Shown piece by piece: positions 1 through 64,000 of a DNA stretch of 64,000 bases; position 1 is the first letter of the stretch; every line of letters starts with the position of its first letter. A model generated the notes under the pieces. The model was not told where the DNA came from. It ran no database searches and worked only from the letters and a program-made list of their open reading frames with translations. The stretch lies in contig CDRNVI010000062.1 of assembly GCA_977017575.1 (NCBI GenBank), forward strand, positions 62,001 through 126,000, given 5' to 3'. The DNA comes from Paramoeba atlantica (lineage: Eukaryota > Protista > Discosea). The translations under genes were made by a program, and so were the position numbers.

Positions 1-529
1 ACTAGGCGGTTCTCTATCGCAGAAACCAGGTCGTTGCGTTTTTCTTTTACGCTATGTATAAAACTAGAAATCAGAAAAAAGTGGTTCTGTGTAAGTCTGT
101 GTGAATTCGTGTAGGTCCGTGTAGGTTCGTGTAGGTTTTTTTTGAACCCCAACCTAGCCCATCTGCAGACTCTCCATTATCATTTATCAAGATAAATAGG
201 AACCGAAAACAGCATTCGGGCGAAAATACCCGATTTCTAGGCGAAAAAGTCAACTTTTTACCCCAGATTTTGGCCATTTTCAGCATTCGAATTGAAAAGT
301 TTGTGACTTCGCTGTTCTAGAGAACAAAATATGTAGCTACAAGGGAAAAATTATTAGCGAAAAATTATTTAGCGATAATAATTTTTGGCTTGGGTGTAGC
401 TTGAAACAATTCAATGCTGACGCGCGCGACCCCTTCCCTCACAGCCTTCATCTCTGCTTCAATCTTCCCTTGCACGTTTCTGTCCAAAGTTCTGCAGGAG
501 TCAATGTTTATCGAACATCCAAGGAGGTA

Positions 530-1430
530 CTGTGCCCCCCCACTTATTTGTCGTAGTCCCACCCCCCCACTTAATTGTCCTTTTTGACGAGACTGAGCAG
601 AAGCTGCGCCGGATTTTTTTTTTGGGGGCGGGCAATTTTTCCCTACGAACCTCATACATACAGTGTATCAGAACCCGACGTCTGAAGTAGTATTGTTTGT
701 ATTTATAAACTGTCTACTTCAAGTTTTTCATATCACAATACGCTATACCTAGCTACATTTTTTTTCTTTGAAACTTAGTCCACCTCTTCCACAGAGTTTT
801 GACGCGTCTGTGGCAGTATAAAGAGTTAGTCCTGTTGTGCGCGGTTCGCTGGCTTGGTTCCAGGTTCGGTCTATGGCCAATCGGAAAATATCTGATTTTC
901 CAGTGTTCCATTGCAAGAGAAGTACGCTAGATAATCTTGAATTCCAATTATGGGCATGCGCCTGACTTGTACATTCGGAGAGGAGTTCCATAGCATAATC
1001 AACTTCATACAGCGGTTTGCGTACGATTCTGAGCATCCAAAGGAGCCGTGCAATTCAGCTTACTGCCGTACGAACAGTAAAGTCATCATAAGTAGACTTT
1101 GGTGTCACCCACGATGAGACCGTTTCACTACGAACTCGCCAAAAAAGAATGTGCTTCTTCCATTCGTATTCCCAAAAAATTGGCCTTCAGACTTTCGCAG
1201 AATGGTTTTGGTTCTTTCCAGTACGCCTGTAAAATTTTGGAATCCTCCCTGCGAACAACCGTTCCCTACCACCACCACTCCCTTCTTCCCTCACTGCGAA
1301 CAGTCATTTCCCACCACCATCCCGGTCGTCTCGCCCATGCCGCCTTGATGCTTGGGTTACAATATGGCCTCCTGCCCCACGAGTCGGTGCTCTATCAAAC
1401 CCCATACCTTATAGCGGTTTGACAAAAGAA

Positions 1431-1464
<34 letters not shown>

Positions 1465-1651
1465 TAAACTTTACTAGTACGGGAAAGGTAGAAAAACTAC
1501 TCATACGATAAAGATACCGTTTCTGTAAAGCCAATTTTATCCGAACGCTTTGGAGATTCCTTTGTTTCATCTAACCAAATAAATTGACCCCCCCACTTAA
1601 TTGTCCTTTTTTTGAAAAAGTGGTAACAAATAAGTAGGGGGGGGGGCACAG
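530..1651. mobile_element. TA-flanked TIR element (Tc1/mariner-type non-autonomous) with unrelated internal sequence
   Basis: TA|CTGTGCCCCCCCACTTATTTGT at 528 and its reverse complement ending 1653; internal CCCCCCACTTAATTGTCCTTTTT repeats near both ends. Confidence 0.65.
1431..1464 (+). repeat. (ACT)n microsatellite, about 11 units
   Basis: direct reading. Confidence 0.95.
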
Positions 1652-1979
1652 TACGTGAAAGCCAAAACGTATGGTGGTGAAAGTGTAGTGAGTATAGTGA
1701 CTCACTACACATGTAATGAGGTCAATACAAGTCACCTCCAGGGTATGTAAATAGGGGGGTTGTAATAAAGAATTGTAAAAATGTAAAACGTTTAGTCCTC
1801 AGTGAAAAGTGTGAAGAGCGCGAAATGTGCAATAATTCTGAAACCTTTCCCCTTCTACTAGTGCTGTGGTTATCCAAGAAAACAAAAGAAAATGGACAAA
1901 AAAAGAAAGGATGTTACTTTAAAAAAAGAAAATTATAAACGGGAGGGGAAGTGCAACTTTGTAGATGATAGCACATGCA

Positions 1980-2750
1980 TTAGGTACTCGTGCGCAGACT
2001 GCTATACTTTATCGTTATCTTCGTGGCCTGAATATTACAGGATAGGGACGAAGATGGTTTAAGCAGCTCCCCCGAAAGCTCAAGATTGTTGTGCAAATGC
2101 AACACCGTCAGCCAATGTGGAAGCAGGGCCAGATTCACCCACCCGGATAAGTGATTATCGGAGAGGTAAAGTTCTTCCAGAAAGCACGGAAGGAAACGTA
2201 GCTCAGGAGCCCCAGAAAATTTGTTGAGTCCGAGGTTCAGTACTACCATCCGTGAGGGTAGTTTAGAAAACGACAGCTCACCTGAGAAACGATTGTTTCG
2301 AAGGGTTAGAATCCGCAAGTTTGGAGGAAGAGAAGAAAACTGCGGTGTCCCAGAAAATCGATTATTCGTCAGATCGAGTTCCTCTAAATTAGTGGGTAGT
2401 TTCTCGCACACAAGCTCACCTTGTAAGTGATTGTGAGAGACAACAAACTTGCGGGTCGAGTGCGGAAGTCCAGACCACTCAAGAGTTCCGGATAGCGAAC
2501 TGGTGGGTATATTATATTCACTCCACTGAAAAGAGGTAACGTCTTTTTGCGCATTGCACCGCACACCGTGCCAATCACAAGCTTTTGTTGCGGTTGTCCA
2601 AGATTCGTGCCTTTTTGTTATATTTTGGACCAGTCGTGTGAGATGGTATTCCTGGGGCAATGCAATCCCTCGAGTCTTACCGAGGCGGGCGGGTGTGTAA
2701 TTGCTTTCGTCTGACATGAAAAAGTAATTCGTACCAAATGAAAGAGACAA
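1980..2750 (-). CDS. Leucine-rich repeat protein (LRRNT cap + LPxxL repeats)
   Basis: LPQEYHL..W..ACDWHGVRC cap followed by LxLxxNxFSG repeats; homologous to five other copies in window. Confidence 0.9.
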   Translation of the reverse strand: MSLSFGTNYFFMSDESNYTPARLGKTRGIALPQEYHLTRLVQNITKRHESWTTATKACDWHGVRCNAQKDVTSFQWSEYNIPTSSLSGTLEWSGLPHSTRKFVVSHNHLQGELVCEKLPTNLEELDLTNNRFSGTPQFSSLPPNLRILTLRNNRFSGELSFSKLPSRMVVLNLGLNKFSGAPELRFLPCFLEELYLSDNHLSGWVNLALLPHWLTVLHLHNNLELSGELLKPSSSLSCNIQATKITIKYSSLRTST

Positions 2751-3281
2751 ATGAGGGAACCCGAGCTAATGACGTGGAGACAAAAGAGAAAAAGGCGTGT
2801 TCAAGAGACTTGTGCTAAAGGGACACAGAGAAAACCAGATTCATACAGGGGTTTCAGTTGATCTTGCCCCCCTGAGAAAATTTCGTTTTTTTGTCCTTTT
2901 TAAACCACAGAACAGTTTAACGATCCGGGGGAGGATAGTGAGGTGAAGAGAATCAGAAGGAGTCATTATTTCCGTACACTTTTTATCATAAACAATGAAA
3001 TGATCTAAGTTCCTAAAACTAGACTCGCCGTGCCATCCTGTGCCATTTCGTGCCATCCGCAGAGAGAGTAAATTTGCAGGCTTCATTACCGGTTGCAAAT
3101 TATAAAATATTCATTACTGGTATTATTTCTCCGATGGTATTTTCATCGGCTCAAAAAAGGTGCACAACTTCAACCATTCAGCCACCACCGGTCGTATTTC
3201 GCCCTAATGAGTCCTTGAACAGACTTAAAATTAGTTCCCGCGTCCAAGTATGACCGTTAAAGTCTACGCCAATGGACACAA

Positions 3282-3992
3282 TTACGGAATTACTTTCCTC
3301 ACAAGGTCCATTACATTTCCTTCCGGAACTTCAAATGCTTTCTCCTTGAATGCACTGTCTTTAATGTACAGAGACGGGTTACTGCCCAAACCCAGACGAC
3401 TCATTACTTTGGGGAGAGAACTCAAGCTCACATGACCACAAAACTGATTGTTATTTAGAAAAAGTGAATTCATTGCGGAGGGAAGGTTAGTTAGATCCAA
3501 CGGCCCACTGAATCGATTTCTTGCTAAGTTAAGCCAAGAAAGGGTTTGAGGTAACTTAGTGAGACAGATCTCTCCGGAAAAATTGTTGCAACGCAAGACC
3601 ATATAGGCTATAGTATCTGGAAGCGCAGTGAAATCAGCTTTGCTATGAAAAAAATTACCATCCATGTAGAGATGAAGAAGTTTAGGTGGCAGGTCTGTAA
3701 AAGGCACCTTACCTTCAAGTCTATTGACATTGAGAATAAAAGTATTCAGAGTATGAGGAAGAAATTCCCACTGAAGAGTCCCTGAAAGGAGGAATTGATA
3801 CCACTTGATTTCAATAACACGGCCTTCCTCATCGCATGAGATTCCACTCCACTTACAAGCTGGAATCTCCGTACCCCATGAGGGCTGATAACGGTTCACG
3901 ATGACGTTTTCAATGAGATGCACAAGTTGATATTCTGGAGGCGGCAAATTCCCTCGCACCTTCGCAGCCTTCAGTGGAATGCTCGTGTTCAT
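3282..3992 (-). CDS. Leucine-rich repeat protein
   Basis: LPPPEYQL..ACKWSGISC cap and LxLxxNxFSG repeats. Confidence 0.9.
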   Translation of the reverse strand: MNTSIPLKAAKVRGNLPPPEYQLVHLIENVIVNRYQPSWGTEIPACKWSGISCDEEGRVIEIKWYQFLLSGTLQWEFLPHTLNTFILNVNRLEGKVPFTDLPPKLLHLYMDGNFFHSKADFTALPDTIAYMVLRCNNFSGEICLTKLPQTLSWLNLARNRFSGPLDLTNLPSAMNSLFLNNNQFCGHVSLSSLPKVMSRLGLGSNPSLYIKDSAFKEKAFEVPEGNVMDLVRKVIP

Positions 3993-4369
3993 TCTTTCTT
4001 GAATACGTGGTTGTAGAAAATAAGGTGAAACTTTGATATTAATGTAAAGGATGAAGGAATAGCTACAGGAATGTTATCGATTCAAGATTCTCTTGGGTAA
4101 GACGTACAATCCGGCGACGCAACGTGTTGGTAACTGCACGTTGGTGCCGCCTTGGACAAACGGAAAATGGTAGAGGACATCGGTCTCCGAACCTCCAAAT
4201 CTGTCTGTGAAAGGTCTGGATTGTCCGTGACTTAAGAATTGTTTAGGGGGGATATTAAAAAATACGTGGGACATCATAACACCCCCCTCCCAGAATGTTA
4301 TCAGGCTACAGGAATGTGAAACCAGACCATGTTGTGTACAAATGTACAACATTTCTCTTACATTTTTAT

Positions 4370-5445
4370 TCAGGGTTCGCAGAAACTATAATATAGTAAA
4401 ATATAGTTTTTTTCATTGAATATAGTTACTATATAGTACTATATTTACTATATTTTACTATAAAACTATAAGAAAACTATAAAGTTTTTTTCACTTTACA
4501 AGTGATATTTTTTGAGTCCTCTCCGCTTGTGAAGGACATACACACGCCTCTACATGCGTTCTTACACGCTTACATACGTATGATATGACAAGAAATTCTG
4601 AAAAAAATGTAACCCAAGCTAAAGTGGACGAGGGAGGTTCTAAAAGCACCTTTAAACCACCATAAAAATGGAAGGGTATGTCCCTTAAAGATTCTTTTGG
4701 CACGTCGGAATCCTTTACAAACCGGGAGATATCATTCTATTTTTGTGGTGGTTTAAAGGTGCTTTTAGAACCTCCCTCGTCCACTTTATCCTGGGTTACA
4801 TAGCTATCGAAACATGCTCCCTCTTCCCCGCGATTCCATCACCGCCGAAAAATATCATCAACTTGTGTGTCATCTCCTCGGAAATAGCAATGAAACGCAT
4901 GCGAAAGGAATGACGATAGGAAGTACAAACTCTCCACTCGACAACACACCGCGTAATTTATTCAGACTCATATGATTGTATTTATTCAAACTCATAGAAT
5001 TGTGAGCAGCAGTTATTCAGTCCCAAGACATAACGTCGGTGGCTCCAGCCAACGCGCGGCGACAGCGATGCAGTGAGAAGATGTTCGGGACGCAAGATTC
5101 GCACAAGGCAATCTGTCAAGGCCACGCGATGGGACTGGGGTACGTCCCCTCCTGACACAAGTTACATTCAACCGCTTGTTTACTTCCCTCCGTGTGCAGC
5201 AGTTCAATAAAATAATCTTTGCAGAAACTACCCCTCGTAACTTTAATTTCGGGCATCAATTTTCGGGTTTAAAAATAAGAAAAATCGTACACAAATGAAT
5301 TCGCCGTGTATTTATGGCGTGTTGGTGAGCTTCGGAGTGCCTAAAATGTGAAACAAAAAAATATAGTTTTTTATAGTTTTCGAAAAAAGTTTATAGTAAC
5401 TATATAGTACTATATTGATAGTTTTATAGTTTCTGCGAACCCTGG
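4370..5445. mobile_element. hAT-like non-autonomous element with 8-bp TSD
   Basis: TIR (T/C)CAGGGTTCGCAGAAACTATA at both ends; ATTTTTAT duplicated at 4362-4369 and 5446-5453; TATAGT subterminal repeats. Confidence 0.8.
4608..4800. mobile_element. Foldback MITE (about 57-bp TIR starting TGTAACCCA) nested in the hAT-like element
   Basis: near-perfect inverted repeat 4608-4665 vs 4745-4800; same terminus recurs near 32016. Confidence 0.7.
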
Positions 5446-6154
5446 ATTTTTATATATAGTATTTGAAAAATTATAATACTATATAGTACTATAATTATAG
5501 ATTTTGTAGATTTTCAGACCCCTGCAATTTTCCGGACTCTTAAGTGGGGCGGGGGTCGTACAGCCGAACGATAGAAGCAGCGTGTGAAATAATTGGAATC
5601 CCCAAGCTGACATGTAAAAATGTCGCCCAAAATAAAATCACTTGGTCTGATGCAAAAGAGAGCTATAGGGTGGATGAGAGAGGACAAACAAGAAAGAAGA
5701 AAAAGGGGAGTAGGCATTCAAAATGATGAAACAATATTGCATCCTCCTTCTCTGAAGGCGCGCGGAGGACTGGTTGCCCCTCTCGTAGGGACTGCTGGTA
5801 AGTGTGTGACCTAGCCACGCTGCGTCTCCGACTCCCGTCCTCGGTGAAGCGCCAGCCGTGAATTGCTACGGCAGGCTCGCCCACCGGTCCGTAAGGACCG
5901 GGCGTACGCATCGGAGTTACATCCGAGCCGTCGGGCCCCTCACGTGGACGGTAGAGGGCCCATAGCCTGTCAAGGCCAAAAGGGTGCAAGAATCATCATC
6001 ATAACTAGCTTGGAAATATAAAAACGCAACTAAACGCAATGGGCAGACAACTAAAAAAATCAAAAAGAAACAAGAATGTTCACCCGCTTCAGGAACTCAC
6101 AAATCTCGCTAATCATCTTCTTGCTGGCAAGGCACCCGTCGAAGTACAGACATA

Positions 6155-6917
6155 CAGTAGTGTTCAGCCTCTTTTACCCCCCCCCCCCCTACAGGTCTTG
6201 CATTTTGTTCGATTTTGGAAATATTTTGTATGGGACTGTTTTTCGACCCAATCGTTCCGAATCCGAGGTCCTTTTCACTCGTGGACACCTGTATCATACC
6301 TAAGCCGAAAAAAAACTGCAAAAGCCGATTTTTTTCAGAGTACATTTTTTTCAAAATTGGTACACTTGTTGGTGATTCATGACGGAGAAGCACCAGCTCC
6401 TGTGCTTACCTTCCACGAGGCAGGAGTCTCGTGTGCCCCGAGATGCGCACGGCACTCGCGATCGATTGAGAGCGACTTAAGTCCTATAAGACACTCGAAA
6501 AATTTCATAAACTTAGCCCCGGGTCCATTATTGAAACTTTTCGCTTTTTTTCTGAAGATTAACCGGAAACGTTTAAGAATGCCTTCCGGGACTATAGTAA
6601 ACGTTTTCTTTTGGTCAAGGAGACTAAAGTGCATACAAGTGTATGACTAAATACTAGAGATTACTTTGCACTCCTTTTCCACGTCTTCTGACCTACTTTA
6701 CTACTGTTCCTCATCCGAAACATTCAAAAAAATAAACCCAAAAAAATTGTAATTAGCTTTTTTCACCCCTACCTGGCTAGGGGGGAGGGAGGTCGAGTGA
6801 AAAGGACCTCGGATTCGGAACGATTAGGTCGAAAAACGGTGGTATACCAAATATTTCCGAAATCGGACAAAATACAAGACCTGTAGGGGGGGGGGTAAAA
6901 GACGCTGAACACCACTG
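6155..6917. mobile_element. Tc1/mariner-type MITE with about 130-bp TIRs
   Basis: TA|CAGT(A/G)GTGTTCAGC termini; 6155-6282 is the inverse of 6793-6917. Confidence 0.8.
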
Positions 6918-7056
6918 TATTTCGCAGGTGCGCGACTATGCGCGCTCAAGAAGGGGGAAAACGACGTTCTCCCTATCGCAGCGGGGGAGACTATTCGTCG
7001 TTTAGTGAGCAAGGCCGCGTGCCGTAGTGTCCGAATGAAAGCAGGGAAATATTTTA

Positions 7057-8187
7057 GGCTCTTCGTTAAACGCGGTGGTTGTTTTCAACTTAGAAGTCAC
7101 TCATGCTGCGCGATTCGCGTTGAAAACTACCACCGCGTTTAACGAAGAGCCTAAAAAAGAAAATTTAGCCTGGAAAACGGAAAGATTATAGCCAAAAATA
7201 GCCGAATTTCGGGTAAAATTGGGGTGATTTTCGCGCATTTTGCCCTCAGAGCACTAAATCCGACATTTGCGCGTGGGAAATCACTCGTAGGCATGAATGG
7301 AAGACTACCAAACGTATTGGGTAGAGAATGCGACTCCAACCATACCATTCTTTCGACACAAAAATGCCCCTTTAGGTCCGAAAAATACTTTTTCACCTTT
7401 TTTAGTTAAAAATGGGTCATTTTGAGGGGCGCACCACGGTTCGAAGAAGTGATACCTTGCGAAAACAACTGCGGAGAAAGCTAGTGTAGGTCCCAAACTA
7501 TCAAAATACAATAGGGGAAACGATTTTGGAAAAATATTTTTTTTGCCATTTTTTTCGCCAAGTTGAAATTTTTTTCAATTTTTTTTTCCGAAAAAATCCG
7601 AACTTGGCGGACCCGTCCTGCGGATACGCGGGGGGGTCACCCCCGGGTATGGGGGTGGAAAATGCGCGCCAAGACCCCGGCTACCCTTTCTGCGGTTTTG
7701 TTTTCGAAAACTAATTTTTTCGAAGAAATTTGCTCGACCATGACGCCCTCCCTGGACCCCCCAGTTTTTTCAATTTTTTCAGTTTTGGACCACCGGAGCC
7801 CCCTTTTATATTTTTTTCTTCTATTATAAATTATTTATTACTGTGTTCCCCTTTATATTTTCACTGTTTTTGTTCACGTTTTTTTCAATAATCGAGTGTA
7901 GAGCGGTAGTTTTACAACCACCACAATAATCAAGTGTAGAGCGGTAGTTTTACAACCACCGCAATCCAGGGGGGGGTCCAGGGATTTAGTGCTCTGAGAG
8001 CAAAAATACGCGAAAATCACCCCATTTTTACCCGAAATTCGGCTGTTTTTGGCTATAATCTTTCCGTTTTCCAGGCTAAATTTTCTTTTTTAGGCTCTTC
8101 GTTAAACGCGGTGGTAGTTTTCAACTCGAAGAGCGCAGCATGAGTGACTTCTAAGTTGAAAACAACCACCGCGTTTAACGAAGATCC
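7057..8187. mobile_element. Composite foldback element: about 205-bp TIRs, each beginning with a 95-bp palindromic unit
   Basis: 7057-7260 is the inverse of 7982-8187; units 7057-7151 and 8093-8187 are themselves hairpins, TA-flanked. Confidence 0.8.
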
Positions 8188-8443
8188 TAAAAATTATAAT
8201 AATTAATTAATTTACTCACGAGTGCGTTGATTTGCTGCCCAGTCAATCCCACAACTCTGCCTTCCCCGCCGGCTCAACCACTCTCACCACCCGAACCACC
8301 GAAACCCTTCCAACTTCTCCAACCACCCCACTGAGCCAAATATCTCTTACTGGGCGTCAGCCCAAAAAGGGCCAAAATTTTCTTATTGGGGTGCCTCTTA
8401 CTGGGAGGGGATAAACGGGAGAAGAGTTCCTGCTTGCGTCAAA

Positions 8444-8827
8444 CATAGTAGCAGAATTATTAATAATTTTGACCTCTAATAATAAATTATAATTAATAAT
8501 TATTAATAATTATTAAGAATTATTATACACTAATTTTTGTCACTTTTTTGTCAATGCCGAAAGCCTCGGGCAGCGATATTCTAATGGAATGGTGGTTCGT
8601 TAGAAGTCCTGACGACTCGACGTACTGGCTTTGTCTGAAATGTCCCAAGCAAAATGAGAAATACCGCTGAAAAACCTGCTTGTGAGAAGGCCGTCCTCGC
8701 GGTCGTCCCTGTCACTGCAATATTTCGGGCCCGTCATCAAATCTTAATAATTCTTAATAATTTGTCTCCTCCTAATAATAGAAATTATTAATAATTATTA
8801 ACGTAATAATTATTAACTTCTACTATG
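8444..8827. mobile_element. hAT-like MITE (CATAG termini) with 8-bp TSD
   Basis: TIR CATAGTAG; GCGTCAAA duplicated at 8436-8443 and 8828-8835; internal WWFVRSPDDSTYWLCLKCPK resembles a BED-finger relic. Confidence 0.85.
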
Positions 8828-9086
8828 GCGTCAAACCCCATTTAGATAGTAGGAACTTTGTACTTCTCATAAAAAAAAGTTTCTTTTTTTTGAAAACTCG
8901 ATATTTCGTTTTGTTTTTGAACATTTTAGTTTCTCTATGGAAGAAAATAATAGCGGGAACGTGTAGAACGCGAAATTCTACACGAAGATGTGCTATGTAT
9001 ACCCCTATCCCCCCCTCCGCAAAGATTTCAGCCTATGGTCACTTAATCGTGACGGGGGGTTTATTTCCGCCCCCGGGTTACTAAGC

Positions 9087-9689
9087 TCAATTCTGAATCC
9101 AATCAGCCGGAAAGTCCCACCAAGCAGTTTTCGGTTCAATGTCTTTCGGAATCCATCCTAGGAGATTTGTATTTCCCATTATGTCAAATTCAGTAATCTT
9201 TGAATCTTTCAGGTATGAAAGATCAACAAAGCCAGTAAACCGATTTTGTGAGATGTTCAGAATTCGCATGGTAGGTGGCAGGTCCTCAAGGTGCAGCTCA
9301 CCAGTAAACCTGTTGCACTGGAGCCACATTTTTTCAAGTCCAGGGGGAAGCGACGCGAAATTTATGCACCCGCTCAATTCATTGCTGCTCAGGTCCATTT
9401 TTTTTACAGAGCGTGGTATAGAATCCCAATGCAAAGTACCAGACAATTCTCGCGCATGCCAAGCAATGCGGATGACTTCACCCTCCTCTCTACACATCAC
9501 ACCATCCCACTCACATGCGGGTGTAGCCGTACTCCATGACATGTATAAACCTTGAACATTACTAATAAACTTTGTGAGTTCATATTCCGGAGGGAGAGAC
9601 ATGCCCCTGACCTTACCTGTACGTGTTGTGGTGCTCTGCGGAGGATCTGTGGCTTTGCAAATGGAGTGTACCAGAAAACCACGATTCAT
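9087..9689 (-). CDS. Leucine-rich repeat protein
   Basis: GKVRGMSLPPEYEL..ACEWDGVMC cap plus LRR units. Confidence 0.9.
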   Translation of the reverse strand: MNRGFLVHSICKATDPPQSTTTRTGKVRGMSLPPEYELTKFISNVQGLYMSWSTATPACEWDGVMCREEGEVIRIAWHARELSGTLHWDSIPRSVKKMDLSSNELSGCINFASLPPGLEKMWLQCNRFTGELHLEDLPPTMRILNISQNRFTGFVDLSYLKDSKITEFDIMGNTNLLGWIPKDIEPKTAWWDFPADWIQN

Positions 9690-10369
9690 ATTGAAAATAA
9701 TAACAAGGATGCTTATTTAGAGAACTAGAATTTTTTAAACAGGAGATGTAGTCTTAACCAAACACAAGAAAACCATCCAAGGTATAGGTATGTTAACCGG
9801 GAATGTGGTTTTTGGGGGGCGTGTCTGCTGTGGTGAAGAAACTTAGAGAATGAGCCATGAGCAAGGAAGAACGCAGGAGTAGGAAAAGGGTAGAATGGGA
9901 AGAAATGAAAAAAGGATTAAAAAAAGTCGCTGACTATGTTTTTATAGGTACTACCCTTTATAGGTATGCAAGAATACATCTGAGAATAGAAAAGTAGTGC
10001 TTTCCGTTGCACAATACGCGTCGTACGTATCGTTATCTTTGATGGGATTAGCACTTTACTAATAAAGTGATAAAAGGTAGAAAAAAAGGTAAACACACGC
10101 ACATAAACAAGAATTGGAAGTGAGAGAGAACATGAAAAAGAGAAAATGAATCAGACAGAAAACAAAATTATGAGTGAAATAGTAAAGTATGAAAAACATT
10201 TTAACAAGTCGGGCAAGAAAATAATGCGCGATGCAAAGCAAAAATCCTTAAAAAATATCGCAAAAACTAAAAAATAAACGAACGATAAACACATGCAGTT
10301 CCCAAAAACACGCACCCTTTCATTTCCCCCCTTTTTCTGATTTCATTCCCCACACACCTTCCCCCTTTT

Positions 10370-13300
10370 TCAGCGAAATTCCTCCTGCTCTTCCTTCCCA
10401 TACTGCTCCACCGGCACCATTCGCCCCATATCCGGGCCCACCATCGTCTCGACATGAAAATCGACCGGGATTTTCATTTCCGGAAACAACCCGCTCATCA
10501 CTTCGCGTACGCTTTTTAAAACCCGCTCGGTGTCCTTCACCACCTCATGGACTTTTTCCTTTCGACAATCGATCCACACACAGTCATGGACGGTGTTGGT
10601 GAGAAAAGCAGCGCCCTGATAATTTCCATTACGCAGAAAAACAGAGCGCCATAGGACTCCAATCATAATTTGAACAATCTCCCCCGCAAGTCCTTGCACG
10701 GGATAATTTAGAAGTTGGGTGTAAGAAAAGTTACGATCGCCTTGGGGATGAAACCCGCGAGCTCGGAGAATTTTAGGGTCCATGGTTTGAAAGGTGAAAC
10801 GGGTCCCGGTGGGGAGACGAAATTCACCCTCTTGAGGGGAATAGGAAGATAGGGAAGGTGGAGTCGTTTTTTCATCTTTTTCAGGCGATGAGTTGGTTTG
10901 AGAACACAAACGGTTTGCACGTGTTAAAGGATTTCCTTTTTCGATGGTTTCACCCTCCCTACCCACGTTGTCCTGCGTTAAAAGCTCTTTTTCGTTTTGT
11001 TCCCCATCCTCGCATTTCTTCTCTCCTCCTGCAATTTCCTCCAACGACTCCGGGGTGTTGAGCTTCACACTAAGCCGGACGGCGTCATAAAACCGTTTAT
11101 TCCCGCTATACACCAAATTCTCCTTCGCCATCAACCTCTTCACCGTCTCCACCTCCATCCCGGTATTCTCCGCAATCGTACGAGCCCCCGCCCCGTACTG
11201 CCGCTGAAACGAAAACACCTTCGCCCGCCTCCGCATCTCCACAAACCTCGGCGTCTTCAACACCTTCGCCTCCCGCACCACCTGGCCGTAGCTCCACTCC
11301 GGGCGCATCAACGTGACCCGTTTACAATGAAAATCCACCTTGCGGGTTAAATCCTTAATGCTCTCCGCATCCCCGGAGAGCACCGCGAGCACCACCACCT
11401 CCAGCTGGGTGTAGTCCACCTCCACACACACCCCCGCGGTCGCCCCGAACCGACTCACAAACACGTTGCGAAGCCCATGGGTCCCCTTCCCCCCCCCGTT
11501 CGAAGAAGCCGAGAACCCCCCGGCACCACTCCGCGGAATGTTTTGACAATTCGGATTCTGTGAAGCCAACCGCCCGGTGATCGTTCGACAGGGCTGCAGG
11601 CTGTGGTGAATACACCGGTCCCGTGGATTCACCATCGCTAGCATCCCCGTACTCGCGGCTTCGTAGTACGTACTCAGTCGCTTCAGTGCGCCCCGGAGGT
11701 TGAGTAAAACGGTACTGATCGCACAGCCCCTGGAGGCGAAGGCCTCGAGGACCGTTACGTTGACTGCGGGGTTTCCCTTTTTGGTTTGGGCTTTGTGGGA
11801 TTGCAGCAGGGAGAGGCGTTGGGTTGGGGAGAAGAAGAGGGGGAGGCGGCTGGGGAGGGTGAGGGTGCCGGGGGGGAGGGGGTGGGCTCTATTATGCTTG
11901 TGAGGGTTGTGGTTGTTGTGTTGGGGGGAAGGTTGTTGGTTTTCAGAGGAACAGGTTGGTTTTGAGAAAAGGGTTTTTGGAGAATGGTGGGGATGGTTTG
12001 TGGTCGTAGGGGATGGCGTACCCCTTTTGTGGCTATTTTCATTTTTGTGGTTGTTGTGTTGGGGGGAAGGTTGTTGGTTTTCAGAGGAACAGGTTGGTTT
12101 TGAGAAAAGGGTTTTTGGAGAAACCTTTGAAAAAAGATTTTTTGGAGAAGTTTTTTTTGGAGAAGGTTCTTGATTTTCCGAGGCTCTTTTGTGACACTCT
12201 TTGTCGTTTATATTCGTAGGGGCGTCATGAAGGGGAAGATTGGTTTCGTGAGATGCGTTGTTGTTGTTGTTTTGATTGGGAATTTTTTTTTTGTTTGAAA
12301 AAGGTAAGGATTTTTGGTTTTCTGACGAACAGATCTCGTTTGTGGAAACCTCTGAAAAACCGTCTTTTGGACAAGATTCTTGGTTTTCAGACGCTCTTTT
12401 GTGACTCTCTACTGTGGAGTTTTGGAGAGAAAAGTCGTCTGTATTCGCCTCATGAAGAAGAACACTAGTTTCGGTGGAAACCGGTTTTTTGATTTCAGTT
12501 AGGGAGGAGACATTTTGACAGGCACTTTCCATGGAATCTTCCATATTGGGCTCGTCGTCGTGTTGTAAAAGTGTCTCATCCGGTGGATTTGGATCTGTAG
12601 CTTGGAAGGCTACATGGTTTATCTCTTCTTCATTCTGTTTTCGTTTCGTTTTCGTCTTTACGCTTGCGATAAGGGGTACGGCAAAAGCATCGCGTGTACT
12701 CCCAATCGTGCGACCTAACGCTTTTAGCACCGAGACATAAACAACCTCCTCGGTGGAGGGTGGGAAAAAAGAGCGAACAATTGGGTTATCCGGTAAATGG
12801 ACCGGGTTTTCACCCCCTTCATGGGATCCCTTTTCTGGCTCACGCTCTTCCGGTTTGTTTGTCGACAAAGACGAGCCAGCGGCCTTTTCCTCCTCGTTTC
12901 TATTCCCACAAAGGTGAGAGAGGACGGCCCAGAGCCGGGGGGCGTCGCGGACACTGCTGCGGCGTAACCAACGGATCTCGCGCAGTAAACTCTCCGCGTG
13001 GGCGAATAAGAAAGCCAGAATCGGGGGGCGTTGTTGGACCACAGGGTCATAGGTTGCCGTGTCCTCGTTTGTTTCGTCCAGGTCTTCCTTTTCTTGTGGT
13101 TCGAACAGCGCGTCGTCGTCTAGCGTGGTATCCGAGAGATCGTCCTGCATGTTGGTACTACGGTTTTGATTCCTCAGCGGGGTACGTGCGTTTTGTTTTC
13201 TGTTCTCGGTGGATGGGGTTCCATCTCCTTTTGGGGTATCCCAAACTGCACTGAGTTGTAACATTTCCAGTGCATTGCGTATGTGAGGTTCCAGATAGGT

Positions 13301-14974
13301 CGCTGAGAGAATGACCAAACGACGAACGCTTTGTGCGTCATATCCCGAACGAAGAAAACTTTGGCAATGGGCGACATTCGAAAAAGCGCTGTAGCGCATA
13401 TACACCCGAAGCACGGGGTTAAAAAACCCGTCCTCGTCGGCGAGCACTAATCCGAAGTCAAATTTCCCATTCCGCTGTACGAATTGGCACACCTTTTCGT
13501 GGATTTCCTCAAAAGTGCCTTTGGTGCTGTACCCTTGTGCCTTCAAATAGGGCTCCGCGTAGGCTCTTCGAAACCCCGAGGGCCAGAGAAATTTTGAGAA
13601 AACCGCGAGCTCCACTGCCGCGCGTACATCTCGAGACGTGCGCAGCTGTTGTTGACTACTCGCGATACGCACAACGCCCCCAAAAAAGAGAGCCGAGACC
13701 ACCCGCACGCTGAGCCAATTAAAATGTTGTCGTAGCACTGCGGGAACTTGTTTCGGAATGTGTGCCTCCAACGAGCTACGCAATTTCATAATCTCTTTTC
13801 GTAAATTCTCAAATTGTACCCACCCCTCATGGAGATCCACAAACAGCCCATTATACTCCATCTCCGCGGTCGCTAACACGCCCTCCATCCGTGCGTGCAT
13901 CACAACCAGCTGCGAGCACTGCGCGGCTTTCTCAATTTGTCGTTTAAACACCTTTTCAGTATTTTTCAAATCTCCCACCAAATATTTCGACAACAGCTCA
14001 TAGTGAATATCCGAGGTATCCACCCCTTTCTGCCACATTTTCTTTATTTCATCGATTTTAGCACTTCCCCCGTACCGCTGCGCGACCTGATCCAATCCCG
14101 CAAGATTCGACCCCACCCGGACACGTTGTCCCGATAACAAATACTCCCCATAGAGCGTGTCCCAGATTCTTCCCCCTTTTTGAAGAAACGCTTTCCACTC
14201 GGGATCACTCCAGACCCAGAGCAGGTCAAATTTCACGTTGTGACCCACGATGACCTCATAGGGGTCGAGACACGGGAGACGCATCTCACTTTTGGTCTCG
14301 AGTTTCCGAGGGGGAATGGATAGCGATCCCCGGTAATCGAGAGTCCCCGGGAGGACCACCCGATTGGCCTCACAAAACGGGCTTGCGATTCGCCGTTGGT
14401 GGGTATGGATGGTAGTCTCGAGATCGAGAATAAGATATTTTTTATATTTTTTGAGGGTATCCTTTTCCCGTTGCAGGCGGGAGGGATGGGACAGGATGGA
14501 TTGAATTTGATTCAACACGTTTTGAGCCGCCGCGTCGTCGCGGATTTGACGAAAAGAGCGGAAAGGGGAGTTATTGTTTTTGGGGTTGTGCGTTGTAGGA
14601 TTGTCCTTTGTAGGATAATCATCATTGTTTTGAGGGCTATCGCTTTCTTTTTTCTTTTCATTATTATTAACATTCTTCTCTTCTTTGTTTTCTTTATTTT
14701 GGAATGAAAAAGCCGAGTTTGGGGTAGAAAAAGATAAAAATGATTTTTGAGATGATGAGTTTTCTTGAGGAGAAGATTTTTGTGCTTCGAGCAAAGCAGG
14801 GGTGAGAGAAAAGGGTGAGAGGGAGCGTGAGGAGTAGAGCCGGCAGGAAACCAAAAAAGGGGCAGGTGGAGCTGGGAGAGAAGAGGTGAAGGTATTTGAG
14901 GATAAAGGAAGAGATGTGAGGACGCGAAAAATAGGACAAGGCAAGTGGCAAGAGAGTGAGGTAAGCGGCGTCAT
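10370..14974 (-). CDS. Mitochondrial (kinetoplast) family-A DNA polymerase, POLID-like, with N-terminal 3'-5' exonuclease
   Basis: ExoI DLETT, ExoII HNVKFD, ExoIII YLVGD; TITGRLAS; motif A VDYTQLEV, motif B RRRAKVFSFQRQYG, motif C TVHD; presequence-like N-terminus; no introns. Confidence 0.93.
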   Translation of the reverse strand: MTPLTSLSCHLPCPIFRVLTSLPLSSNTFTSSLPAPPAPFLVSCRLYSSRSLSPFSLTPALLEAQKSSPQENSSSQKSFLSFSTPNSAFSFQNKENKEEKNVNNNEKKKESDSPQNNDDYPTKDNPTTHNPKNNNSPFRSFRQIRDDAAAQNVLNQIQSILSHPSRLQREKDTLKKYKKYLILDLETTIHTHQRRIASPFCEANRVVLPGTLDYRGSLSIPPRKLETKSEMRLPCLDPYEVIVGHNVKFDLLWVWSDPEWKAFLQKGGRIWDTLYGEYLLSGQRVRVGSNLAGLDQVAQRYGGSAKIDEIKKMWQKGVDTSDIHYELLSKYLVGDLKNTEKVFKRQIEKAAQCSQLVVMHARMEGVLATAEMEYNGLFVDLHEGWVQFENLRKEIMKLRSSLEAHIPKQVPAVLRQHFNWLSVRVVSALFFGGVVRIASSQQQLRTSRDVRAAVELAVFSKFLWPSGFRRAYAEPYLKAQGYSTKGTFEEIHEKVCQFVQRNGKFDFGLVLADEDGFFNPVLRVYMRYSAFSNVAHCQSFLRSGYDAQSVRRLVILSATYLEPHIRNALEMLQLSAVWDTPKGDGTPSTENRKQNARTPLRNQNRSTNMQDDLSDTTLDDDALFEPQEKEDLDETNEDTATYDPVVQQRPPILAFLFAHAESLLREIRWLRRSSVRDAPRLWAVLSHLCGNRNEEEKAAGSSLSTNKPEEREPEKGSHEGGENPVHLPDNPIVRSFFPPSTEEVVYVSVLKALGRTIGSTRDAFAVPLIASVKTKTKRKQNEEEINHVAFQATDPNPPDETLLQHDDEPNMEDSMESACQNVSSLTEIKKPVSTETSVLLHEANTDDFSLQNSTVESHKRASENQESCPKDGFSEVSTNEICSSENQKSLPFSNKKKIPNQNNNNNASHETNLPLHDAPTNINDKECHKRASENQEPSPKKTSPKNLFSKVSPKTLFSKPTCSSENQQPSPQHNNHKNENSHKRGTPSPTTTNHPHHSPKTLFSKPTCSSENQQPSPQHNNHNPHKHNRAHPLPPGTLTLPSRLPLFFSPTQRLSLLQSHKAQTKKGNPAVNVTVLEAFASRGCAISTVLLNLRGALKRLSTYYEAASTGMLAMVNPRDRCIHHSLQPCRTITGRLASQNPNCQNIPRSGAGGFSASSNGGGKGTHGLRNVFVSRFGATAGVCVEVDYTQLEVVVLAVLSGDAESIKDLTRKVDFHCKRVTLMRPEWSYGQVVREAKVLKTPRFVEMRRRAKVFSFQRQYGAGARTIAENTGMEVETVKRLMAKENLVYSGNKRFYDAVRLSVKLNTPESLEEIAGGEKKCEDGEQNEKELLTQDNVGREGETIEKGNPLTRANRLCSQTNSSPEKDEKTTPPSLSSYSPQEGEFRLPTGTRFTFQTMDPKILRARGFHPQGDRNFSYTQLLNYPVQGLAGEIVQIMIGVLWRSVFLRNGNYQGAAFLTNTVHDCVWIDCRKEKVHEVVKDTERVLKSVREVMSGLFPEMKIPVDFHVETMVGPDMGRMVPVEQYGKEEQEEFR
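11908..12121 (-). repeat. In-frame internal duplication of about 76 bp in the Pol I insertion (SPKTLFSKPTCSSENQQPSPQHNNH twice)
   Basis: 11908-11983 matches 12046-12121. Confidence 0.9.
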
Positions 14975-15229
14975 GGGAAAGGTAGAAAAAAGAAAACAAA
15001 AAGGAAATTTTGAGGATTCAAAAAGATTGTGGACGAGATCATGTAAAAAAAGAATAGGGAATAAAAAGAAAAGAAAAAAAATGAATATTGTGAAAACAAT
15101 TCGATCTTTTCTTTCGACATTAGATTACAAAATTTACCTTACTCCATCCGCCCTATCCCTTTTTCTTCACTCTTTTACCTCTTTTCTCCTTTTTCCTACA
15201 CCTTTTTCTTTCTCCTTTGTTTGTTTTCC

Positions 15230-15601
15230 CTACGCATCCGCCACAAACACCTCCACATCCACCCCCCGTGGGATGTTAATCGCGGTGATGTGCTTCACCA
15301 TCTCCTGCACGCAGCGCAGGTCAATCACCCGCTTGTGGACGCGCATCTGGAAGTGATCCCAGGTATTCGTGCCCTCCCCACAGGGGCTCTTCCGGGTCGT
15401 GATGCGCAGCGTGCGGGTGGGCATGCGCACGGGGCCCCGGACCCGGATGTCGCGCTCGCGGGCCCCGTTGACGAGCTCCCCGCAGGTTTTCTCCAGCGCC
15501 GCGGGGTCCTTGGCGGTGAGCGTGACGCGAATTTTGTGCTCGTTCTCCCGACGAACGGGGTGGGAGGGGGCTGCGGGTTTCTTGGTCGCCAGCGTGTCCA
15601 T
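15230..15601 (-). CDS. RPS20: 40S ribosomal protein S20 (uS10)
   Basis: [43 protein letters not shown]. Confidence 0.98.
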
Positions 15602-15888
15602 GATTTTATGGGGGTAGAAGTGGAGAAGATAGGAAGAAAAATGTTTTGTTTTGATTTCGTTTTTTTTGTTAAAATCTTGTTTAAATGTGAAAGAGATGGT
15701 GGAAATAGGAAAAGAGAAAGAAAAATATAAATTAGAAACGAAAAGGAGAAAAATGGTGGGTATTTGAAGCTACAGAGGGGGGGGGCTCTCATTGTGTGAC
15801 TTTGATTCGCGCTCACGTATTCTTCAAATGAAGTCGAAGTGGGAAATGCGGAAGAGGTGGCGTGCGTCTACGTAGCGTATCGAAGGCA

Positions 15889-17358
15889 TCACCGTTTCTG
15901 AATTCCAGTGGAGTCAATAAGAAATGTCCTTTTCATTTCATATGAAGAAGAAAACAAGTTTTTGCGACGTAGCCCTTTGGGCATCCTTGATGGATCATAC
16001 GAGCCTTTCAATTGGGGATTCTGCGAGAGATCAAGTTTATTTAATTTCGCCGGCAAATCGTCGAGATGGACCACTCCGTCAAATAGATTCAGTGAAAAAT
16101 TGAGCTGCAACAAAAATAAAGGCAAATGAATGAGATTGAGGGCCCCGGACACCAGGTTGGAATTCGCATAGTGTTTGTAGGGAATTCGGGAGCCGATCTA
16201 ACGCAATTGAACCCTCCAGCTGATTACAAGAGACGCTTGTTTTATCATGCACTTATAGTGCAGAGATTTACTCACCATGTCCTTATCCCGCATACGACGG
16301 GTGGATCATGTGAGGTTTCGTCCTCGCCGGAGGTGTGCGGGTGCAGAGAGCTGGCGTCCCAGGTGCAGAGAGCTCGGTTGTCATGTGCAGGTGCAGAGAG
16401 CCGGATGCGTAATCCCCATATTACAGTTTCGGGGGCAATCCGGGTGCAGAGAGCTGCGACAGAGCCGAGGTGCGGAGAGCTGGGCGACCGCCAGGTGCAG
16501 AGAACCGAGTCTCGTCGGCGGAGGACACGTCTAGTGGTCCTCAAGGGAGGCCACCGTGACGCATGTCCCTCTCGGAGAGGAAAAAGACAAGTCGAAAAAA
16601 GCCGAGAGGGGGAAGCACACTCACTCCAGGGGAGTGAGTCGGGGAGGGGTGAAAGCGCGTCCCCTGCTTCAGCGACAAGAGGGACAGTTCCGACCTTAGT
16701 GCCGGCCGGCAACGGGCATAAAAATACAGTAAGAGTATGCCCGTTGCCGGGGAAAGAAAGGATTAACTAAGGAAAAAGTACCAACAAGGTACAGAAACAA
16801 ATGCGAAAGGGAGGAGGGCAGATCGATGAGAACCAAATTCCCGGTAAAACGATTCGAATTGAGCCGTAAAATATGAAGGATTGTGGGTAAGTGGGTGAGA
16901 TCCAAGCTCCCCTCCAACTGGTTATCGGACACGGACAATTCGATTAATAGTTCTGGGAGTGTATCCATAGATAGGTTCCCTGTAAATTGATTGATGCAGG
17001 CTTTTAAAGAAAGGGGTTTATGCGGTAAATGCTCCAAATGGAGATTTCCAGAGAGCTGGTGTCCCATCAAGTATAGCCGAGAAAGAGTAGGAGGGAGATT
17101 TTTCCAATGTAGGACGCCCCGCATGGCGTAGGCATTCCGGGAATCCCAATATAAATCGGTGACGTATCCACTATCGGAACATTTCACGTTCATCCAGGAA
17201 CACGCAGGAATGTGTACACTCCACGAGACATGGGGATTCTCGATCTCTTGGATAAATGCGGCAAGTTCGTACTCTTGGGGTAGGGAGGCTCTGAGTTTTC
17301 CAAGGCGTGCGGAAGTTTGATACGTATCTTCGAGGAAAACGAACGGAAAAGACATCAT
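15889..17358 (-). pseudogene. LRR gene interrupted by an insertion of about 0.5 kb (about 16281-16790)
   Basis: 5' LRR units end at LPSSLSHLFLY near 16790; LRR pattern resumes near 16280 (VSCNQLEGSIALDRLP) with a frameshift and continues through 15889..16152. Confidence 0.8.
16340..16506 (+). repeat. Six GGTGCAGAGAGC motifs with short variable spacers
   Basis: copies at 16340, 16362, 16390, 16443, 16469, 16494. Confidence 0.9.
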
Positions 17359-17950
17359 ACAAGTAAATAACTTCTAAAGAAATTTAATTGTCAAATAAAA
17401 TGTACAATCGCATTCAATAATCCTTGATCACCTAAAAAATCAATGTTAATTTTTTAGTACTTTTAGTATTTTTTAAATTTCTCTAAGATTGTTTCTTAAG
17501 AATGAATAAGGATTAATTCTCAAAAACTTAAAAATAAATCTATCAAAAAGAGTTAGAAAAATACATACATGTACGTAACATGACATACAAATACATGTGT
17601 ATAAAAAAGGAATGCCAATGGTATATCCTTCTCTCTACATAAACATTCTCTCTACATAAACCAGCCGTCATACAGATATAGTCCAGTCGTCATTCACAGA
17701 TGCGCAACGTTGAATCATTTTAAAGATGAAGAATGCACGATTAAGAACGCACACCTCGCAGTAGAAAAAATAAATTGTTTAACGGATGATTGGTTGGTAT
17801 TCAGGAAATGTTTGCTTCACGAAATGAAGCAAACAACTTTGTATCAGAACAATACGCAGTCTACTGTATCGTACAAACATACCACCCGAGAAATAATTTT
17901 TTCTTTCTTAGTCTTGCGCGTCCGAGTAAATGTCTCACATATTCCTTGAA

Positions 17951-18454
17951 TTAATGCCTTTCCTTCATCAATTCTTCAATGAATGCCCTGCCCTTCTGAC
18001 GGCGGCGTTTTACCTCATCTGAAAGCTCCTGATATTGTTTGGCTGTAAGCAGCTTATATTTGGCAGATATTTTCTTTTGCACAGCTCGGAAACAAGCCCT
18101 CGGATTCTTGTGGTTTCCCTTCTCCGCTTTATATATCGCTGTCATGAACATTTTTACAAACAAAGAGTATGGAGTAATTCGCGCACAATTCACCCGAGCT
18201 TTAAGCGCTTTTTTTCGCTTCATATTCTCGGCAGCAGTCTTACTGAAGGACTGGACTTGAGAAGGAGATAATTTTTTAAAAGCGGCATGTGCTCCGGCGA
18301 GATTTGGGTATCCCTTTTTACCTTTGCAAAACTTTGCTATAAATACACGCAGCGCACTTGTCGGGGCCGACTTCCCAGCCCACGGTTTCTTGATAACTTT
18401 AAGACGAAGCTTTGCGATGTTCTTGGCGAGCTTTGGAAATACACGAGCAAACAT
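17951..18454 (-). CDS. Basic mitochondrion-targeted tandem HMG-box-like protein (KAP/ABF2-like), copy 1, 167 aa
   Basis: start MFARVFPKLAKNIAKLR; SALRVF and PYSLFV HMG helix-1-like motifs; lysine-rich; paralogous to three other copies. Confidence 0.75.
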   Translation of the reverse strand: MFARVFPKLAKNIAKLRLKVIKKPWAGKSAPTSALRVFIAKFCKGKKGYPNLAGAHAAFKKLSPSQVQSFSKTAAENMKRKKALKARVNCARITPYSLFVKMFMTAIYKAEKGNHKNPRACFRAVQKKISAKYKLLTAKQYQELSDEVKRRRQKGRAFIEELMKERH

Positions 18455-18674
18455 TAGAGGTGGAAATACAATAAAAAGGAGAAATAGAACTGCGTTCAAG
18501 AAAGAAGACTTAACTTAGTGTAACATGAGACCTTCTTAAAAAGTACGAACAGATTACAATGTACGATGTACTGAAGTTATGAGATTGCTGTGACATCTAT
18601 GATTTCTTCTACTGGCGATCCTATCGATAATGAAGAGCTACCTTTCTTAGACTAGTGCGGTTCTAGTTACAAAA

Positions 18675-18968
18675 CATGTTCCAGGATTATTTCCAGGATT
18701 TATACCTAGTAGGTATACTAAGTAGGTACGGTATACTAAATTTTCTTTAAAAAGCAAAAAATTAAAATTTTTCGCGCCGCTTCGCGGAGCTTTCCTTCTC
18801 TGTAGTTGCTAGAAAAAAGGTGCCTTGGTCTTCAAATAAGATTTCTTAGCTGGGGCTTGCTAGAAAAGTTACTCTGTCGCTTCTAAAAATGTGACGTCTC
18901 TCGCTTCTGTTGTGTTGAGGGGGGCGTAGGTATTCTAAGTGGGCATGGGTATACTATCCTGGAACACG
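18675..18968. mobile_element. MITE with ATGTTCCAGGAT termini
   Basis: inverted termini; related hairpin copy at 31253-31368 and a lone end at 36625-36670. Confidence 0.55.
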
Positions 18969-19003
18969 GCTTAAGAAACCTTAAGCCTGTACTCATACCT
19001 ACA

Positions 19004-19829
19004 TAGTAAAAGTCACAATTCTGAGAATCACTAAAAATGAGAATTGGGCTGTCAACGTGCAACTAGGAAAAATGAGAATGTTATTAAAAAATGAGAATGC
19101 GTCTCTGCATGACCATGTTAACGTGCAACTCCATTTGAGAATCAAAAATGAGAAAGGCCAAAAAAGTTTCATACAGCTTCTGCACTTCCTCTTTATACCT
19201 AATATATTACTCCCCCCATATCCTAGCGTTGCCTCGTTTGCCTTCAGTGGAAAGGCGTACCGTTGCTGAGACAGGAAAAGAATTTATACGACTTGCAGCG
19301 GCCACGGTTCTTGGAAAAGGGGGGCTTCGAATGATGTACTTGCTTATCGGCCTACGATTTTCCAGGGAATGTTCAAACACAGAGATAATAATTCGAAAAT
19401 CGTAATTTAATGAGACTTATAGCTAAAGCGTATAACAACATGGGATTAATAAATTGATGAAATCACTAAAAAAATCATGAAGATAAAATTCGGGAAAAAA
19501 TGAATTTCACTGTCTCATATTCACTCTCTTTCCATAGAGTTCTTCTTGGGCTTCGCTAGGTTCATTAACAAAGTTGTCGACGTCAATGAGGACGTGCTGC
19601 TGCAGAGGGTTTTTATTTATATTCTTCCATGTACCTCCCTTTTTTGTGGCTACCATTTTTTTTTTAGAAAAAAGCAAATCAGTAAAAATGAGAATCCATT
19701 CAATTTCTACCAAAAAAGTGCTGACAACGTGCAACAGGTCAATTCTGAGAATTGTGACGAAAATTTGCAAAAGTGCTTTTTTACGCGGCAATGTGCAACT
19801 GACCATTCTCAGAATTGTGACTTTTACTG
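19004..19829. mobile_element. GAGAAT-repeat TIR element, copy A
   Basis: TIR (C/T)AGTAAAAGTCACAATTCTGAGAAT; multiple AAAATGAGAAT subterminal repeats. Confidence 0.75.
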
Positions 19830-20011
19830 CAATTCATCGATGACTTTGGAAGGACGGAATTATCAAGCTGGCCACAAAGCTGGCCCCTTGTTGTCGTGCA
19901 GAAACAATGCTCGTAATCCTCCGCGGGGACAGTCGAAAATATCTCTGCCCGAAAAAAGGCAAAATTTTCGAAGAAAAAAGTGTTCGCTTATTCAAGCCCT
20001 TTTAGTCCATT

Positions 20012-21859
20012 TCATTCTTCCAACATACATGTATACAGCATCGTGTCGTGCCTTGTGCTTAACCCCGAAGCGCCCCGAAATGAAGTCACCGTAAGGTTTT
20101 GCCACACGATAGAACCGTAATTATCGGGTATCTCACCCTTTAAGAGCCGAGACACCTCAGGGCGAGAATGCAAGGGACCCCATATCGTTAACGGAACCCG
20201 TACATCCAAAACAGACACGTTTTGAAACTCCACCTCCTCTGTCCTATTCCCATCATGAGGGAGAGGGGAGGAGGTGCTGTTTTCATTGTTCTTTCCATTA
20301 CTCCCCTTCTCGTTGTCTACGGGTGGGACCAGCCACACCCGGGAGAGCAGTACTTCCCGTCCATCCCGAGTACGTATGAGCTCCCCGACAACGGAGACAC
20401 ACGCGACGACGGCCTCCACACTCACCACAGTCCCCGAGGGGATCTGGGAGAGTTTGTACAGCGCCGTGAGCTCGTCCACGTTTTGTTCTTTTTCATTTTC
20501 GTTTTGTGTAAATTCATTTTGTATAAATATTTTATTTCGGTATTTTTCCCCCCGGGAGTGGGCGAGTCGTTTGTTGTGGGAAGCCTTTTTATTCTTTTCC
20601 CCCATAGGACTCCAAAACCGTTTTTCGGGAAAGAATTTATTCTTTTTATTCTCAAGAACAAACCGTCCCGAGGAGGGGTCAACCTCCCAATGGTTGCCAT
20701 GAGCATCCGTGAGAACTATATTGATTAAAGAAGTCGAAGTCGAAGACTCAGCGTCTTCTTCTTCTTCTCCTTTTTGTTGTGCAAACAAAAGAGAGTGAAT
20801 GGAGGCGTTTTGTCGAAACCAATTCGCACAGGTAAAAGGTACGAATTCTGGTGTTTCATTTCTGGGATTTGCTCCTCCCAAAAGAGCCCAACAAGGGGCA
20901 GGGGTCGCTACCCCGGGTGTCATCCTCGAGGAGATCACCCAGTGGTTGTGGGACTCGAAAAGGCTGCGCTCGTCGAGGGCGAGTATCAAAAGTACGGGGT
21001 GATACTCACTTTTAGAAAACTCTTTTTTTTGTGACTCGAGGTCGTTTTCTATTCTTTTGTTGGTTTCGATATCGGGTTCGTTTTCGACCCCTTTGAATTG
21101 CTTCCCCCACGCGGTGTGCTCTGGAGAGCTGATCTCACGGTAGAGCAGCACCGCGTGGGTGATGGTGAGAACAGTGCCAATGGCAATCACCTCACAGGCG
21201 GTGATGAATTTCGTGCTTAACGAGGCGCACAGAAGTGCGTCACAGCCGCAGCAGCCGTCCCACAGGGTGAGACGATACCGCAACTCGGGTTCTGTTTTTA
21301 TTTTGATTTGTTTAATGTCTACAACTTGTAGCGTGATGGGGTGAATCGGGGAGGGGTAGAGGGCAAGGAGGTGAACCGTACCGCCTGCAGCCTCCGCTTC
21401 AGGCAGACATGCCTCGTGGTTGTCCGAAGTGACGGAGAGTTGCGGAGCGCGACACGATTTTCTCAGGTAGGTGGTTTCGCGCAAGCACAGGTTGTGATAT
21501 TTCTCAACGAGGTCCATTACTTGACTTACAAATGCGTAACATGACGCGAGGTAATCTTTATAGATATCAAGGCTTCCTGATTTTCGGTGTTTCGTGGAAT
21601 CCATATTCGAAATTTTACTTTTCGCCGAGTGGGCAGAATCTTTCTCGGTAGTGATTTTGCGTTCGAAGAAACTGGAAGTATGAAGTCGTTGGAGAACACC
21701 TTGCACAAGGTAAAGCACTGGTGCGATTGAGACGGATCGAGGTTCTGACCAGATAAATGGATCGTCCGCATTTTCCGCAGCAACTGAATCTTCTGCTTTA
21801 TCAGAGAGAGTGATGTGATGGTGTGTGACACAATGAGCAAGACAAGGAGTAAGGCTCAT
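20012..21859 (-). CDS. RPA1-like OB-fold protein (RPA70N-like fold plus DBD-B-like fold)
   Basis: LQVVDIKQI..RYRLTLWDG..IGTVLTI resembles Rep_fac-A_N; VVSVEAVV..TRDGRE..LTIWG..VTSFRGASGLST resembles RPA1 DBD-B. Confidence 0.65.
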   Translation of the reverse strand: MSLTPCLAHCVTHHHITLSDKAEDSVAAENADDPFIWSEPRSVSIAPVLYLVQGVLQRLHTSSFFERKITTEKDSAHSAKSKISNMDSTKHRKSGSLDIYKDYLASCYAFVSQVMDLVEKYHNLCLRETTYLRKSCRAPQLSVTSDNHEACLPEAEAAGGTVHLLALYPSPIHPITLQVVDIKQIKIKTEPELRYRLTLWDGCCGCDALLCASLSTKFITACEVIAIGTVLTITHAVLLYREISSPEHTAWGKQFKGVENEPDIETNKRIENDLESQKKEFSKSEYHPVLLILALDERSLFESHNHWVISSRMTPGVATPAPCWALLGGANPRNETPEFVPFTCANWFRQNASIHSLLFAQQKGEEEEDAESSTSTSLINIVLTDAHGNHWEVDPSSGRFVLENKKNKFFPEKRFWSPMGEKNKKASHNKRLAHSRGEKYRNKIFIQNEFTQNENEKEQNVDELTALYKLSQIPSGTVVSVEAVVACVSVVGELIRTRDGREVLLSRVWLVPPVDNEKGSNGKNNENSTSSPLPHDGNRTEEVEFQNVSVLDVRVPLTIWGPLHSRPEVSRLLKGEIPDNYGSIVWQNLTVTSFRGASGLSTRHDTMLYTCMLEE

Positions 21860-22481
21860 AACACAGTCATAATATACGATTTAGGTTGTATGCAAACGAA
21901 AAAAGGAAACAAATTTTACGCAAAAGAGTGTGAGAGTGTGAGGGAGAAAAAATATTTCAAAGTTGGCCACGTTATACAAATTTTGTGCGCCCTATATTTT
22001 CGTACCCACCCCCGTAAACGGGAGTACAACTAATGTACAGGACCTGTACATTACAGGGCCCTGTTACGTTACATGTATGAAATTCCGGTAATTCGTTTTT
22101 TGAGTACTCAACGAAGATACCCAACCCAAAAAATAATTTTCATTGCACTGTACTAAGTGTTCTGCCTTTTAAACTAAATACCTGTATAACAATTGACCTC
22201 TCTGACATTAATTTCTTTGTTGGCTGTATTTTCTGTTTTCTTAAGGTGTATGTTCGACTACGACCTTACTCCGAGCAACGATGAATACGTGGATGACGAT
22301 CCCGATTCTTCTGATTCCGAGAGGTACTTGACTTTGAGAAAGTGGGTGGCTTGCTCTATTCAAGAAGCGTTCCGCATGCCATTAAGGTCGGAAACTTCAG
22401 TGGAGTTTTTACGTACACATGAGTAACGCCGAAAAGAACGCAACCAAGTACTCCCCTGAGCGACGGCCTCCACCGGTACTA

Positions 22482-23523
22482 CAGTAAACGTCACTATTCT
22501 GAGAGTCGCTAAAAATGAGAATTGGACTGTCAACGTACAACTGGCTAAAATGAGAATGCACCTTGGAAAATGAGAATGGAGCTTCGGTCATGTGTCAACG
22601 TTCAATTCAATTTTACACTCAAAAGTGAGAATTGAAAAACAACGCTTTCGTTCTCTCACTGATTAACTCACTGCTTCATCTTCACTAACTGGAGAGTATG
22701 CGAGAGATCGGTGGAAATCACTGGGGATACCGTATACTCCCCCAGTAATGGACCCCCCAGTAGCAGAGATTTCGCCATTTTTGGGCCGACACACAGTAAC
22801 AAGGATTTGTCTCGGGAGGGTGGTTGGAGGGGGGGTGTCTGGACAGGATGAGGGTGGTTGTGCAGTAGCGAATCGCGTGGTTTCTGGGTTGGCTGTACAG
22901 AAAATCAACGCACTCATGAACGAAAAAGGCCTTTGCCCACCGAAAAAGCATACCCCACCCAGTAACAAGGATTTGGCCTTTATGGTCCAAAATCGATTCT
23001 ATTACTGGGGGGGTATAGGTAGGTGGAGATAGATGGGGATCACAGGGGATCACTGCAGATCATTTTTATCGTTGTCCCTTCTCTTCTTCCATTCATGAAA
23101 GGCACACAAATATCTTAGTGAGACCAAAAAAGAAAAGAAAACACTGATTTAGGTGACTACAAGTAATGAAACTTTGTTTTTCTGAAAACAAAACGCTAAT
23201 ACACAAAAGGAAAACTTGTGCTGTTTGACTGCGCGGTGTTCTTCTGATGAAGAAGAACTCCTTGGTTCTGCAAACCAAGGAGATAGTGGGAGATCTCTGG
23301 GGGTCATTTTTGTGCACCCAAAGCGGCCTGCTGCTCCGCTGCTAATATTTTTCTTGCAAAACGTTTTCTTTTTTAAAAATGAGAATTATGATTTGACCTC
23401 ATAAAAAAGTGCCTGTCAACGTTCAACAGACCAATTCTGAGAATAGTGACGAAAAACGACAAAAAAGCCGTTTTTTCTGTGTCAACGTACAACTGAGCAT
23501 TCTGAGAATAGTGACGTTTACTG
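22482..23523 (+). mobile_element. GAGAAT-repeat TIR element, copy B (TA TSD)
   Basis: TA|CAGTAAACGTCACTATTCT at both ends; homologous to 32181-33084 in the opposite orientation. Confidence 0.85.
22730..23019. mobile_element. MITE of about 300 bp (TA|CCGTATACCCCCCAGTAAT) nested in copy B
   Basis: TIRs at both ends; homologous to the solo copy at 62500-62813. Confidence 0.8.
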
Positions 23524-24779
23524 TAATCCAGCGAATGGAAGACAACATCGTTGCTTTGTGCGCTGGGTAGATGAGCCTGCGACTGCGCCAACTCTCTGAT
23601 CCGGAAAGCAACGTTCTCAAATCCTTGTGCAACGTCCCCGTGGATGAGAACATGTTGCTGCACGGTCTTGTGCTCTTGACAAAGTCCCGGGACACGGGTT
23701 TTCTCTTTTTCAAGGACGTGGAGTAAAGGTGGAAGAGGTGCCCGGGCATGGGCGGTGGACGCAATCGACTCAGACATGGTCGCTGAGCTTCGCTGATGCT
23801 TCAACCGACGTCATCGCTGGTCACATGAAAAATTTCCTGAAGTAAAAATATGGAGGATTTTATAAGGACACGAATCAGGATCGCGAAGTTTTGGCCCATT
23901 GGTTCAAGACCATGTGGCTATAGTTGCGTGACAGCAATGTCCAAGATGGCAAAGTTCACTGGGACCGGAACAAGAAATTGAAGGAGGAAGTGGAAGAAAG
24001 TAGTACGCGCACTGAAAGCATCGTGTGTGCGCTGGTGGGTGGATCGCCCCCAATATTACAGGGACTCTATTGAAGAACTGAATCAAAGCGATCCCCGAGT
24101 TCTCAAGCGGAAGTCCCGTGGGACGCACTCCTGTAAATTTTACTAAGAAGATCATGAGGATCAAGAAGCCATTCAGCAATACCGAGTGCATGTTAAAACA
24201 TCCATACACCCCCGTTCATGCCATATTGTTACAGTTTTCCTGGACGTATGAGGTGCGCTAAAGGGGAAATAATGTCTGTTTTGAAGAGATCTCGGCAGGG
24301 GCTCCCGAGGAAAAATATTGCAAGCAACTGAAATATCGCATTGTGGAATCTTGTGTCGACCTAAAAAGTTTATTTTGACTGAACTTGTGGAACCTTCTGT
24401 CGACCTAAAAAGTCAATTTTGACGGAAACTTTTGTTGGAGAAGACGGAAAGGATGAGTCAGAAGAGGAGCATATTTCTACAACTTCTACAATCTATTAAG
24501 ATGAGACGGTCAGCGCCAGTACCACCTGAAAGATGACTGTTCCAGAGAAGGCCACAAGGAGCTCCCGACCATTCTTTCCCATGCTGAGTGTGTCCGGCAT
24601 CAGTGAAATTTAAAAATTTGATTATAAAAATAAATAAATCTTTCTTAAATACGGATCTTACTATCATACAAAGGTAGCTACTATAATCTATCTATTTATC
24701 TCACGAAGGAAATACCAAAAGGGATTGTATCCTTTTCCCCTCCCACATAATGCCCATACACTGTGCTAATGTTAAAAAG

Positions 24780-25600
24780 TTAATAATTCACCCGATTTCC
24801 ACCATTTGCTACACACTCTTGCAGCCTTCTTTCAAAGGAGTCAACTACTGTTTGAGCCAGCTCACGAGCTTTTGGACTCCTCAAAAATTCTTCAGATACC
24901 TGGATAATCTCGGATTGCGTATTCGGACACTTTTTATTCTTCTCCTGTATTAAAAAAGACCAAAAATTTTCAAATAGGAGAAAGGTCAGGAGAATCCGCC
25001 GGCCATTTCGGGAGAATAGCTCCATCGGAACTTTTGTAGGTGCGCAAACTTTGAGTACCTATTTCATCCCTCGTCCCCCACCACATCATTGTCTTCTTCG
25101 CCGTATGTGGCGGTGCTCCGTCATCCTGAAAAATCATGTTAAGGTGAGATGCATGGTAAGGAATCCACTGTTTCATCAAGATTTCCTTTCGGTAGTAATA
25201 ATTTCCTAATTTGCGACCAGGAGGGGGGATCTCACGACTTTCACCGCGATACAAAGAGCGTGTGGCCTCGTGTGCGTAAAACTCTGTAAAGTTGTTACAC
25301 CAATGCCAAAGGATATTACCTTGAATGTCTATGCCACCCCAGAGCATGACTTTAGTGGGATGATGTACCCGCGATCGATAAACAACATCTTCATCACTTT
25401 GCCAAGCTTTTCGAGTACCGTCCCCGGCATGTACATACGTTTCATCAGTTATAAGGAGTTTCTTTAAAAAGAGTCCTCCTGTGAGTTGTTGCTCTTTCAA
25501 CAAAGCCTGACAAAACAGCACCCGGGCTTCCTTCTTTGCAGGGGTCAGATTCAGAGTGTTTTTCTTTCTTTTGTACTTATACTTAAATAATTCGACTGCA
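24780..25600 (-). pseudogene. Tc1/IS630-type transposase with a +1 frameshift
   Basis: LTPAKKEARVLFC, ITDET, VMLWGGI, FQDDGAPPH, WPADSPDLSPI/ENFW, SFERRLQECVANGG. Confidence 0.9.
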
Positions 25601-25802
25601 TGTCATTCGATTTAATGTGAACATGTGGCACAGATCCGCCGGAGTGAAGTATCCCGTTAAGTACAAAACTCGTAGGGCCACGGTATGTGGTGTCTTCAAG
25701 CTGCCTTTCTGAGATAAAATCACCGGAAGCCCGCGTCTACGCCGAGTTGCAAGTTTAGCTGGTCGCCCTCGAGGCTTCTTCGCAGGAGTGATCTTGTCTA
25801 CC

Positions 25803-26711
25803 TCACCAGTAGGACCCCTCGACCATTTGTTTTCTTAAATCACGCATGCTTCGAAGAATTCGCTGCTGCTCTTCAAAAAGTGTAAAATAAGAGTTTTTTA
25901 GGGTATCAAGTCTATGGGAATATTCAAGAACTTCGTGCCTAAGCGTCTGGCACCTTATTTTGCATTCGTCAGATTCGAGTACAGAAACGCGGACGTACTC
26001 TTTTGAACGAGCTTCTCGTTCCTCAGATGCATTTATTACCCTCCTGTGAATCCGCAGGCTCTTCTTTAAACGTTTTATCGCATTTCTCTGTGCCTGCACA
26101 GTTCGATTTAGCGAACTAATTGTTTTTTTAAGAGTGGCTAAAGGTGTGGTTGAGTTAGAAGCCTCATTTTCGGAAGGGGGTTCCAACGAATCACCGGTAA
26201 TCTCAATTCGCTCCATCACATGTACGTCCGGGGGTTCGTTGCAGTCTCTGAGAGCGAGACAAACCTCGGGAGACGTCTTCTGAACTTCTCCACTTTGCTG
26301 AATCTGCGGTTCTGGGGGTTCTAAGGCGGGGGATGCTAAAGTGGATGCTAAGTGATGTGATATACTCTGAGTGATTTCCAATAGATCTGCTTGAAAAGTA
26401 TGGTCCGCTATGCATTTCGTTGAATGGTGCGTCTGTTGCGATTTTTGAAAAAAAAAGGGGAGAGTCATATCTTCGGAATCGCAACTTTCCGAACCGATAC
26501 CTTCACCTACAACGAAAGCGATATCTGAACCACTTTCGTGGTAGGCAGATTCGCATTCCTCAGAATCCCCCGAAGTCGAGCAAGAGGAATCATACTCCGT
26601 TTCAGAAGCTTCCGAAGGTTCCCAGTCGGTATCCGTTGCGGAAGACGCGGAAAGACTCTCTGCAGAGAGACTTGAGTCCGTTTGTGACATTGAAAAATAA
26701 GAACAAATCAC
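25803..26711 (-). CDS. Hypothetical protein, Ser/acidic N-terminus and coiled-coil C-terminus
   Basis: 302-codon ORF on the host-gene strand; no recognised motif. Confidence 0.55.
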   Translation of the reverse strand: MICSYFSMSQTDSSLSAESLSASSATDTDWEPSEASETEYDSSCSTSGDSEECESAYHESGSDIAFVVGEGIGSESCDSEDMTLPFFFQKSQQTHHSTKCIADHTFQADLLEITQSISHHLASTLASPALEPPEPQIQQSGEVQKTSPEVCLALRDCNEPPDVHVMERIEITGDSLEPPSENEASNSTTPLATLKKTISSLNRTVQAQRNAIKRLKKSLRIHRRVINASEEREARSKEYVRVSVLESDECKIRCQTLRHEVLEYSHRLDTLKNSYFTLFEEQQRILRSMRDLRKQMVEGSYW

Positions 26712-27096
26712 TGAAAGTAGATAATTTTCAGATAAAATTTTGACATAAAAAATACTCTGGTCAAGTACTGCAAAATGATGAATTCTGACTATTTTTCCGT
26801 TGTTATCCTAACGTATCCGAGTAACTACGAAAAAAAACTAGCTAAAAAGCTCCTTCCATGCTCTCAAAACTTTTGTAACATTTTTTCTGAACGGGGGTGT
26901 ATGTCTATCTGTTATTAGATTGGGAAAATGTCCTGCGCACGGAAAAAGAGACAGGGTTACTTACGAACGCTTAAAATGGGCAAAGTATAAAGGGGGCGTC
27001 ACAAAAACTTTAAAATACTTTCTTTATAGATTTTTAGTCCCAAAGTTTTCATGAACCCCGAAAATAGGGAGAAAAAGGAAAAAAAAGGCCCAGCTG

Positions 27097-27738
27097 TTAA
27101 AATAAACCATCATTCGTATCTCTCAAACGGGTGAGTATACCGTTACTGACGATAATTTCTGTTCCCTTCACATCGTAGTACAAGCCCTTCAACTTTCCTT
27201 CCACGTCCAAAGTTCCCTCCAAATTTTCGTTGCCATCGAGATGCATGTCACACAGAGACGAGGGGAGCATTGAGAAATCAACCCACCCTGCAAAGTGGTT
27301 TAAAGAAATGCTCAAGCATTCTATCGAAGGAGGCAAAGACAGAAAATTCGGCGTTCCACTAAACTTATTGTCCGAAATGCCGAGATTTTCCAATGAAGAG
27401 GGGAGACTTTCAAATGGAACGCTTCCCTGTAGTTGATTACTCAACAAACTTAACTCTTCTACAGTTCCGGGAAGATAATTCCAATCCAACTCACCACTAA
27501 GATAACTGCTCCACCAGTAAATGCCCACCACATTGGAGTCCGAATCACATCCAATTCCACACCACTCGCATGCGGGGGTATCGGTACTCCACGTGTCTTG
27601 ATCCTGTTCCACGTTTTTCACGAATCGTGCCAAGTCATACTCCAGGGGGAGGGGAACTCCAGCTACCTTTCCCGGGCGCTGACCATGTGGAGCTTCCGAA
27701 TCCAACGTACGCAACAAAATGTTGTGGTAGATAGACAT
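27097..27738 (-). CDS. Leucine-rich repeat protein (tandem copy 1)
   Basis: GKVAGVPLPLEYDL..ACEWCGIGC cap plus LRR units. Confidence 0.88.
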   Translation of the reverse strand: MSIYHNILLRTLDSEAPHGQRPGKVAGVPLPLEYDLARFVKNVEQDQDTWSTDTPACEWCGIGCDSDSNVVGIYWWSSYLSGELDWNYLPGTVEELSLLSNQLQGSVPFESLPSSLENLGISDNKFSGTPNFLSLPPSIECLSISLNHFAGWVDFSMLPSSLCDMHLDGNENLEGTLDVEGKLKGLYYDVKGTEIIVSNGILTRLRDTNDGLF

Positions 27739-27910
27739 GTAGAATGCTTTTTAAGAGTTTCTAATAAGGAAGAGAAACAAAGGTCACCGTTTATCACTGT
27801 CATAAAAACAAATTGTTTTTTATAAGTCTTTGAATCGACAAGTTGTGCAGAGTCAGGTCGCGTGCTACTGTATTATTGCATTCTAGTGTCAACGTACAAT
27901 ATACAATGGT

Positions 27911-28012
27911 CCTCTGTTAAACGCGGAGGAAGTTTTCAACGCGAACCGCGCAGCAGCAGTGACCTCTACAAGCACTTGTACTTGAAAACAACCATCGCTT
28001 TTAACGAAGCGA
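27911..28012. mobile_element. Degenerate solo copy of the 95-bp palindromic unit
   Basis: GTTAAACGCGG..GTTTTCAACGCGAA..GTTGAAAACAACC..TTTAACGAAG, similar to 8093-8187. Confidence 0.6.
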
Positions 28013-28024
28013 CCAAACATTCTA

Positions 28025-28646
28025 TTATCGCGGACGGGTCAGTATACCGTTACTGACGATAATTTCTGTTCCCTTCACATCGTAGTACAAGCCCTTCAAC
28101 TTTCCTTCCACGTCCAAAGTTCCCTCCAAATTTTCGTTGCCATCGAGATGCACGTCACACAGAGACAAGGGGAGCATTGAGAAATCAGCCCACCCTGCAA
28201 AGTGGTTTAAAGAAATGCTCAAGCATTCTATCGAAGGAGGCAAAGACAGAAAATTCGGCGTCCCAGTAAACTTATTGTCCGAAATGCTGAGATTTTCCAA
28301 TGAAGAGGGGAGACTTTCAAATGGAACGCTTCCCTGTAGTTGATTACTCAACAAACTTAACTCTTCTACAGTTCCGGGAAGATAATTCCAATCCAACTCA
28401 CCACTAAGATAATTGCTGCACCAGTAAATGCCCACCACATTGGAGTCCGAATCACATCCAATTCCACACCACTCGCATGCGAGGGGTATCGGTACTACAC
28501 GTGGTTTCATACACTTCCACGTTTTTCACGAATCGTGCCAAGTCATACTCCAGGGGGAGGGGAACTCCAGCTACCTTTCCCGGGCGCTGACCATGTGGAG
28601 CTTCCGAATCCAACGTACGCAACAAAATGTTGTGGTAGATAGACAT
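28025..28646 (-). pseudogene. LRR tandem duplicate, frameshifted and 3'-truncated
   Basis: near-identical to 27127-27738; reading frame split near 28490. Confidence 0.85.
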
Positions 28647-29150
28647 GCAGAATGCTTTTTAAGAGTTTCTAATAAGGAAGAAAAACGAAGGCCACTTTTA
28701 TCTTTGCCATAAAAGCCGTTTTTGGAAGCATTGTTCTTGCGTACTTACTTTGTCAGTCCTTGAATAGGAAAGTTATGCAGAGTAGGGTCGAGTTCTACTA
28801 AAAGTTACAAGAATACAATTACCGTCGACACCATATATTTTACGTCTGGATGTACGTTCCCAAAGAAGCGATCGTAAAAGTGAAATTCATACTTGACCCA
28901 CTTGACCGTGTAGAGAGATCTGGCTAATAATCTACCGGTCACGAGTTAAAAAACAAAACGAAGAGGTTCTACTTTCAAGCTTTTGTCTGTTACTAAATTC
29001 TACTCCTTCATTTAAAACAAAAAAAGAACAGCACAACAAATCGTATGCATCAATGTATAAAGTTTACCTTGTATCTACCCCCCTATTCCCCGTTTTTTCA
29101 TCCATACTTGCCTATTCTCCCCTCCCCCCTTTTCCCCTCTTTCCCCTCCT

Positions 29151-30095
29151 TTACTTTCGCGGTTCCTGAAAATGAAACCTTTGCGCGCCACATAGCGCCA
29201 TGGTACGGTCAAAAATCGCAAACTGCCCCGCCGTCAGGGCACCAATCATCACACAACGCGCCCCGAGTCCCTGCACACACAATGTTCGAAACCCCGTCGC
29301 CTTTGCGAGCCGTACCAACCGCGTGGGAATACTCCCCTCCCCCCCGGCGTTCGGGGATTTATTAATCTTCGACAACAACGTATCGGCGGGATGCGAAATC
29401 ACCGCAGCCGCAATCCCCGCCACCAACCCCGACCCCACCGCCACCGCCATATGCTGCCCCCCCGTCACCCTCCCCGGGTCCACCCCCCCGACGCGGTACA
29501 TCCCCTCCGCGACCCGTCCCTGCACCGCGAACTTCGCCATCGTGTACGGGACCTGTTTCAGCACGATCGGGCCCAGCCCACGGTAGAACCCCCGCACCAC
29601 CCCCTCCGCGGCATAGATCCTCGGCACCGCCGCGACCATCCCGGGCGCGAACCCGGGGTCCGCCACGAGACGGATCCGGGTCGCCTCCAGGGGGCAGAGG
29701 AAGAGGTCCGCGACCGTCTCCGCGACCGCCGCGGAGGCGAGATCGATCGCGGTGCGGTGCCCCCACGCGGCCTCCCCCCCGAGCCGGGCCGCGGCGGTGG
29801 TCCTCAGCAGCTCCACCCCGCCGAACTTGAGCCCGCCCTGGAGGAAGTACCCGAGGGCGGTGGGGCCGAGCCCGAGGGCCAGGGCCCCGGGGCCCTCGGC
29901 GCGGACGACCTGGGAGAGGGCCGCGAGGACCCCGGGGGGGTAGCGCCCGGGGTGGAGCTGCATGCGGGTCTTGACGACGTCGAGGGGGCAGACCGCGGCG
30001 TGGGTGAGGCTGCAGCAGAGGCCACCGGCAAGGCCGGCTTTGAGGTAGTAACGGGCGTCGTAGGGGGGGGTGGTGGTGGGGGGGGGGAGGGACAT
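29151..30095 (-). CDS. Mitochondrial phosphate carrier (SLC25A3/MIR1/PIC2 family)
   Basis: CCSLTHAAVCPLDVVKTRMQ, CPLEATRIR, KQVPYTMAKF, SHPADTLLSKIN. Confidence 0.95.
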   Translation of the reverse strand: MSLPPPTTTPPYDARYYLKAGLAGGLCCSLTHAAVCPLDVVKTRMQLHPGRYPPGVLAALSQVVRAEGPGALALGLGPTALGYFLQGGLKFGGVELLRTTAAARLGGEAAWGHRTAIDLASAAVAETVADLFLCPLEATRIRLVADPGFAPGMVAAVPRIYAAEGVVRGFYRGLGPIVLKQVPYTMAKFAVQGRVAEGMYRVGGVDPGRVTGGQHMAVAVGSGLVAGIAAAVISHPADTLLSKINKSPNAGGEGSIPTRLVRLAKATGFRTLCVQGLGARCVMIGALTAGQFAIFDRTMALCGAQRFHFQEPRK

Positions 30096-30529
30096 GTTTG
30101 GAGGAAAGGGGAAGTGTGTAGGGAAGTGGAGGGGAGGGTTATGGTGGGGGGAAAAAGGGGTGTGTTTTTTATCAGGGGTCCCTAAAAATTTATAGATCTA
30201 GTTTATGGTATTTCAAAAAAAAGTATAGTACTATAAATGCCATTTATAGCACTATAAATACTTTAAAGTGTTTGAGAAAGTCTATTTTTAAGGGAGGCTA
30301 AAAGGGGTTCAAGAAGCCAAAAATTGTATTGGATGTTGTAAGGGGTGCTCATCTCGGGGGCCTGGCGTTCGGCTCGCAGTTCCGGGGTTGAAAACCCTTT
30401 TCTGAGATGGCAGTCTCAGGGAGACTCCATGTTGAGGGTGTCAAAAGCTTGCCGAGAACTAGTTGGTCGGCGTAGTGTAAGATAAACTCTATAACCTAAA
30501 ATTCTTCTTACCTAAAATTCTTATTTTCT

Positions 30530-30732
30530 ATGAGGCCCACACCACGTTACGTAAAGAAACAAATTGCAGAGCTCTACGACAGCGGTGTGTCTATGAGGTC
30601 CATCTCTGATACAGTAAATTTAAGTATCTCAACAATTTCTATGATATTAAAAAAAGAAAGGCCCAGGTGGACAGTATGCCTGCCCGTATGAAGGCAGTGC
30701 TGAAGGCTCGTGGGGGGAATACTAAATACTAA
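30530..30732 (+). pseudogene. Internally deleted Tc1 transposase relic
   Basis: HTH-like QIAELYDSGVSMRSISDTVNLSISTIS joined to C-terminal VDSMPARMKAVLKARGGNTKY*. Confidence 0.75.
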
Positions 30733-32180
30733 TTTTACGGGCATAATCTCTCTTGGGCGATTACGTTTCATCTATTTTTTGGGACAAGATTTTCTCTATA
30801 ATAGGTAGCAAAAAAACCGTTCGAATGCTAAACTTTTTTATATTCATTCTTATTTCTTTGGTAGAACGAACTGAGGCGAACTATCTACGGGTACTATTAG
30901 GTGACACTCATGCCTACACCATTAGCACACATTACCAACGCAACGGTGATATTTAATCAATAGCTCTATACAAAAGAAAAAAAACCGAAACATTCGAACG
31001 GTTTTTTTGCCGACTGTAGGTTCACCTTTTGTTGCCCTTTTTTCGATGTTGGCATTCACTTATGTCGATTTTTGCATGGTCTTATATCGATGTTTGCATG
31101 CCGATGTGCTAGTCGAGAGAGTTCATGCTAATCGAGCAGCTTCATGAATTCTACTAAGAGTTAAAGTAATTGGGAAAGTCTCAGCTGAGCTGGTAAGTAT
31201 AGAAGTAAGTGAGCTTCTGTTGCTTGCAAAAGATATAGTTTAGAATCTTTGCCAGTTTGTTCCAGGATAGTATACCCATGCCGACTTAGTATACCTACTA
31301 GGTATACTAAGTGGCCATGGGACAGGCTACGAGGTATGCTAAGTGGGTATGGATATCCTGGAACATGGTTTAGTAAAAATTTTAAGTAAAATTCCACTAA
31401 GATACATACTTTTTTTCCTGTATCGGAAAAAAAACAAAAAAACACCTTAAAATTTCACCCAAAAATATAGGTTCAAAAAACATCGGTTTAGAGTATTTTT
31501 CCGTGGTTACGCAGAGAGGTTCCCCTTTTATGCAAAAGAAATTAGTAGAAAAGCTTGCCCATAGCTTTCACGATGTTTGTCCCATTTTTCGATCATGGGT
31601 CTGTAGGTTGAAATCACAAGGGCCTTCAACCGGAATAAACCGCCCACATTGTTGCTCAGTCGGTTAAAAAATGCTTTTTTGGAATTTGAGAGGAAAAAAT
31701 ACGAAAACACGAAAAATTTACATTTTAAAAAATGTTGCACAATAAAAAATTCGGCGCTGTAGTAGTTTGGGTGAGTACCCATCGAAACGAATTTTTAGTT
31801 TTGCGAAAAAATGTACCCATCGAAACGACCTCTTCACATGGTAGTTCGGATGAGTACTGTAAGTTTCTGTGAGTTGCTGTGAGTTATTAATAATATTTTG
31901 ACCCTTTTTTGAATTCAATTTTAAATATTCCTATGCCTTGTAATATTCCTATATCCTCTTAACATTCCTACCAGGAATATTAACCCGAACAGGGGTTAAA
32001 TTTGAAAACTTTGGATGTGTAAACCCAGGCTAAAGTGGACGAGGGAGATGCCAATAGTGCAGGTGCGGAAGTTTCCCACAGGAAAACGGTATCTCCCTTA
32101 TGACATGAGAACGTGCAGGGGCATGCAAAGGTGGAAATACCGTTTTCCTGTCGGAAATTGCCGCACCTGCACTGTTGGTA

Positions 32181-33084
32181 CAGTAAACGTCACTATTCTC
32201 AGAATGCTCAGTTGTACGTTGACACAGAAAAAACGGCTTTTTTGTCGTTTTTCGTCACTATTCTCAGAATTGGTCTGTTGAACGTTGACAGGCACTTTTT
32301 TATGAGGTCAAATCCCAATTCTCATTTTTAAAAAAGAAAACGTTTCGCAAGAAACACGTTAGCAGCGGAGCAACTGGCCGCTTTGGGTGCACAAAAATGA
32401 CCCCCAGTGATCTCCAACTATCTCCTCGGTTTACGGAGTCGCCGCTCTATCAGTAGAACACCGCGCAGTCAAACAGCGCCAGTTTTCCTTTTGTGTAATA
32501 GCGTTTTGTTTTCAGAAAAACAAAGTTTCATTACTCGTAGTCACTTAAATCAATGTTGTCTTTTCTTTTTTTGGTCTCACTAAGACATTTGTGTGCCAGT
32601 AATAGACCCCCCCCGCAACAGAGATTGGACGATTTTTCGGCTGACCCTCAGTAACAGAGATTTGGTTCGGGAGGGTGGTTGGAGTGGGGGGGGGGGGTTT
32701 GGGCGGGTGGGGGTCGCTGGGCTGGGTGAGGGTGGTTGCGCGGGAGCGAATGGCGTAGTTGCGGGGTTGTCAGGGCAGAAAATCAACGAACTCGTGAGTA
32801 AAAAAGGTTTTTTCCCACCAAAAAAGCATACCCCCCCAGTAACGGAGATTTGGCCATTCGGGTCCAAACTCTCCAGTGAGTGAAGATGAAGCAGTGAGTT
32901 AATCATTGAGAAAACGAAAGCGCTTTTTTTTCAATTCTCATTTTTGAGTGTAAAATTGAATTGAACGTTGACACATGACAGAAGCTCCATTCTCATTTTT
33001 CAAGGTGCATTCTCATTTTAGCCAGTTGTACGTTGACAGCCCAATTCTCATTTTTAGCGACTCTCAGAATAGTGACGTTTACTG
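32181..33084 (-). mobile_element. GAGAAT-repeat TIR element, copy C (TA TSD), containing a truncated 300-bp MITE
   Basis: reverse-complement homologue of 22482-23523. Confidence 0.85.
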
Positions 33085-33263
33085 TATCTCCCTAGTCCAC
33101 TTCAGCCTGGGTATAAAATTTGTCCAATGGTCCAATGGGGCTTGGCGATCCCAATCTCCCAAGCTAACACACGTAGTAAGTCAACGAAACAAGACGCTAA
33201 AGAACTAGGGTAAGTCATATCAGAGAGCAATAGAAAATCATGAGAAAATGAGGAGAAGTGTGC

Positions 33264-35798
33264 TCATGAAGTGAGCTTAGTTAAGACACTTTTTAGCACA
33301 TGGGCCATTCCTGCTCTAACGCTTTTTTCCACCATCAGTTGTAGATGCGAACGATACAGAATTCCACTTAACCATAGTGGGGACCCAGGCTCGGTCTTTG
33401 TACTTTCCGTAACAGAAGTTTCATCCTTTTCTCCCCAAGAGAATTCGCCTACCTCTCGAAATTTCTCAGGAAGAGCCTCGTGCGAGAGCTCCAATGAAAT
33501 CCACACAGGACCGGGGGAACAGCAGGAATCAAAATCCTCTTCACCCGGTCCGCACAACAACCTTTCGTCCTGCAAAAGAGTGAGCATTTGCGCCGGTTTC
33601 TGCAAACGTACCACACGACGCTGGTCCGTGTGGGGGGCTACCCAACGAGCTGCCTCAAAGGTAGGACGCCAGGAAAAAGCTTCATAACCTTGGTGCACGT
33701 TTGATTTGTACAATATCCCCCCCTCTGTTTCCGAACGCTCCTTGATAGAGGTAGGTGGCAATTGTTTGTCTACTGTCGTTACCTCCCTTTCGCCAAGCTT
33801 CGTGTTTGTCCCCTCCACTTCTTTTTCTCGCCCTTCTTTTCTTTTTTCATTGATTTGGAACGCACGAACCCCACACATGGTGATCACCTCCTTGGCCCCT
33901 TTATACACCCAGGCATGAAGCATCACATAGGTGCTAAGGGTAAGGCACATCACCCTTTTGGGTTCCGAGGGAGTGTGGTCGGTGCCATGTACGACGAGAC
34001 AAAGCCCCTGTTCGTGTCGTAGTCTCACGGCATCAAGGCCATAGAAATGTTGAAAATAGTGAATCTCGGATTCGGTGAGATCCCGGTACCGTCGGTACCC
34101 ACCCCAGTGACCGTAAGGGGTGGTTTTAAAAACAGAAAGAGGAGTCACGGTGGAAGGAGAAACCGATGGAGTACTATCGGAGCCATTGGACAAACCAAAT
34201 GGGGGACAAGGCTCTGTGTATCTTCTCCTTTTTTCGTTTCGCACTTCAGGAGAGGAAGGAGGGCAGGTTTCGCCCCCCTCCGAAACCTCCTGCGCGTTGC
34301 GCACAAAAAGGGCGAGAAAAAACCCGCCCGTGTTCTGGGTGTGCGGTAACACCCGACCACACATTCTAACCACTTCGTGGTAGCTCGGCGCATTCTTTTC
34401 ACAATCCTCCCATTTGGCGTTTTCATCCTCTTTATCCGCTATTCTATCCTTTCCAGCCTCCTTTGGCACCGCGAATTTCACATGCGGCAGCATTTCCCGC
34501 ACATTGACCAGCCTCACCGATAAAAACGAGCGTTTCACCTCTTGCAACACCTTCCACACCACCTCCTCGTTCTCTACCGGATTCATACTACACGTGCTGT
34601 ACACCAGCACCCCCCTCTCCTGCAGTCTCTCCAGTCCCCTCCTCAAGATCTCTTGCTGTGTTTTTTGTAAATTTTTTCCATACCCTTCCTCCCATCTCGG
34701 GAGCACCGTATTGTCCTTTCGTGTGGTCCCGTCTCCGGAACATGGCACGTCACACAGAATGCTCGAAAATTTGATAAAACATTTTAAAAGAGTAGAATAT
34801 AAAAAAGGAAAACGACGAGCGTCCCCGCGGGTACAAAACACCCACGGGCTCTGGGCTCTTTTGAGTCGAGCCGGGAGAAGCTGTGTCGCCTTGGTGTGGT
34901 CTTTTTCGTTGCACACCAAAACACCCTTTTTTTGAATTCCCAAAAGAGAATCTAAAAAATGAAGGGATTTGGATCCCGGAGAGGCGCAAAGGTCGAGGGA
35001 AAAGGAATAGAGAAAAGAAGCAGGAAGAGAGGGCGTTTTTGTGTTTGGAGAGGAAGGTAGAGGGAAAAGATCGTTTTTTTCGGAGAGCGGATGAAATGCA
35101 GATGTGCTGAAATTCGAATCCTCCCTTTTTACGTCTATCGAAGAAGACACAGATAATGGATGGCTTTTTTCAAGAGGAGAGGAATGTCCGGAAATAAGAT
35201 GATTCGAAGGACTTATTTTTGTACCCATTGGAGAAGGCACCGACGAAACATCCCCTTTTTCAGGGGAAGAATTATCTCCGGAAGTAGGACGCTCCGAATC
35301 ATCTACTTTCGTCTCCATCGAAGTGGGCCCGGACAAACCATAAGTCGATGGCAGCTCCGATAAGGAACGAGTAGCGGAGAGCAGTAAGTTCACTGGTAAC
35401 ATTGAGACGGCCTCCTGAAATGTCAACAGACCGGCACTGTGGAGTGTAGTCACCGTTTCATGGGTGTTGGGTTCGTCAAACTTTGTGTTGCTACAAGAAA
35501 CGGCATGGGAAGGGAAGACACAACAAAGCGGCGTCAGATGGTGCGTCTGGACAAGGATGTGACACACGAGCCAGTGCCAGGGATGGGAGAGGGTCAGACG
35601 AGCGGTCATGGGGAGCGGCTCCGTGAGCATGTGGAGAAAGTTTTCCCACTCGGCAGGAGAGTGGATAAAGTGGTCCAGAACGATTCGGTAGTACGACAGA
35701 AAAGACTCCGAGGGGGCGACCACAGCGATGTTGCGACGGCGTGAAAGACGTTCGTCTCGCTGAGAGGCGTAGAGGGAAGGGGTGCTCTCGGAAGCCAT
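33264..35798 (-). CDS. NSUN2: tRNA (cytosine-5)-methyltransferase NSUN2/Trm4 family
   Basis: LDLCASPGSKS, ILCDVPCSGDGT.RK, VYSTCSMNPVENEEVV, RVLPHTQNTGGFF. Confidence 0.9.
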   Translation of the reverse strand: MASESTPSLYASQRDERLSRRRNIAVVAPSESFLSYYRIVLDHFIHSPAEWENFLHMLTEPLPMTARLTLSHPWHWLVCHILVQTHHLTPLCCVFPSHAVSCSNTKFDEPNTHETVTTLHSAGLLTFQEAVSMLPVNLLLSATRSLSELPSTYGLSGPTSMETKVDDSERPTSGDNSSPEKGDVSSVPSPMGTKISPSNHLISGHSSPLEKSHPLSVSSSIDVKREDSNFSTSAFHPLSEKNDLFPLPSSPNTKTPSLPASFLYSFSLDLCASPGSKSLHFLDSLLGIQKKGVLVCNEKDHTKATQLLPARLKRAQSPWVFCTRGDARRFPFLYSTLLKCFIKFSSILCDVPCSGDGTTRKDNTVLPRWEEGYGKNLQKTQQEILRRGLERLQERGVLVYSTCSMNPVENEEVVWKVLQEVKRSFLSVRLVNVREMLPHVKFAVPKEAGKDRIADKEDENAKWEDCEKNAPSYHEVVRMCGRVLPHTQNTGGFFLALFVRNAQEVSEGGETCPPSSPEVRNEKRRRYTEPCPPFGLSNGSDSTPSVSPSTVTPLSVFKTTPYGHWGGYRRYRDLTESEIHYFQHFYGLDAVRLRHEQGLCLVVHGTDHTPSEPKRVMCLTLSTYVMLHAWVYKGAKEVITMCGVRAFQINEKRKEGREKEVEGTNTKLGEREVTTVDKQLPPTSIKERSETEGGILYKSNVHQGYEAFSWRPTFEAARWVAPHTDQRRVVRLQKPAQMLTLLQDERLLCGPGEEDFDSCCSPGPVWISLELSHEALPEKFREVGEFSWGEKDETSVTESTKTEPGSPLWLSGILYRSHLQLMVEKSVRAGMAHVLKSVLTKLTS

Positions 35799-36169
35799 TT
35801 TATGGAGATCCCAGAAAGGTTTCTTACGGAGTGTAGTTTGAAACTATTTTTGTAGACTTCAATTTTTTTGAGTGACCCAAGAAATACGAAAATGTAGCTT
35901 TTGTTCTTATCCGCGAAATGATTCCTGCAAAAATATCCGGCAAAAAAGTACCCTAAATTGACCCTTTTTTTGAGAAAAAAAATATTTTTTGTTTTGTTTT
36001 TTACAATTGTTTTTCTTATTTTTGAGTACATACAGGGGTGTCAACTTCCATCTGGGGGGGTCTAAAATTTGTAAAACTTGGCCAAGTTCTTAACTTTTTA
36101 CCAGAGCTTGATCTTTCGCCTTGACGTGGCGCTCTGAATTAACACCCCTTTCGAGCATAAGGCCGAAGG

Positions 36170-36480
36170 CATGCAGGCCAAGGCCAAAAGTGTCCTTCAA
36201 GGCCCACCTCAAGACCAGTCGGCTAAAGATCCGCGACGCAACCTTTGCGAGGCGGCCCTAGGGAAAACTCCGCCCACCACGCAACTGGTCTGCATGCGGC
36301 AGATTCAGAACGTTCATTCCACAAAGTGGATGAATGCGTGGCCCAACCGGCCGGAATACTACATACGGGACCCGTAGTGCGAGACTGCGGCCCGTCTCCG
36401 GTACTTGGTCGCCCCTACCTCGTAGCCTGAGCTCCAGTGCGTGTGCGGTGCAATCCTCCGCAACGAGGAGTTTCGGGCCC
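36170..36480 (+). pseudogene. Probable CRE/SLACS-type LINE C-terminal relic
   Basis: WMNAWPNRPEYYIRDP*CETAARLRYLVAP..LQCVCG resembles the W..P..A.RLR..C.CG segment before the REL domain; in-frame stops. Confidence 0.45.
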
Positions 36481-37959
36481 AGAGATTTTTGGATAAGTCA
36501 GCCCTTTGAACAGTTTTTTCGATAAGTACGCCACTTATCCAAAAAATCCCGATTTTGGACCAAAAATGACAGATAACTAAGGGCGGGGTCACGGTATGTC
36601 CGCTCCTGTTGCTGGGAGGGGGGGGGGTAGGTATACTAAGTGGGCATGGGTATACGATCCTGGAACATGGTTTATTATTCACTGTTATATAGCGCTTCTT
36701 TCTGGGTACAAACGTGTTTTGGAGAAAGAGACTTTTGTCGAGAATTAAACTTGAGTTGTTGAAAATTCCAAAGGCTTTGAGTCCAAAAAAGATTTTCGCA
36801 TATTTTGGTCAAAGAGTGCAAATTTTGGGAGCCCATCACGGCTGCAATAAAGGGCATCTTGCGAAAAAACGTCGTAGAAGGCTAGTAGAGGTCCCAAACT
36901 CTCGAAATACTATAGGGGAAACGCTTTTGAAATTCACGGTATGCTAATTCTCAAATTAACTCAAACATTTGATTTATTTTACTGGAAACACGACATTTCG
37001 CGTTCCAACAGTCTGCCAAAGATACCGGCCTAAATTATTTGAAAGAAACTAATCTAAGACCTCGAAGTAACTTTAGTGTCCGAAATACAAACGCGTTGCG
37101 CAGCTACGAATTTGGACTTGTCAATTACTATATAACTCTTCGTTCCCGCGCAGCGACAGTCGCAAGCCTCCTTTGAGTAAGCAGCTCGCAATTTAGCGGC
37201 TGCGCTGTAGCCTGGTTCAGCTCAGATGAAACAACTACGTGAAATGGTTTATTCATTCCCGTTCGCTCGAATTCCGAAGGAATTAGTTCGAAAGGTCTTA
37301 CGCCACTCTCTGTGGCCTGATTAGATTATCGTGACCTGGACTATACAAGCAAAAAGGAATAGAAGTAAAAGGGTAAAAAATGATAATCGAGGATAAGTTT
37401 ACAAGGTGCGCAAAGTTTATTTACTGAGATCTGCAAAATACCACAAGATTTAGATCAAACTCACCATACTGATTTTAGTGGGGGTGTCTTATCGTGTCGA
37501 AGGGTTTATACAGTATATTATTACAATGACTGATATACGAAAAGGACTTTCCTGAAACCGCTCGTCTTCTAAAAGCGCATTCAAACCCCCCGAAAATCTA
37601 GGAAAAGGGAGAACGTGCAAATTCATAAATCTAACAAACCAATAAGTAAAACCATAAATGAAGACCATGTTATGTTTTAATCACTCTTACAGATGTACTT
37701 CGTACTTTCCATTATATATTATCGAGCCTAGACATATATTTTCCAAAACGAAATGGAGAGGAATAATTATTACCATATCTTATCGTAGGTAAACTCATTT
37801 TTTGCCCATGATGTCCTTAATTCTCCTTCATATAACGATGTTTGTTTTATTGCATAATGCTAAAGCTACAATGATATGCATTGTACTATTTTTCATAAGA
37901 TTTCCATTTTATCAACTAGGTTGCGAAGAACTATTCGGCCCTCGAATACACCGACACGC

Positions 37960-38466
37960 TTAATTCTTCTTCTGCACCAGCTTTTCAATGAGTGCGTTAC
38001 CCTTCTTACGGAATTGCGCTGCCTCAACTGAAAGTGCCTTGCGTTGAGCGGCTGACAACTTCTGGTATTTGGCAGATACTTTCTTTGCCGCCGCGCGGAA
38101 ACAAGCCTTAGGTTTCGTGTGGTTTCCCTTCTCCGCCTTGTATATCGATGGTAAGGTACGCTTTAAGAACAAGCCATAAGGACGGTAGCGTGCGCTTTTC
38201 ACTTGTGAGACGAGCGCTTTCTTTTGTTTCATATTCTCAGCAGCAATCTTGCTGAGGGACTGAACTTGAGCAGGAGGCAACCTTTTAAAAGCGGCATGTG
38301 CTCCGGTGAGTTTTTTTGGGCCACCCTTTTTACCTTTGAAAAATTTTGACATAAATACACGCAGCGCACTTGTCGGTGCTGATTTTCCAGCCCATGGCTT
38401 ATTGATAACTTTACGACGAAGCTTTGCGATGTTATTCGCGAGGTTTGGAAGCGCACGAGAAAACAT
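37960..38466 (-). CDS. KAP/ABF2-like HMG protein, copy 2, 168 aa
   Basis: intact ORF MFSRALPNLANNIAKLRR. Confidence 0.75.
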   Translation of the reverse strand: MFSRALPNLANNIAKLRRKVINKPWAGKSAPTSALRVFMSKFFKGKKGGPKKLTGAHAAFKRLPPAQVQSLSKIAAENMKQKKALVSQVKSARYRPYGLFLKRTLPSIYKAEKGNHTKPKACFRAAAKKVSAKYQKLSAAQRKALSVEAAQFRKKGNALIEKLVQKKN

Positions 38467-38643
38467 TATAAGTAGAAAGACAGGGAAAAAGATAATCTGG
38501 GTAATATGCAGTCAAACTTTACCCTAAATTTCATTTTTTTTTACTTTTTTTTGTCAAAAAAATATGTGTGATTAATTATTTACTTGATAGTTTTGAGTCA
38601 TTTTCACCCACTTTTAAGCTTTGTTTACGTCTTAAACCATTGA

Positions 38644-39927
38644 ATGGACTGCTCAGGGTGTAGAACTTTTGCATGCTTGACGCTAGTTACGTCAATTTTG
38701 CAAATAACGTCAGAGAATGTTGTTTCCTGGCTAGTAAATCACTCTTTCGGGGCTTATACACAGTGTCTTCGCTGCAAAGAGAAACCAAGAAGCGATCAAT
38801 GCTTCAAAAAACTCGAAGACGGTTCGAAGTGCCGCCTAAAAATTCCGAAATTTGGCCCCTTTTTTCCTTTAAACTGTCGAATTGTTGATAAATTTCGATG
38901 TTGGCTGCTTCTAGCGCAAGGTAACCTGCCCTTGAACGCAGCTTTGCAAGCGCTCAGGTCTCTTCGTTCAGTTCTTACAGACCTAAGTGAAATTGAACGC
39001 ATATTCAGCATTCCCCGTTCCCCGCACATGCTCATGAAGTACGTTATGGTGGATGAGACATACATTGGGAAACGCCTGCACCATCGCGGGAGACAAGTCC
39101 GCAAACAAAAGTTCTGGTTTATGACGGCTACAGAGGTTGATCCAAACACCGGGAAATCATTGCAAACATACTGGGAGGCAACGGTTCGCTGAATGAGAGA
39201 GGTTTGCCACAGGTTTGTCCGATCAGTCATAGAAAATCGAAATGCCATGGTAATTACTGATGAGTGGGCTGCATATCGTGGAATCGATGCCTTTTGCCGA
39301 CATTACACTATTTGCCACGCTGATGCATTCTCGCGAGAGCACTCCCCGCACGTCAACATTCATATCAACAACGCAGAGTCTGCCCATGCCAGTGTAAAGG
39401 GTTACTGCAAGCGTTTTTTTCACAAATGGGGCAGAAGTTTGGAAAGCTGTCAGGCACGAGCGCATTTAATTTGCACGGTCTTCTTCAAGGCGGAAGCTAA
39501 AAAGCGTTTTCAGAACCTTATGACTGTTATGGCGAGATACTCCTCTGACAATAGCGCGGTATACGGAGATCAGTCAAATGAAGAAGATGCGGAAGTTTCC
39601 AGTGACTCTAGTGAGGACCTTCAGGAAGATTATGAAAGCCCAACCACGCGACTAGGTCGAGCGCTCACTGAACATATAAGACTCAAACGCAGATATGGAA
39701 GGTATGAAATGGGATTCCACAAGTATGTGATAAAAAGTGCCACTGACCGCCACTACACTATTTATGTTGGTCCTGGTGGTGCTCGACGCACTTGCCGTGA
39801 CGGACGTCTGGGCAATCGATGTAAGCATATATATTTCATTTTGATGCGGGAACTTGGGGTGGATGAAAACCATTCAGTTCTATTAAAATCGGAATTTTCA
39901 TCAGAAGACCTATCGAATTTGTTGTAG
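38644..39927 (+). pseudogene. Merlin/ISXO2 (IS1595-like) transposase fused in frame to a SWIM zinc-finger segment; one in-frame TGA
   Basis: VDETYIGKR.HHRGR, ITDEWAAY, HYTICH, HINNAES; TGA at 39190-39192 in a continuous frame; C-terminal YTIYVG..TCRD..CKHIYFIL. Confidence 0.85.
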
Positions 39928-40089
39928 ACGAGGCAGAAATTATCGGTAAATCGTCTTATTTATATGCAAATTTGCGTAAAAACAAAAAAGGAACACATAT
40001 GTGATGGAAATATACAGTTTTTAGAAAAAACAAATTTAGGGTACATTTTGACTGCAGTTGACCCGATAATCTTGTAGGATATAAATTAC

Positions 40090-40450
40090 GTTTACTTTCT
40101 TTTTGCTTTTATGTGGAAAAAAGAGCTCTTAGATGTAGTTTATCGGTAACCCGGGGAACGGTATATTATTCAAATCGGAATTTGAATAATACTGTTACAC
40201 TGCCGACTAATATTATTGAGTTTTTAATTATAGGCAAAGCTATGCAACTTTTAATTAAAAAATCAATAATTTTTGTGCCAATAATTTTTGTAGAAATTTG
40301 TACATATCGACAAACAATAGAAGTTGTTAGTAGAGGGGCGGAAAAACCCAAAATTAGGTCAAAAGTTATATTTGCTCTCAAAAAGATTCAAGAATTTTTA
40401 CGGGGAAGAAAGTTGTTTTTCACCAAAAAATTATTATACCTAGGAGGTAC
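40090..40450 (+). repeat. AT-rich dispersed repeat; direct copy at 42555-42920, inverted copy at 48700-48920
   Basis: near-identical sequence beginning with the CCCGGGGAACGGTATATTATTCAA terminus. Confidence 0.85.
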
Positions 40451-40453
40451 AAT

Positions 40454-40570
40454 GGTGAGTATGTAGTTAGTATCTGTAGGCATGTGTGTGTTTCTGTAAA
40501 TTTCTGTGAATCGCTGTGAGTCGCTGTGAGTATTTTTTTGCGACGATAAATGGCGATCTAGAGACTCACC
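40454..40570. mobile_element. 117-bp MITE (GGTGAGT TIR) with AAT duplication
   Basis: absent from the paralogous site near 42915 (GGTACAATAGGTG), which acts as the empty site. Confidence 0.7.
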
Positions 40571-40600
40571 AATAGGTGTTCCTATAGTACGGGTAATAAT

Positions 40601-42490
40601 TTGCGTGTGCTGAAGGAGAGATGCGCTCTTCTTAAGGATGGTGAGTGGGGAAACTTGATTCCGAGTTCATCAACATGCTACAGGGGGGCGCAAGTAGGGA
40701 ACGCCCTCGGCGGATTTAGAAAAACGTTCAGTTTTTTGTATGTTGGTGGACATTTGGGTTCTCCATTTTCTCCGTGGTCTCCCGCAGGGGGTTGAGTACG
40801 TGTGCGTCGATAGCCTGTATCAAGCAGTCGTTGGGGATACTTTGATCCGCAACAGTCTTCGGCGTCGTGGTAGCAAGGATGACTTTTATGGGAGGTGTTT
40901 GTCACCACTGGGTTGTGATTTATTGGTGAGAAAAGTACAAACATGCATTGGTTCCCCTGAGAAAGTTTCTATGTATTGTATATTATTATGCTGTATATGT
41001 ATCCCTTCCCTCATCTCCCACCACCCCGCTCGGAACAGGTTCCGAGTCCCCATGCGCTGCAGGACCCTACTACGGGACCACGCGGCGTGCCTTCACTATC
41101 CGGCGACACCGGTACTTCTGCGCGTAGGAGGCTTCCATATACCGGAAGTCTCCCACACGGCGAGCAAACACGTTGTATGCGTGTTCTAGAGGATGTTCTA
41201 TGCACCTCTCTTGCTCACCAGACGTGGCGGATTCTGTGGGACCCCGATGCTCATGATGCATCATGAACCATGACTCCATTTGCCAGCATGCATCCATGGC
41301 CCTGACCATGTTGTATCATGAAGCATGGAAGTCATTTGTAGCATGTACGATGGGAATACCATCCGCGTCCCACAAATCCGTATATCTTCCCTGGCAGGAC
41401 TACGCTCTCCTCCCGTCTCGGGACCTCTTATCCCGATGAAGCCGTTCTTTTCGTTTCCCCAGGGGGGTATGCCGTGCTTTTCCCGGTGTCGTAGAGTGAG
41501 GCGACAGGTTCAGCAGGGAGCGCCCTTTGCGTCACCCCTGCTGATCCCAGTATCTCTACAGGTTTTCGCCCTGTATGAATAAAACCAAATATCTGAATCC
41601 ACGTTCAAGCACTATGTGCGCGGCAACAATACACGGGAGCGAGCAAATTTTGCGAAAAAAAACATGATAATTGTTCATGACTTAGCTGTATGAAGGTGAC
41701 AGATATTGTCTTTGTAAAAAGAAAAAGGTGTAGAAAGAAGAAGGAAGACACGCGGAAAGATTTCCAAGAAAGAGAAATGTAAATGCGTAATAATGTTTAT
41801 TCATTTCACGCAGACTGTATTCATGCTTCACAGCTCAGGGCTTAACATAGACTTCTTTGCTTCATTAAGCACAGGAGACTCCACTATACGGGGAAAAATC
41901 GCAAATGGTGATACTCCGCTAGCCATTCTAAGTAATGTGGTTCTAAGTAAGAGGAAAGTTCTTGCCCTGCCTTTCTATAGTACAAACGCCATATACGTCA
42001 CTAATTATAAAACTACTGAACAGTGGTCCTCTTGGAGAAGTAGCACCTCCACCGATAGCAGAGGGCTCGACGGGAAAGCGTTGGGTGCAGTACTTGTCGT
42101 ATCTGGTGTCTTGCGGGGCGTTGGAGGATTTCAAGGCCAACAATGCTAGCGAAACTATTCCGATCTTCGCTAATTACTTGGCAGTGTTTAACACCGAAGA
42201 TAGCGCAAGAGCTATTCTGGATATGCGCGCTCTAAATGCTCTTACAACGTCAGATGGTGTACCCTTCTCTATATGTAGTGCGCCATACTTTATTGGCGTA
42301 CTCCGCAGTCTGGATTTCACAAGGTTTAAATTGCGAACTGTCCACGCGGACATATCCAATGCATAGTATCAAAAACCAATTGGTAAACCATTTCGAAAGC
42401 GTCGTTGTGTCCTCCGTGGCCAGCAAATTTTACAATGTACCGTGCTTCCTATGGGTTATAAATATTCATGTGGAATACAGGGGGGAAATT
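40601..42490 (+). mobile_element. Decayed VIPER/TATE/DIRS-like tyrosine-recombinase retrotransposon
   Basis: RT relic ARAILDMRALN..ADISNA*YQ..VLPMGYKYS (about 42200-42470); upstream YR-like relic TCYRGAQV..NSLRRRG..SPEKVSMY (weaker). Confidence 0.65.
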
Positions 42491-43834
42491 AAGTTGTGTC
42501 AACAAAAATCGTGTTATTTTCTGGGATAGGCAAACTCATTTTTTGCCCACGATGTCACGTTTACTTTCTTTTTGCTTTTATGTGGAAAAAAGAGCTCTTA
42601 GCTGCAGTTTATCGGTAACCCGGGGAACGGTATATTATTCAAATCGGAATTTGAATAATACTGTTACACTGCCGACTAATATTATTGAGTTTTTAATTAT
42701 AGGCAAAGCTATGCAACTTTTAATTAAAAAATCAATAATTTTTGTGCCAATAATTTTTGTAGAAATTTGTACATATCGACAAACAATAGAAGTTGTTAGT
42801 AGAGGGGCGGAAAAACCCAAAAGTAGGTCAAAAGTTTTTGTTTGCTCTCAAAAAGATTCAAGAATTTTTATGGGGAAGAAAGTTGTTTTTCACCAAAAAA
42901 TTATTATACCTAGGAGGTACAATAGGTGTTCCTAGGTAAAATAACCCGGACGGTGGTTTGCATCTCTCTAATCTTGTCAAATGCGTTGCGAAGGGCAGGT
43001 TATTAAATGGTCATTAAGTGAGGGGATGCGGGTGTGATCTCGCATGATCTCACGACCGGGTGTTGACATAAAGCCAATCTCGATCCTCCTGCGTCAAATC
43101 TTCTCATAAAATTTGAGTTTTTGTGCAAAATCTATGCCACTCTTCTCTAAAAAGTGGTTGCCAAGATCAGACCTCATGAGAAATTCAAAAACTGACCACA
43201 AAGATAAAAAAATGTTTCTCGCCTAAAATTGACAACTTTTAAATAGAAAAACAATAAATTTTGTACCATGAAATTTAGCGATAAGAATTTTTGGCTTGGG
43301 TGTATTAGAATAATATAGTGTTATGCGGCTCTATTTGAATAATATAACGTTATTTGAATACTATAGTGTTAATTTGAATACTATAGTGTTAATTTGAATA
43401 AAATAGTTGTGAGTAGCGAAAAATGCGGTTTTGGTGGATGATAAAGCAAAGGTTTGTCTAAAATCCTGTCCATAATGCCAAAAATTGGCGATTTGAATAT
43501 TATACGGTTATTTGAATTAAATATAATTCATACTATATAATATAATTTAACTATAATTTATATAGTGTTAATTTGAATAAAATAGTTGTGAGTAGCGAAA
43601 AATGCGGTTTTGGTGTATGATAAAGCAAAGGTTTGTCTAAAATCCGGTCCATCATGCGAAAAATTGGCGATTTGAATATTATACCGTTATTTGAATAATA
43701 TAGTGTTAATTTGAATAATATAGTGTAATTTGAATAATGTAGCGCTATTGAATAATATACCGTTCCCCGGGCTACATGAAGTATCGGAACTCCAAGATAC
43801 GGTACTCGCGTTGTCAGGTTGACGAGACTAATTT

Positions 43835-44137
43835 ATGGATCCGGAAGTACAACCACGTAGAACTCGTAAGAAACCAACGTGGGTATTGACTCTTACGGAA
43901 GTTGCAAGGAACGGTAAATCGGTAAGCACTGTATGGTTATACGTAAACGATCGAAATAAAGAAATCATGGAGCGGGTGATCAGGGTGCATACATTGGACA
44001 ACCAACGTACCATAGTAACTACAGACGGGTGGAAAAGATACTCGAATGTTATTTCATTTTGCGATCACTTTACTGTGAACCATTCCAGTAAAGGTCGAAG
44101 AGTCATGTCATTCAGCAGTAGAGCGGGCTATACGTAA
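43835..44137 (+). pseudogene. Merlin/ISXO2 transposase fragment
   Basis: RKKPTWVL..VNDRNKEIMERVI..IVTTDGWKRY..HFTVNHS. Confidence 0.8.
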
Positions 44138-44952
44138 ACAAGGTAGGCTATCAATGCCGTTGAGAGAGTTTAAGCAGACCGAGGCGTTGTTTACCTTACT
44201 TTTTCTAGACTCTTCTTTCTAGACTTTCTAGTGAGTAGCTTGTTAATGAAAGCGAAGATGAAGATTGGAAGTTCATACAAAGGTTACATTTGTAAGTTAC
44301 GACGAAATAACCTTCAAAATCGGCGTCAATTACATGCAGTACAAGAAAAGAAAAAAAGTGTATTTTTTTGAGACAAGGAATGGAAAATGTATTTAACCGC
44401 ATTTAACATTTCGAAAACATGAGTATTAAGCTTTTTATGCACTATCGTAAATTTTCAAAAAATGACTACAATATAAGTCATCTGCAGCTAAACAATTGTT
44501 TTTCAACGAACATTCAACGAACATATCCCCAATCCCCAATTACATTCACAAACAAAAAGGATGCTCCCCTTTTTCAGCAAAAAAAAATCGATGTATGTTC
44601 GTGTTTCCGTTCATCGAAAAGGACGTCCTGTTCGATGAATATTCATCGAATGCCCCCCTCCCCAAATATTGTATAGAGTTGAGTCATTCTCATGGTAATC
44701 TGGTGCTCTATTGAATCAGGAAGGATGCAAATCTACTGGTCTATTAAATAAATAAAAATTATTAAGTAGCAAACTAAAGCATGATCTTGATATAGTATCA
44801 CCGTCGACGAAAATAAGGAACGTTCGCTGTGCATTCGATTATAAATATATTTTTTTATAATTAATTATAATTCTACTTTTTTAACACATTCCTATTTGTA
44901 ATAAATATTTCCAAACCTTTCGCTTCTTATGACTCCGAAAAAAGTGATACAG

Positions 44953-45456
44953 CTACTTTCGTTGTTCCACCAGCTTTTCAATGAGTGCGTTACCCTTGTT
45001 ACGGACCTGTGCTGCCTCAACTGAAAGTTCTTTGCGTTGAGCGGCTGACAACTTCTGGTATTTGGCAGATACTTTCTTTGCCACCGCGCGGAAACAAGCT
45101 TTAGTATTCTTGTGGTTGCCCTTCTCTGCCTTGTATATCGCCGGCATGACACGTCGCACGAACAAACTATAAGGGCGACATTTAGCACCTTGAACTTGCG
45201 CTTTCAGTGACTGTTTTCGCTTCATATTCTCGGCAGCAATCTTGCTGAAGGATTGCACTTGAACAGGAGATAACTTTTTAAAAGAGGCATGTACTCCGGC
45301 GAGATCTGGAGATCCTTTTTTACCTTTGAGAAACTTTGACATAAATACACGCAGCGCACTTGTCGGGGCTGATTTTCCAGCCCACGGCTTATTGATAACT
45401 TTATGACGAAGCTTTGCGATGTTCTTGGTGAGGTTTGGAAGCGCACGAGAAAACAT
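44953..45456 (-). CDS. KAP/ABF2-like HMG protein, copy 3, 167 aa
   Basis: intact ORF; shares its 3' flank with copy 4. Confidence 0.75.
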   Translation of the reverse strand: MFSRALPNLTKNIAKLRHKVINKPWAGKSAPTSALRVFMSKFLKGKKGSPDLAGVHASFKKLSPVQVQSFSKIAAENMKRKQSLKAQVQGAKCRPYSLFVRRVMPAIYKAEKGNHKNTKACFRAVAKKVSAKYQKLSAAQRKELSVEAAQVRNKGNALIEKLVEQRK

Positions 45457-46299
45457 TAGAGATAGAAAGACAGAGAATTAGACAAAAAACCTAGTATGAG
45501 ATAAAATAAGATAATTTATTAGCCTTAACCTTTTACCTGTAGATTTATTGAGGGAGATATGGTGAGCATCTAACTCGTCTTCTAAGATTAATTCCGCGAG
45601 CGTGGAATGGGCGTAAAGCGAGTAATCCGGCGAACGGTATATTATTTAAATCGCCATTTAATTAATATAGTGTTAAAATTTCTATCAAAAGAATATAGCG
45701 CTATCTAATATTTAAATACCGTAGTAGTAGGTCCGCCATAGTGGGAAAATGAGGTGAATTTTGCCATTTAAATAATAAATTTATAATAATTAATAAATAA
45801 TTTTAATTCATGGCACAATTGTTTTTTAAATAAAAGTTCAATTTTTGGCTGGAAACATTTTTTTAATTTTTTGTCAATTTTTGAATTTCTCATGAGGTCT
45901 GATCTTGGCAACCACTTTCTAGAGAAGAGTGCCACAGATTTTTGTACAAAAACTTAAATATCATGACAGGATTTGACGAAGGGAGAGCAAGAGGCTTTTC
46001 TTCAACACCCGGTCGTGGGATCATGCGAGATGATCTTGCATCTCACATCACACCCACAGCCCCTCACTTGAGGGGCTGCGGGTACTTCGACCGAGACCGC
46101 ACCGAGACCGCGGTTCGTATTTTCGGTGGGGAGAGATAGAAAAACAGCCAAAAGTTTACATTTGTTTTTATTTTTAAGTGGAATTTCGAATTCGGTGTAC
46201 GCTTCTAGCTATATTTTCCTTTGTTTCTTTCTCTGAATCATTTTCATCCTTTTTACTAACAACGGCGCGTTTTTCTTTTCCCGTAAACTTTTCTCCTAA

Positions 46300-46950
46300 A
46301 TGTTTATGAATATCGAGAGCAATGACGCATTGCAAGAACGATTGACTGCTCTTGAGCCTGAGACAAGTGCCGAACACAAACTCTTCGATGTCATCAAGGC
46401 TTCGACGATCCGGGTCTTTACGAAGAGGCCCGACGTTTTCTCCAAGCCACGTTTGGAGATAAGCAATGCGGAGCTCAGTAGTAAAGTGGATGAAATCGCA
46501 GGGCGCGTGTCACGCACGATGGACAACTTCCTACCTGTTGCACGCTCTGTGTGTGGCATTGACTTGACCTCGTGCATCGTGACTCGCGCCCTGTTCCACT
46601 TGGTTGACCGCCGGGGCCATCTGCATCTGAGCGTCCGCCCCCGGAGCGCGTACTTCCTTGGAGAGGCAGCTGCCGACCTTGAAGAGTACCTTCAAGAAGA
46701 CCCCCTCTTTTCCCCCCATCGCCAAGGTGAAGTGGGCGACTTTGTGGACAGCGTGTGGCGCTCTGTTTCCGGGAAGCGGTCTCGCGTTTGCCAGCAGTGG
46801 CGTCAGCGCAAGCGGACCGCTTCTCGTCAAAATGAATCAAGCAGCGGGGCTGAAGTCTCGCCACCACCCCCAGAATACAATCCTCCCTCGTATACGGTGG
46901 CCAGCCCGATCGCTACTTCGGATCGTTCGGTTCGTTTCCCGGCCTTATAG
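46300..46950 (+). CDS. Transposon accessory protein of unknown family
   Basis: intact 216-aa ORF inside the TIRs; clear homologue at 54432-55106. Confidence 0.8.
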   Translation: MFMNIESNDALQERLTALEPETSAEHKLFDVIKASTIRVFTKRPDVFSKPRLEISNAELSSKVDEIAGRVSRTMDNFLPVARSVCGIDLTSCIVTRALFHLVDRRGHLHLSVRPRSAYFLGEAAADLEEYLQEDPLFSPHRQGEVGDFVDSVWRSVSGKRSRVCQQWRQRKRTASRQNESSSGAEVSPPPPEYNPPSYTVASPIATSDRSVRFPAL

Positions 46951-47240
46951 GTGTGCTCCACATGAGACGAGAAAGTACGAAGGTAAGACGGTAATAAGGT
47001 CTTACGAAGGTAAGACGGTAATAAGATGGCAAAGAAGGTAATAAGGCAAGTTAAGGTAAGGCAATTTCGTTCCCACTACTGTTCTGTTCGATTTTCCCTA
47101 ATTACTAGCTCATTCCACTAATTGTTATTTCATTCCACTAATTACAAGTACATGCTAAAATATTTCCGCCCAATAATAATACAACCCTACTTATTTTGCT
47201 TTTAAATCGAAATTTCTTTCAATCGTTTCATTCTCTCTCT

Positions 47241-48185
47241 ATGTTTGGCATCTCGATAGCACAGGTGTGGGAGTTCTACAACGAGCTCCGACGTGTGCAT
47301 GGATCCGATGTTACGGAGACTGATTACCGTCGTGTTCAGTCATCATTGTGCATCTGTTCTCTGAATTGCACATGGGAACAGTTGTACGATGTCCAAAGGG
47401 CGTGGCTCTCACCGGACGCCCCGTTGATTTCAATTCGGACTCTCCGGGATGATTTTACTCGTGTGGCGCAGCTGTGCCGTTCACCCCTGCTCATGAACCC
47501 CGAGCTACGGTTTACCCAGGGAGTATCATGGTTATCTGACGTAACCTGCATGCTGGACGTCACGACGATCCCATGTCGTGCAAGAAAACCGAGAGAAACA
47601 CCTGATGAAACCACCCGAGATAGCACCTATTCGGGAAAGCACCGGCAGCACTGCTTCAAGGTGGAAGTTTGGCTAACACTGGCCGGAGTTCCATTCTTCT
47701 TTCGCGGACCAGTTGTTGGCAGCATGCATGATGCCAAAATTTATAAGAGTACTAGTGTGCATCGTACTCCGCTGTTCACTCACCACAAAGATGAAATGTT
47801 CTTGGCCGATCTAGGGTACATAGGTTGTGCGCACTGCCTTGTACCCTATAAGAAAACTGGCCGTGGTCTCACCGATGATGAAAAACGTGTGAATGAAAGG
47901 ATTTCACTGATTCGCTCTCGAATTGAGCGACGTTTTGCACATTTCGACAAGTTTCGTTTTCTTCATGGTACTGATCATGATATACCATGGGTCAGAGACG
48001 CTTTTCAAAATGTTTCTGTAGTTACGTATGGACTGCTGGCTACTCAGCCGCAGCATGATTTCGATTCGATTATAAATTTAAGTTTGAAATCTACAAGTGA
48101 TGAAGGTGAGTGTTTATGTAGTAAAGGGTGCGGTGTAGTTGATGGTATCGAAAGCCGCAGAGAGTGGCTTAAGGAAAAAGCCTAA
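47241..48185 (+). CDS. DDE_Tnp_4-type (ISL2EU/Harbinger-like) transposase
   Basis: CMLDVT, YSGKHRQHCFK, GSMHDAKI, LADLGYIG, NERISLIRSRIERRFA; uninterrupted. Confidence 0.9.
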   Translation: MFGISIAQVWEFYNELRRVHGSDVTETDYRRVQSSLCICSLNCTWEQLYDVQRAWLSPDAPLISIRTLRDDFTRVAQLCRSPLLMNPELRFTQGVSWLSDVTCMLDVTTIPCRARKPRETPDETTRDSTYSGKHRQHCFKVEVWLTLAGVPFFFRGPVVGSMHDAKIYKSTSVHRTPLFTHHKDEMFLADLGYIGCAHCLVPYKKTGRGLTDDEKRVNERISLIRSRIERRFAHFDKFRFLHGTDHDIPWVRDAFQNVSVVTYGLLATQPQHDFDSIINLSLKSTSDEGECLCSKGCGVVDGIESRREWLKEKA

Positions 48186-48920
48186 AAAATCAAATAAGTG
48201 TGCTAAGTAATTTTATTTACTTATGGGCGGGGGGAGGGGGTAGGCTTCCGGTGGGCCTAGGGGGTGTACACCAAAAAGTAAAATATTTACGTTCAAGGCT
48301 CGTGATAAATTTGTAGTTATAAATGAGTGTATCAGGGTTACCCCTTTCTTTGGTAAAATCACGCGTATATTCCTTTTAGTAGATTTGTTACTAACCGTAC
48401 AGATTTGTTAATAACCGTAAATTTCATTGAGATTTCCTCTCCAACAATGTCCGGATTCATGTAGCCTCGCCTTCGCCTTCTACGCCCCTGCCCCCACCCC
48501 CCACCCATTCCACGCTTTCTGTTCTTGCACTCAGATAAGTGCGTACGCCGCACCGAGACCGCGCCGAGACCGCACCGAATCCCCACCCGCAGCCCCTCAC
48601 TTAATGACCACTTATTGTCCTTCCCTTCGCAACGCATTTGACAAGATTAGAGAGATGTAATTTATTTTTCTTCTTGTCTACCACGATTTCAAATCTAATG
48701 TTTTGGTGAAAAGCTACTTTGCTCCCCGTAAAAAATCTTGAATCTTTTTGGGGGCAAAAAAACCCTTTTGACCTACTTTTTGGTTTCTTCCGCCTCTCTA
48801 CCAAGAACTTCTATTAGTCGATATGTACAAATTTCTAGAAAATTTACTGTAACAAAAATTATTGATTGTTCAATTAAAAGTTGCAGAGCTTCGCCAATAA
48901 TTAAAAGCTCAATAATATTA

Positions 48921-49666
48921 CTGTCCCTTTCATAAAATCTGTCCCCCCTACTTAAGAGTCCGTGGGGTACCCCCCCTACTTAAGAGTCCTTTTTGACGGA
49001 TCCTCGGGCTGCCTGCGGCGCGAAGTGCTGCCAGATTTGTTTTTTGATTTTTTTCTATTTTCTTTGATTTTTTTTGTTGTCTGCCCATTGCGTTTAGTTG
49101 CGTTTTTAATATTTCTAAGCTATTTATATTTGATGGTACTCCGAGGAAGGAGCAGACTACGGGAAGGCATGTTACACAACCATCCTCCTCAGCCCTCTTC
49201 AACTCTCTCACGAACTGATCGAAGTTCTTCTCCCCTCCGATCACCCTCCTCACACGAGAACGGCAAATTTGCCGACCAAACCCCTTCATCTATCTCCCCA
49301 CCTAACCACGGTAACCTTCCGTTACCCCATTCCGGGAGCCAAGCTCGTTCTCTTCTATCCCAAGTGTGCGCGGTATTGTATTACGAGTATCATTATATTC
49401 TCCTGCATATCAAGGGTCATATTCTGAATATTTATGACAGTTTTTTTTTGAACATGCCTCAGTAGCACGTCGGGTACAGACGCCGACCTTCATTAGACAA
49501 AAATAGAAAAAAAATAGAGAAACACATGGACAAAAAAGGAACCGGCCATATTGAAATTTTATGAAAAAATGCTGACCCCCCCACTTAAGAGTCCGAAAAA
49601 TTGTGACCCCCCCACTTAAGAGTCCAAATGCCCAAAATCGGCGGACTCTTAAGGAGGGGGGGACAG
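48921..49666. mobile_element. TA-flanked MITE (CTGTCCCCCCTACTTAAGAGTCC TIR)
   Basis: inverted termini and internal CCCCCCACTTAAGAGTCC repeats. Confidence 0.75.
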
Positions 49667-49726
49667 TAATTTTAATTATAAAATATAAAACTTTTAGATT
49701 TATAATTACCCCCCCTCTAATAACTA

Positions 49727-50707
49727 CCGTCACCCCCCCCTTTATACTTCCGCCGGTTTCGGTACTTTTGGAAGTATAAAGGCGGGGGTCTGACTTTCGG
49801 AAGTATAAAGGGGGGGTCTGATTTTTTGAAAAATCCGCGAAACAAATATTTTTGAAAAAGGGGCAAAAAAAAAAAATGCGCCGCTTCGCGGCGCTGGTTT
49901 CCTATTATTCTATCTAAAAATCAATCATCTAATCTCCAAACATGCAGGGCACAATGTTTGCTTCCGTGTTTCACTTGCACACAATCAACATACGCTGTAT
50001 ATTACGCTGTAGTGAATACGTGTCGGGACGATCTACCATTAGAAGCTTCATGGGACAGTCTTTGAAACGAGGTACATTCGCCTTTGCTGCAGCAGGCGCA
50101 TGTCCGCGCTGGCTGTCATCCCGCCCAGTTCGCTAAGGAGGAGTTCGTCATTTTTTTCGCATCTCGACATGTTTGTCCTCGTGCAAACCCCATCGCGCTT
50201 GCGATCACGATAGACTTTTTTCTAGAAAAGTCCGACACCATTTTTTCGGATGGAGCGGATGGTTCGAGATCAGACGCCGTACTTCTCGCTGATTTGTGGA
50301 GCACTGCTACTCGAATGACACACATTCAACTTCTCCTACATTGTTGGGTTCTTTCCTCCCTGGGGTGAACCGACGGACACTGGTAATGTCGCAGGCTCCG
50401 CGCTTGAAACCATTATTTCGTTGGGAGGCCGAACGCGATGAAGAGGGGGATAAAGCTTAACCCACTGTGAGTATTGACATGGGAAAAAATACGGCAAATA
50501 ATTTAAATGTATATCTAGCAATATCTCTACACACATCTCTAACGTTTAATAAAAAAAATGTAGAAAATTGTTATAAAAAATGCTTCGCGGCGTATTTTTT
50601 TTGGGACCGGAAGTATAAAGGTGGGGGGCTGATTTTTCATCTGGATGAAAACGGAAGTATAAAGGGGGGGGTTGACCCCCCTGAAGTATAAAGGAGGGGG
50701 GTGACAG
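49727..50707. mobile_element. TA-flanked MITE (C(C/T)GTCACCCCCCCCTTTATACTTC TIR)
   Basis: inverted termini, GAAGTATAAAGG subterminal repeats, GCGCCGCTTCGCGGCGC hairpin. Confidence 0.75.
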
Positions 50708-50849
50708 TAATTATAAATAGAAAATATACAGTGTTATATTTAATTACGGTATTATTTAATTACGCTTTTAAGGTTATTTTTGGCTAAAATTAATCTTAAT
50801 CAAATTAACCGTAATATAATCCACTCGTAAATTAATAATTTTTGAACAC

Positions 50850-53360
50850 ACTTTTTGAGTAACGTTTAAGCGCCCAAGCCATTGGATTCGTCTGAGATCA
50901 TTTTATAAAGGTTTGTGTTTCGCGCTGACGTAGTTCCCTGGCCATTTGCTTCTGAGAGAGCTTCTCCCCCGGGAAGAACAGGAAGCGTTTTACCGAGAGA
51001 ATGAGGTTCCAGGCGGTCACAATCTTCTCGTCAGGGGATTTAGATGGGAACCTACGGCAAACATGTGCTAAGTGTTCTCTCCACGCGGGGGTCTGGACTG
51101 CATAAAGTTTGCGCAGAGCCCCTCCCCAACAGTTCCGCCAGGTTTTCGGACGGGGCGTGGTCGGTTCCTTCTGTATACGCGCTCTGTGTGCATGGGGGCG
51201 TAACGGAAACAGGTTCGGACGGAATTACGGCCGTGTGTGCGGGCTCCGGCTGGAGGGGGCTGGCCGTAATGGCTGCCACCGCGATCCCTTCGAGTATCAT
51301 CTCGCTGACGAGCGGGGTGGGCTCCGCCATAAGGACCGGCGCGAGGCTGCCTTCCTCAGAGTGTGGCTCACCGGCGTGCTGGTTGCCATCCCCCTGACGA
51401 GGGAAGTTCGGTTCAGAACCTTTCGGGAGGTTACCGGCCTTTGCGGGAATGCTGCGGGTTGCGGTGGGGCCCTAGCCTTAGGGGGGGATGTTACGTAAGG
51501 GCCTGAAGGGAGGCTGCGCACGACAGACCGAGTATTGCGAGTCTTGCGGTGAGGTCCCGGGTTAGCCTCGATGCAGCCCCGTCTCAGGTTGCATCGCACC
51601 AGTTCCGCCGACCACCCCGAGTCGGCGATTAAACCCTCAGAAGGGAGGAAACACCAGTATACGGACCCGTCTTCCGCCTCGAAAGGGGTCCATGTACATG
51701 CGAAGTCGTGAGCTAGTGCCAACGTGTGGCAAAGGAAGAAGGGAATATTTTCTGCGGGGAGGGGGGATTTCGTGTTGATGCACGAGCCGTGTGTTGTTCC
51801 GTCGAACACCCTGACATGGTGTCCGTATGGCGAATCGTTGAAAGGTACGAGCAGGGTGGCCCAAATGCTGGGCGAGGCGCCCACGTCCTCGTCTGTCTCC
51901 AGGTAGGGGCCTCCATGGTCGCTGGTGAGACATACGCGGTCCGACGGGACCCCTAGCGTGCGGCCGACTGTGTGAGCTAAGCCTTGGAGTGGGCATCCGG
52001 GTGGGACCGGAACCATGATGTGCCCCATAGCGTGGGGCCCTAGATGCAGGTTAACCTTGGTCCAGACCTCCTCATGGAGTTCCGGAGGGGGAGGGGGGGC
52101 GTCCCTGGTGGGCCGTGCGCTCCCCCCGACTGGTGGCGAAATCGAGGGGCGTCAGCCATAGGGGGCGGCGGAGAGTTTACTTCAATGTGCCCACTCGCCG
52201 GGGTTGTCGGGGCCCTGTTTACTAAGGCGATGCGCTGCAGTTCCCCGAGCCACACGTTGTGGAGTTCGGAGGCTGAGGCCCACTGGAGGTCTGAGATATC
52301 TGAAGCTCCCCACCGGTGTTCCTTGAGAAGGTGGGCGGCGGTCGCGCGGACAGCGGCCTGTTCGTGGACGAGCTTATGTTCCGCCAACTTCCGCTGATCG
52401 AGGAAGACTCGCCCACAAGTATGACAAAGATGTGCTCGATCCTCGACCAGTTTGCGTTCCCTATGCTCCTGCCTCGCGTCCTGGCAGAGTAGGGCGAGCC
52501 ACTCTGAGATGATGTCGTCCCGCGCCCTCGCGAAGTCGGCCTTCAGAGCTCGGGCAGCGCTCGCTAGACGATGCTCTTCGACTTCGTGTCCGAGTACACT
52601 AGGTCCGAGGACACTCCATCCTTGCGTCCCCTATTGAAGAGAGCCCCCATAATTTCGGCATTCTTAGATGCTATGATCGCAAGTTGGTCCTAGAGAGGGG
52701 GTGCTTTGTCAGTTACGGTGCCGGAGGGGTTCTGTACCTTGGGTTGATAGGCGCGGAGGGATGGGTGAGAGCAATCTGGCCTTGTCCGCGTAAGAGTGGG
52801 TCAAATGGGTGGGCGTCGGCCGAGGGGCGAAGGAGACCTGGGAGGAGGAGCGGGTGCGGGGGCCTTCGGCTTGACGGAGGCTCGGCTTGCGGGGAGCCGA
52901 CCGGCCCCTGGACGTGGCGCGCGTGGGGGTAGAGAAACGTGAACGAGAGCGTGTTCTACGGCCTGGGGATGTGTCCCGTCCCGGGGAGATTCTGGCGGGT
53001 GATGAGTGGCTACCAGCGCTCTGGCGTTCGGCGCGGAGTTCAACACACCCCGGGCATAGAAGGTTAAAAGGTCGCCTCGGGGAGAAGGGCTGCGCGCAGA
53101 AACCACACGGCCGGTTGTCGAGGGAGGAGGAGGCCCCCGCGTGACGACGGGGGGAGGTCTGCTTGGGTCCACCGTGGGCGGGCCCGAGAGAAGAGGAGTG
53201 GTCCCGCGGAGATCGGGACAATCGTCGAGATGAATCAGCGCACGGCTGGCACATCCGGTGGGAGGGGGAGAGTGGTTCATACTTCGAACCTCAAGTTGCG
53301 CAAAACAAGATTCCCTGGAGCGGGGGTTTTGCCATGGGGGTAAAATAACGAAGAAAATTT
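50850..53360 (-). mobile_element. Decayed GC-rich retroelement-like ORF region directly downstream of an SL-like exon (CRE/SLACS-like 5' part?)
   Basis: two C4 zinc fingers, Pro/Arg-rich linkers, 2A-like GCIEANPGP, several frameshifts; no RT retained. Confidence 0.5.
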
Positions 53361-53396
53361 AACAAGGTACAGAAACTGTATCTTATCGTTAAAGTT
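53361..53396 (-). ncRNA. Spliced-leader exon-like sequence AACTTTAACGATAAGATACAGTTTCTGTACCTTGTT
   Basis: contains the conserved euglenozoan SL core ATACAGTTTCTGTAC and begins AAC; no intron follows. Confidence 0.7.
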
Positions 53397-54192
53397 AAAT
53401 CTTTATCGGTAAAATGATATCGCAGAACATAACCTATTGAACACCAATTTAAATTTTAGAATTACAAGACGCTGTGGAGCAAATTTATGATCAAAGCGAT
53501 GATGAAACTGACATGGAAGAAAACCGTTCTGAATTAGAAATGGTTCAACGAATCTAAGTCATTCCGGATTGCTCCGATTGGTCACTGGCAGGCCAGACCC
53601 TTCACATGTAGATTTGAAACTTTCGAGGCCGAAGTCCTCTACCTGTTTTCGTTAGTACAAGGCGGCAACAACGTGCTGCTACCAACCCGTTGCGTCGACG
53701 AACCCAAGACAATCTTCAAAAGTTATCATTCCTGCAGCTACGTAGCATTCCTGTAGCCGTTAACATTCTCCCCGGAACGGTAAACCGGACTACGGTTTAA
53801 AATCCCGGTATGACGGCGTCGTCTTCACCAAGAAAGTTGCACCAAGAACCTTTGTGCATCGATCTTTGTGCGCCATCTGTGTCCCCCCCTTTGAAGACCA
53901 CTGGGCGTGGCCCTGCCTCGCCTTATCCCGATGCAACAGTCGGTTGCAGTGCACCCCTCCGGCTGTGTAAAGAGGTGGTAAGTTGTCTGGAGAATCTGAC
54001 ACCCCCCTTACTTCACCACACGTCCAGTGACTAAATGTGGTGAAGTAAGGGGGGAGGCGAAGTAAGGGGGGGTAACGGTATGTGGAAGCCGGGTTCAGGC
54101 GGGGGGTGCAGGGGGTGTAGGAGAGTGCAGGGAGGCTCTGCAGCTGGCAATGAAACATTCTAAGGATTCACACAGATTGGTGCCCATACATG

Positions 54193-55353
54193 TGAGGGGC
54201 TGCGGGTGACGTTAACCGCGGTCTCGCACGGTCTCGGCGCGGTCTCGCGCGGTCTCATATTTGTAAAATGGGCTAGAGGGTAAAAACACGACTTGCAGAT
54301 TAGGTAAAATGGTATTTGAGGTGAACACTAAACATCCGCTTTGACACACTTAAAACCATCACGAATAATAAGCAGAACTTAAAATATGATCTTCTCTCTT
54401 TCTCCTTCAACTTTTCCTGAACGCGTCCTTTTTAGTTCAGCCGCGGGAACGAGACTACACGGTCTGATGTTCTTATTTCTTTCGCCGTATAATAGGACGG
54501 CGTGGGGACATTCTTCTCCTGATCTGCAGCCGTGGGACAAGCTTCTGGGGTCTGAGATGCTGGCTTCTGAGATGCTTCATCCGCCCCTCGTTTGAGCCGG
54601 CGACGATGCCGGTAGGTCACGCAGGCACGAGAACGCCTCCCGGATACAGAGCGCCACAAACTATCCACGAAGTCTCCTACTTCGTTGTCCCGTCGAGGTG
54701 CATACATCGGGCTGAGTTCCAGGAAGCTTTGGAGATCCTGGGCAGCTTCTCCAACAAAGTAAACGGCGTGCGACGGAACATCCATAAGCAGATGCCCGCG
54801 GCGATCTACGATGTGAAGAATGGCGCGCTCCAGTATCTGTGGCGTAATGTCTATGCCACAAACGGAACGGCCCCCGTGAAGGAAACTATCCATGGTGCGA
54901 TGAATGCGTTCCAGGATTTCTTCGACTTTTGCTCCTAGCTCTTCTTCTGTGATAATCAGCTTCGGAGGGGTAAATACGTTAACACGTTTCGTGAAAACCC
55001 TCTTGGTTGAAGCTAAAACAACCTCATAGATCGCCTTTTCACTTTCAACCTCCGAGGGGTTCGCAATTCGAGCTTTTAGGTCAGCATTACTCTCAATTCC
55101 AGTCATTGACAAGACAAAAAGATACGGAAAGCGAATTAACAAACTAAAGATGTTCAAAAATAGTCTTACTTCTATCTTCATCAAGGCCTACAATATGAGT
55201 ACTCCATACACATCGTATATACGAAGTGAAAATTCTTTTTTATTCAAATTATGCTCTACTCTCCATCCAAAAACTAGTATTTTTTTGTCTCTCCAAGCCA
55301 AGAGCAAACCGCGGTCTCGCGCGGTATCGTGTGCCACGACCCGCAGCCCCTCA
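54193..55353 (-). mobile_element. Non-autonomous relative of the ISL2EU element carrying only the accessory ORF
   Basis: TIR TGAGGGGCTGCGGG; TG duplicated at 54191-92 and 55354-55; GCGGTCTCG subterminal repeats. Confidence 0.85.
54432..55106 (-). CDS. Transposon accessory protein of unknown family, 224 aa
   Basis: intact from MTGIESN; shares RVFTKR, RTMD.F..RSVCGID, VDRRGHL, EVGDFVDS.WRSVSG.RSR and TSDR with 46300-46950. Confidence 0.8.
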   Translation of the reverse strand: MTGIESNADLKARIANPSEVESEKAIYEVVLASTKRVFTKRVNVFTPPKLIITEEELGAKVEEILERIHRTMDSFLHGGRSVCGIDITPQILERAILHIVDRRGHLLMDVPSHAVYFVGEAAQDLQSFLELSPMYAPRRDNEVGDFVDSLWRSVSGRRSRACVTYRHRRRLKRGADEASQKPASQTPEACPTAADQEKNVPTPSYYTAKEIRTSDRVVSFPRLN

Positions 55354-55737
55354 TGAGGGGCTGTATGTTGACCCGTAAAACAGCAAAAAAAAGAGCCTTG
55401 GAAAATATGAACCTTGGAAAAAACAGTAAAATAGAGGAAAAAGCGAATCTAAAAGTTGTATAGTACCCTGAGTGTCCTCCACCATTTGTAGTACTTTTTT
55501 GGGTCTTTTTGGAACTGAATAATTGAGTTCATAACTATTTTTATAACTTTTTGAGGACATCTTTTTAAGGCCTTAATGCTTTTTATATAGCCTCTATAAG
55601 GCATTTGTGGTTGTTATAATGTTTTTTATCTCAGGAGAGAACTAGAGAACTAGGAAGAAAAAAGAAACAAAGATATTTGCTAGGGGAACGAGATCTATCA
55701 AACACAATGGAGAGTCTGTAATTAGTATCTGTAGATA

Positions 55738-56502
55738 CAGGGAGTGGCACGAAAATATGGGGGAGGGTCAAAATTTTTATAACTTGTCCAATTTTGAAAA
55801 GTAGCACCGCATTCGAGAGCTCTCGCAGAGTTACGTGTCACCTGATAATGCATTTCCCGTATCCAGGGGGGTAGGCCCCTATGCCAAAGGAGCTGAAAAC
55901 ACCAATTGCAAGTTTCAAAATTTGAAAAATATCTCATTTAATATCCACAATATCCTCCATTTTTTGGTAATGTAATCTTAATACGAGTTGGAACTGTCCT
56001 CAAAGTGTCTAAAAATGATTTTTTCTGTTCTCCTTTCAACAATTCAATCCCAGATGCGATCGCCGATCGCAACTCTGACCGATTTGTGGGGCATAATGAG
56101 CTTTCGTGGGCATCAGTTATCCCACAAATATTTTCTTCATACTTCCTTACTAAAAGTATGTGGTGGGTAACTTTAAGCTGTCCTCGAGGACTGTAACAAT
56201 TCCGATCACGGTGCTGTGCACCCCTGCTATTGAAATAATCCTGTTTCTGTGGGATAACGAGGCGAAAAGGTAAAAAAATAGAAGGAAAATACCTAAAATA
56301 TCGAAAAAATCGAAGAATCTGAAAAAAATTGCAAGTTCCAAAAATGTATTTTTTTGTCCCGAATAAAAACAAATTAAAAACACGGGAAACGCAGTATCAG
56401 GTGACACGTATCTCTGCGAGAGCTCTCGAATGCGGTGCTACTTTCCAAAATTGGACAATTTATACGAATTTTAACCCCCCCATATTTTCGTGCCACCCTC
56501 TG
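55738..56502 (-). mobile_element. Internally deleted Tc1-like element with about 125-bp TIRs
   Basis: TA|CAG termini; Tc1 C-terminal relic PTNRSELRSAI..TVPTRIK..NGGYCGY*. Confidence 0.8.
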
Positions 56503-57947
56503 TATGTGCGGGTTTCTGTGAGTCGCTGTGGGCTGCTGTGGTTCGCTGCGAGTACTTTTTTTCGTCGGAAGACCCCGAAAGACTGGAAGAGGGACTTCAA
56601 AAGATTGGTGATGCTCAATGGCCAAAAAAAAGAAAGCTGACCATATCTAGAAAAAGTGTCCAGCTGGCCACTTTTTCAAGGGCGAACTCGCCGTGAAAAA
56701 TCATGCCTTTTTTTGTTTCATTTGCTATGCCGTCGGCTACTGAAATGCGTTTCAAAAAGATGGTTCTGGAAGTTAGTTTGGGACCTGAGAAATATTCCAC
56801 AAGCCTTCAAAAAGCTGTGGTCTGTCAATTTGGGGAACATAATCAAGCATCTTCTCGTTTTTTTTGGATTGTAAATGCCCGCATTCCGAGTCGTGTTTTT
56901 GGTAAAAGGGTTCTAAAAACTGCTGACTGCACTCGATTCTTTTCATGTTTGGGGAATTACAGAGACTGATTCATGATCAATATCTCTGTTTTCAAAATTT
57001 CGATAAAAATCGTTTTTATGCTCGCTTTATGCCCATTTTGGGCTCGCGGAATTTATCTTAGTACAGTCCCGTTCCGGCCATATTGCAGGAGTTCTCTGGA
57101 GAGTGCGCCATGAAGATTGATAAAATAAGTGGTGTAAAAGTGATATTTGGAGGAAGAGGTTTAGTAGAAAAATATTCTAAAGACGGCAGCTGTTGAAATA
57201 TAAATGCATAAATGCAGTCAAAAATACCAAAATGGAATGGAAAAGAAAGAGACACCTTCTGATGAGGAACGAAAAAAAGCGCGTTAGATACTCATCGCAT
57301 CTCCCCCAATAAAATACCGGTGAAACGGTTATTAAGGATAAAAGTAATTAAGGCAGAACGGATTTAAAAATTTATTATTGCCTTAATTAAAGTGGCGCTG
57401 ATAAAAGCCCAAAACAGTTCTTATTTAAATATTGTCGTTTGTAGCATAAATATCACATTTCTGCTAAAAGTGTTCAATTTCTGATCATTTTGCATGTTTT
57501 TCGAACTTTTCTAGACGAGCTTCGCATGTTTCGCCTACCTTTACGGTCTTCAACCAGTTCAACGTGTGAGAGAAAAGCTAAAACGATCATTGAAAGGAGA
57601 AGTCCGAGACGGAATCATGAAATTATTTTTTCCCCCAAAATGACAAAAAATTAATTATTGCCTTAATTAAAGCTGCCTTTAATTAAAGTTGCCTTAATTT
57701 TAATTACCCTTAATTGAAGTTTCTACGGTAATTTTTCCGCTAATTAATATTCCGTTAACTTTTATTCCCATGATTATTATTCGGTCAATAAGTACTTTGA
57801 CGGCATTTTTGACAAATTTAGACAAATTGCCCTATTGGAAGGAGAATCGCGCATGAGCCTATTAAATAGGGGGGATAGTATTTGTAAAAGGGACAGTAGT
57901 TATTTCCAAACCTTTCGCTTCTTATGACTCCGAAAAAAGTGATACAG

Positions 57948-58451
57948 TTACTTTCTTTGTTCCACCAGCTTTTCAATGAGTGCGTTACCCTTCTTACGGA
58001 ATTGTGCTGCCTCAACTGAAAGTGCCTTGCGTTGAGCGGCTGACAACTTCTGGTATTTGGCAGATACTTTCTTTACCGCAACTCGGAATAGCACCTTTCG
58101 ATCTTTGCAGTTTTTCTTTTCCGCATTGTATATCGCTGGCATGTTACGCTGCACGAACAAACTATAAGGATGACATTTAGCACTTTGAACTTGAGCTTTC
58201 AGTGAATGTTTTCGCTTCATATTCTCGGCAGCAATCTTACTGTAGGACTGGACCTGAGCTGGAGATAACTTTTTAAAAGCGGCATGTGCTCCGGCGAGAT
58301 CTGAGAATCCCTTTTTACCTTTGAAAAACTTTGACATAAATACACGCAGTGCACTTGTCGGGGCTGATTTTCCAGCCCACGGCTTATTGATAACTTTACG
58401 ACGAAGCTTTGCGATGTTCTTGGCGAGGTTTGGAAGCGCACGAGAAAACAT
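57948..58451 (-). CDS. KAP/ABF2-like HMG protein, copy 4, 167 aa
   Basis: intact from MFSRALPNLAKNIAKLRR (ATG at 58451). Confidence 0.75.
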   Translation of the reverse strand: MFSRALPNLAKNIAKLRRKVINKPWAGKSAPTSALRVFMSKFFKGKKGFSDLAGAHAAFKKLSPAQVQSYSKIAAENMKRKHSLKAQVQSAKCHPYSLFVQRNMPAIYNAEKKNCKDRKVLFRVAVKKVSAKYQKLSAAQRKALSVEAAQFRKKGNALIEKLVEQRK

Positions 58452-58640
58452 TAGAGATAGAAAGACAGGGAGCAAGCTAAATAACCCAGTATAGCGTAGA
58501 ATACCATTATCCGGAGGGATTGAACGAATAATACACACTTTTTTTTTGTGATTTCTTGAGTGACTTGTATGAAATGTTAACATTATTTGTTCGTTTTTCT
58601 AGAAACAAATGACTAGCACTACCTTTTCTCTGGCTCTTGA

Positions 58641-59175
58641 ATGAACTACACGGGTTGTCCCCATTTTGAATGCGCTTTGCTAATTAGCCTGAGATCATTA
58701 GATTCTGCCACAGAAGAGGATTGCATATTACGGTTAAGAAACTATAAACTTGTTGTGCAGAAAGTTTCCTGTGAGCATAGGTATGAAAGAATGTCGTGTA
58801 TTCTCAAGGGCGATAAGTTTCACTGCCCCGTACGCTCGTACCGCAAGTTAATGTCACAGAATGGCCCCTTCAAACATTTAAAGACCAAAGTTTCTGCCAA
58901 GCAAATTTTTATTGGGATTGTATCATTCTCATATAGCATGCTCCGCACTGAAGTAGCAAAGGAAGAAGAAGTTTCTCAAAGAACCGCAGTCTTCCAACGC
59001 CGGACCATCGAAAAGGCACTGCCAGAAATTCGTCAGACCCGCCAGCGGGATGCCCAGAGCACAGTCTTCTTTATGCAAGTTGACGAAACATGGTTCTCAA
59101 AAGTTAACAGCTATCCAAACTGTTCAGACGCTGGTGGAGTGCTCTCGTGGCAACAAGCTGGAAGAGATTCATGTC
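58641..59175 (+). pseudogene. Merlin/ISXO2 transposase 5' portion truncated by a hAT-like insertion
   Basis: MNYTGCPHFEC start resembles 38644 MDCSGCRTFAC; GPF; MQVDETWFSK. Confidence 0.65.
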
Positions 59176-60794
59176 CATAGTGGCAGTTAATAATTATTAC
59201 AATAGAAATTATTAATAATTTTTGTTTTAAAAAAATCCTAATTATCAATAATTATTAATAATTCTTCAATGGTACTTAAAAAGCTCAAATTTGAGGCAGT
59301 CTTTGGGAAAAAATGTATCTAAGGGGAGCAAATTTCACTTTCTTTCGGACTGACACCATGTTTGGCAGCTGACCTAAGGAGGGTATGGTGAAAGACGGGG
59401 AATTGTCCGATTGTGTGCATCAAACAGGGGTCCTTAACACGTCCAAAACTTTATTGTAATCCTTTTATGGTACTGTCCCCCCCCACTTAAGCGCAACCAG
59501 GTTTTGGCCTAAAATTGCGCATAAGTAGCCGGGTCAAAAAAAGGGGTGAAATTTTTTTTTGCTTCAATCATGAGTTATATACGCGGGGTGCCCTTGGGGA
59601 CTGCTTTTTATATACTATCCTCCCTATCCTAGCGTCCCCTTGCTGGGAGGAAATGCAACGCTAGGAGGGGGGGGGCAAAAACTGGGGCCGAAGAATTGCT
59701 AAGCTGAAAATGTTGTGGGATTACTGAGGAAGATTTTCAAAAAAATCGCTGTTTAGAGTACATTTTTACCATAGCTTCGCAGCAAGAGACAGTCTAGAAA
59801 GCAACGCTAATGAGGGGGGCTACCGAGGCAACGATAGGATAGGGGGGATAGTACTGTACCCCCCTAGTTATCTGTCACAACTTTTCGTGGAAAGGTGACA
59901 AATAAGTAGGGGGGTAAATTTCATTTTAAGATTTTTTTGGAAAACAATAGCTATGAAAGTGACAGATAACTAGGGGGAGTAATTGACGAAAAAAAATTGA
60001 AGGACCGAAAAGTGGCAGATAACTAGGGGGGTGACGTGTGAGAGATAACTAGGGAGGAGGTACAGTACTTCACTTGTATGGTTACTTATGCCCGCGAATG
60101 ACCACATCACGGGGTGAGTGGCTTTTTTGCGAGCACCCGATCAATTGTAGGAAAAGAACGGACTTTTAAGAGCATGGGTCCGAAATATAAATTAAAGTTT
60201 AGTTTTTCATGCACTTGTAGTGCAGTTACCCACGTTGTCTTTACCCGCCCCACATCTAGGCGGTGCCGCACGCTGGTGCGCTGATCATTTCAAAAGCGTA
60301 CAGTACGTGGCAGGAGAGTTCCTCTGATGTACAGTACAGTATAGTATGCAACTAGCCGTACAGATCGGTGGAGGTCAGTGTGGATCAGAAGAGATCGCTG
60401 GAGATCGATGATCATTTTTGAACACCCAAAGGGACTACCTGCAGACTCTCCATTTCAACAGCGGCGAAAATTGGTACAAAAATTCGTACCACAAAAAAAA
60501 TATCCCGCCGCTTTGCGGCGCTGTTCTTCTGAACGATGTGTCAAAGTTGCGCTTAAGTGGCCGGGTCAAACGGTTGCGCATAAGTAGGGGGGGACAGTAC
60601 TGTAAACGTAGTATAAATGGTTGCACTGAAAGTGCATATCAAGCTCTCCTTGGTACCATATTGTCTGACTGAACCTTAATTTTTCACGCTCAGGGTATCG
60701 TTCAGAGCATCTTAATAATTATTAATAATCGCTAATAATTCTTTAATAATTATTATTATTAAAGCCTAAAATTATTAATAATTCTGCCACTATG
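59176..60794. mobile_element. hAT-like element (CATAGTGGCAG TIR, 8-bp TSD) containing nested TA-MITEs at 59473-60597, 59615-59851 and 59854-60065
   Basis: TTCATGTC duplicated at 59168-59175 and 60795-60802; each nested element has its own TIR pair. Confidence 0.85.
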
Positions 60795-60892
60795 TTCATG
60801 TCACGCCAGTATACCCCAAAAAAGTAAAGTATGCACCAAAAAAGCTAAGAATACTTAATCCTTCCCATCGAGACTATGTGTAACTCCTCGCG

Positions 60893-61884
60893 CAATCCAA
60901 TCCAATCCAAAATACCGACAAAGTCGGCTAAAACACTTAGCACTTTCACATTAAACATTTCCATCTCTATCGCCTCCAAATTCAGAGTTTTTGTGCCTCC
61001 AAGACTAGAGCACACAAACAGCATAAAGTAATGGAATATAAAACTTCCTCAAGGCATATTCCAGAACACGTACGGAGATACACAACAAGCACTCACACTT
61101 ACTTTGGTGTCCCCCTTCCACCGTCAGTTCTCGTAGCTTTCTGGCGAATTTAGGTTTGGGGAATGGAACGCTAGATTCTTCAATTAATTGTAGCTCTTTA
61201 TAACTCTTGTTCTTGATAGCTGTGGCTTTCAATGTTTTCCATTTTTTTGTAGTAGCACGTTCGTAGTCAACCACTGGCTCAAGTGAAAGTTTTAGCTTTT
61301 CGGTGAGACGAAACCAATGTTCTCGATCTGTAGCATAAACCAATGTCTCTTCTAAAGTTATACCCAATACATGCTTCGCTTGGAGAAGGACGTCTCGAAT
61401 TAGATTTATGTCTCCATTGCACCAGCTCTCGATAGTTCGGAGAATGTCTCAGCATGTGTCCGGTAAGTTTGGCTCTCTGAACTTTGTGAGTAGTGGAAAA
61501 TCGTGATGTATTTACGTAGAGAGAGTCTGTAGGATAACAAAAACCATACTCGTCCAATTTGTTGCACTGAGATGCAATTCTTCCCATCGTATTAATTTCG
61601 ACATCAATCGAACGCAACATTTTTTGAGAAATGTACAATGCGCCCGAACCAAAGTTCAGAATAGGGTATATAAGCACGTCGTATAGTCTGAGTTTAAGAT
61701 GAGAGCTTAAGGATGAAATCCATATTCCTCGCATGCGGGCAAATGAGGACCAGGCAAGTTTCAAACGATCTTTGATTGTAGATGATGTTTCATTGTCGTG
61801 AAGATGCCCTAGATGTCGATACGAATCTACTCTAGGTACCGTTTCCAGTTCTTTTGTCTGGAGATTCTTATTCTCCTCGCGCAC
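60893..61884 (-). mobile_element. 3' fragment of an RTE-like LINE with a (GGATT)n tail
   Basis: VDSYRHLG..RLKLAWSSF..KLRLYDVLIYPILNFG thumb region; CAATC x3 at 60893-60910. Confidence 0.7.
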
Positions 61885-61886
61885 GC

Positions 61887-62120
61887 GGATCTACACCGAT
61901 GGGGCCAGGCACAACAACGCGCTTGAAGGACGTTATCCGTGGGATTCGGTGATACATCGCAATGAGTGGGTAAGTGCGTCCGGTGTGCACATGAACACCG
62001 TAGAAAGTGCCGGTGGCATGCTAAAGAAAACTTTGACCCGATGTGGTGGTTAACTTGGTAGAAACAGCGAAAGCCAGGAAGAGCGCTTATGCTTCCCTCT
62101 CGGAGTTACGATGCTCTAAC
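61887..62120 (+). pseudogene. Merlin/ISXO2 transposase C-terminal fragment
   Basis: manual translation IYTDGA..SVIHRNEWV..GVHMNTVES..LKK. Confidence 0.75.
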
Positions 62121-62499
62121 ACTGCTAAACCGGTCCAAAGACCGGGGCCACATTTCATTAGTGATTGTGGAAATGGTGATGGAAGCAGCGACTGCTTTCC
62201 GAAGCTGTAGATCGGTATAACGAAATGGGAGGAGGGGTGTTTCGGAATGAAATGTGGTCCTGGGCAGTCCGGATAACAGGGTTAGAGCATCGTAACTACG
62301 AGAGGGAAGTTTTGCTTCCCGACCACTATCAAGGAGGAGGGAAGCCTACTTCCCGGAAGTGGGTGAAGTATGCTCCATGGCAGTGAGTCTCAGTGGGGAG
62401 ATAACTTTTTGAATTAGTGAAATGGTCTACACCTGGATTATATCAACAGTAGTTCGCGTTCAAGAAAATAGATTGAACTGCACGTTGGGGAGTACACTA

Positions 62500-62813
62500 C
62501 CGTATACCCCCCAGTAATAGCCCCCCCCAGTAACAGAGATTTGACCATTTTTAGACTGACTCCTAGTAACAGAGATTTGGTTCGGGAGGGTGGGTGGAGG
62601 GGGGAGGGGGTGTTTGAGCGGGTGGGGGTCGCTGGGCTGGGTGAAGGTGGCTGCATGGAAGCGAATGGCGTAGTTGCGGGGTTGTCTGGACAGAAAATCA
62701 ATGCACCCATGAACAAAAAAGGTCTTTTCCCACCAAAAAAGCATACCCCCCAAGTAACAGAGATTTGGCCATTTGGGTCCAAAATCGATTCTATTACTGG
62801 GGGGGGTATACGG
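62500..62813. mobile_element. Solo MITE of about 310 bp (TA|CCGTATACCCCCCAGTAATAG)
   Basis: near-perfect TIR, TA on both sides. Confidence 0.85.
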
Positions 62814-62815
62814 TA

Positions 62816-63110
62816 GTATGGTTTGGTATGGCCACTGAGTAAGATTGGATGAACTCCAGAGTAGCGAGTACACTAGCATGGTTTGGTATGGCCACTGAGT
62901 GAGGTTGAGTGAACGCCACAGTTGCGAGTATACTAGTATGGTTTGGCATGGTCACTGAGTATGGTTTGGTGAACTCCACAGTAGGGGACACACTAGTATG
63001 GTTTGGTATGGCCACTAAGGTTGGGTGAACTCCACAGCAGCGAGTACACTGTAGTATGGTTGCTGACTATGGTTACAATAGTCCAGTATTATTACTGTGG
63101 TATGGCTACT
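62816..63110 (+). repeat. Minisatellite of about 60 bp, 4-5 units
   Basis: unit GTATGGTTTGGTATGGCCACTGAGT..GAACTCCACAGTAGCGAGTACACTA. Confidence 0.9.
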
Positions 63111-63684
63111 GAGGAAGGTTGAGTTAATTATAGTATGGTTTGTGTGGTCAGTCAGTAGGTGCCCATCCATTCAATTTTGTTTAACTTCAAGTTAGATTCG
63201 TGTGACTCTCACGTTTAGATACGGATCCTTAGATCCCCCAAAATACGATGTATGAGAGCTGGCGAACTATCCTTTGTCTCATTTGTAACATTTTAATGAA
63301 GTAAAAGATGGTAATCGCAATTTTGTGGTGCCTTTCTATTCTCGTTCTACTGTTTTAACGCACACGTCAACCACGTGTTTTGATTCTTTAAGTGAAACTT
63401 CTTCAACTAACGAACGTTACTCTCCCGAAGACGCGTACATGCAGCTTTGCTCTATGAAACGCGTGGGTGTAGAAGTGAGGAATAGGATTATCAGTGTTCT
63501 TCCTGCGGCCGTCTTTTTTGTGAAAGGAAAAATGATGCTCGAGCCTATACTGGCTGGAAATGGTAAAACTGCAACCGGTGCACAAAAAATTGAAAAGGCT
63601 TTTCAGGCTCTTCGATGCGGTAATTTTGATGCGGGTGAAGTCCCCGACACGGTGCTTGTTGCACTCCGAACGCATTATGTGATC

Positions 63685-64000
63685 ATGAGTAGACTATCAT
63701 CAAAAGACGAAAATGTTACCAAAAGAGGGGCTGAAGGACAAGCTGTCTCGAACGAGCGTGGGGGGAAAGGTATCAAGGGATCCATGAGTCCTCTAATTTG
63801 TAAGGCTGCAAAGCCAATTTGCGGGCCATTGATACATCAATGCCTGACAAATCAAGGATTTCAAACGGGGGGCTGGATGACTCCAGAACTAATAGCTGAA
63901 GTTCGGGCTGCAATAGGAAAAACCCCATACATGCGTTACTACGCGAATTTGATTGCTCAACTGCCTGCTGGGACAACGATTACGGGTACCGAAGACGAAG
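63685..64000 (+). CDS. Possible ORF running off the window end
   Basis: manual translation MSRLSSKDEN..GWMTPELIAEVRAAIGKTPYMRYYANLIAQLP, open to 64000; no recognised motif. Confidence 0.35.
   Translation, partial: MSRLSSKDENVTKRGAEGQAVSNERGGKGIKGSMSPLICKAAKPICGPLIHQCLTNQGFQTGGWMTPELIAEVRAAIGKTPYMRYYANLIAQLPAGTTITGTEDE

Follow-up and report, generated by a model that had tools for sequence, protein, structure and literature searches.

Twin-HMG-box genes beside Merlin transposons: probably an old host gene array stretched by insertions

The twin-HMG-box genes that recur beside Merlin transposons in the 64,000-nt window analysed here are probably short, redundant host genes of an old tandem array, which insertions of several transposon classes have stretched. 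A preliminary description of this DNA had proposed that Merlin captured and amplified a KAP-like gene; for the two elements with intact ends this cargo capture is already contradicted. The observations behind our reading concern the fold and homology of the protein, the boundaries of the elements, their empty sites, relative ages and the spacing of the genes. Positions within the window (contig C62; the sister haplotype is contig C81) are prefixed w and are collected in the table.

All four minus-strand open reading frames previously described as intact paralogues of 167-168 aa were found intact, with 64-78% protein identity to the w37960 copy. Their product is small and basic and has an HMG fold, as had been supposed, according to an AlphaFold model, structure matches and profile-profile comparison. 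The AF2 model (mean pLDDT 84) places a helix at residues 2-22 ahead of two three-helix boxes, which are predicted to adopt the L-shaped HMG-box fold. HMG proteins account for all of the top 12 structural matches, after which the score falls to Z 3.6. Matches to residues 91-168 include the TOX HMG box (Z 8.8; 72 residues at rmsd 1.8 Å) as well as UBF box 3 (Z 6.5, rmsd 1.6 Å), and both boxes of the model align to Abf2p (Z 8.7 and 8.2), TFAM (Z 8.1) and tandem HMGB1 (Z 7.8).

As a small basic protein with two HMG boxes in tandem, the window protein has the architecture of the TFAM/Abf2/KAP6 type. TFAM, yeast Abf2p, Candida Gcf1p and T. brucei KAP6, whose two HMG boxes have been reported (PMC7463775), are likewise very basic proteins of small size that carry an N-terminal leader. 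However, sequence identity to the TFAM/Abf2p group is 10-17%, and the Pfam HMG-box models (PF00505 and PF09011) miss the window protein directly, the match to HMG_box_2 being below threshold (E = 0.07; 14 bits, with the cut-off at 22.4 bits). The protein also differs from these mitochondrial packaging proteins in occupying ~20 loci instead of the usual one or two.

Among 1.84 billion representatives, a profile search found only 30 relatives, which include diplonemid and prokinetoplastid transcripts and two Perkinsela proteins with the database names 'high mobility group protein' and 'mitochondrial DNA packaging protein'. Four of the relatives (P0022, P0025, P0026 and P0027) exceed the Pfam HMG_box threshold. 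In hhalign the window family (A1) matched the relatives including Perkinsela (A2) over the full length with 99.8% probability, and the A2 profile matches HMGB1 at 2e-11 and TFAM at 9e-9. The proteins of Perkinsela sp. CCAP 1560/4, KNH07949.1 and KNH07353.1 (171 aa), have the same length as the window protein, the same MFSR start and an end-to-end alignment with the family, but identity is ~25% and the name of the Perkinsela protein comes from database annotation. The Perkinsela packaging protein is also multicopy, with six members in one 90%-identity cluster. Judged by sequence, this 'mitochondrial DNA packaging protein' is the closest named relative; of the 20 relatives looked up by name, none comes from a trypanosomatid and none is a named trypanosomatid KAP.

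The composition of the protein (pI 10.8-11.4, Lys 17-18%, Ala 13-15%) is accompanied by an N-terminus with 7-9 K/R and zero D/E in the first 30 residues, and the MFSR start is conserved across the family and the Perkinsela relatives. Kinetoplast-associated proteins are of low molecular weight, highly basic and Ala/Lys-rich, with a short N-terminal import signal (PMC8080567), and those of trypanosomatids and Bodo saltans share size, basicity and Ala/Lys richness with the window protein. The multicopy state has a parallel in this free-living bodonid, where six unplaced KAP genes were already known (PMC5683618, PMC8080567). From these features we infer that the HMG protein may be located in the mitochondrion or on the kDNA.

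The family is far larger than the four copies of the window. Genome-wide we found 35 full or near-full-length uninterrupted matches and 3 fragments, which amount to ~20 loci after sister haplotype contigs are collapsed. Wherever a locus has a sister contig the HMG copy is common to both, and the allele of copy 1 was located on contig C50. The copies follow the host gene strand on every contig, one strand per contig; their co-orientation with the host genes, noted in the preliminary description, is borne out in the window by the long host ORFs, which are likewise on the minus strand. An MMETSP0151 transcript identical to one of the copies shows that this copy is transcribed. The median omega over 120 paralogue pairs is 0.35, so that the dN/dS check suggested earlier indicates purifying selection on the HMG copies; between alleles, pS is 0.02 and pN/pS 0.35.

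We propose that the 167-aa genes form a host family of ~20 loci, each encoding a basic N-terminal helix from MFSR followed by two HMG boxes, that all copies are kept under purifying selection, and that the family would have grown by local, DNA-level tandem duplication within polycistronic gene units. Paralogue homology does not stop at the coding sequence and its untranslated flanks but continues into ordinary intergenic DNA, without inverted ends. Tandem HMG pairs with spacers of 553-906 bp occur on other contigs; such pairs, 0.55-0.9 kb apart, may be the survivors of the original arrangement.

The spacer between copies 2 and 3 measures 6.5 kb on C62 and 2.2 kb on C81, and copies 4 and 5 lie 10.2 kb (C62) and 14.6 kb (C81) apart, start to start. 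Several repeat and transposon classes occupy the HMG spacers. The ~370-bp direct copies contain part of a 600-bp dispersed repeat, which has at least 132 candidate copies genome-wide, many of them full-length at 84-93% identity. We considered the inverted 'arms' around the w44953 copy as element ends and rejected them, as they are two copies of this repeat at one locus only. We likewise rejected the ORF at w47196-48185 as a Merlin, its DDE_Tnp_4 domain being of Harbinger/PIF type; the C81 haplotype covers this stretch to ~w46947, the end of locus L006. Merlin and other transposons would have inserted into short array spacers and stretched the array.

Table. Features of the 64,000-nt window, with positions counted from its first letter
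Feature	Position	Strand	Remarks
Twin-HMG-box (KAP/TFAM-like) copy 1	w17951-18457	-	most divergent in window, 64% identity to copy 2; host genes between it and the other copies
Twin-HMG-box copy 2	w37960-38466	-	168 aa, pI 11.4; both haplotypes (L001 and L002)
Merlin A left target-site duplication	w38491-38498	.	8 bp, GATAATCT; 25-32 nt upstream of copy 2 ATG
Merlin A	w38499-40064	+	complete, 1,566 bp; antisense to host strand
Merlin A right target-site duplication	w40065-40072	.	GATAATCT
~2.1-kb segment	w40458-42556	.	C62 haplotype only; between ~370-bp direct copies w40088-40457 and w42557-42928
~600-bp dispersed repeat copy	w42677-43275	+	left 'arm' around copy 3
Merlin DDE-domain fragment	w43850-44086	+	downstream of copy 3; both haplotypes (L002, L006)
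Twin-HMG-box copy 3	w44953-45456	-	167 aa
Inverted 600-bp repeat copy, first part	w45818-46031	-	right 'arm'; rest at w48584-48920, Harbinger-type element between the parts
Harbinger/PIF-type transposase (DDE_Tnp_4)	w47196-48185	+	E = 2.9e-19; 1.7 kb upstream of copy 3
Twin-HMG-box copy 4	w57948-58454	-	167 aa counted from conserved MFSR start
Merlin B	w58494-59177	+	old, truncated; N-terminal 179 aa of transposase only; both haplotypes
Further Merlin DDE fragment	w61856-62095	+	tblastn
Long host ORFs		-	DNA pol A, RPA-like gene, mitochondrial carrier, RsmB-type methyltransferase

Two elements beside HMG genes have intact ends: Merlin A, and Merlin C, which adjoins the next HMG copy on the other haplotype. 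Both carry the hallmarks of the Merlin superfamily, a DDE_Tnp_IS1595 domain and inverted repeats with 8-bp target duplications. The inverted ends of Merlin A are ~33 bp long, imperfect and begin GGGTAATATGCAGTCAAA; its transposase ORF (w38644-39927) contains a single in-frame TGA at w39190-39192 and, with this stop read through, scores 40.4 bits for the domain (cut-off 27). Merlin C has inverted ends of approximately 24 bp and the target duplication GAATAATT; its domain score of 26.8 bits (E = 6e-6) is slightly below the 27-bit cut-off, and copies 32-41% identical to it coincide with places scored above that cut-off. For each element the sister haplotype shows a precise empty site; that of Merlin A (missing from C81) retains a single GATAATCT.

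Merlin B begins ~40 nt upstream of the copy 4 ATG and is cut at ~w59170 by another insertion; its left boundary was set where paralogue homology ends (w58492) and homology to the Merlin at C9:688789 starts (w58498). The fragment near copy 3 was found by tblastn with the C-terminal part of Merlin A and with Merlin C, and the same method detected no Merlin-derived sequence within 1.5 kb of copy 1. The head-to-head arrangement of two HMG copies with Merlin was recovered, at 177 bp for the w37960 copy (ORF start w38644), as first given, and at 186 bp, not 189, for the w57948 copy (w58641); the third copy, placed about 0.8 kb from a Merlin fragment, lies 867 bp from it. The statement that the transposases are decaying fits the old, truncated Merlin B and hardly holds for Merlin A, which has one TGA and complete ends. 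The N-terminal motif M..(S/T)GC..F.C can be read in Merlin A (MDCSGCRTFAC) and Merlin B (MNYTGCPHFEC); it is a transposase-family trait, because Merlin C carries it too (MDCSFCPNFQC). The three neighbouring transposases are at most 33% identical to one another (B and C 31-33% over ~155 aa; A and B without detectable similarity in the N-terminal part), and the HMG copies are 64-84% identical.

The HMG paralogues are old, and the insertions of Merlin A and Merlin C are younger than the haplotype split. Values of dS for the window HMG copies listed are 0.26-0.59, against a haplotype divergence of ~2% at synonymous sites, so that the HMG duplications are far older than the Merlin insertions.

An element that lands in an HMG array necessarily adjoins an HMG gene, and insertions into the spacers are probably tolerated because the HMG genes are redundant. 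The head-to-head orientation agrees with the antisense 'safe haven' bias published for kinetoplastid Merlin copies (PMC8101967). In the window, a Merlin piece lies within 1 kb of 3 of the 4 HMG genes, compared with none of the 8 long host ORFs placed there (read from coordinates); random intergenic placement gives p ~0.009, a post hoc value. The genome-wide test for Merlin enrichment that had been suggested gives a weak excess over a kinase control: within 2.5 kb the counts are 4/35 for HMG genes and 2/91 for kinases (p = 0.05 by Fisher's test; p = 0.08 per unique locus). Merlin-derived sequence occurs within 1.5 kb at 6 of the 17 HMG loci examined, where ~5% is expected from the genome-wide density of Merlin candidates, a background not of matched sensitivity to this count. 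Merlin pieces are somewhat commoner near HMG genes than our reading fully explains.

This leaves some room, although we consider it unlikely, for Merlin transposases that actively choose HMG flanks beyond tolerated accumulation; the cue might be, for example, an AT-rich motif of the conserved 5' flank, or the open and bent DNA of highly expressed genes. Merlin A at -32 and Merlin B at ~-40 from the ATG are independent insertions at nearly the same spot and in the same orientation beside two paralogues, which hints at target preference over tolerance alone. The targets of Merlin A (GATAATCT then TGTAGG) and Merlin C (GAATAATT then TGTGAA) look similar, and the within-window permutation (p = 0.009) points the same way. 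However, the argument is post hoc and concerns two or three insertions. Further Merlin pieces are found downstream, at distances of 0.14-1.8 kb and with no fixed orientation; the Merlin C family has about 44 of its 45 elements elsewhere, and compared with the kinase control the excess is marginal. We give slightly less credence still to a specific preference for the conserved 5' flank of HMG paralogues, with two independent insertions within ~10 nt in the same orientation; if true, the HMG array would be a preferred landing pad and not merely a tolerated dump.

It is very improbable that the HMG protein is transposon-encoded, a DNA-bending accessory of a mobile element instead of a host mitochondrial protein. 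A multicopy family amid transposons, one copy of it between inverted 600-bp arms, might suggest so, but the arms are a common dispersed repeat found in this position at that locus only, the copies evolve at omega 0.35 on the host gene strand of every contig, and loci with a sister contig have them on both. The relatives in Perkinsela and diplonemid transcriptomes are moreover single small genes, those of Perkinsela annotated as mitochondrial DNA packaging proteins.

Least credible of all is that Merlin picked up a KAP-like gene and spread Merlin+HMG units whose HMG copies the host retained: despite the two head-to-head pairs of alike spacing (177 and 186 bp) and the Merlin-derived sequence at 6/17 loci, neither complete element encloses the HMG gene within its inverted ends and target duplications (the gene is 25-32 nt outside A and 136 nt outside C), no common ends enclose an HMG+Merlin unit, Merlin A and C are absent from the sister haplotype, which does have the HMG gene, the Merlins next to HMG genes belong to distinct subfamilies whose other copies have no HMG gene nearby (1 of ~45 C-family elements adjoins one), and paralogue dS far exceeds the insertion age. 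The likeness to Pack-MULEs and other transduplicating cargo transposons is confined to a host-type gene near a DNA transposon; in contrast to those systems, the HMG genes here are not captured fragments but whole genes under selection, and no unit of ends plus cargo recurs at several loci.

In the stretched-array reading, the Merlin elements would be separate, self-contained DNA transposons, some of them still young. We found at least 525 Merlin candidates genome-wide and 81 matches to the Merlin C end sequence; in the Merlin C family, five copies of 1.22 kb are complete, one of them with a stop, and longer decayed copies and many short ones of ~400 bp also occur. The elements resemble the Merlin/IS1016-like copies of Bodo saltans and Perkinsela in their DDE_Tnp_IS1595 domain, 8-bp target duplications, inverted ends and mostly antisense position relative to host units, but those copies are few, divergent and apparently inactive (PMC8101967), whereas here there are hundreds. 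The HMG copy number may have a dosage role for a large kDNA, as the preliminary description suggested. Full-length copies 97-98% identical, non-autonomous ~400-bp derivatives and insertions present in one haplotype but not the other all occur among the Merlin families, which suggests recent mobility of Merlin in a kinetoplastid.

The four HMG-box genes of the window (copies 1-4) are intact paralogues of 167-168 aa, as the preliminary description had it, and all begin with MFSR or MFAR. They are also co-oriented with the host genes, since the minus strand holds both these copies and the window's long host ORFs, which encode DNA pol A, an RPA-like protein, a mitochondrial carrier and an RsmB-type methyltransferase. 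Ten further ORFs of the window had no Pfam matches. The HMG copies that adjoin Merlins are 74-84% identical to copy 2.

A six-frame search of the assembly (45.7 Mb) found 38 matches to this family, of which 35 are full-length or nearly so without an internal stop and three are fragments. Many of them form near-identical pairs on separate contigs (C62, which holds the window, with C81; C4/C9, C46/C71, C28/C37 and C30/C3). Protein kinases show the same contig pairing, and the window and C81 align with 97-99% identity; these results indicate that the assembly holds both haplotypes, and the family therefore amounts to about 20 loci. All copies on any given contig share one strand, and tandem pairs with spacers of 553-906 bp occur on C9/C4 and C71/C46. 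Contigs C139 and above (for example C156, C164 and C190) carry kinase matches in exon-like pieces with stops, unlike the kinetoplastid-type contigs, which are intron-free; the assembly may hold a second organism.

Positions of the HMG-box genes and of the mobile elements around them (window positions unless a locus is named)
Feature	Position	Strand	Size	Remarks
HMG copy 1	17951-18457	minus		intact ORF, 167-168 aa family
HMG copy 2	37960-38466	minus		intact ORF, 167-168 aa family
HMG copy 3	44953-45456	minus		intact ORF, 167-168 aa family
HMG copy 4	57948-58454	minus		intact ORF, 167-168 aa family
5' flanks hit by Merlin A and Merlin B	38467-38498 and 58455-58498
Merlin A (beside copy 2)	38499-40064		1,566 bp	imperfect inverted ends of about 33 bp, flanked on both sides by GATAATCT
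Merlin B (beside copy 4)	58494-59177			old truncated copy, in both haplotypes
Merlin C (C81-type haplotype)	L036 10640-11859 (= G000:C81:42135-43354)		1,220 bp	24-bp inverted ends, GAATAATT duplication
Harbinger-type DDE_Tnp_4 transposase, not Merlin	47196-48185
Dispersed 600-bp repeat pieces	42677-43275, 40208-40457, 45818-46031, 48584-48920

The head-to-head arrangement of two Merlin transposases with HMG copies at similar spacing was borne out by measurement: the ORF of Merlin A starts 177 bp from the ATG of copy 2 and that of Merlin B 186 bp from the ATG of copy 4. The Merlin piece said to lie near a third copy was located as a DDE fragment 867 bp downstream of copy 3. The preliminary description was thus right in all but small points. 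On the C81 haplotype a single GATAATCT stands in continuous sequence and is therefore the exact empty site of Merlin A, whose duplicated target leaves the start codon of copy 2 outside it by 25 nt. Merlin C, seen in another public assembly that represents the C81-type haplotype, sits downstream of the HMG copy after next, at a distance of 136 bp, and has an exact empty site on the C62 haplotype. The neighbouring Merlins are not related among themselves, nor are they linked to the HMG genes: no similarity between Merlins A and B was detectable in the N-terminal part, and Merlins B and C are 31-33% identical. A common start motif had been noted for the two diverged transposases; in the form M-x-x-[ST]-[GF]-C-x-x-F-x-C it is present in Merlin C too, and is thus a trait of the transposase family. 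The transposase ORF of Merlin B is interrupted by an insertion of about 1.6 kb (window 59170-60800) that has 17-nt inverted ends (CATGTCCATAGTGGCAG / CTGCCACTATGTTCATG), AT-rich subterminal repeats and G/C-tract palindromes.

The spacers of the HMG array differ between the haplotypes. Copies 2 and 3 are separated by 6.5 kb on C62 and by 2.2 kb on C81, and the start-to-start distance from copy 4 to copy 5 is 10.2 kb on C62 and 14.6 kb on C81. These differences are due to haplotype-specific insertions, namely Merlin A, a 2.1-kb segment found only on C62, Merlin C and a 2.26-kb reverse-transcriptase element. The last of these (L036 14880-17142), on the C81-type haplotype and absent from C62, has a 9-bp junction overlap and encodes an RVT_1 ORF and a 400-aa ORF; it looks like a polymorphic retroelement within the array. 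Also present in the spacers are a Harbinger-type element and, in several copies, a dispersed 600-bp repeat, which has many full-length copies at 84-93% identity (at least 132 candidates genome-wide) and may be a non-autonomous element. Transposons of several classes are thus stretching an array whose genes are 0.5 kb long and whose spacers are short, and any element inserting in such an array would end up adjoining an HMG gene. The antisense, head-to-head Merlins seen here agree with the orientation bias of kinetoplastid Merlin copies, which has been explained as a 'safe haven' (PMC8101967).

The suggested enrichment of Merlin near HMG genes, assessed from coordinates and 1.5-kb flanks, holds over a uniform genome density and vanishes over the local one. 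A Pfam-detectable Merlin DDE lies within 2.5 kb of 4 of 35 HMG matches versus 2 of 91 kinase genes (Fisher p 0.05; 0.08 per unique locus). Using tblastn, which is more sensitive than Pfam, we found Merlin-derived sequence in the 1.5-kb flanks of 6 of 17 HMG loci, more than the 5% or so that a uniform density across the genome would give (p about 1e-4), although the count and this expectation are not of matched sensitivity; against a local density of roughly 25% the same count is no excess (p = 0.23). A within-window permutation gave p = 0.009, post hoc. A target preference of Merlin for HMG flanks is a minor rival that we consider improbable. It would address what the stretching of the array leaves unexplained, that the unrelated Merlins A and B, both antisense, entered different HMG paralogues at positions -32 and about -40 relative to the ATG; the targets of Merlins A and C are also alike, with TGTAGG after GATAATCT and TGTGAA after GAATAATT.

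The proposal that Merlin captured and amplified a KAP-like HMG gene as its cargo did not hold. Merlins A and C have their own ends and target duplications, rather than ends shared around a joint unit, and the HMG gene lies outside them. The end sequence of Merlin C has 81 genome matches (0 for the reversed control), made up of five complete 1.22-kb copies with 97-100% identical proteins, of which one has a stop, along with longer, decayed ones and numerous derivatives about 400 bp in length; the C81 copy alone is near an HMG gene. Own boundaries with empty sites, Merlins unrelated to one another and a single HMG-linked copy of Merlin C mean that the capture model fails every structural test proposed for it. 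The false lead of a transposon that spreads an organelle DNA-packaging gene as its cargo is thereby removed: no such element is present. These are ordinary Merlins, and their combination with HMG genes does not amount to a new kind of system. A foldback or Pack-type element around copy 3 was likewise rejected, because its arms are two copies of the dispersed 600-bp repeat and no such arms flank the other HMG copies.

In this kinetoplastid-type genome, Merlin DNA transposons appear to have moved recently, as judged from empty sites, target duplications, near-identical copies (full-length ones on C7, C28, C37 and C65 are 97-98% identical) and short non-autonomous derivatives of about 400 bp that have the same ends as full-length copies. 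At least 525 Merlin-like candidates were found genome-wide. From Bodo saltans and Perkinsela, only a few decayed Merlin copies whose ends were not found have been reported (PMC8101967), whereas here the elements are abundant, have ends and are haplotype-polymorphic; an abundant and recently mobile kinetoplastid Merlin goes beyond that published picture. At G000:C21:145145-164000, 12 or more partial Merlin DDE segments stand in tandem with a period of 1,692 bp, as if a Merlin fragment had been amplified in the manner of a satellite.

The HMG paralogues have a median omega of 0.35. Their dS is 0.26-0.59 among the window copies compared, against a pS of 0.02 (pN/pS 0.35) between the alleles of the two haplotypes, so that the duplications are at least ten times older than the haplotype split. 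Retroposition of spliced-leader-capped mRNA was rejected as the copying route, since the ends of the copies have neither a leader remnant nor poly(A), and homology within subgroups extends beyond the probable splice acceptor into intergenic DNA. The Merlin-free allele of copy 2 (L002, G000:C81:13083-13586) carries a KPW to KLR change, which replaces the family-invariant Pro24 and the nearly invariant Trp25. This allele pair has the highest pN among all pairs (0.024), and the locus may be under relaxed constraint.

None of the direct family scans run with the HMG protein reached significance (Pfam HMG_box_2, sub-threshold at E = 0.07; PDB sequence profile, E = 0.29), and Foldseek alone stayed above E = 0.4 with the protein model. 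The HMG fold that had been claimed was settled by a second-look structural alignment together with profile-to-profile comparison. The AlphaFold model, with 20 family members as input, has a pLDDT of 84 and consists of an N-terminal helix (residues 2-22) and two three-helix units. Its top 12 structural matches are HMG-box proteins only, including TOX (Z 8.8, rmsd 1.8 A over 72 residues), Abf2p (Z 8.7 and 8.2), TFAM (Z 8.1) and tandem HMGB1 (Z 7.8), after which Z falls to 3.6. An exhaustive profile search found only 30 relatives, several of which pass Pfam HMG_box; the named ones are diplonemid transcripts (Flectonema, Rhynchopus, Namystynia, Diplonema), the prokinetoplastid Apiculatamorpha, and Perkinsela KNH07353.1 / KNH07949.1, annotated as 'high mobility group protein' and 'mitochondrial DNA packaging protein'. 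The profiles of the family and of these relatives align end to end at 99.8% probability, and that of the relatives matches HMGB1 at 2e-11 and TFAM at 9e-9. The Perkinsela proteins, of 171 aa, share the MFSR start seen in the window and are only about 25% identical to the protein described here, which sets this genome apart from that of Perkinsela.

With a pI of about 11, 17-18% Lys, 13-15% Ala and an N-terminus without acidic residues, the protein is in line with the published description of KAPs (PMC8080567), and we infer that it is mitochondrial. KAP6 of T. brucei has two HMG boxes (PMC7463775), and Bodo saltans has six unplaced KAP-like genes (PMC5683618). One of the HMG copies exactly matches a transcript filed as Paramoeba atlantica MMETSP0151 and is therefore expressed; the genome may be that of a bodonid present in the culture concerned. 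The family adds a new member to the mitochondrial-type HMG proteins, one that is divergent and has expanded to an unusual degree. Its roughly 20 loci belong to an early-branching or free-living kinetoplastid, in a family common to Perkinsela and the diplonemids, and these twin-HMG-box proteins are candidates for a role in packaging unusual mitochondrial genomes.

Follow-up and report, generated by a model that had tools for sequence, protein, structure and literature searches.

The stretch of DNA analysed here (the window, 64,000 nucleotides) holds two members of a large cut-and-paste DNA transposon family. Element 1 belongs to lineage A, extends from 46070 to 48598 on the forward strand (2529 bp) and carries two genes. 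Its 14-bp TIRs are GAGGGGCTGCGGGT on the left (46070–46083) and ACCCGCAGCCCCTC on the right (48585–48598), and the TSD ACTT is found on both sides (46066–46069 and 48599–48602). Two 9-bp repeats, CGAGACCGC, lie at the 5' end with an 11-bp period (46092–46111), and the 3' end carries the same repeat in the 5'-end orientation with degenerate neighbours (48554–48573). ORF1 (46300–46950, forward strand) encodes an orphan all-alpha accessory protein of 216 aa, and the spacer behind it contains two perfect 23-bp direct repeats (46976–47025). The second gene (47241–48185, forward strand) encodes a transposase of 314 aa from the first ATG, which matches DDE_Tnp_4 in the Pfam scan (PF13359, E 2.9e-19). 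Siblings of element 1 on C81, C30, C44, C70 and C99 show 94–98% nucleotide identity. One more copy of the 9-mer occurs at 46776, within the coding sequence of the lineage A ORF1; other lineages do not have it there, and it is therefore treated as a coincidence.

The transposase of element 1 was originally described as intact. The description holds for the catalytic triad D106/D190/E229, which is retained here and in all lineages, but not for the C-terminus. Compared with the C81 haplotig and the C30 copy, the gene has a 20-bp deletion near its 3' end, by which about 15 final residues are lost, the basic EPKK tail among them. Element 1 adjoins the right end of an older non-autonomous element (43020–46065), which has TIRs of about 210 bp, GATCTC-type repeats and the terminal 14-mer of the family with one mismatch at each end. 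This older element contains unrelated ORFs, namely an HMG-box-like ORF and an IS1595 fragment. No Rfam match was found in the window at gathering thresholds.

Element 2 belongs to lineage B, is encoded on the reverse strand (54194–55352, 1159 bp; flanks ATGT and ATGA) and has lost the transposase gene. Its ORF1 encodes 224 aa counted from the conserved Met (54432–55106, reverse strand). Four subterminal repeats, reading GCGGTCTCG on the forward strand, lie at its 3' end (54218–54257), and two lie at its 5' end (55311–55329). The 14-bp TIR is common to both elements, and the CGAGACCGC repeats are found in both. The original prediction that a second element with the same TIR keeps a diverged, intact ORF1 homologue was confirmed: the two proteins are 48% identical (BLASTP E 2e-69), and the conserved blocks that it quoted were found. 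An autonomous copy on C87 is 97.3% identical to element 2 apart from a single 1237-bp deletion of the transposase gene. Element 2 is a young internal-deletion derivative of an autonomous element, and the 48% identity is the distance between the autonomous lineages A and B rather than a divergence that arose without a transposase.

The genome searched is 45.7 Mb in size, and its spliced leader is of the kinetoplastid type. It contains 126 matches to ORF1 and 128 to the transposase. The 14-mer TIR has 310 exact copies in the genome versus none for the reversed control, and its 12-mer core occurs 6 times in the window versus 0.18 expected. The elements have G...C ends with the TIR beginning GA, and identical 4-bp flanks were found at 22 of 27 TIR pairs, giving ANNT as the TSD. 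In a paralogous empty site of a MITE on C26, AATT occurs once, against twice at the filled site; clean empty sites for a C7 MITE and for the ORF1-only element on C12 were searched for, and none was found. An alternative reading with T...A ends and a 2-bp duplication was rejected in favour of G...C ends flanked by the 4-bp TSD. At the sites with ANNA duplications (ACTA and AATA), the base adjacent to the TIR varies jointly with the far flank, and the fourth base thus belongs to the duplication.

Just inside each end the elements carry asymmetric arrays of 9-bp repeats with an 11-bp period; the repeats are direct rather than inverted. The window elements have two copies at the ORF1-side end and two to four clear copies at the opposite end, and the arrays reach up to six copies in other lineages. 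Six repeat classes were found beneath one constant TIR: CGAGACCGC, CGAAACCGC, CGAACCCGC, CGAAACAGC, CGAGATCAC and CGAGGTTTC. The MITEs (56–187 bp) consist almost purely of TIRs and 9-bp repeat arrays. Autonomous elements are 2.4–2.55 kb long, with both genes on the same strand. The family transposase is short (330–370 aa) and starts at a conserved M-F/Y-G-I/V-S/T motif about 100 aa ahead of the first catalytic D. Intact TIRs, TSDs, open genes, MITEs and the empty site indicate that the family is recently mobile.

ORF1 proteins are about 215–225 aa long. In element 1 the protein consists of a helical core (about residues 21–157), a basic helix (158–181) and a disordered tail, and a conserved R..RFP.L motif is found at the extreme C-terminus after a variable disordered linker. 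The AlphaFold model is all-alpha with seven helices, with a pLDDT of 75 overall and 85–90 in the core. The whole protein is near neutral in charge (pI 6.6–9.0) and strongly basic only in the 158–181 helix, where 8 K/R stand against 1 D/E.

As originally noted, neither a Myb/SANT nor a YqaJ signature is present. Pfam gave no match for 19 family members, Myb/SANT/MADF (E up to 1) and YqaJ included, and no sequence match was found in the PDB. The check by Foldseek, in which ORF1 models were compared with the PDB (two models) and BFVD, returned nothing at E ≤ 0.001. In VIA-align wide, the best hit (Z 7.1–7.5) is a de novo design. The natural matches, all at Z ≤ 5.6, include the DNA-binding domains of TnsB and Tn4430 TnpA, integrase N-domains and archaeal rod-virus coat proteins; they are within the noise of helical proteins and are not used as evidence. 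None of the structure matches is a Myb, SANT or MADF fold. ESM Atlas scores were at most 0.83, with a poor Atlas model. ORF1 might still contain a three-helix motif that has diverged very far. When 1.84 billion representative proteins were searched exhaustively with an HMM, only the ORF1 copies of this genome and three distant singletons (P0021, P0022 and P0024) were retrieved, and word-based protein searches, with ORF1 and with a profile including the distant homologues, retrieved copies from this genome and P0021 only. When metagenome contigs were scanned with the pair of distant ORF1 homologues and with the transposase relative P0036, no matches were found among the contigs scanned.

ORF1 is a genuine part of the transposon and is under selection; at least seven diverged lineages have inherited it together with the transposase. 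Co-occurrence across the genome, which the original prediction would lead one to expect, is borne out: in 23 of the 25 best transposase copies, ORF1 lies upstream within about 0.3 kb on the same strand. Lineage F (C20:498438–500980, with TIRs and the TSD ACCT) keeps both genes in reversed order, and lineage C is a recombinant in which the transposase is A-like (76% identity) and ORF1 is B/H-like (65–74%). The gene pair therefore survives both rearrangement and recombination. ORF1 evolves faster than the transposase, with 40–50% versus 55–63% identity between lineages. Between lineages, dS of ORF1 is saturated (>1.5 or undefined) while dN is 0.30–0.57, giving a ratio of at most about 0.35, and ORF1 is thus a selected transposon gene. 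Within lineages dN/dS is about 1, as expected of dead copies.

In view of the linkage, the selection, the cis sites and the protein features described above, ORF1 is probably a helper resembling ORF1 of Harbinger, which would act on the 9-bp subterminal repeats, on the transposase or on both; we put the probability of this reading at roughly 0.6. In PMC9710019, which cites Sinzelle 2008, the Myb-like protein of Harbinger3_DR is described as binding a 9-bp subterminal motif and the transposase, and as required for transposition. By analogy, ORF1 would take the part played by the Myb-like ORF1 in PIF/Harbinger elements: bound to the 9-bp repeats near the ends, to the transposase or to both, it would bring the transposase to the element ends, and the invariant TIR would be recognised by the transposase itself. 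The basic helix of ORF1 could possibly aid nuclear entry.

Several observations speak against a helper. ORF1 as a whole is near neutral in charge, and neither an HTH or Myb fold nor any other DNA-binding fold could be recognised in it. Lineages A and B share one repeat sequence although their ORF1s are only about 50% identical, and the number of alignment columns that track the repeat classes ({A,B} versus {C,D,H}) is 0 for ORF1 and 1 for the transposase. The transposase also has a candidate DNA-binding N-terminus of its own, and its intact copies end in a basic tail, so that it may need no help in end binding or nuclear import. A stronger form of the helper reading is possible, though we hold it only tentatively: ORF1 would found a new class of transposon accessory proteins whose fold lacks a solved relative. 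It would recognise the 9-bp repeats sequence-specifically, and the six repeat classes would mark lineages split by a changed second layer of recognition. If true, the family would offer a natural setting in which to study how mobilisation is divided or shared among two-component transposons.

The same observations, that is, the missing DNA-binding fold, the N-terminal region and basic tail of the transposase and the lack of co-variation between ORF1 and repeat class, would also suit a transposon-encoded regulator or host-interaction factor, such as an inhibitor of transposition, a tether to chromatin or to target sites, or a protein that counters silencing. In such a role the R..RFP.L peptide would serve for docking on a host protein, and the core of ORF1, which is not basic, and the conserved short linear motif at its extreme C-terminus fit such a function. 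However, an inhibitor or dispensable factor would often be lost, yet ORF1 is present in every autonomous lineage despite the change in gene order and the recombination. Moreover, the second protein is needed for transposition in all better-studied two-gene PHIS elements (PMC9710019, PMC2836001). A regulator is therefore rather unlikely, and the helper is preferred.

The original prediction went further and proposed purifying selection on the accessory family even in a transposase-less element, by which ORF1 would be kept through action in trans or benefit to the host. Purifying selection is supported between lineages, but for the transposase-less element the claim is not supported: between ORF1 of element 2 and that of the autonomous C87 copy there are 3 synonymous and 11 non-synonymous differences, a neutral ratio, and element 2 is a single-locus derivative. 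Its ORF1 is open in both haplotig copies with 2 synonymous and 0 non-synonymous differences, which would fit retention but is too few for a test (p = 0.06). ORF1-only derivatives have arisen on at least three occasions (element 2, C12:207978–209198 and a C49 copy), which would fit it as well; yet the C12 element has a sister copy on C2 with a 2-bp frameshift, and ORF1-only elements were not seen to form an amplified family. Maintenance of ORF1 without the transposase is accordingly very improbable. Capture of a host gene as a passenger, in the Pack-type manner suggested by the unrelated ORFs of the older neighbour, can be dismissed almost entirely, as the HMM search found no host-gene family and the position of ORF1 is fixed across seven lineages, between which transposase identity has fallen to about 60%.

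In the literature searched, DNA transposons were considered absent from kinetoplastids before decayed Merlin copies without TIRs were described in 2021 (PMC8101967). Transcription of a related transposase is seen in a Papus culture, Papus being a prokinetoplastid. With its 4-bp ANNT duplication and its partner protein without a recognised fold, the family widens the PHIS superfamily. The role of helpers in two-gene transposons is poorly understood, and the family offers a compact 2.5-kb test case. Should it prove active, it could be developed into a genetic tool for use in free-living kinetoplastids.

The DDE_Tnp_4 domain, the D-D-E triad, the TIRs and the short TSD place the family in the PHIS superfamily (PIF/Harbinger-ISL2EU-Spy; IS5-like). 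It resembles PIF/Harbinger elements (Harbinger3_DR, Ping/Pong) in its DDE_Tnp_4-type transposase, its two genes, of which the second is needed with the transposase in Harbinger, its short TIRs, its subterminally repeated 9-bp motif and its abundant MITE derivatives. In contrast, the Harbinger TSD is 3 bp (TWA) rather than 4 bp (ANNT), and the Harbinger partner is a Myb/SANT/MADF protein, whereas ORF1 has no such signature or recognisable fold. The transposase described here is also shorter, with its own conserved start motif, and the host is a kinetoplastid-like protist. Among other DDE_Tnp_4 families in the genome (30–36% identity), nearby Myb-like partners were looked for, and none was evident.

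The Pangu group of PHIS has a 3-bp ANT TSD, an average length of about 3.5 kb and TIRs starting with AG or GG (Han et al. 2015, PMC4482050). The likeness to this group is one of layout only, with a DDE-only transposase and a second ORF without known motif, together with a TSD beginning with A and ending with T, a trait also of bacterial IS5 relatives; the TSD, the length and the TIR start (GA) all differ. ISL2EU elements have an AT TSD in an A|AT|T target, a THAP domain in the transposase and a YqaJ partner, and are known from animals only (PMC4482050). The shared transposase superfamily and the two-gene layout agree with the original assignment as ISL2EU-like, and at ANNT sites the flanks read the same if a 2-bp duplication is assumed (T...A ends, A|NN|T target). 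The assignment is nevertheless contradicted by the 4-bp TSD, since the ANNA cases put the fourth base inside the duplication. The THAP and HTH domains of the ISL2EU transposase and its YqaJ exonuclease partner have no counterpart in this family, whose transposase gave DDE_Tnp_4 only, without THAP, in the Pfam scan (E up to 1). The TIR starts with GA rather than GG, and the host is not an animal, so membership in ISL2EU is extremely unlikely.

The catalytic core of the transposase shows a weak but specific likeness to bacterial IS5 (NCBIfam transpos_IS5_4, E 1.6e-7 to 1.2e-11). Some IS5 groups make short TSDs of up to 4 bp. Unlike bacterial IS5, this family is eukaryotic and has two genes, an accessory protein and subterminal repeat arrays.

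Two elements with a common terminal inverted repeat (TIR) were located in the window, the sequence of which is repeat-rich and eukaryotic in character, with no sign of human DNA. Element 1 (46070–48598, 2529 bp) has the TIR at both ends, starting with GAGGGGCTGCGGGT and ending with its reverse complement, and ACTT lies on either side. It encodes the accessory protein ORF1 (46300–46950, 216 aa) and, on the same strand and 290 bp downstream of ORF1, a DDE transposase (47241–48185; DDE_Tnp_4, E 2.9e-19). Element 2 (54194–55352, 1159 bp) has the same TIR, and its sole gene is an ORF1 homologue (54432–55106, minus strand, 224 aa) with 48% identity to ORF1 of element 1 (E 2e-69). Just within the ends of both elements the 9-mer CGAGACCGC is repeated with an 11-bp period, in identical orientation at both ends (direct), with two copies on the ORF1 side and 2–4 clear ones at the other end. 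Because the elements, the ORFs, the common TIR and the 9-mer repeats were all located, the original observation of a two-gene transposon accompanied by an ORF1-only element is confirmed. The transposase, which had been called intact, retains its catalytic residues D106/D190/E229 but is cut short by ~15 C-terminal residues, a basic EPKK tail among them, because of a 20-bp deletion near the 3' end relative to the allelic copy on contig C81 and the copy on C30. The spacer between the two genes contains two perfect 23-bp direct repeats spaced by 27 bp (46976–47025), and pyrimidine-rich tracts reach right to both start codons of element 1 with no intervening AG.

The identity of ORF1 was examined by domain, sequence and structure searches. 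Pfam gave no match in 19 members of the family, NCBIfam gave nothing meaningful, and profile searches against PDB sequences found no match. When 1.84 billion representative proteins were searched exhaustively with an HMM, 24 hits were obtained. One, P0023, is a 486-aa tandem-repeat protein in which only short repeated stretches match (E 4.9e-5), and it appears to be spurious. Three are distant singletons, P0021 (ENA, E 1.4e-9), P0022 (Logan, E 1.7e-6) and P0024 (Logan, E 1.7e-4); the remaining hits are closely similar to the ORF1 lineages of this genome, and those with a source looked up are from ENA. The three singletons are about 22% identical to ORF1 and have its motifs T-K/R-R, W/V-C-G, R-G-H-L, P-x-F and W-x-S-x-x-G, so the family is rare yet not confined to this genome. 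AlphaFold2, with the distant homologues in the alignment, predicted a domain of seven helices and two very small beta bridges (pLDDT 75 overall, 85–90 for residues 30–165), followed by a basic helix (158–181, 8 K/R versus 1 D/E), a tail that is variable and disordered and, at the terminus, the conserved peptide R..RFP.L. The structure search that had been proposed for this protein found no match to the model with Foldseek in PDB and BFVD. With an exhaustive structural aligner the score of Z 7.1 belongs to a de novo design, and natural proteins reached at most Z 5.6, which does not rise above the noise level given for helical proteins. By all the tests run, ORF1 is therefore neither Myb/SANT nor YqaJ, as had been noticed from the sequence.

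The 45.7-Mb assembly (248 contigs, many haplotig pairs) contains 126 matches to ORF1 and 128 to the transposase, about two dozen ORF1 copies being full-length and open. The 14-bp TIR occurs in 310 exact copies, versus 0 for the reversed control. Loci are often paired at about 97–98% identity with the same insertions (e.g. C62/C81, C3/C30, C51/C60 and C12/C2); both haplotypes, or homeologous copies, seem to be held in the assembly, and the copy counts are therefore roughly doubled. In 23 of the 25 best transposase copies, ORF1 immediately precedes the transposase gene on the same strand, and one copy, on C79, is without ORF1. At least seven lineages (A–F and H, element 1 being A and element 2 being B) were distinguished, with between-lineage identities of 40–50% for ORF1 and 55–63% for the transposase. 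In lineage F, represented by a complete element (L038, C20:498438–500980) with TIRs and the target-site duplication (TSD) ACCT, the transposase precedes ORF1, and the repeats form a class of their own, GAAACAGCG. In lineage C (L033, C71:147990–150446), the transposase is 76% identical to A, and ORF1 is 65–74% identical to B and H but only 48% to A; judged by these identities, lineage C is a recombinant of an A-like transposase and a B/H-like ORF1. ORF1 and the transposase have thus remained paired over long divergence, a swap of gene order and an exchange of modules. Other DDE_Tnp_4 families (loci L066–L070 on C14, C23, C51, C30 and C21), only 30–36% identical to the transposase of element 1, were also found, and neither an ORF1 homologue nor an obvious Myb-like neighbour was seen beside them.

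Between lineages, dS of ORF1 is saturated (above 1.5 or undefined) and dN is 0.30–0.57, thus the ratio is at most about 0.35. This shows that ORF1 is under selection as a genuine component of the transposon. Within lineages dN/dS is about 1, as expected of copies decaying after insertion. Purifying selection on ORF1 is supported between lineages; that it acts even in an element without a transposase is not supported. Element 2 is 97.3% identical to an autonomous copy on C87 outside one 1237-bp deletion, which takes out the transposase gene, and this identity rules out an old transposase-less lineage. Between the two ORF1 genes there are 3 synonymous and 11 non-synonymous differences; between element 2 ORF1 and its haplotig copy there are just two, both synonymous, a number too small for a test. 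The sister copy, on C2, of a second ORF1-only derivative (C12:207978–209198, lineage E) is frameshifted by 2 bp.

When the element ends were set at G...C, identical 4-bp flanks were found in 22 of 27 TIR pairs. The first base of the TSD was A in all 22; 20 of them ended in T and the other 2 in A. In the ANNA pairs (ACTA and AATA), the base beside the left TIR varies along with base four of the right flank, so it belongs to the duplicated target rather than to a fixed T...A terminus. A reservation about the 4-bp reading comes from the five imperfect pairs: in four of them the mismatch is confined to the fourth base, which taken alone is compatible with a 2-bp reading, but two of these four are 39-bp oddities of TIR joined to TIR. 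A MITE on C26 has AATT on both sides, and the paralogous repeats on C93, C53, C52 and C8 have one AATT and no element. The 39-bp "elements" (L064, C14:~350207–350245; L065, C7:~65376–65414) comprise only a pair of TIRs and a single repeat unit, and a 56-bp element on C8 (L050) derives from lineage A by a clean deletion; all three could be minimal MITEs or footprints.

An older non-autonomous element (43020–46065) has the same terminal 14-mer with one mismatch per end, TIRs of about 210 bp and GATCTC-type subterminal repeats, and it contains an IS1595/Merlin-like fragment (43835–44137) and an HMG-box-like ORF (44953–45456). No direct TSD flanks this older element itself. Element 1 abuts its right end exactly, with ACTT common to both, and the pair is flanked by inverted copies (42677–43019 and 48599–48920, 85–91% complementary), with AAGT in the left copy and ACTT in the right one. 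The arrangement resembles the outcome of aberrant or alternative transposition, or of insertion into a palindrome. The right flank of element 2 (55353–55362, ATGAGGGGCTG) is a partial copy of the family TIR start, and together with the abutting ends of element 1 and the older element it gives a hint that insertion took place beside ends already present.

The amplified MITEs, including a 142-bp family of 20 or more copies, contain hardly anything besides the TIR and 9-bp repeat arrays, which are therefore what is required in cis. The TIR is constant across the family, and the repeat unit falls into six classes, CGAGACCGC, CGAACCCGC, CGAGATCAC and GAAACAGCG among them. In Harbinger3_DR, according to PMC9710019, transposition needs a Myb-like protein that binds both the transposase and a 9-bp subterminal motif; a two-protein requirement has its rice counterpart (PMC2836001). 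By analogy with Harbinger3_DR, the transposase would recognise the TIR and make a 4-bp staggered cut at ANNT, and ORF1 is most likely a helper that would bind the repeat arrays and/or the transposase and help to assemble the ends. Several observations count against such an end-binding helper: ORF1 has no recognisable DNA-binding fold, its core is near neutral in charge, its sequence does not co-vary with the repeat class, and the transposase itself has a conserved N-terminus and basic tail. Regulation or host docking is a real alternative function for ORF1.

Transposase relatives with 40–45% identity were found on JGI and Logan contigs, and EukProt has one in its transcriptome of Papus ankaliazontas PhM-4, a prokinetoplastid kept in culture on the bodonid Procryptobia, so a related transposase is transcribed in another kinetoplastid culture. 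The JGI contigs of the cluster of one relative, P0036, are 2.46–2.50 kb, the size of a whole element. Metagenome contig scans with P0036 and with a pair of distant ORF1 homologues gave no match among the contigs covered. In the window, a kinetoplastid-type spliced-leader-like sequence (..CAGTTTCTGTACC..) lies on the minus strand at about 53350–53395, adjoining a GC-rich region of decayed ORFs. Within the literature searched, the first DNA transposon reported in kinetoplastids is a decayed Merlin, in 2021 (PMC8101967), and no paper on kinetoplastid elements of the PIF/Harbinger-ISL2EU-Spy (PHIS) superfamily was found.

The element had been called ISL2EU-like, an assignment that the 4-bp TSD and the empty sites with a single AATT contradict. 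By the group descriptions of Han et al. 2015 (PMC4482050), ISL2EU has an AT TSD, THAP and YqaJ and occurs in animals only, whereas the TSD here is 4 bp, with A first and mostly T last. PIF/Harbinger has a TWA TSD and Myb, Nuwa has a CWG or TNA TSD and Myb, and Pangu has an ANT TSD; the present family matches none of these PHIS groups or any other described. In layout it comes closest to Pangu, in which, as here, the transposase is DDE-only and the second ORF has no known motif.
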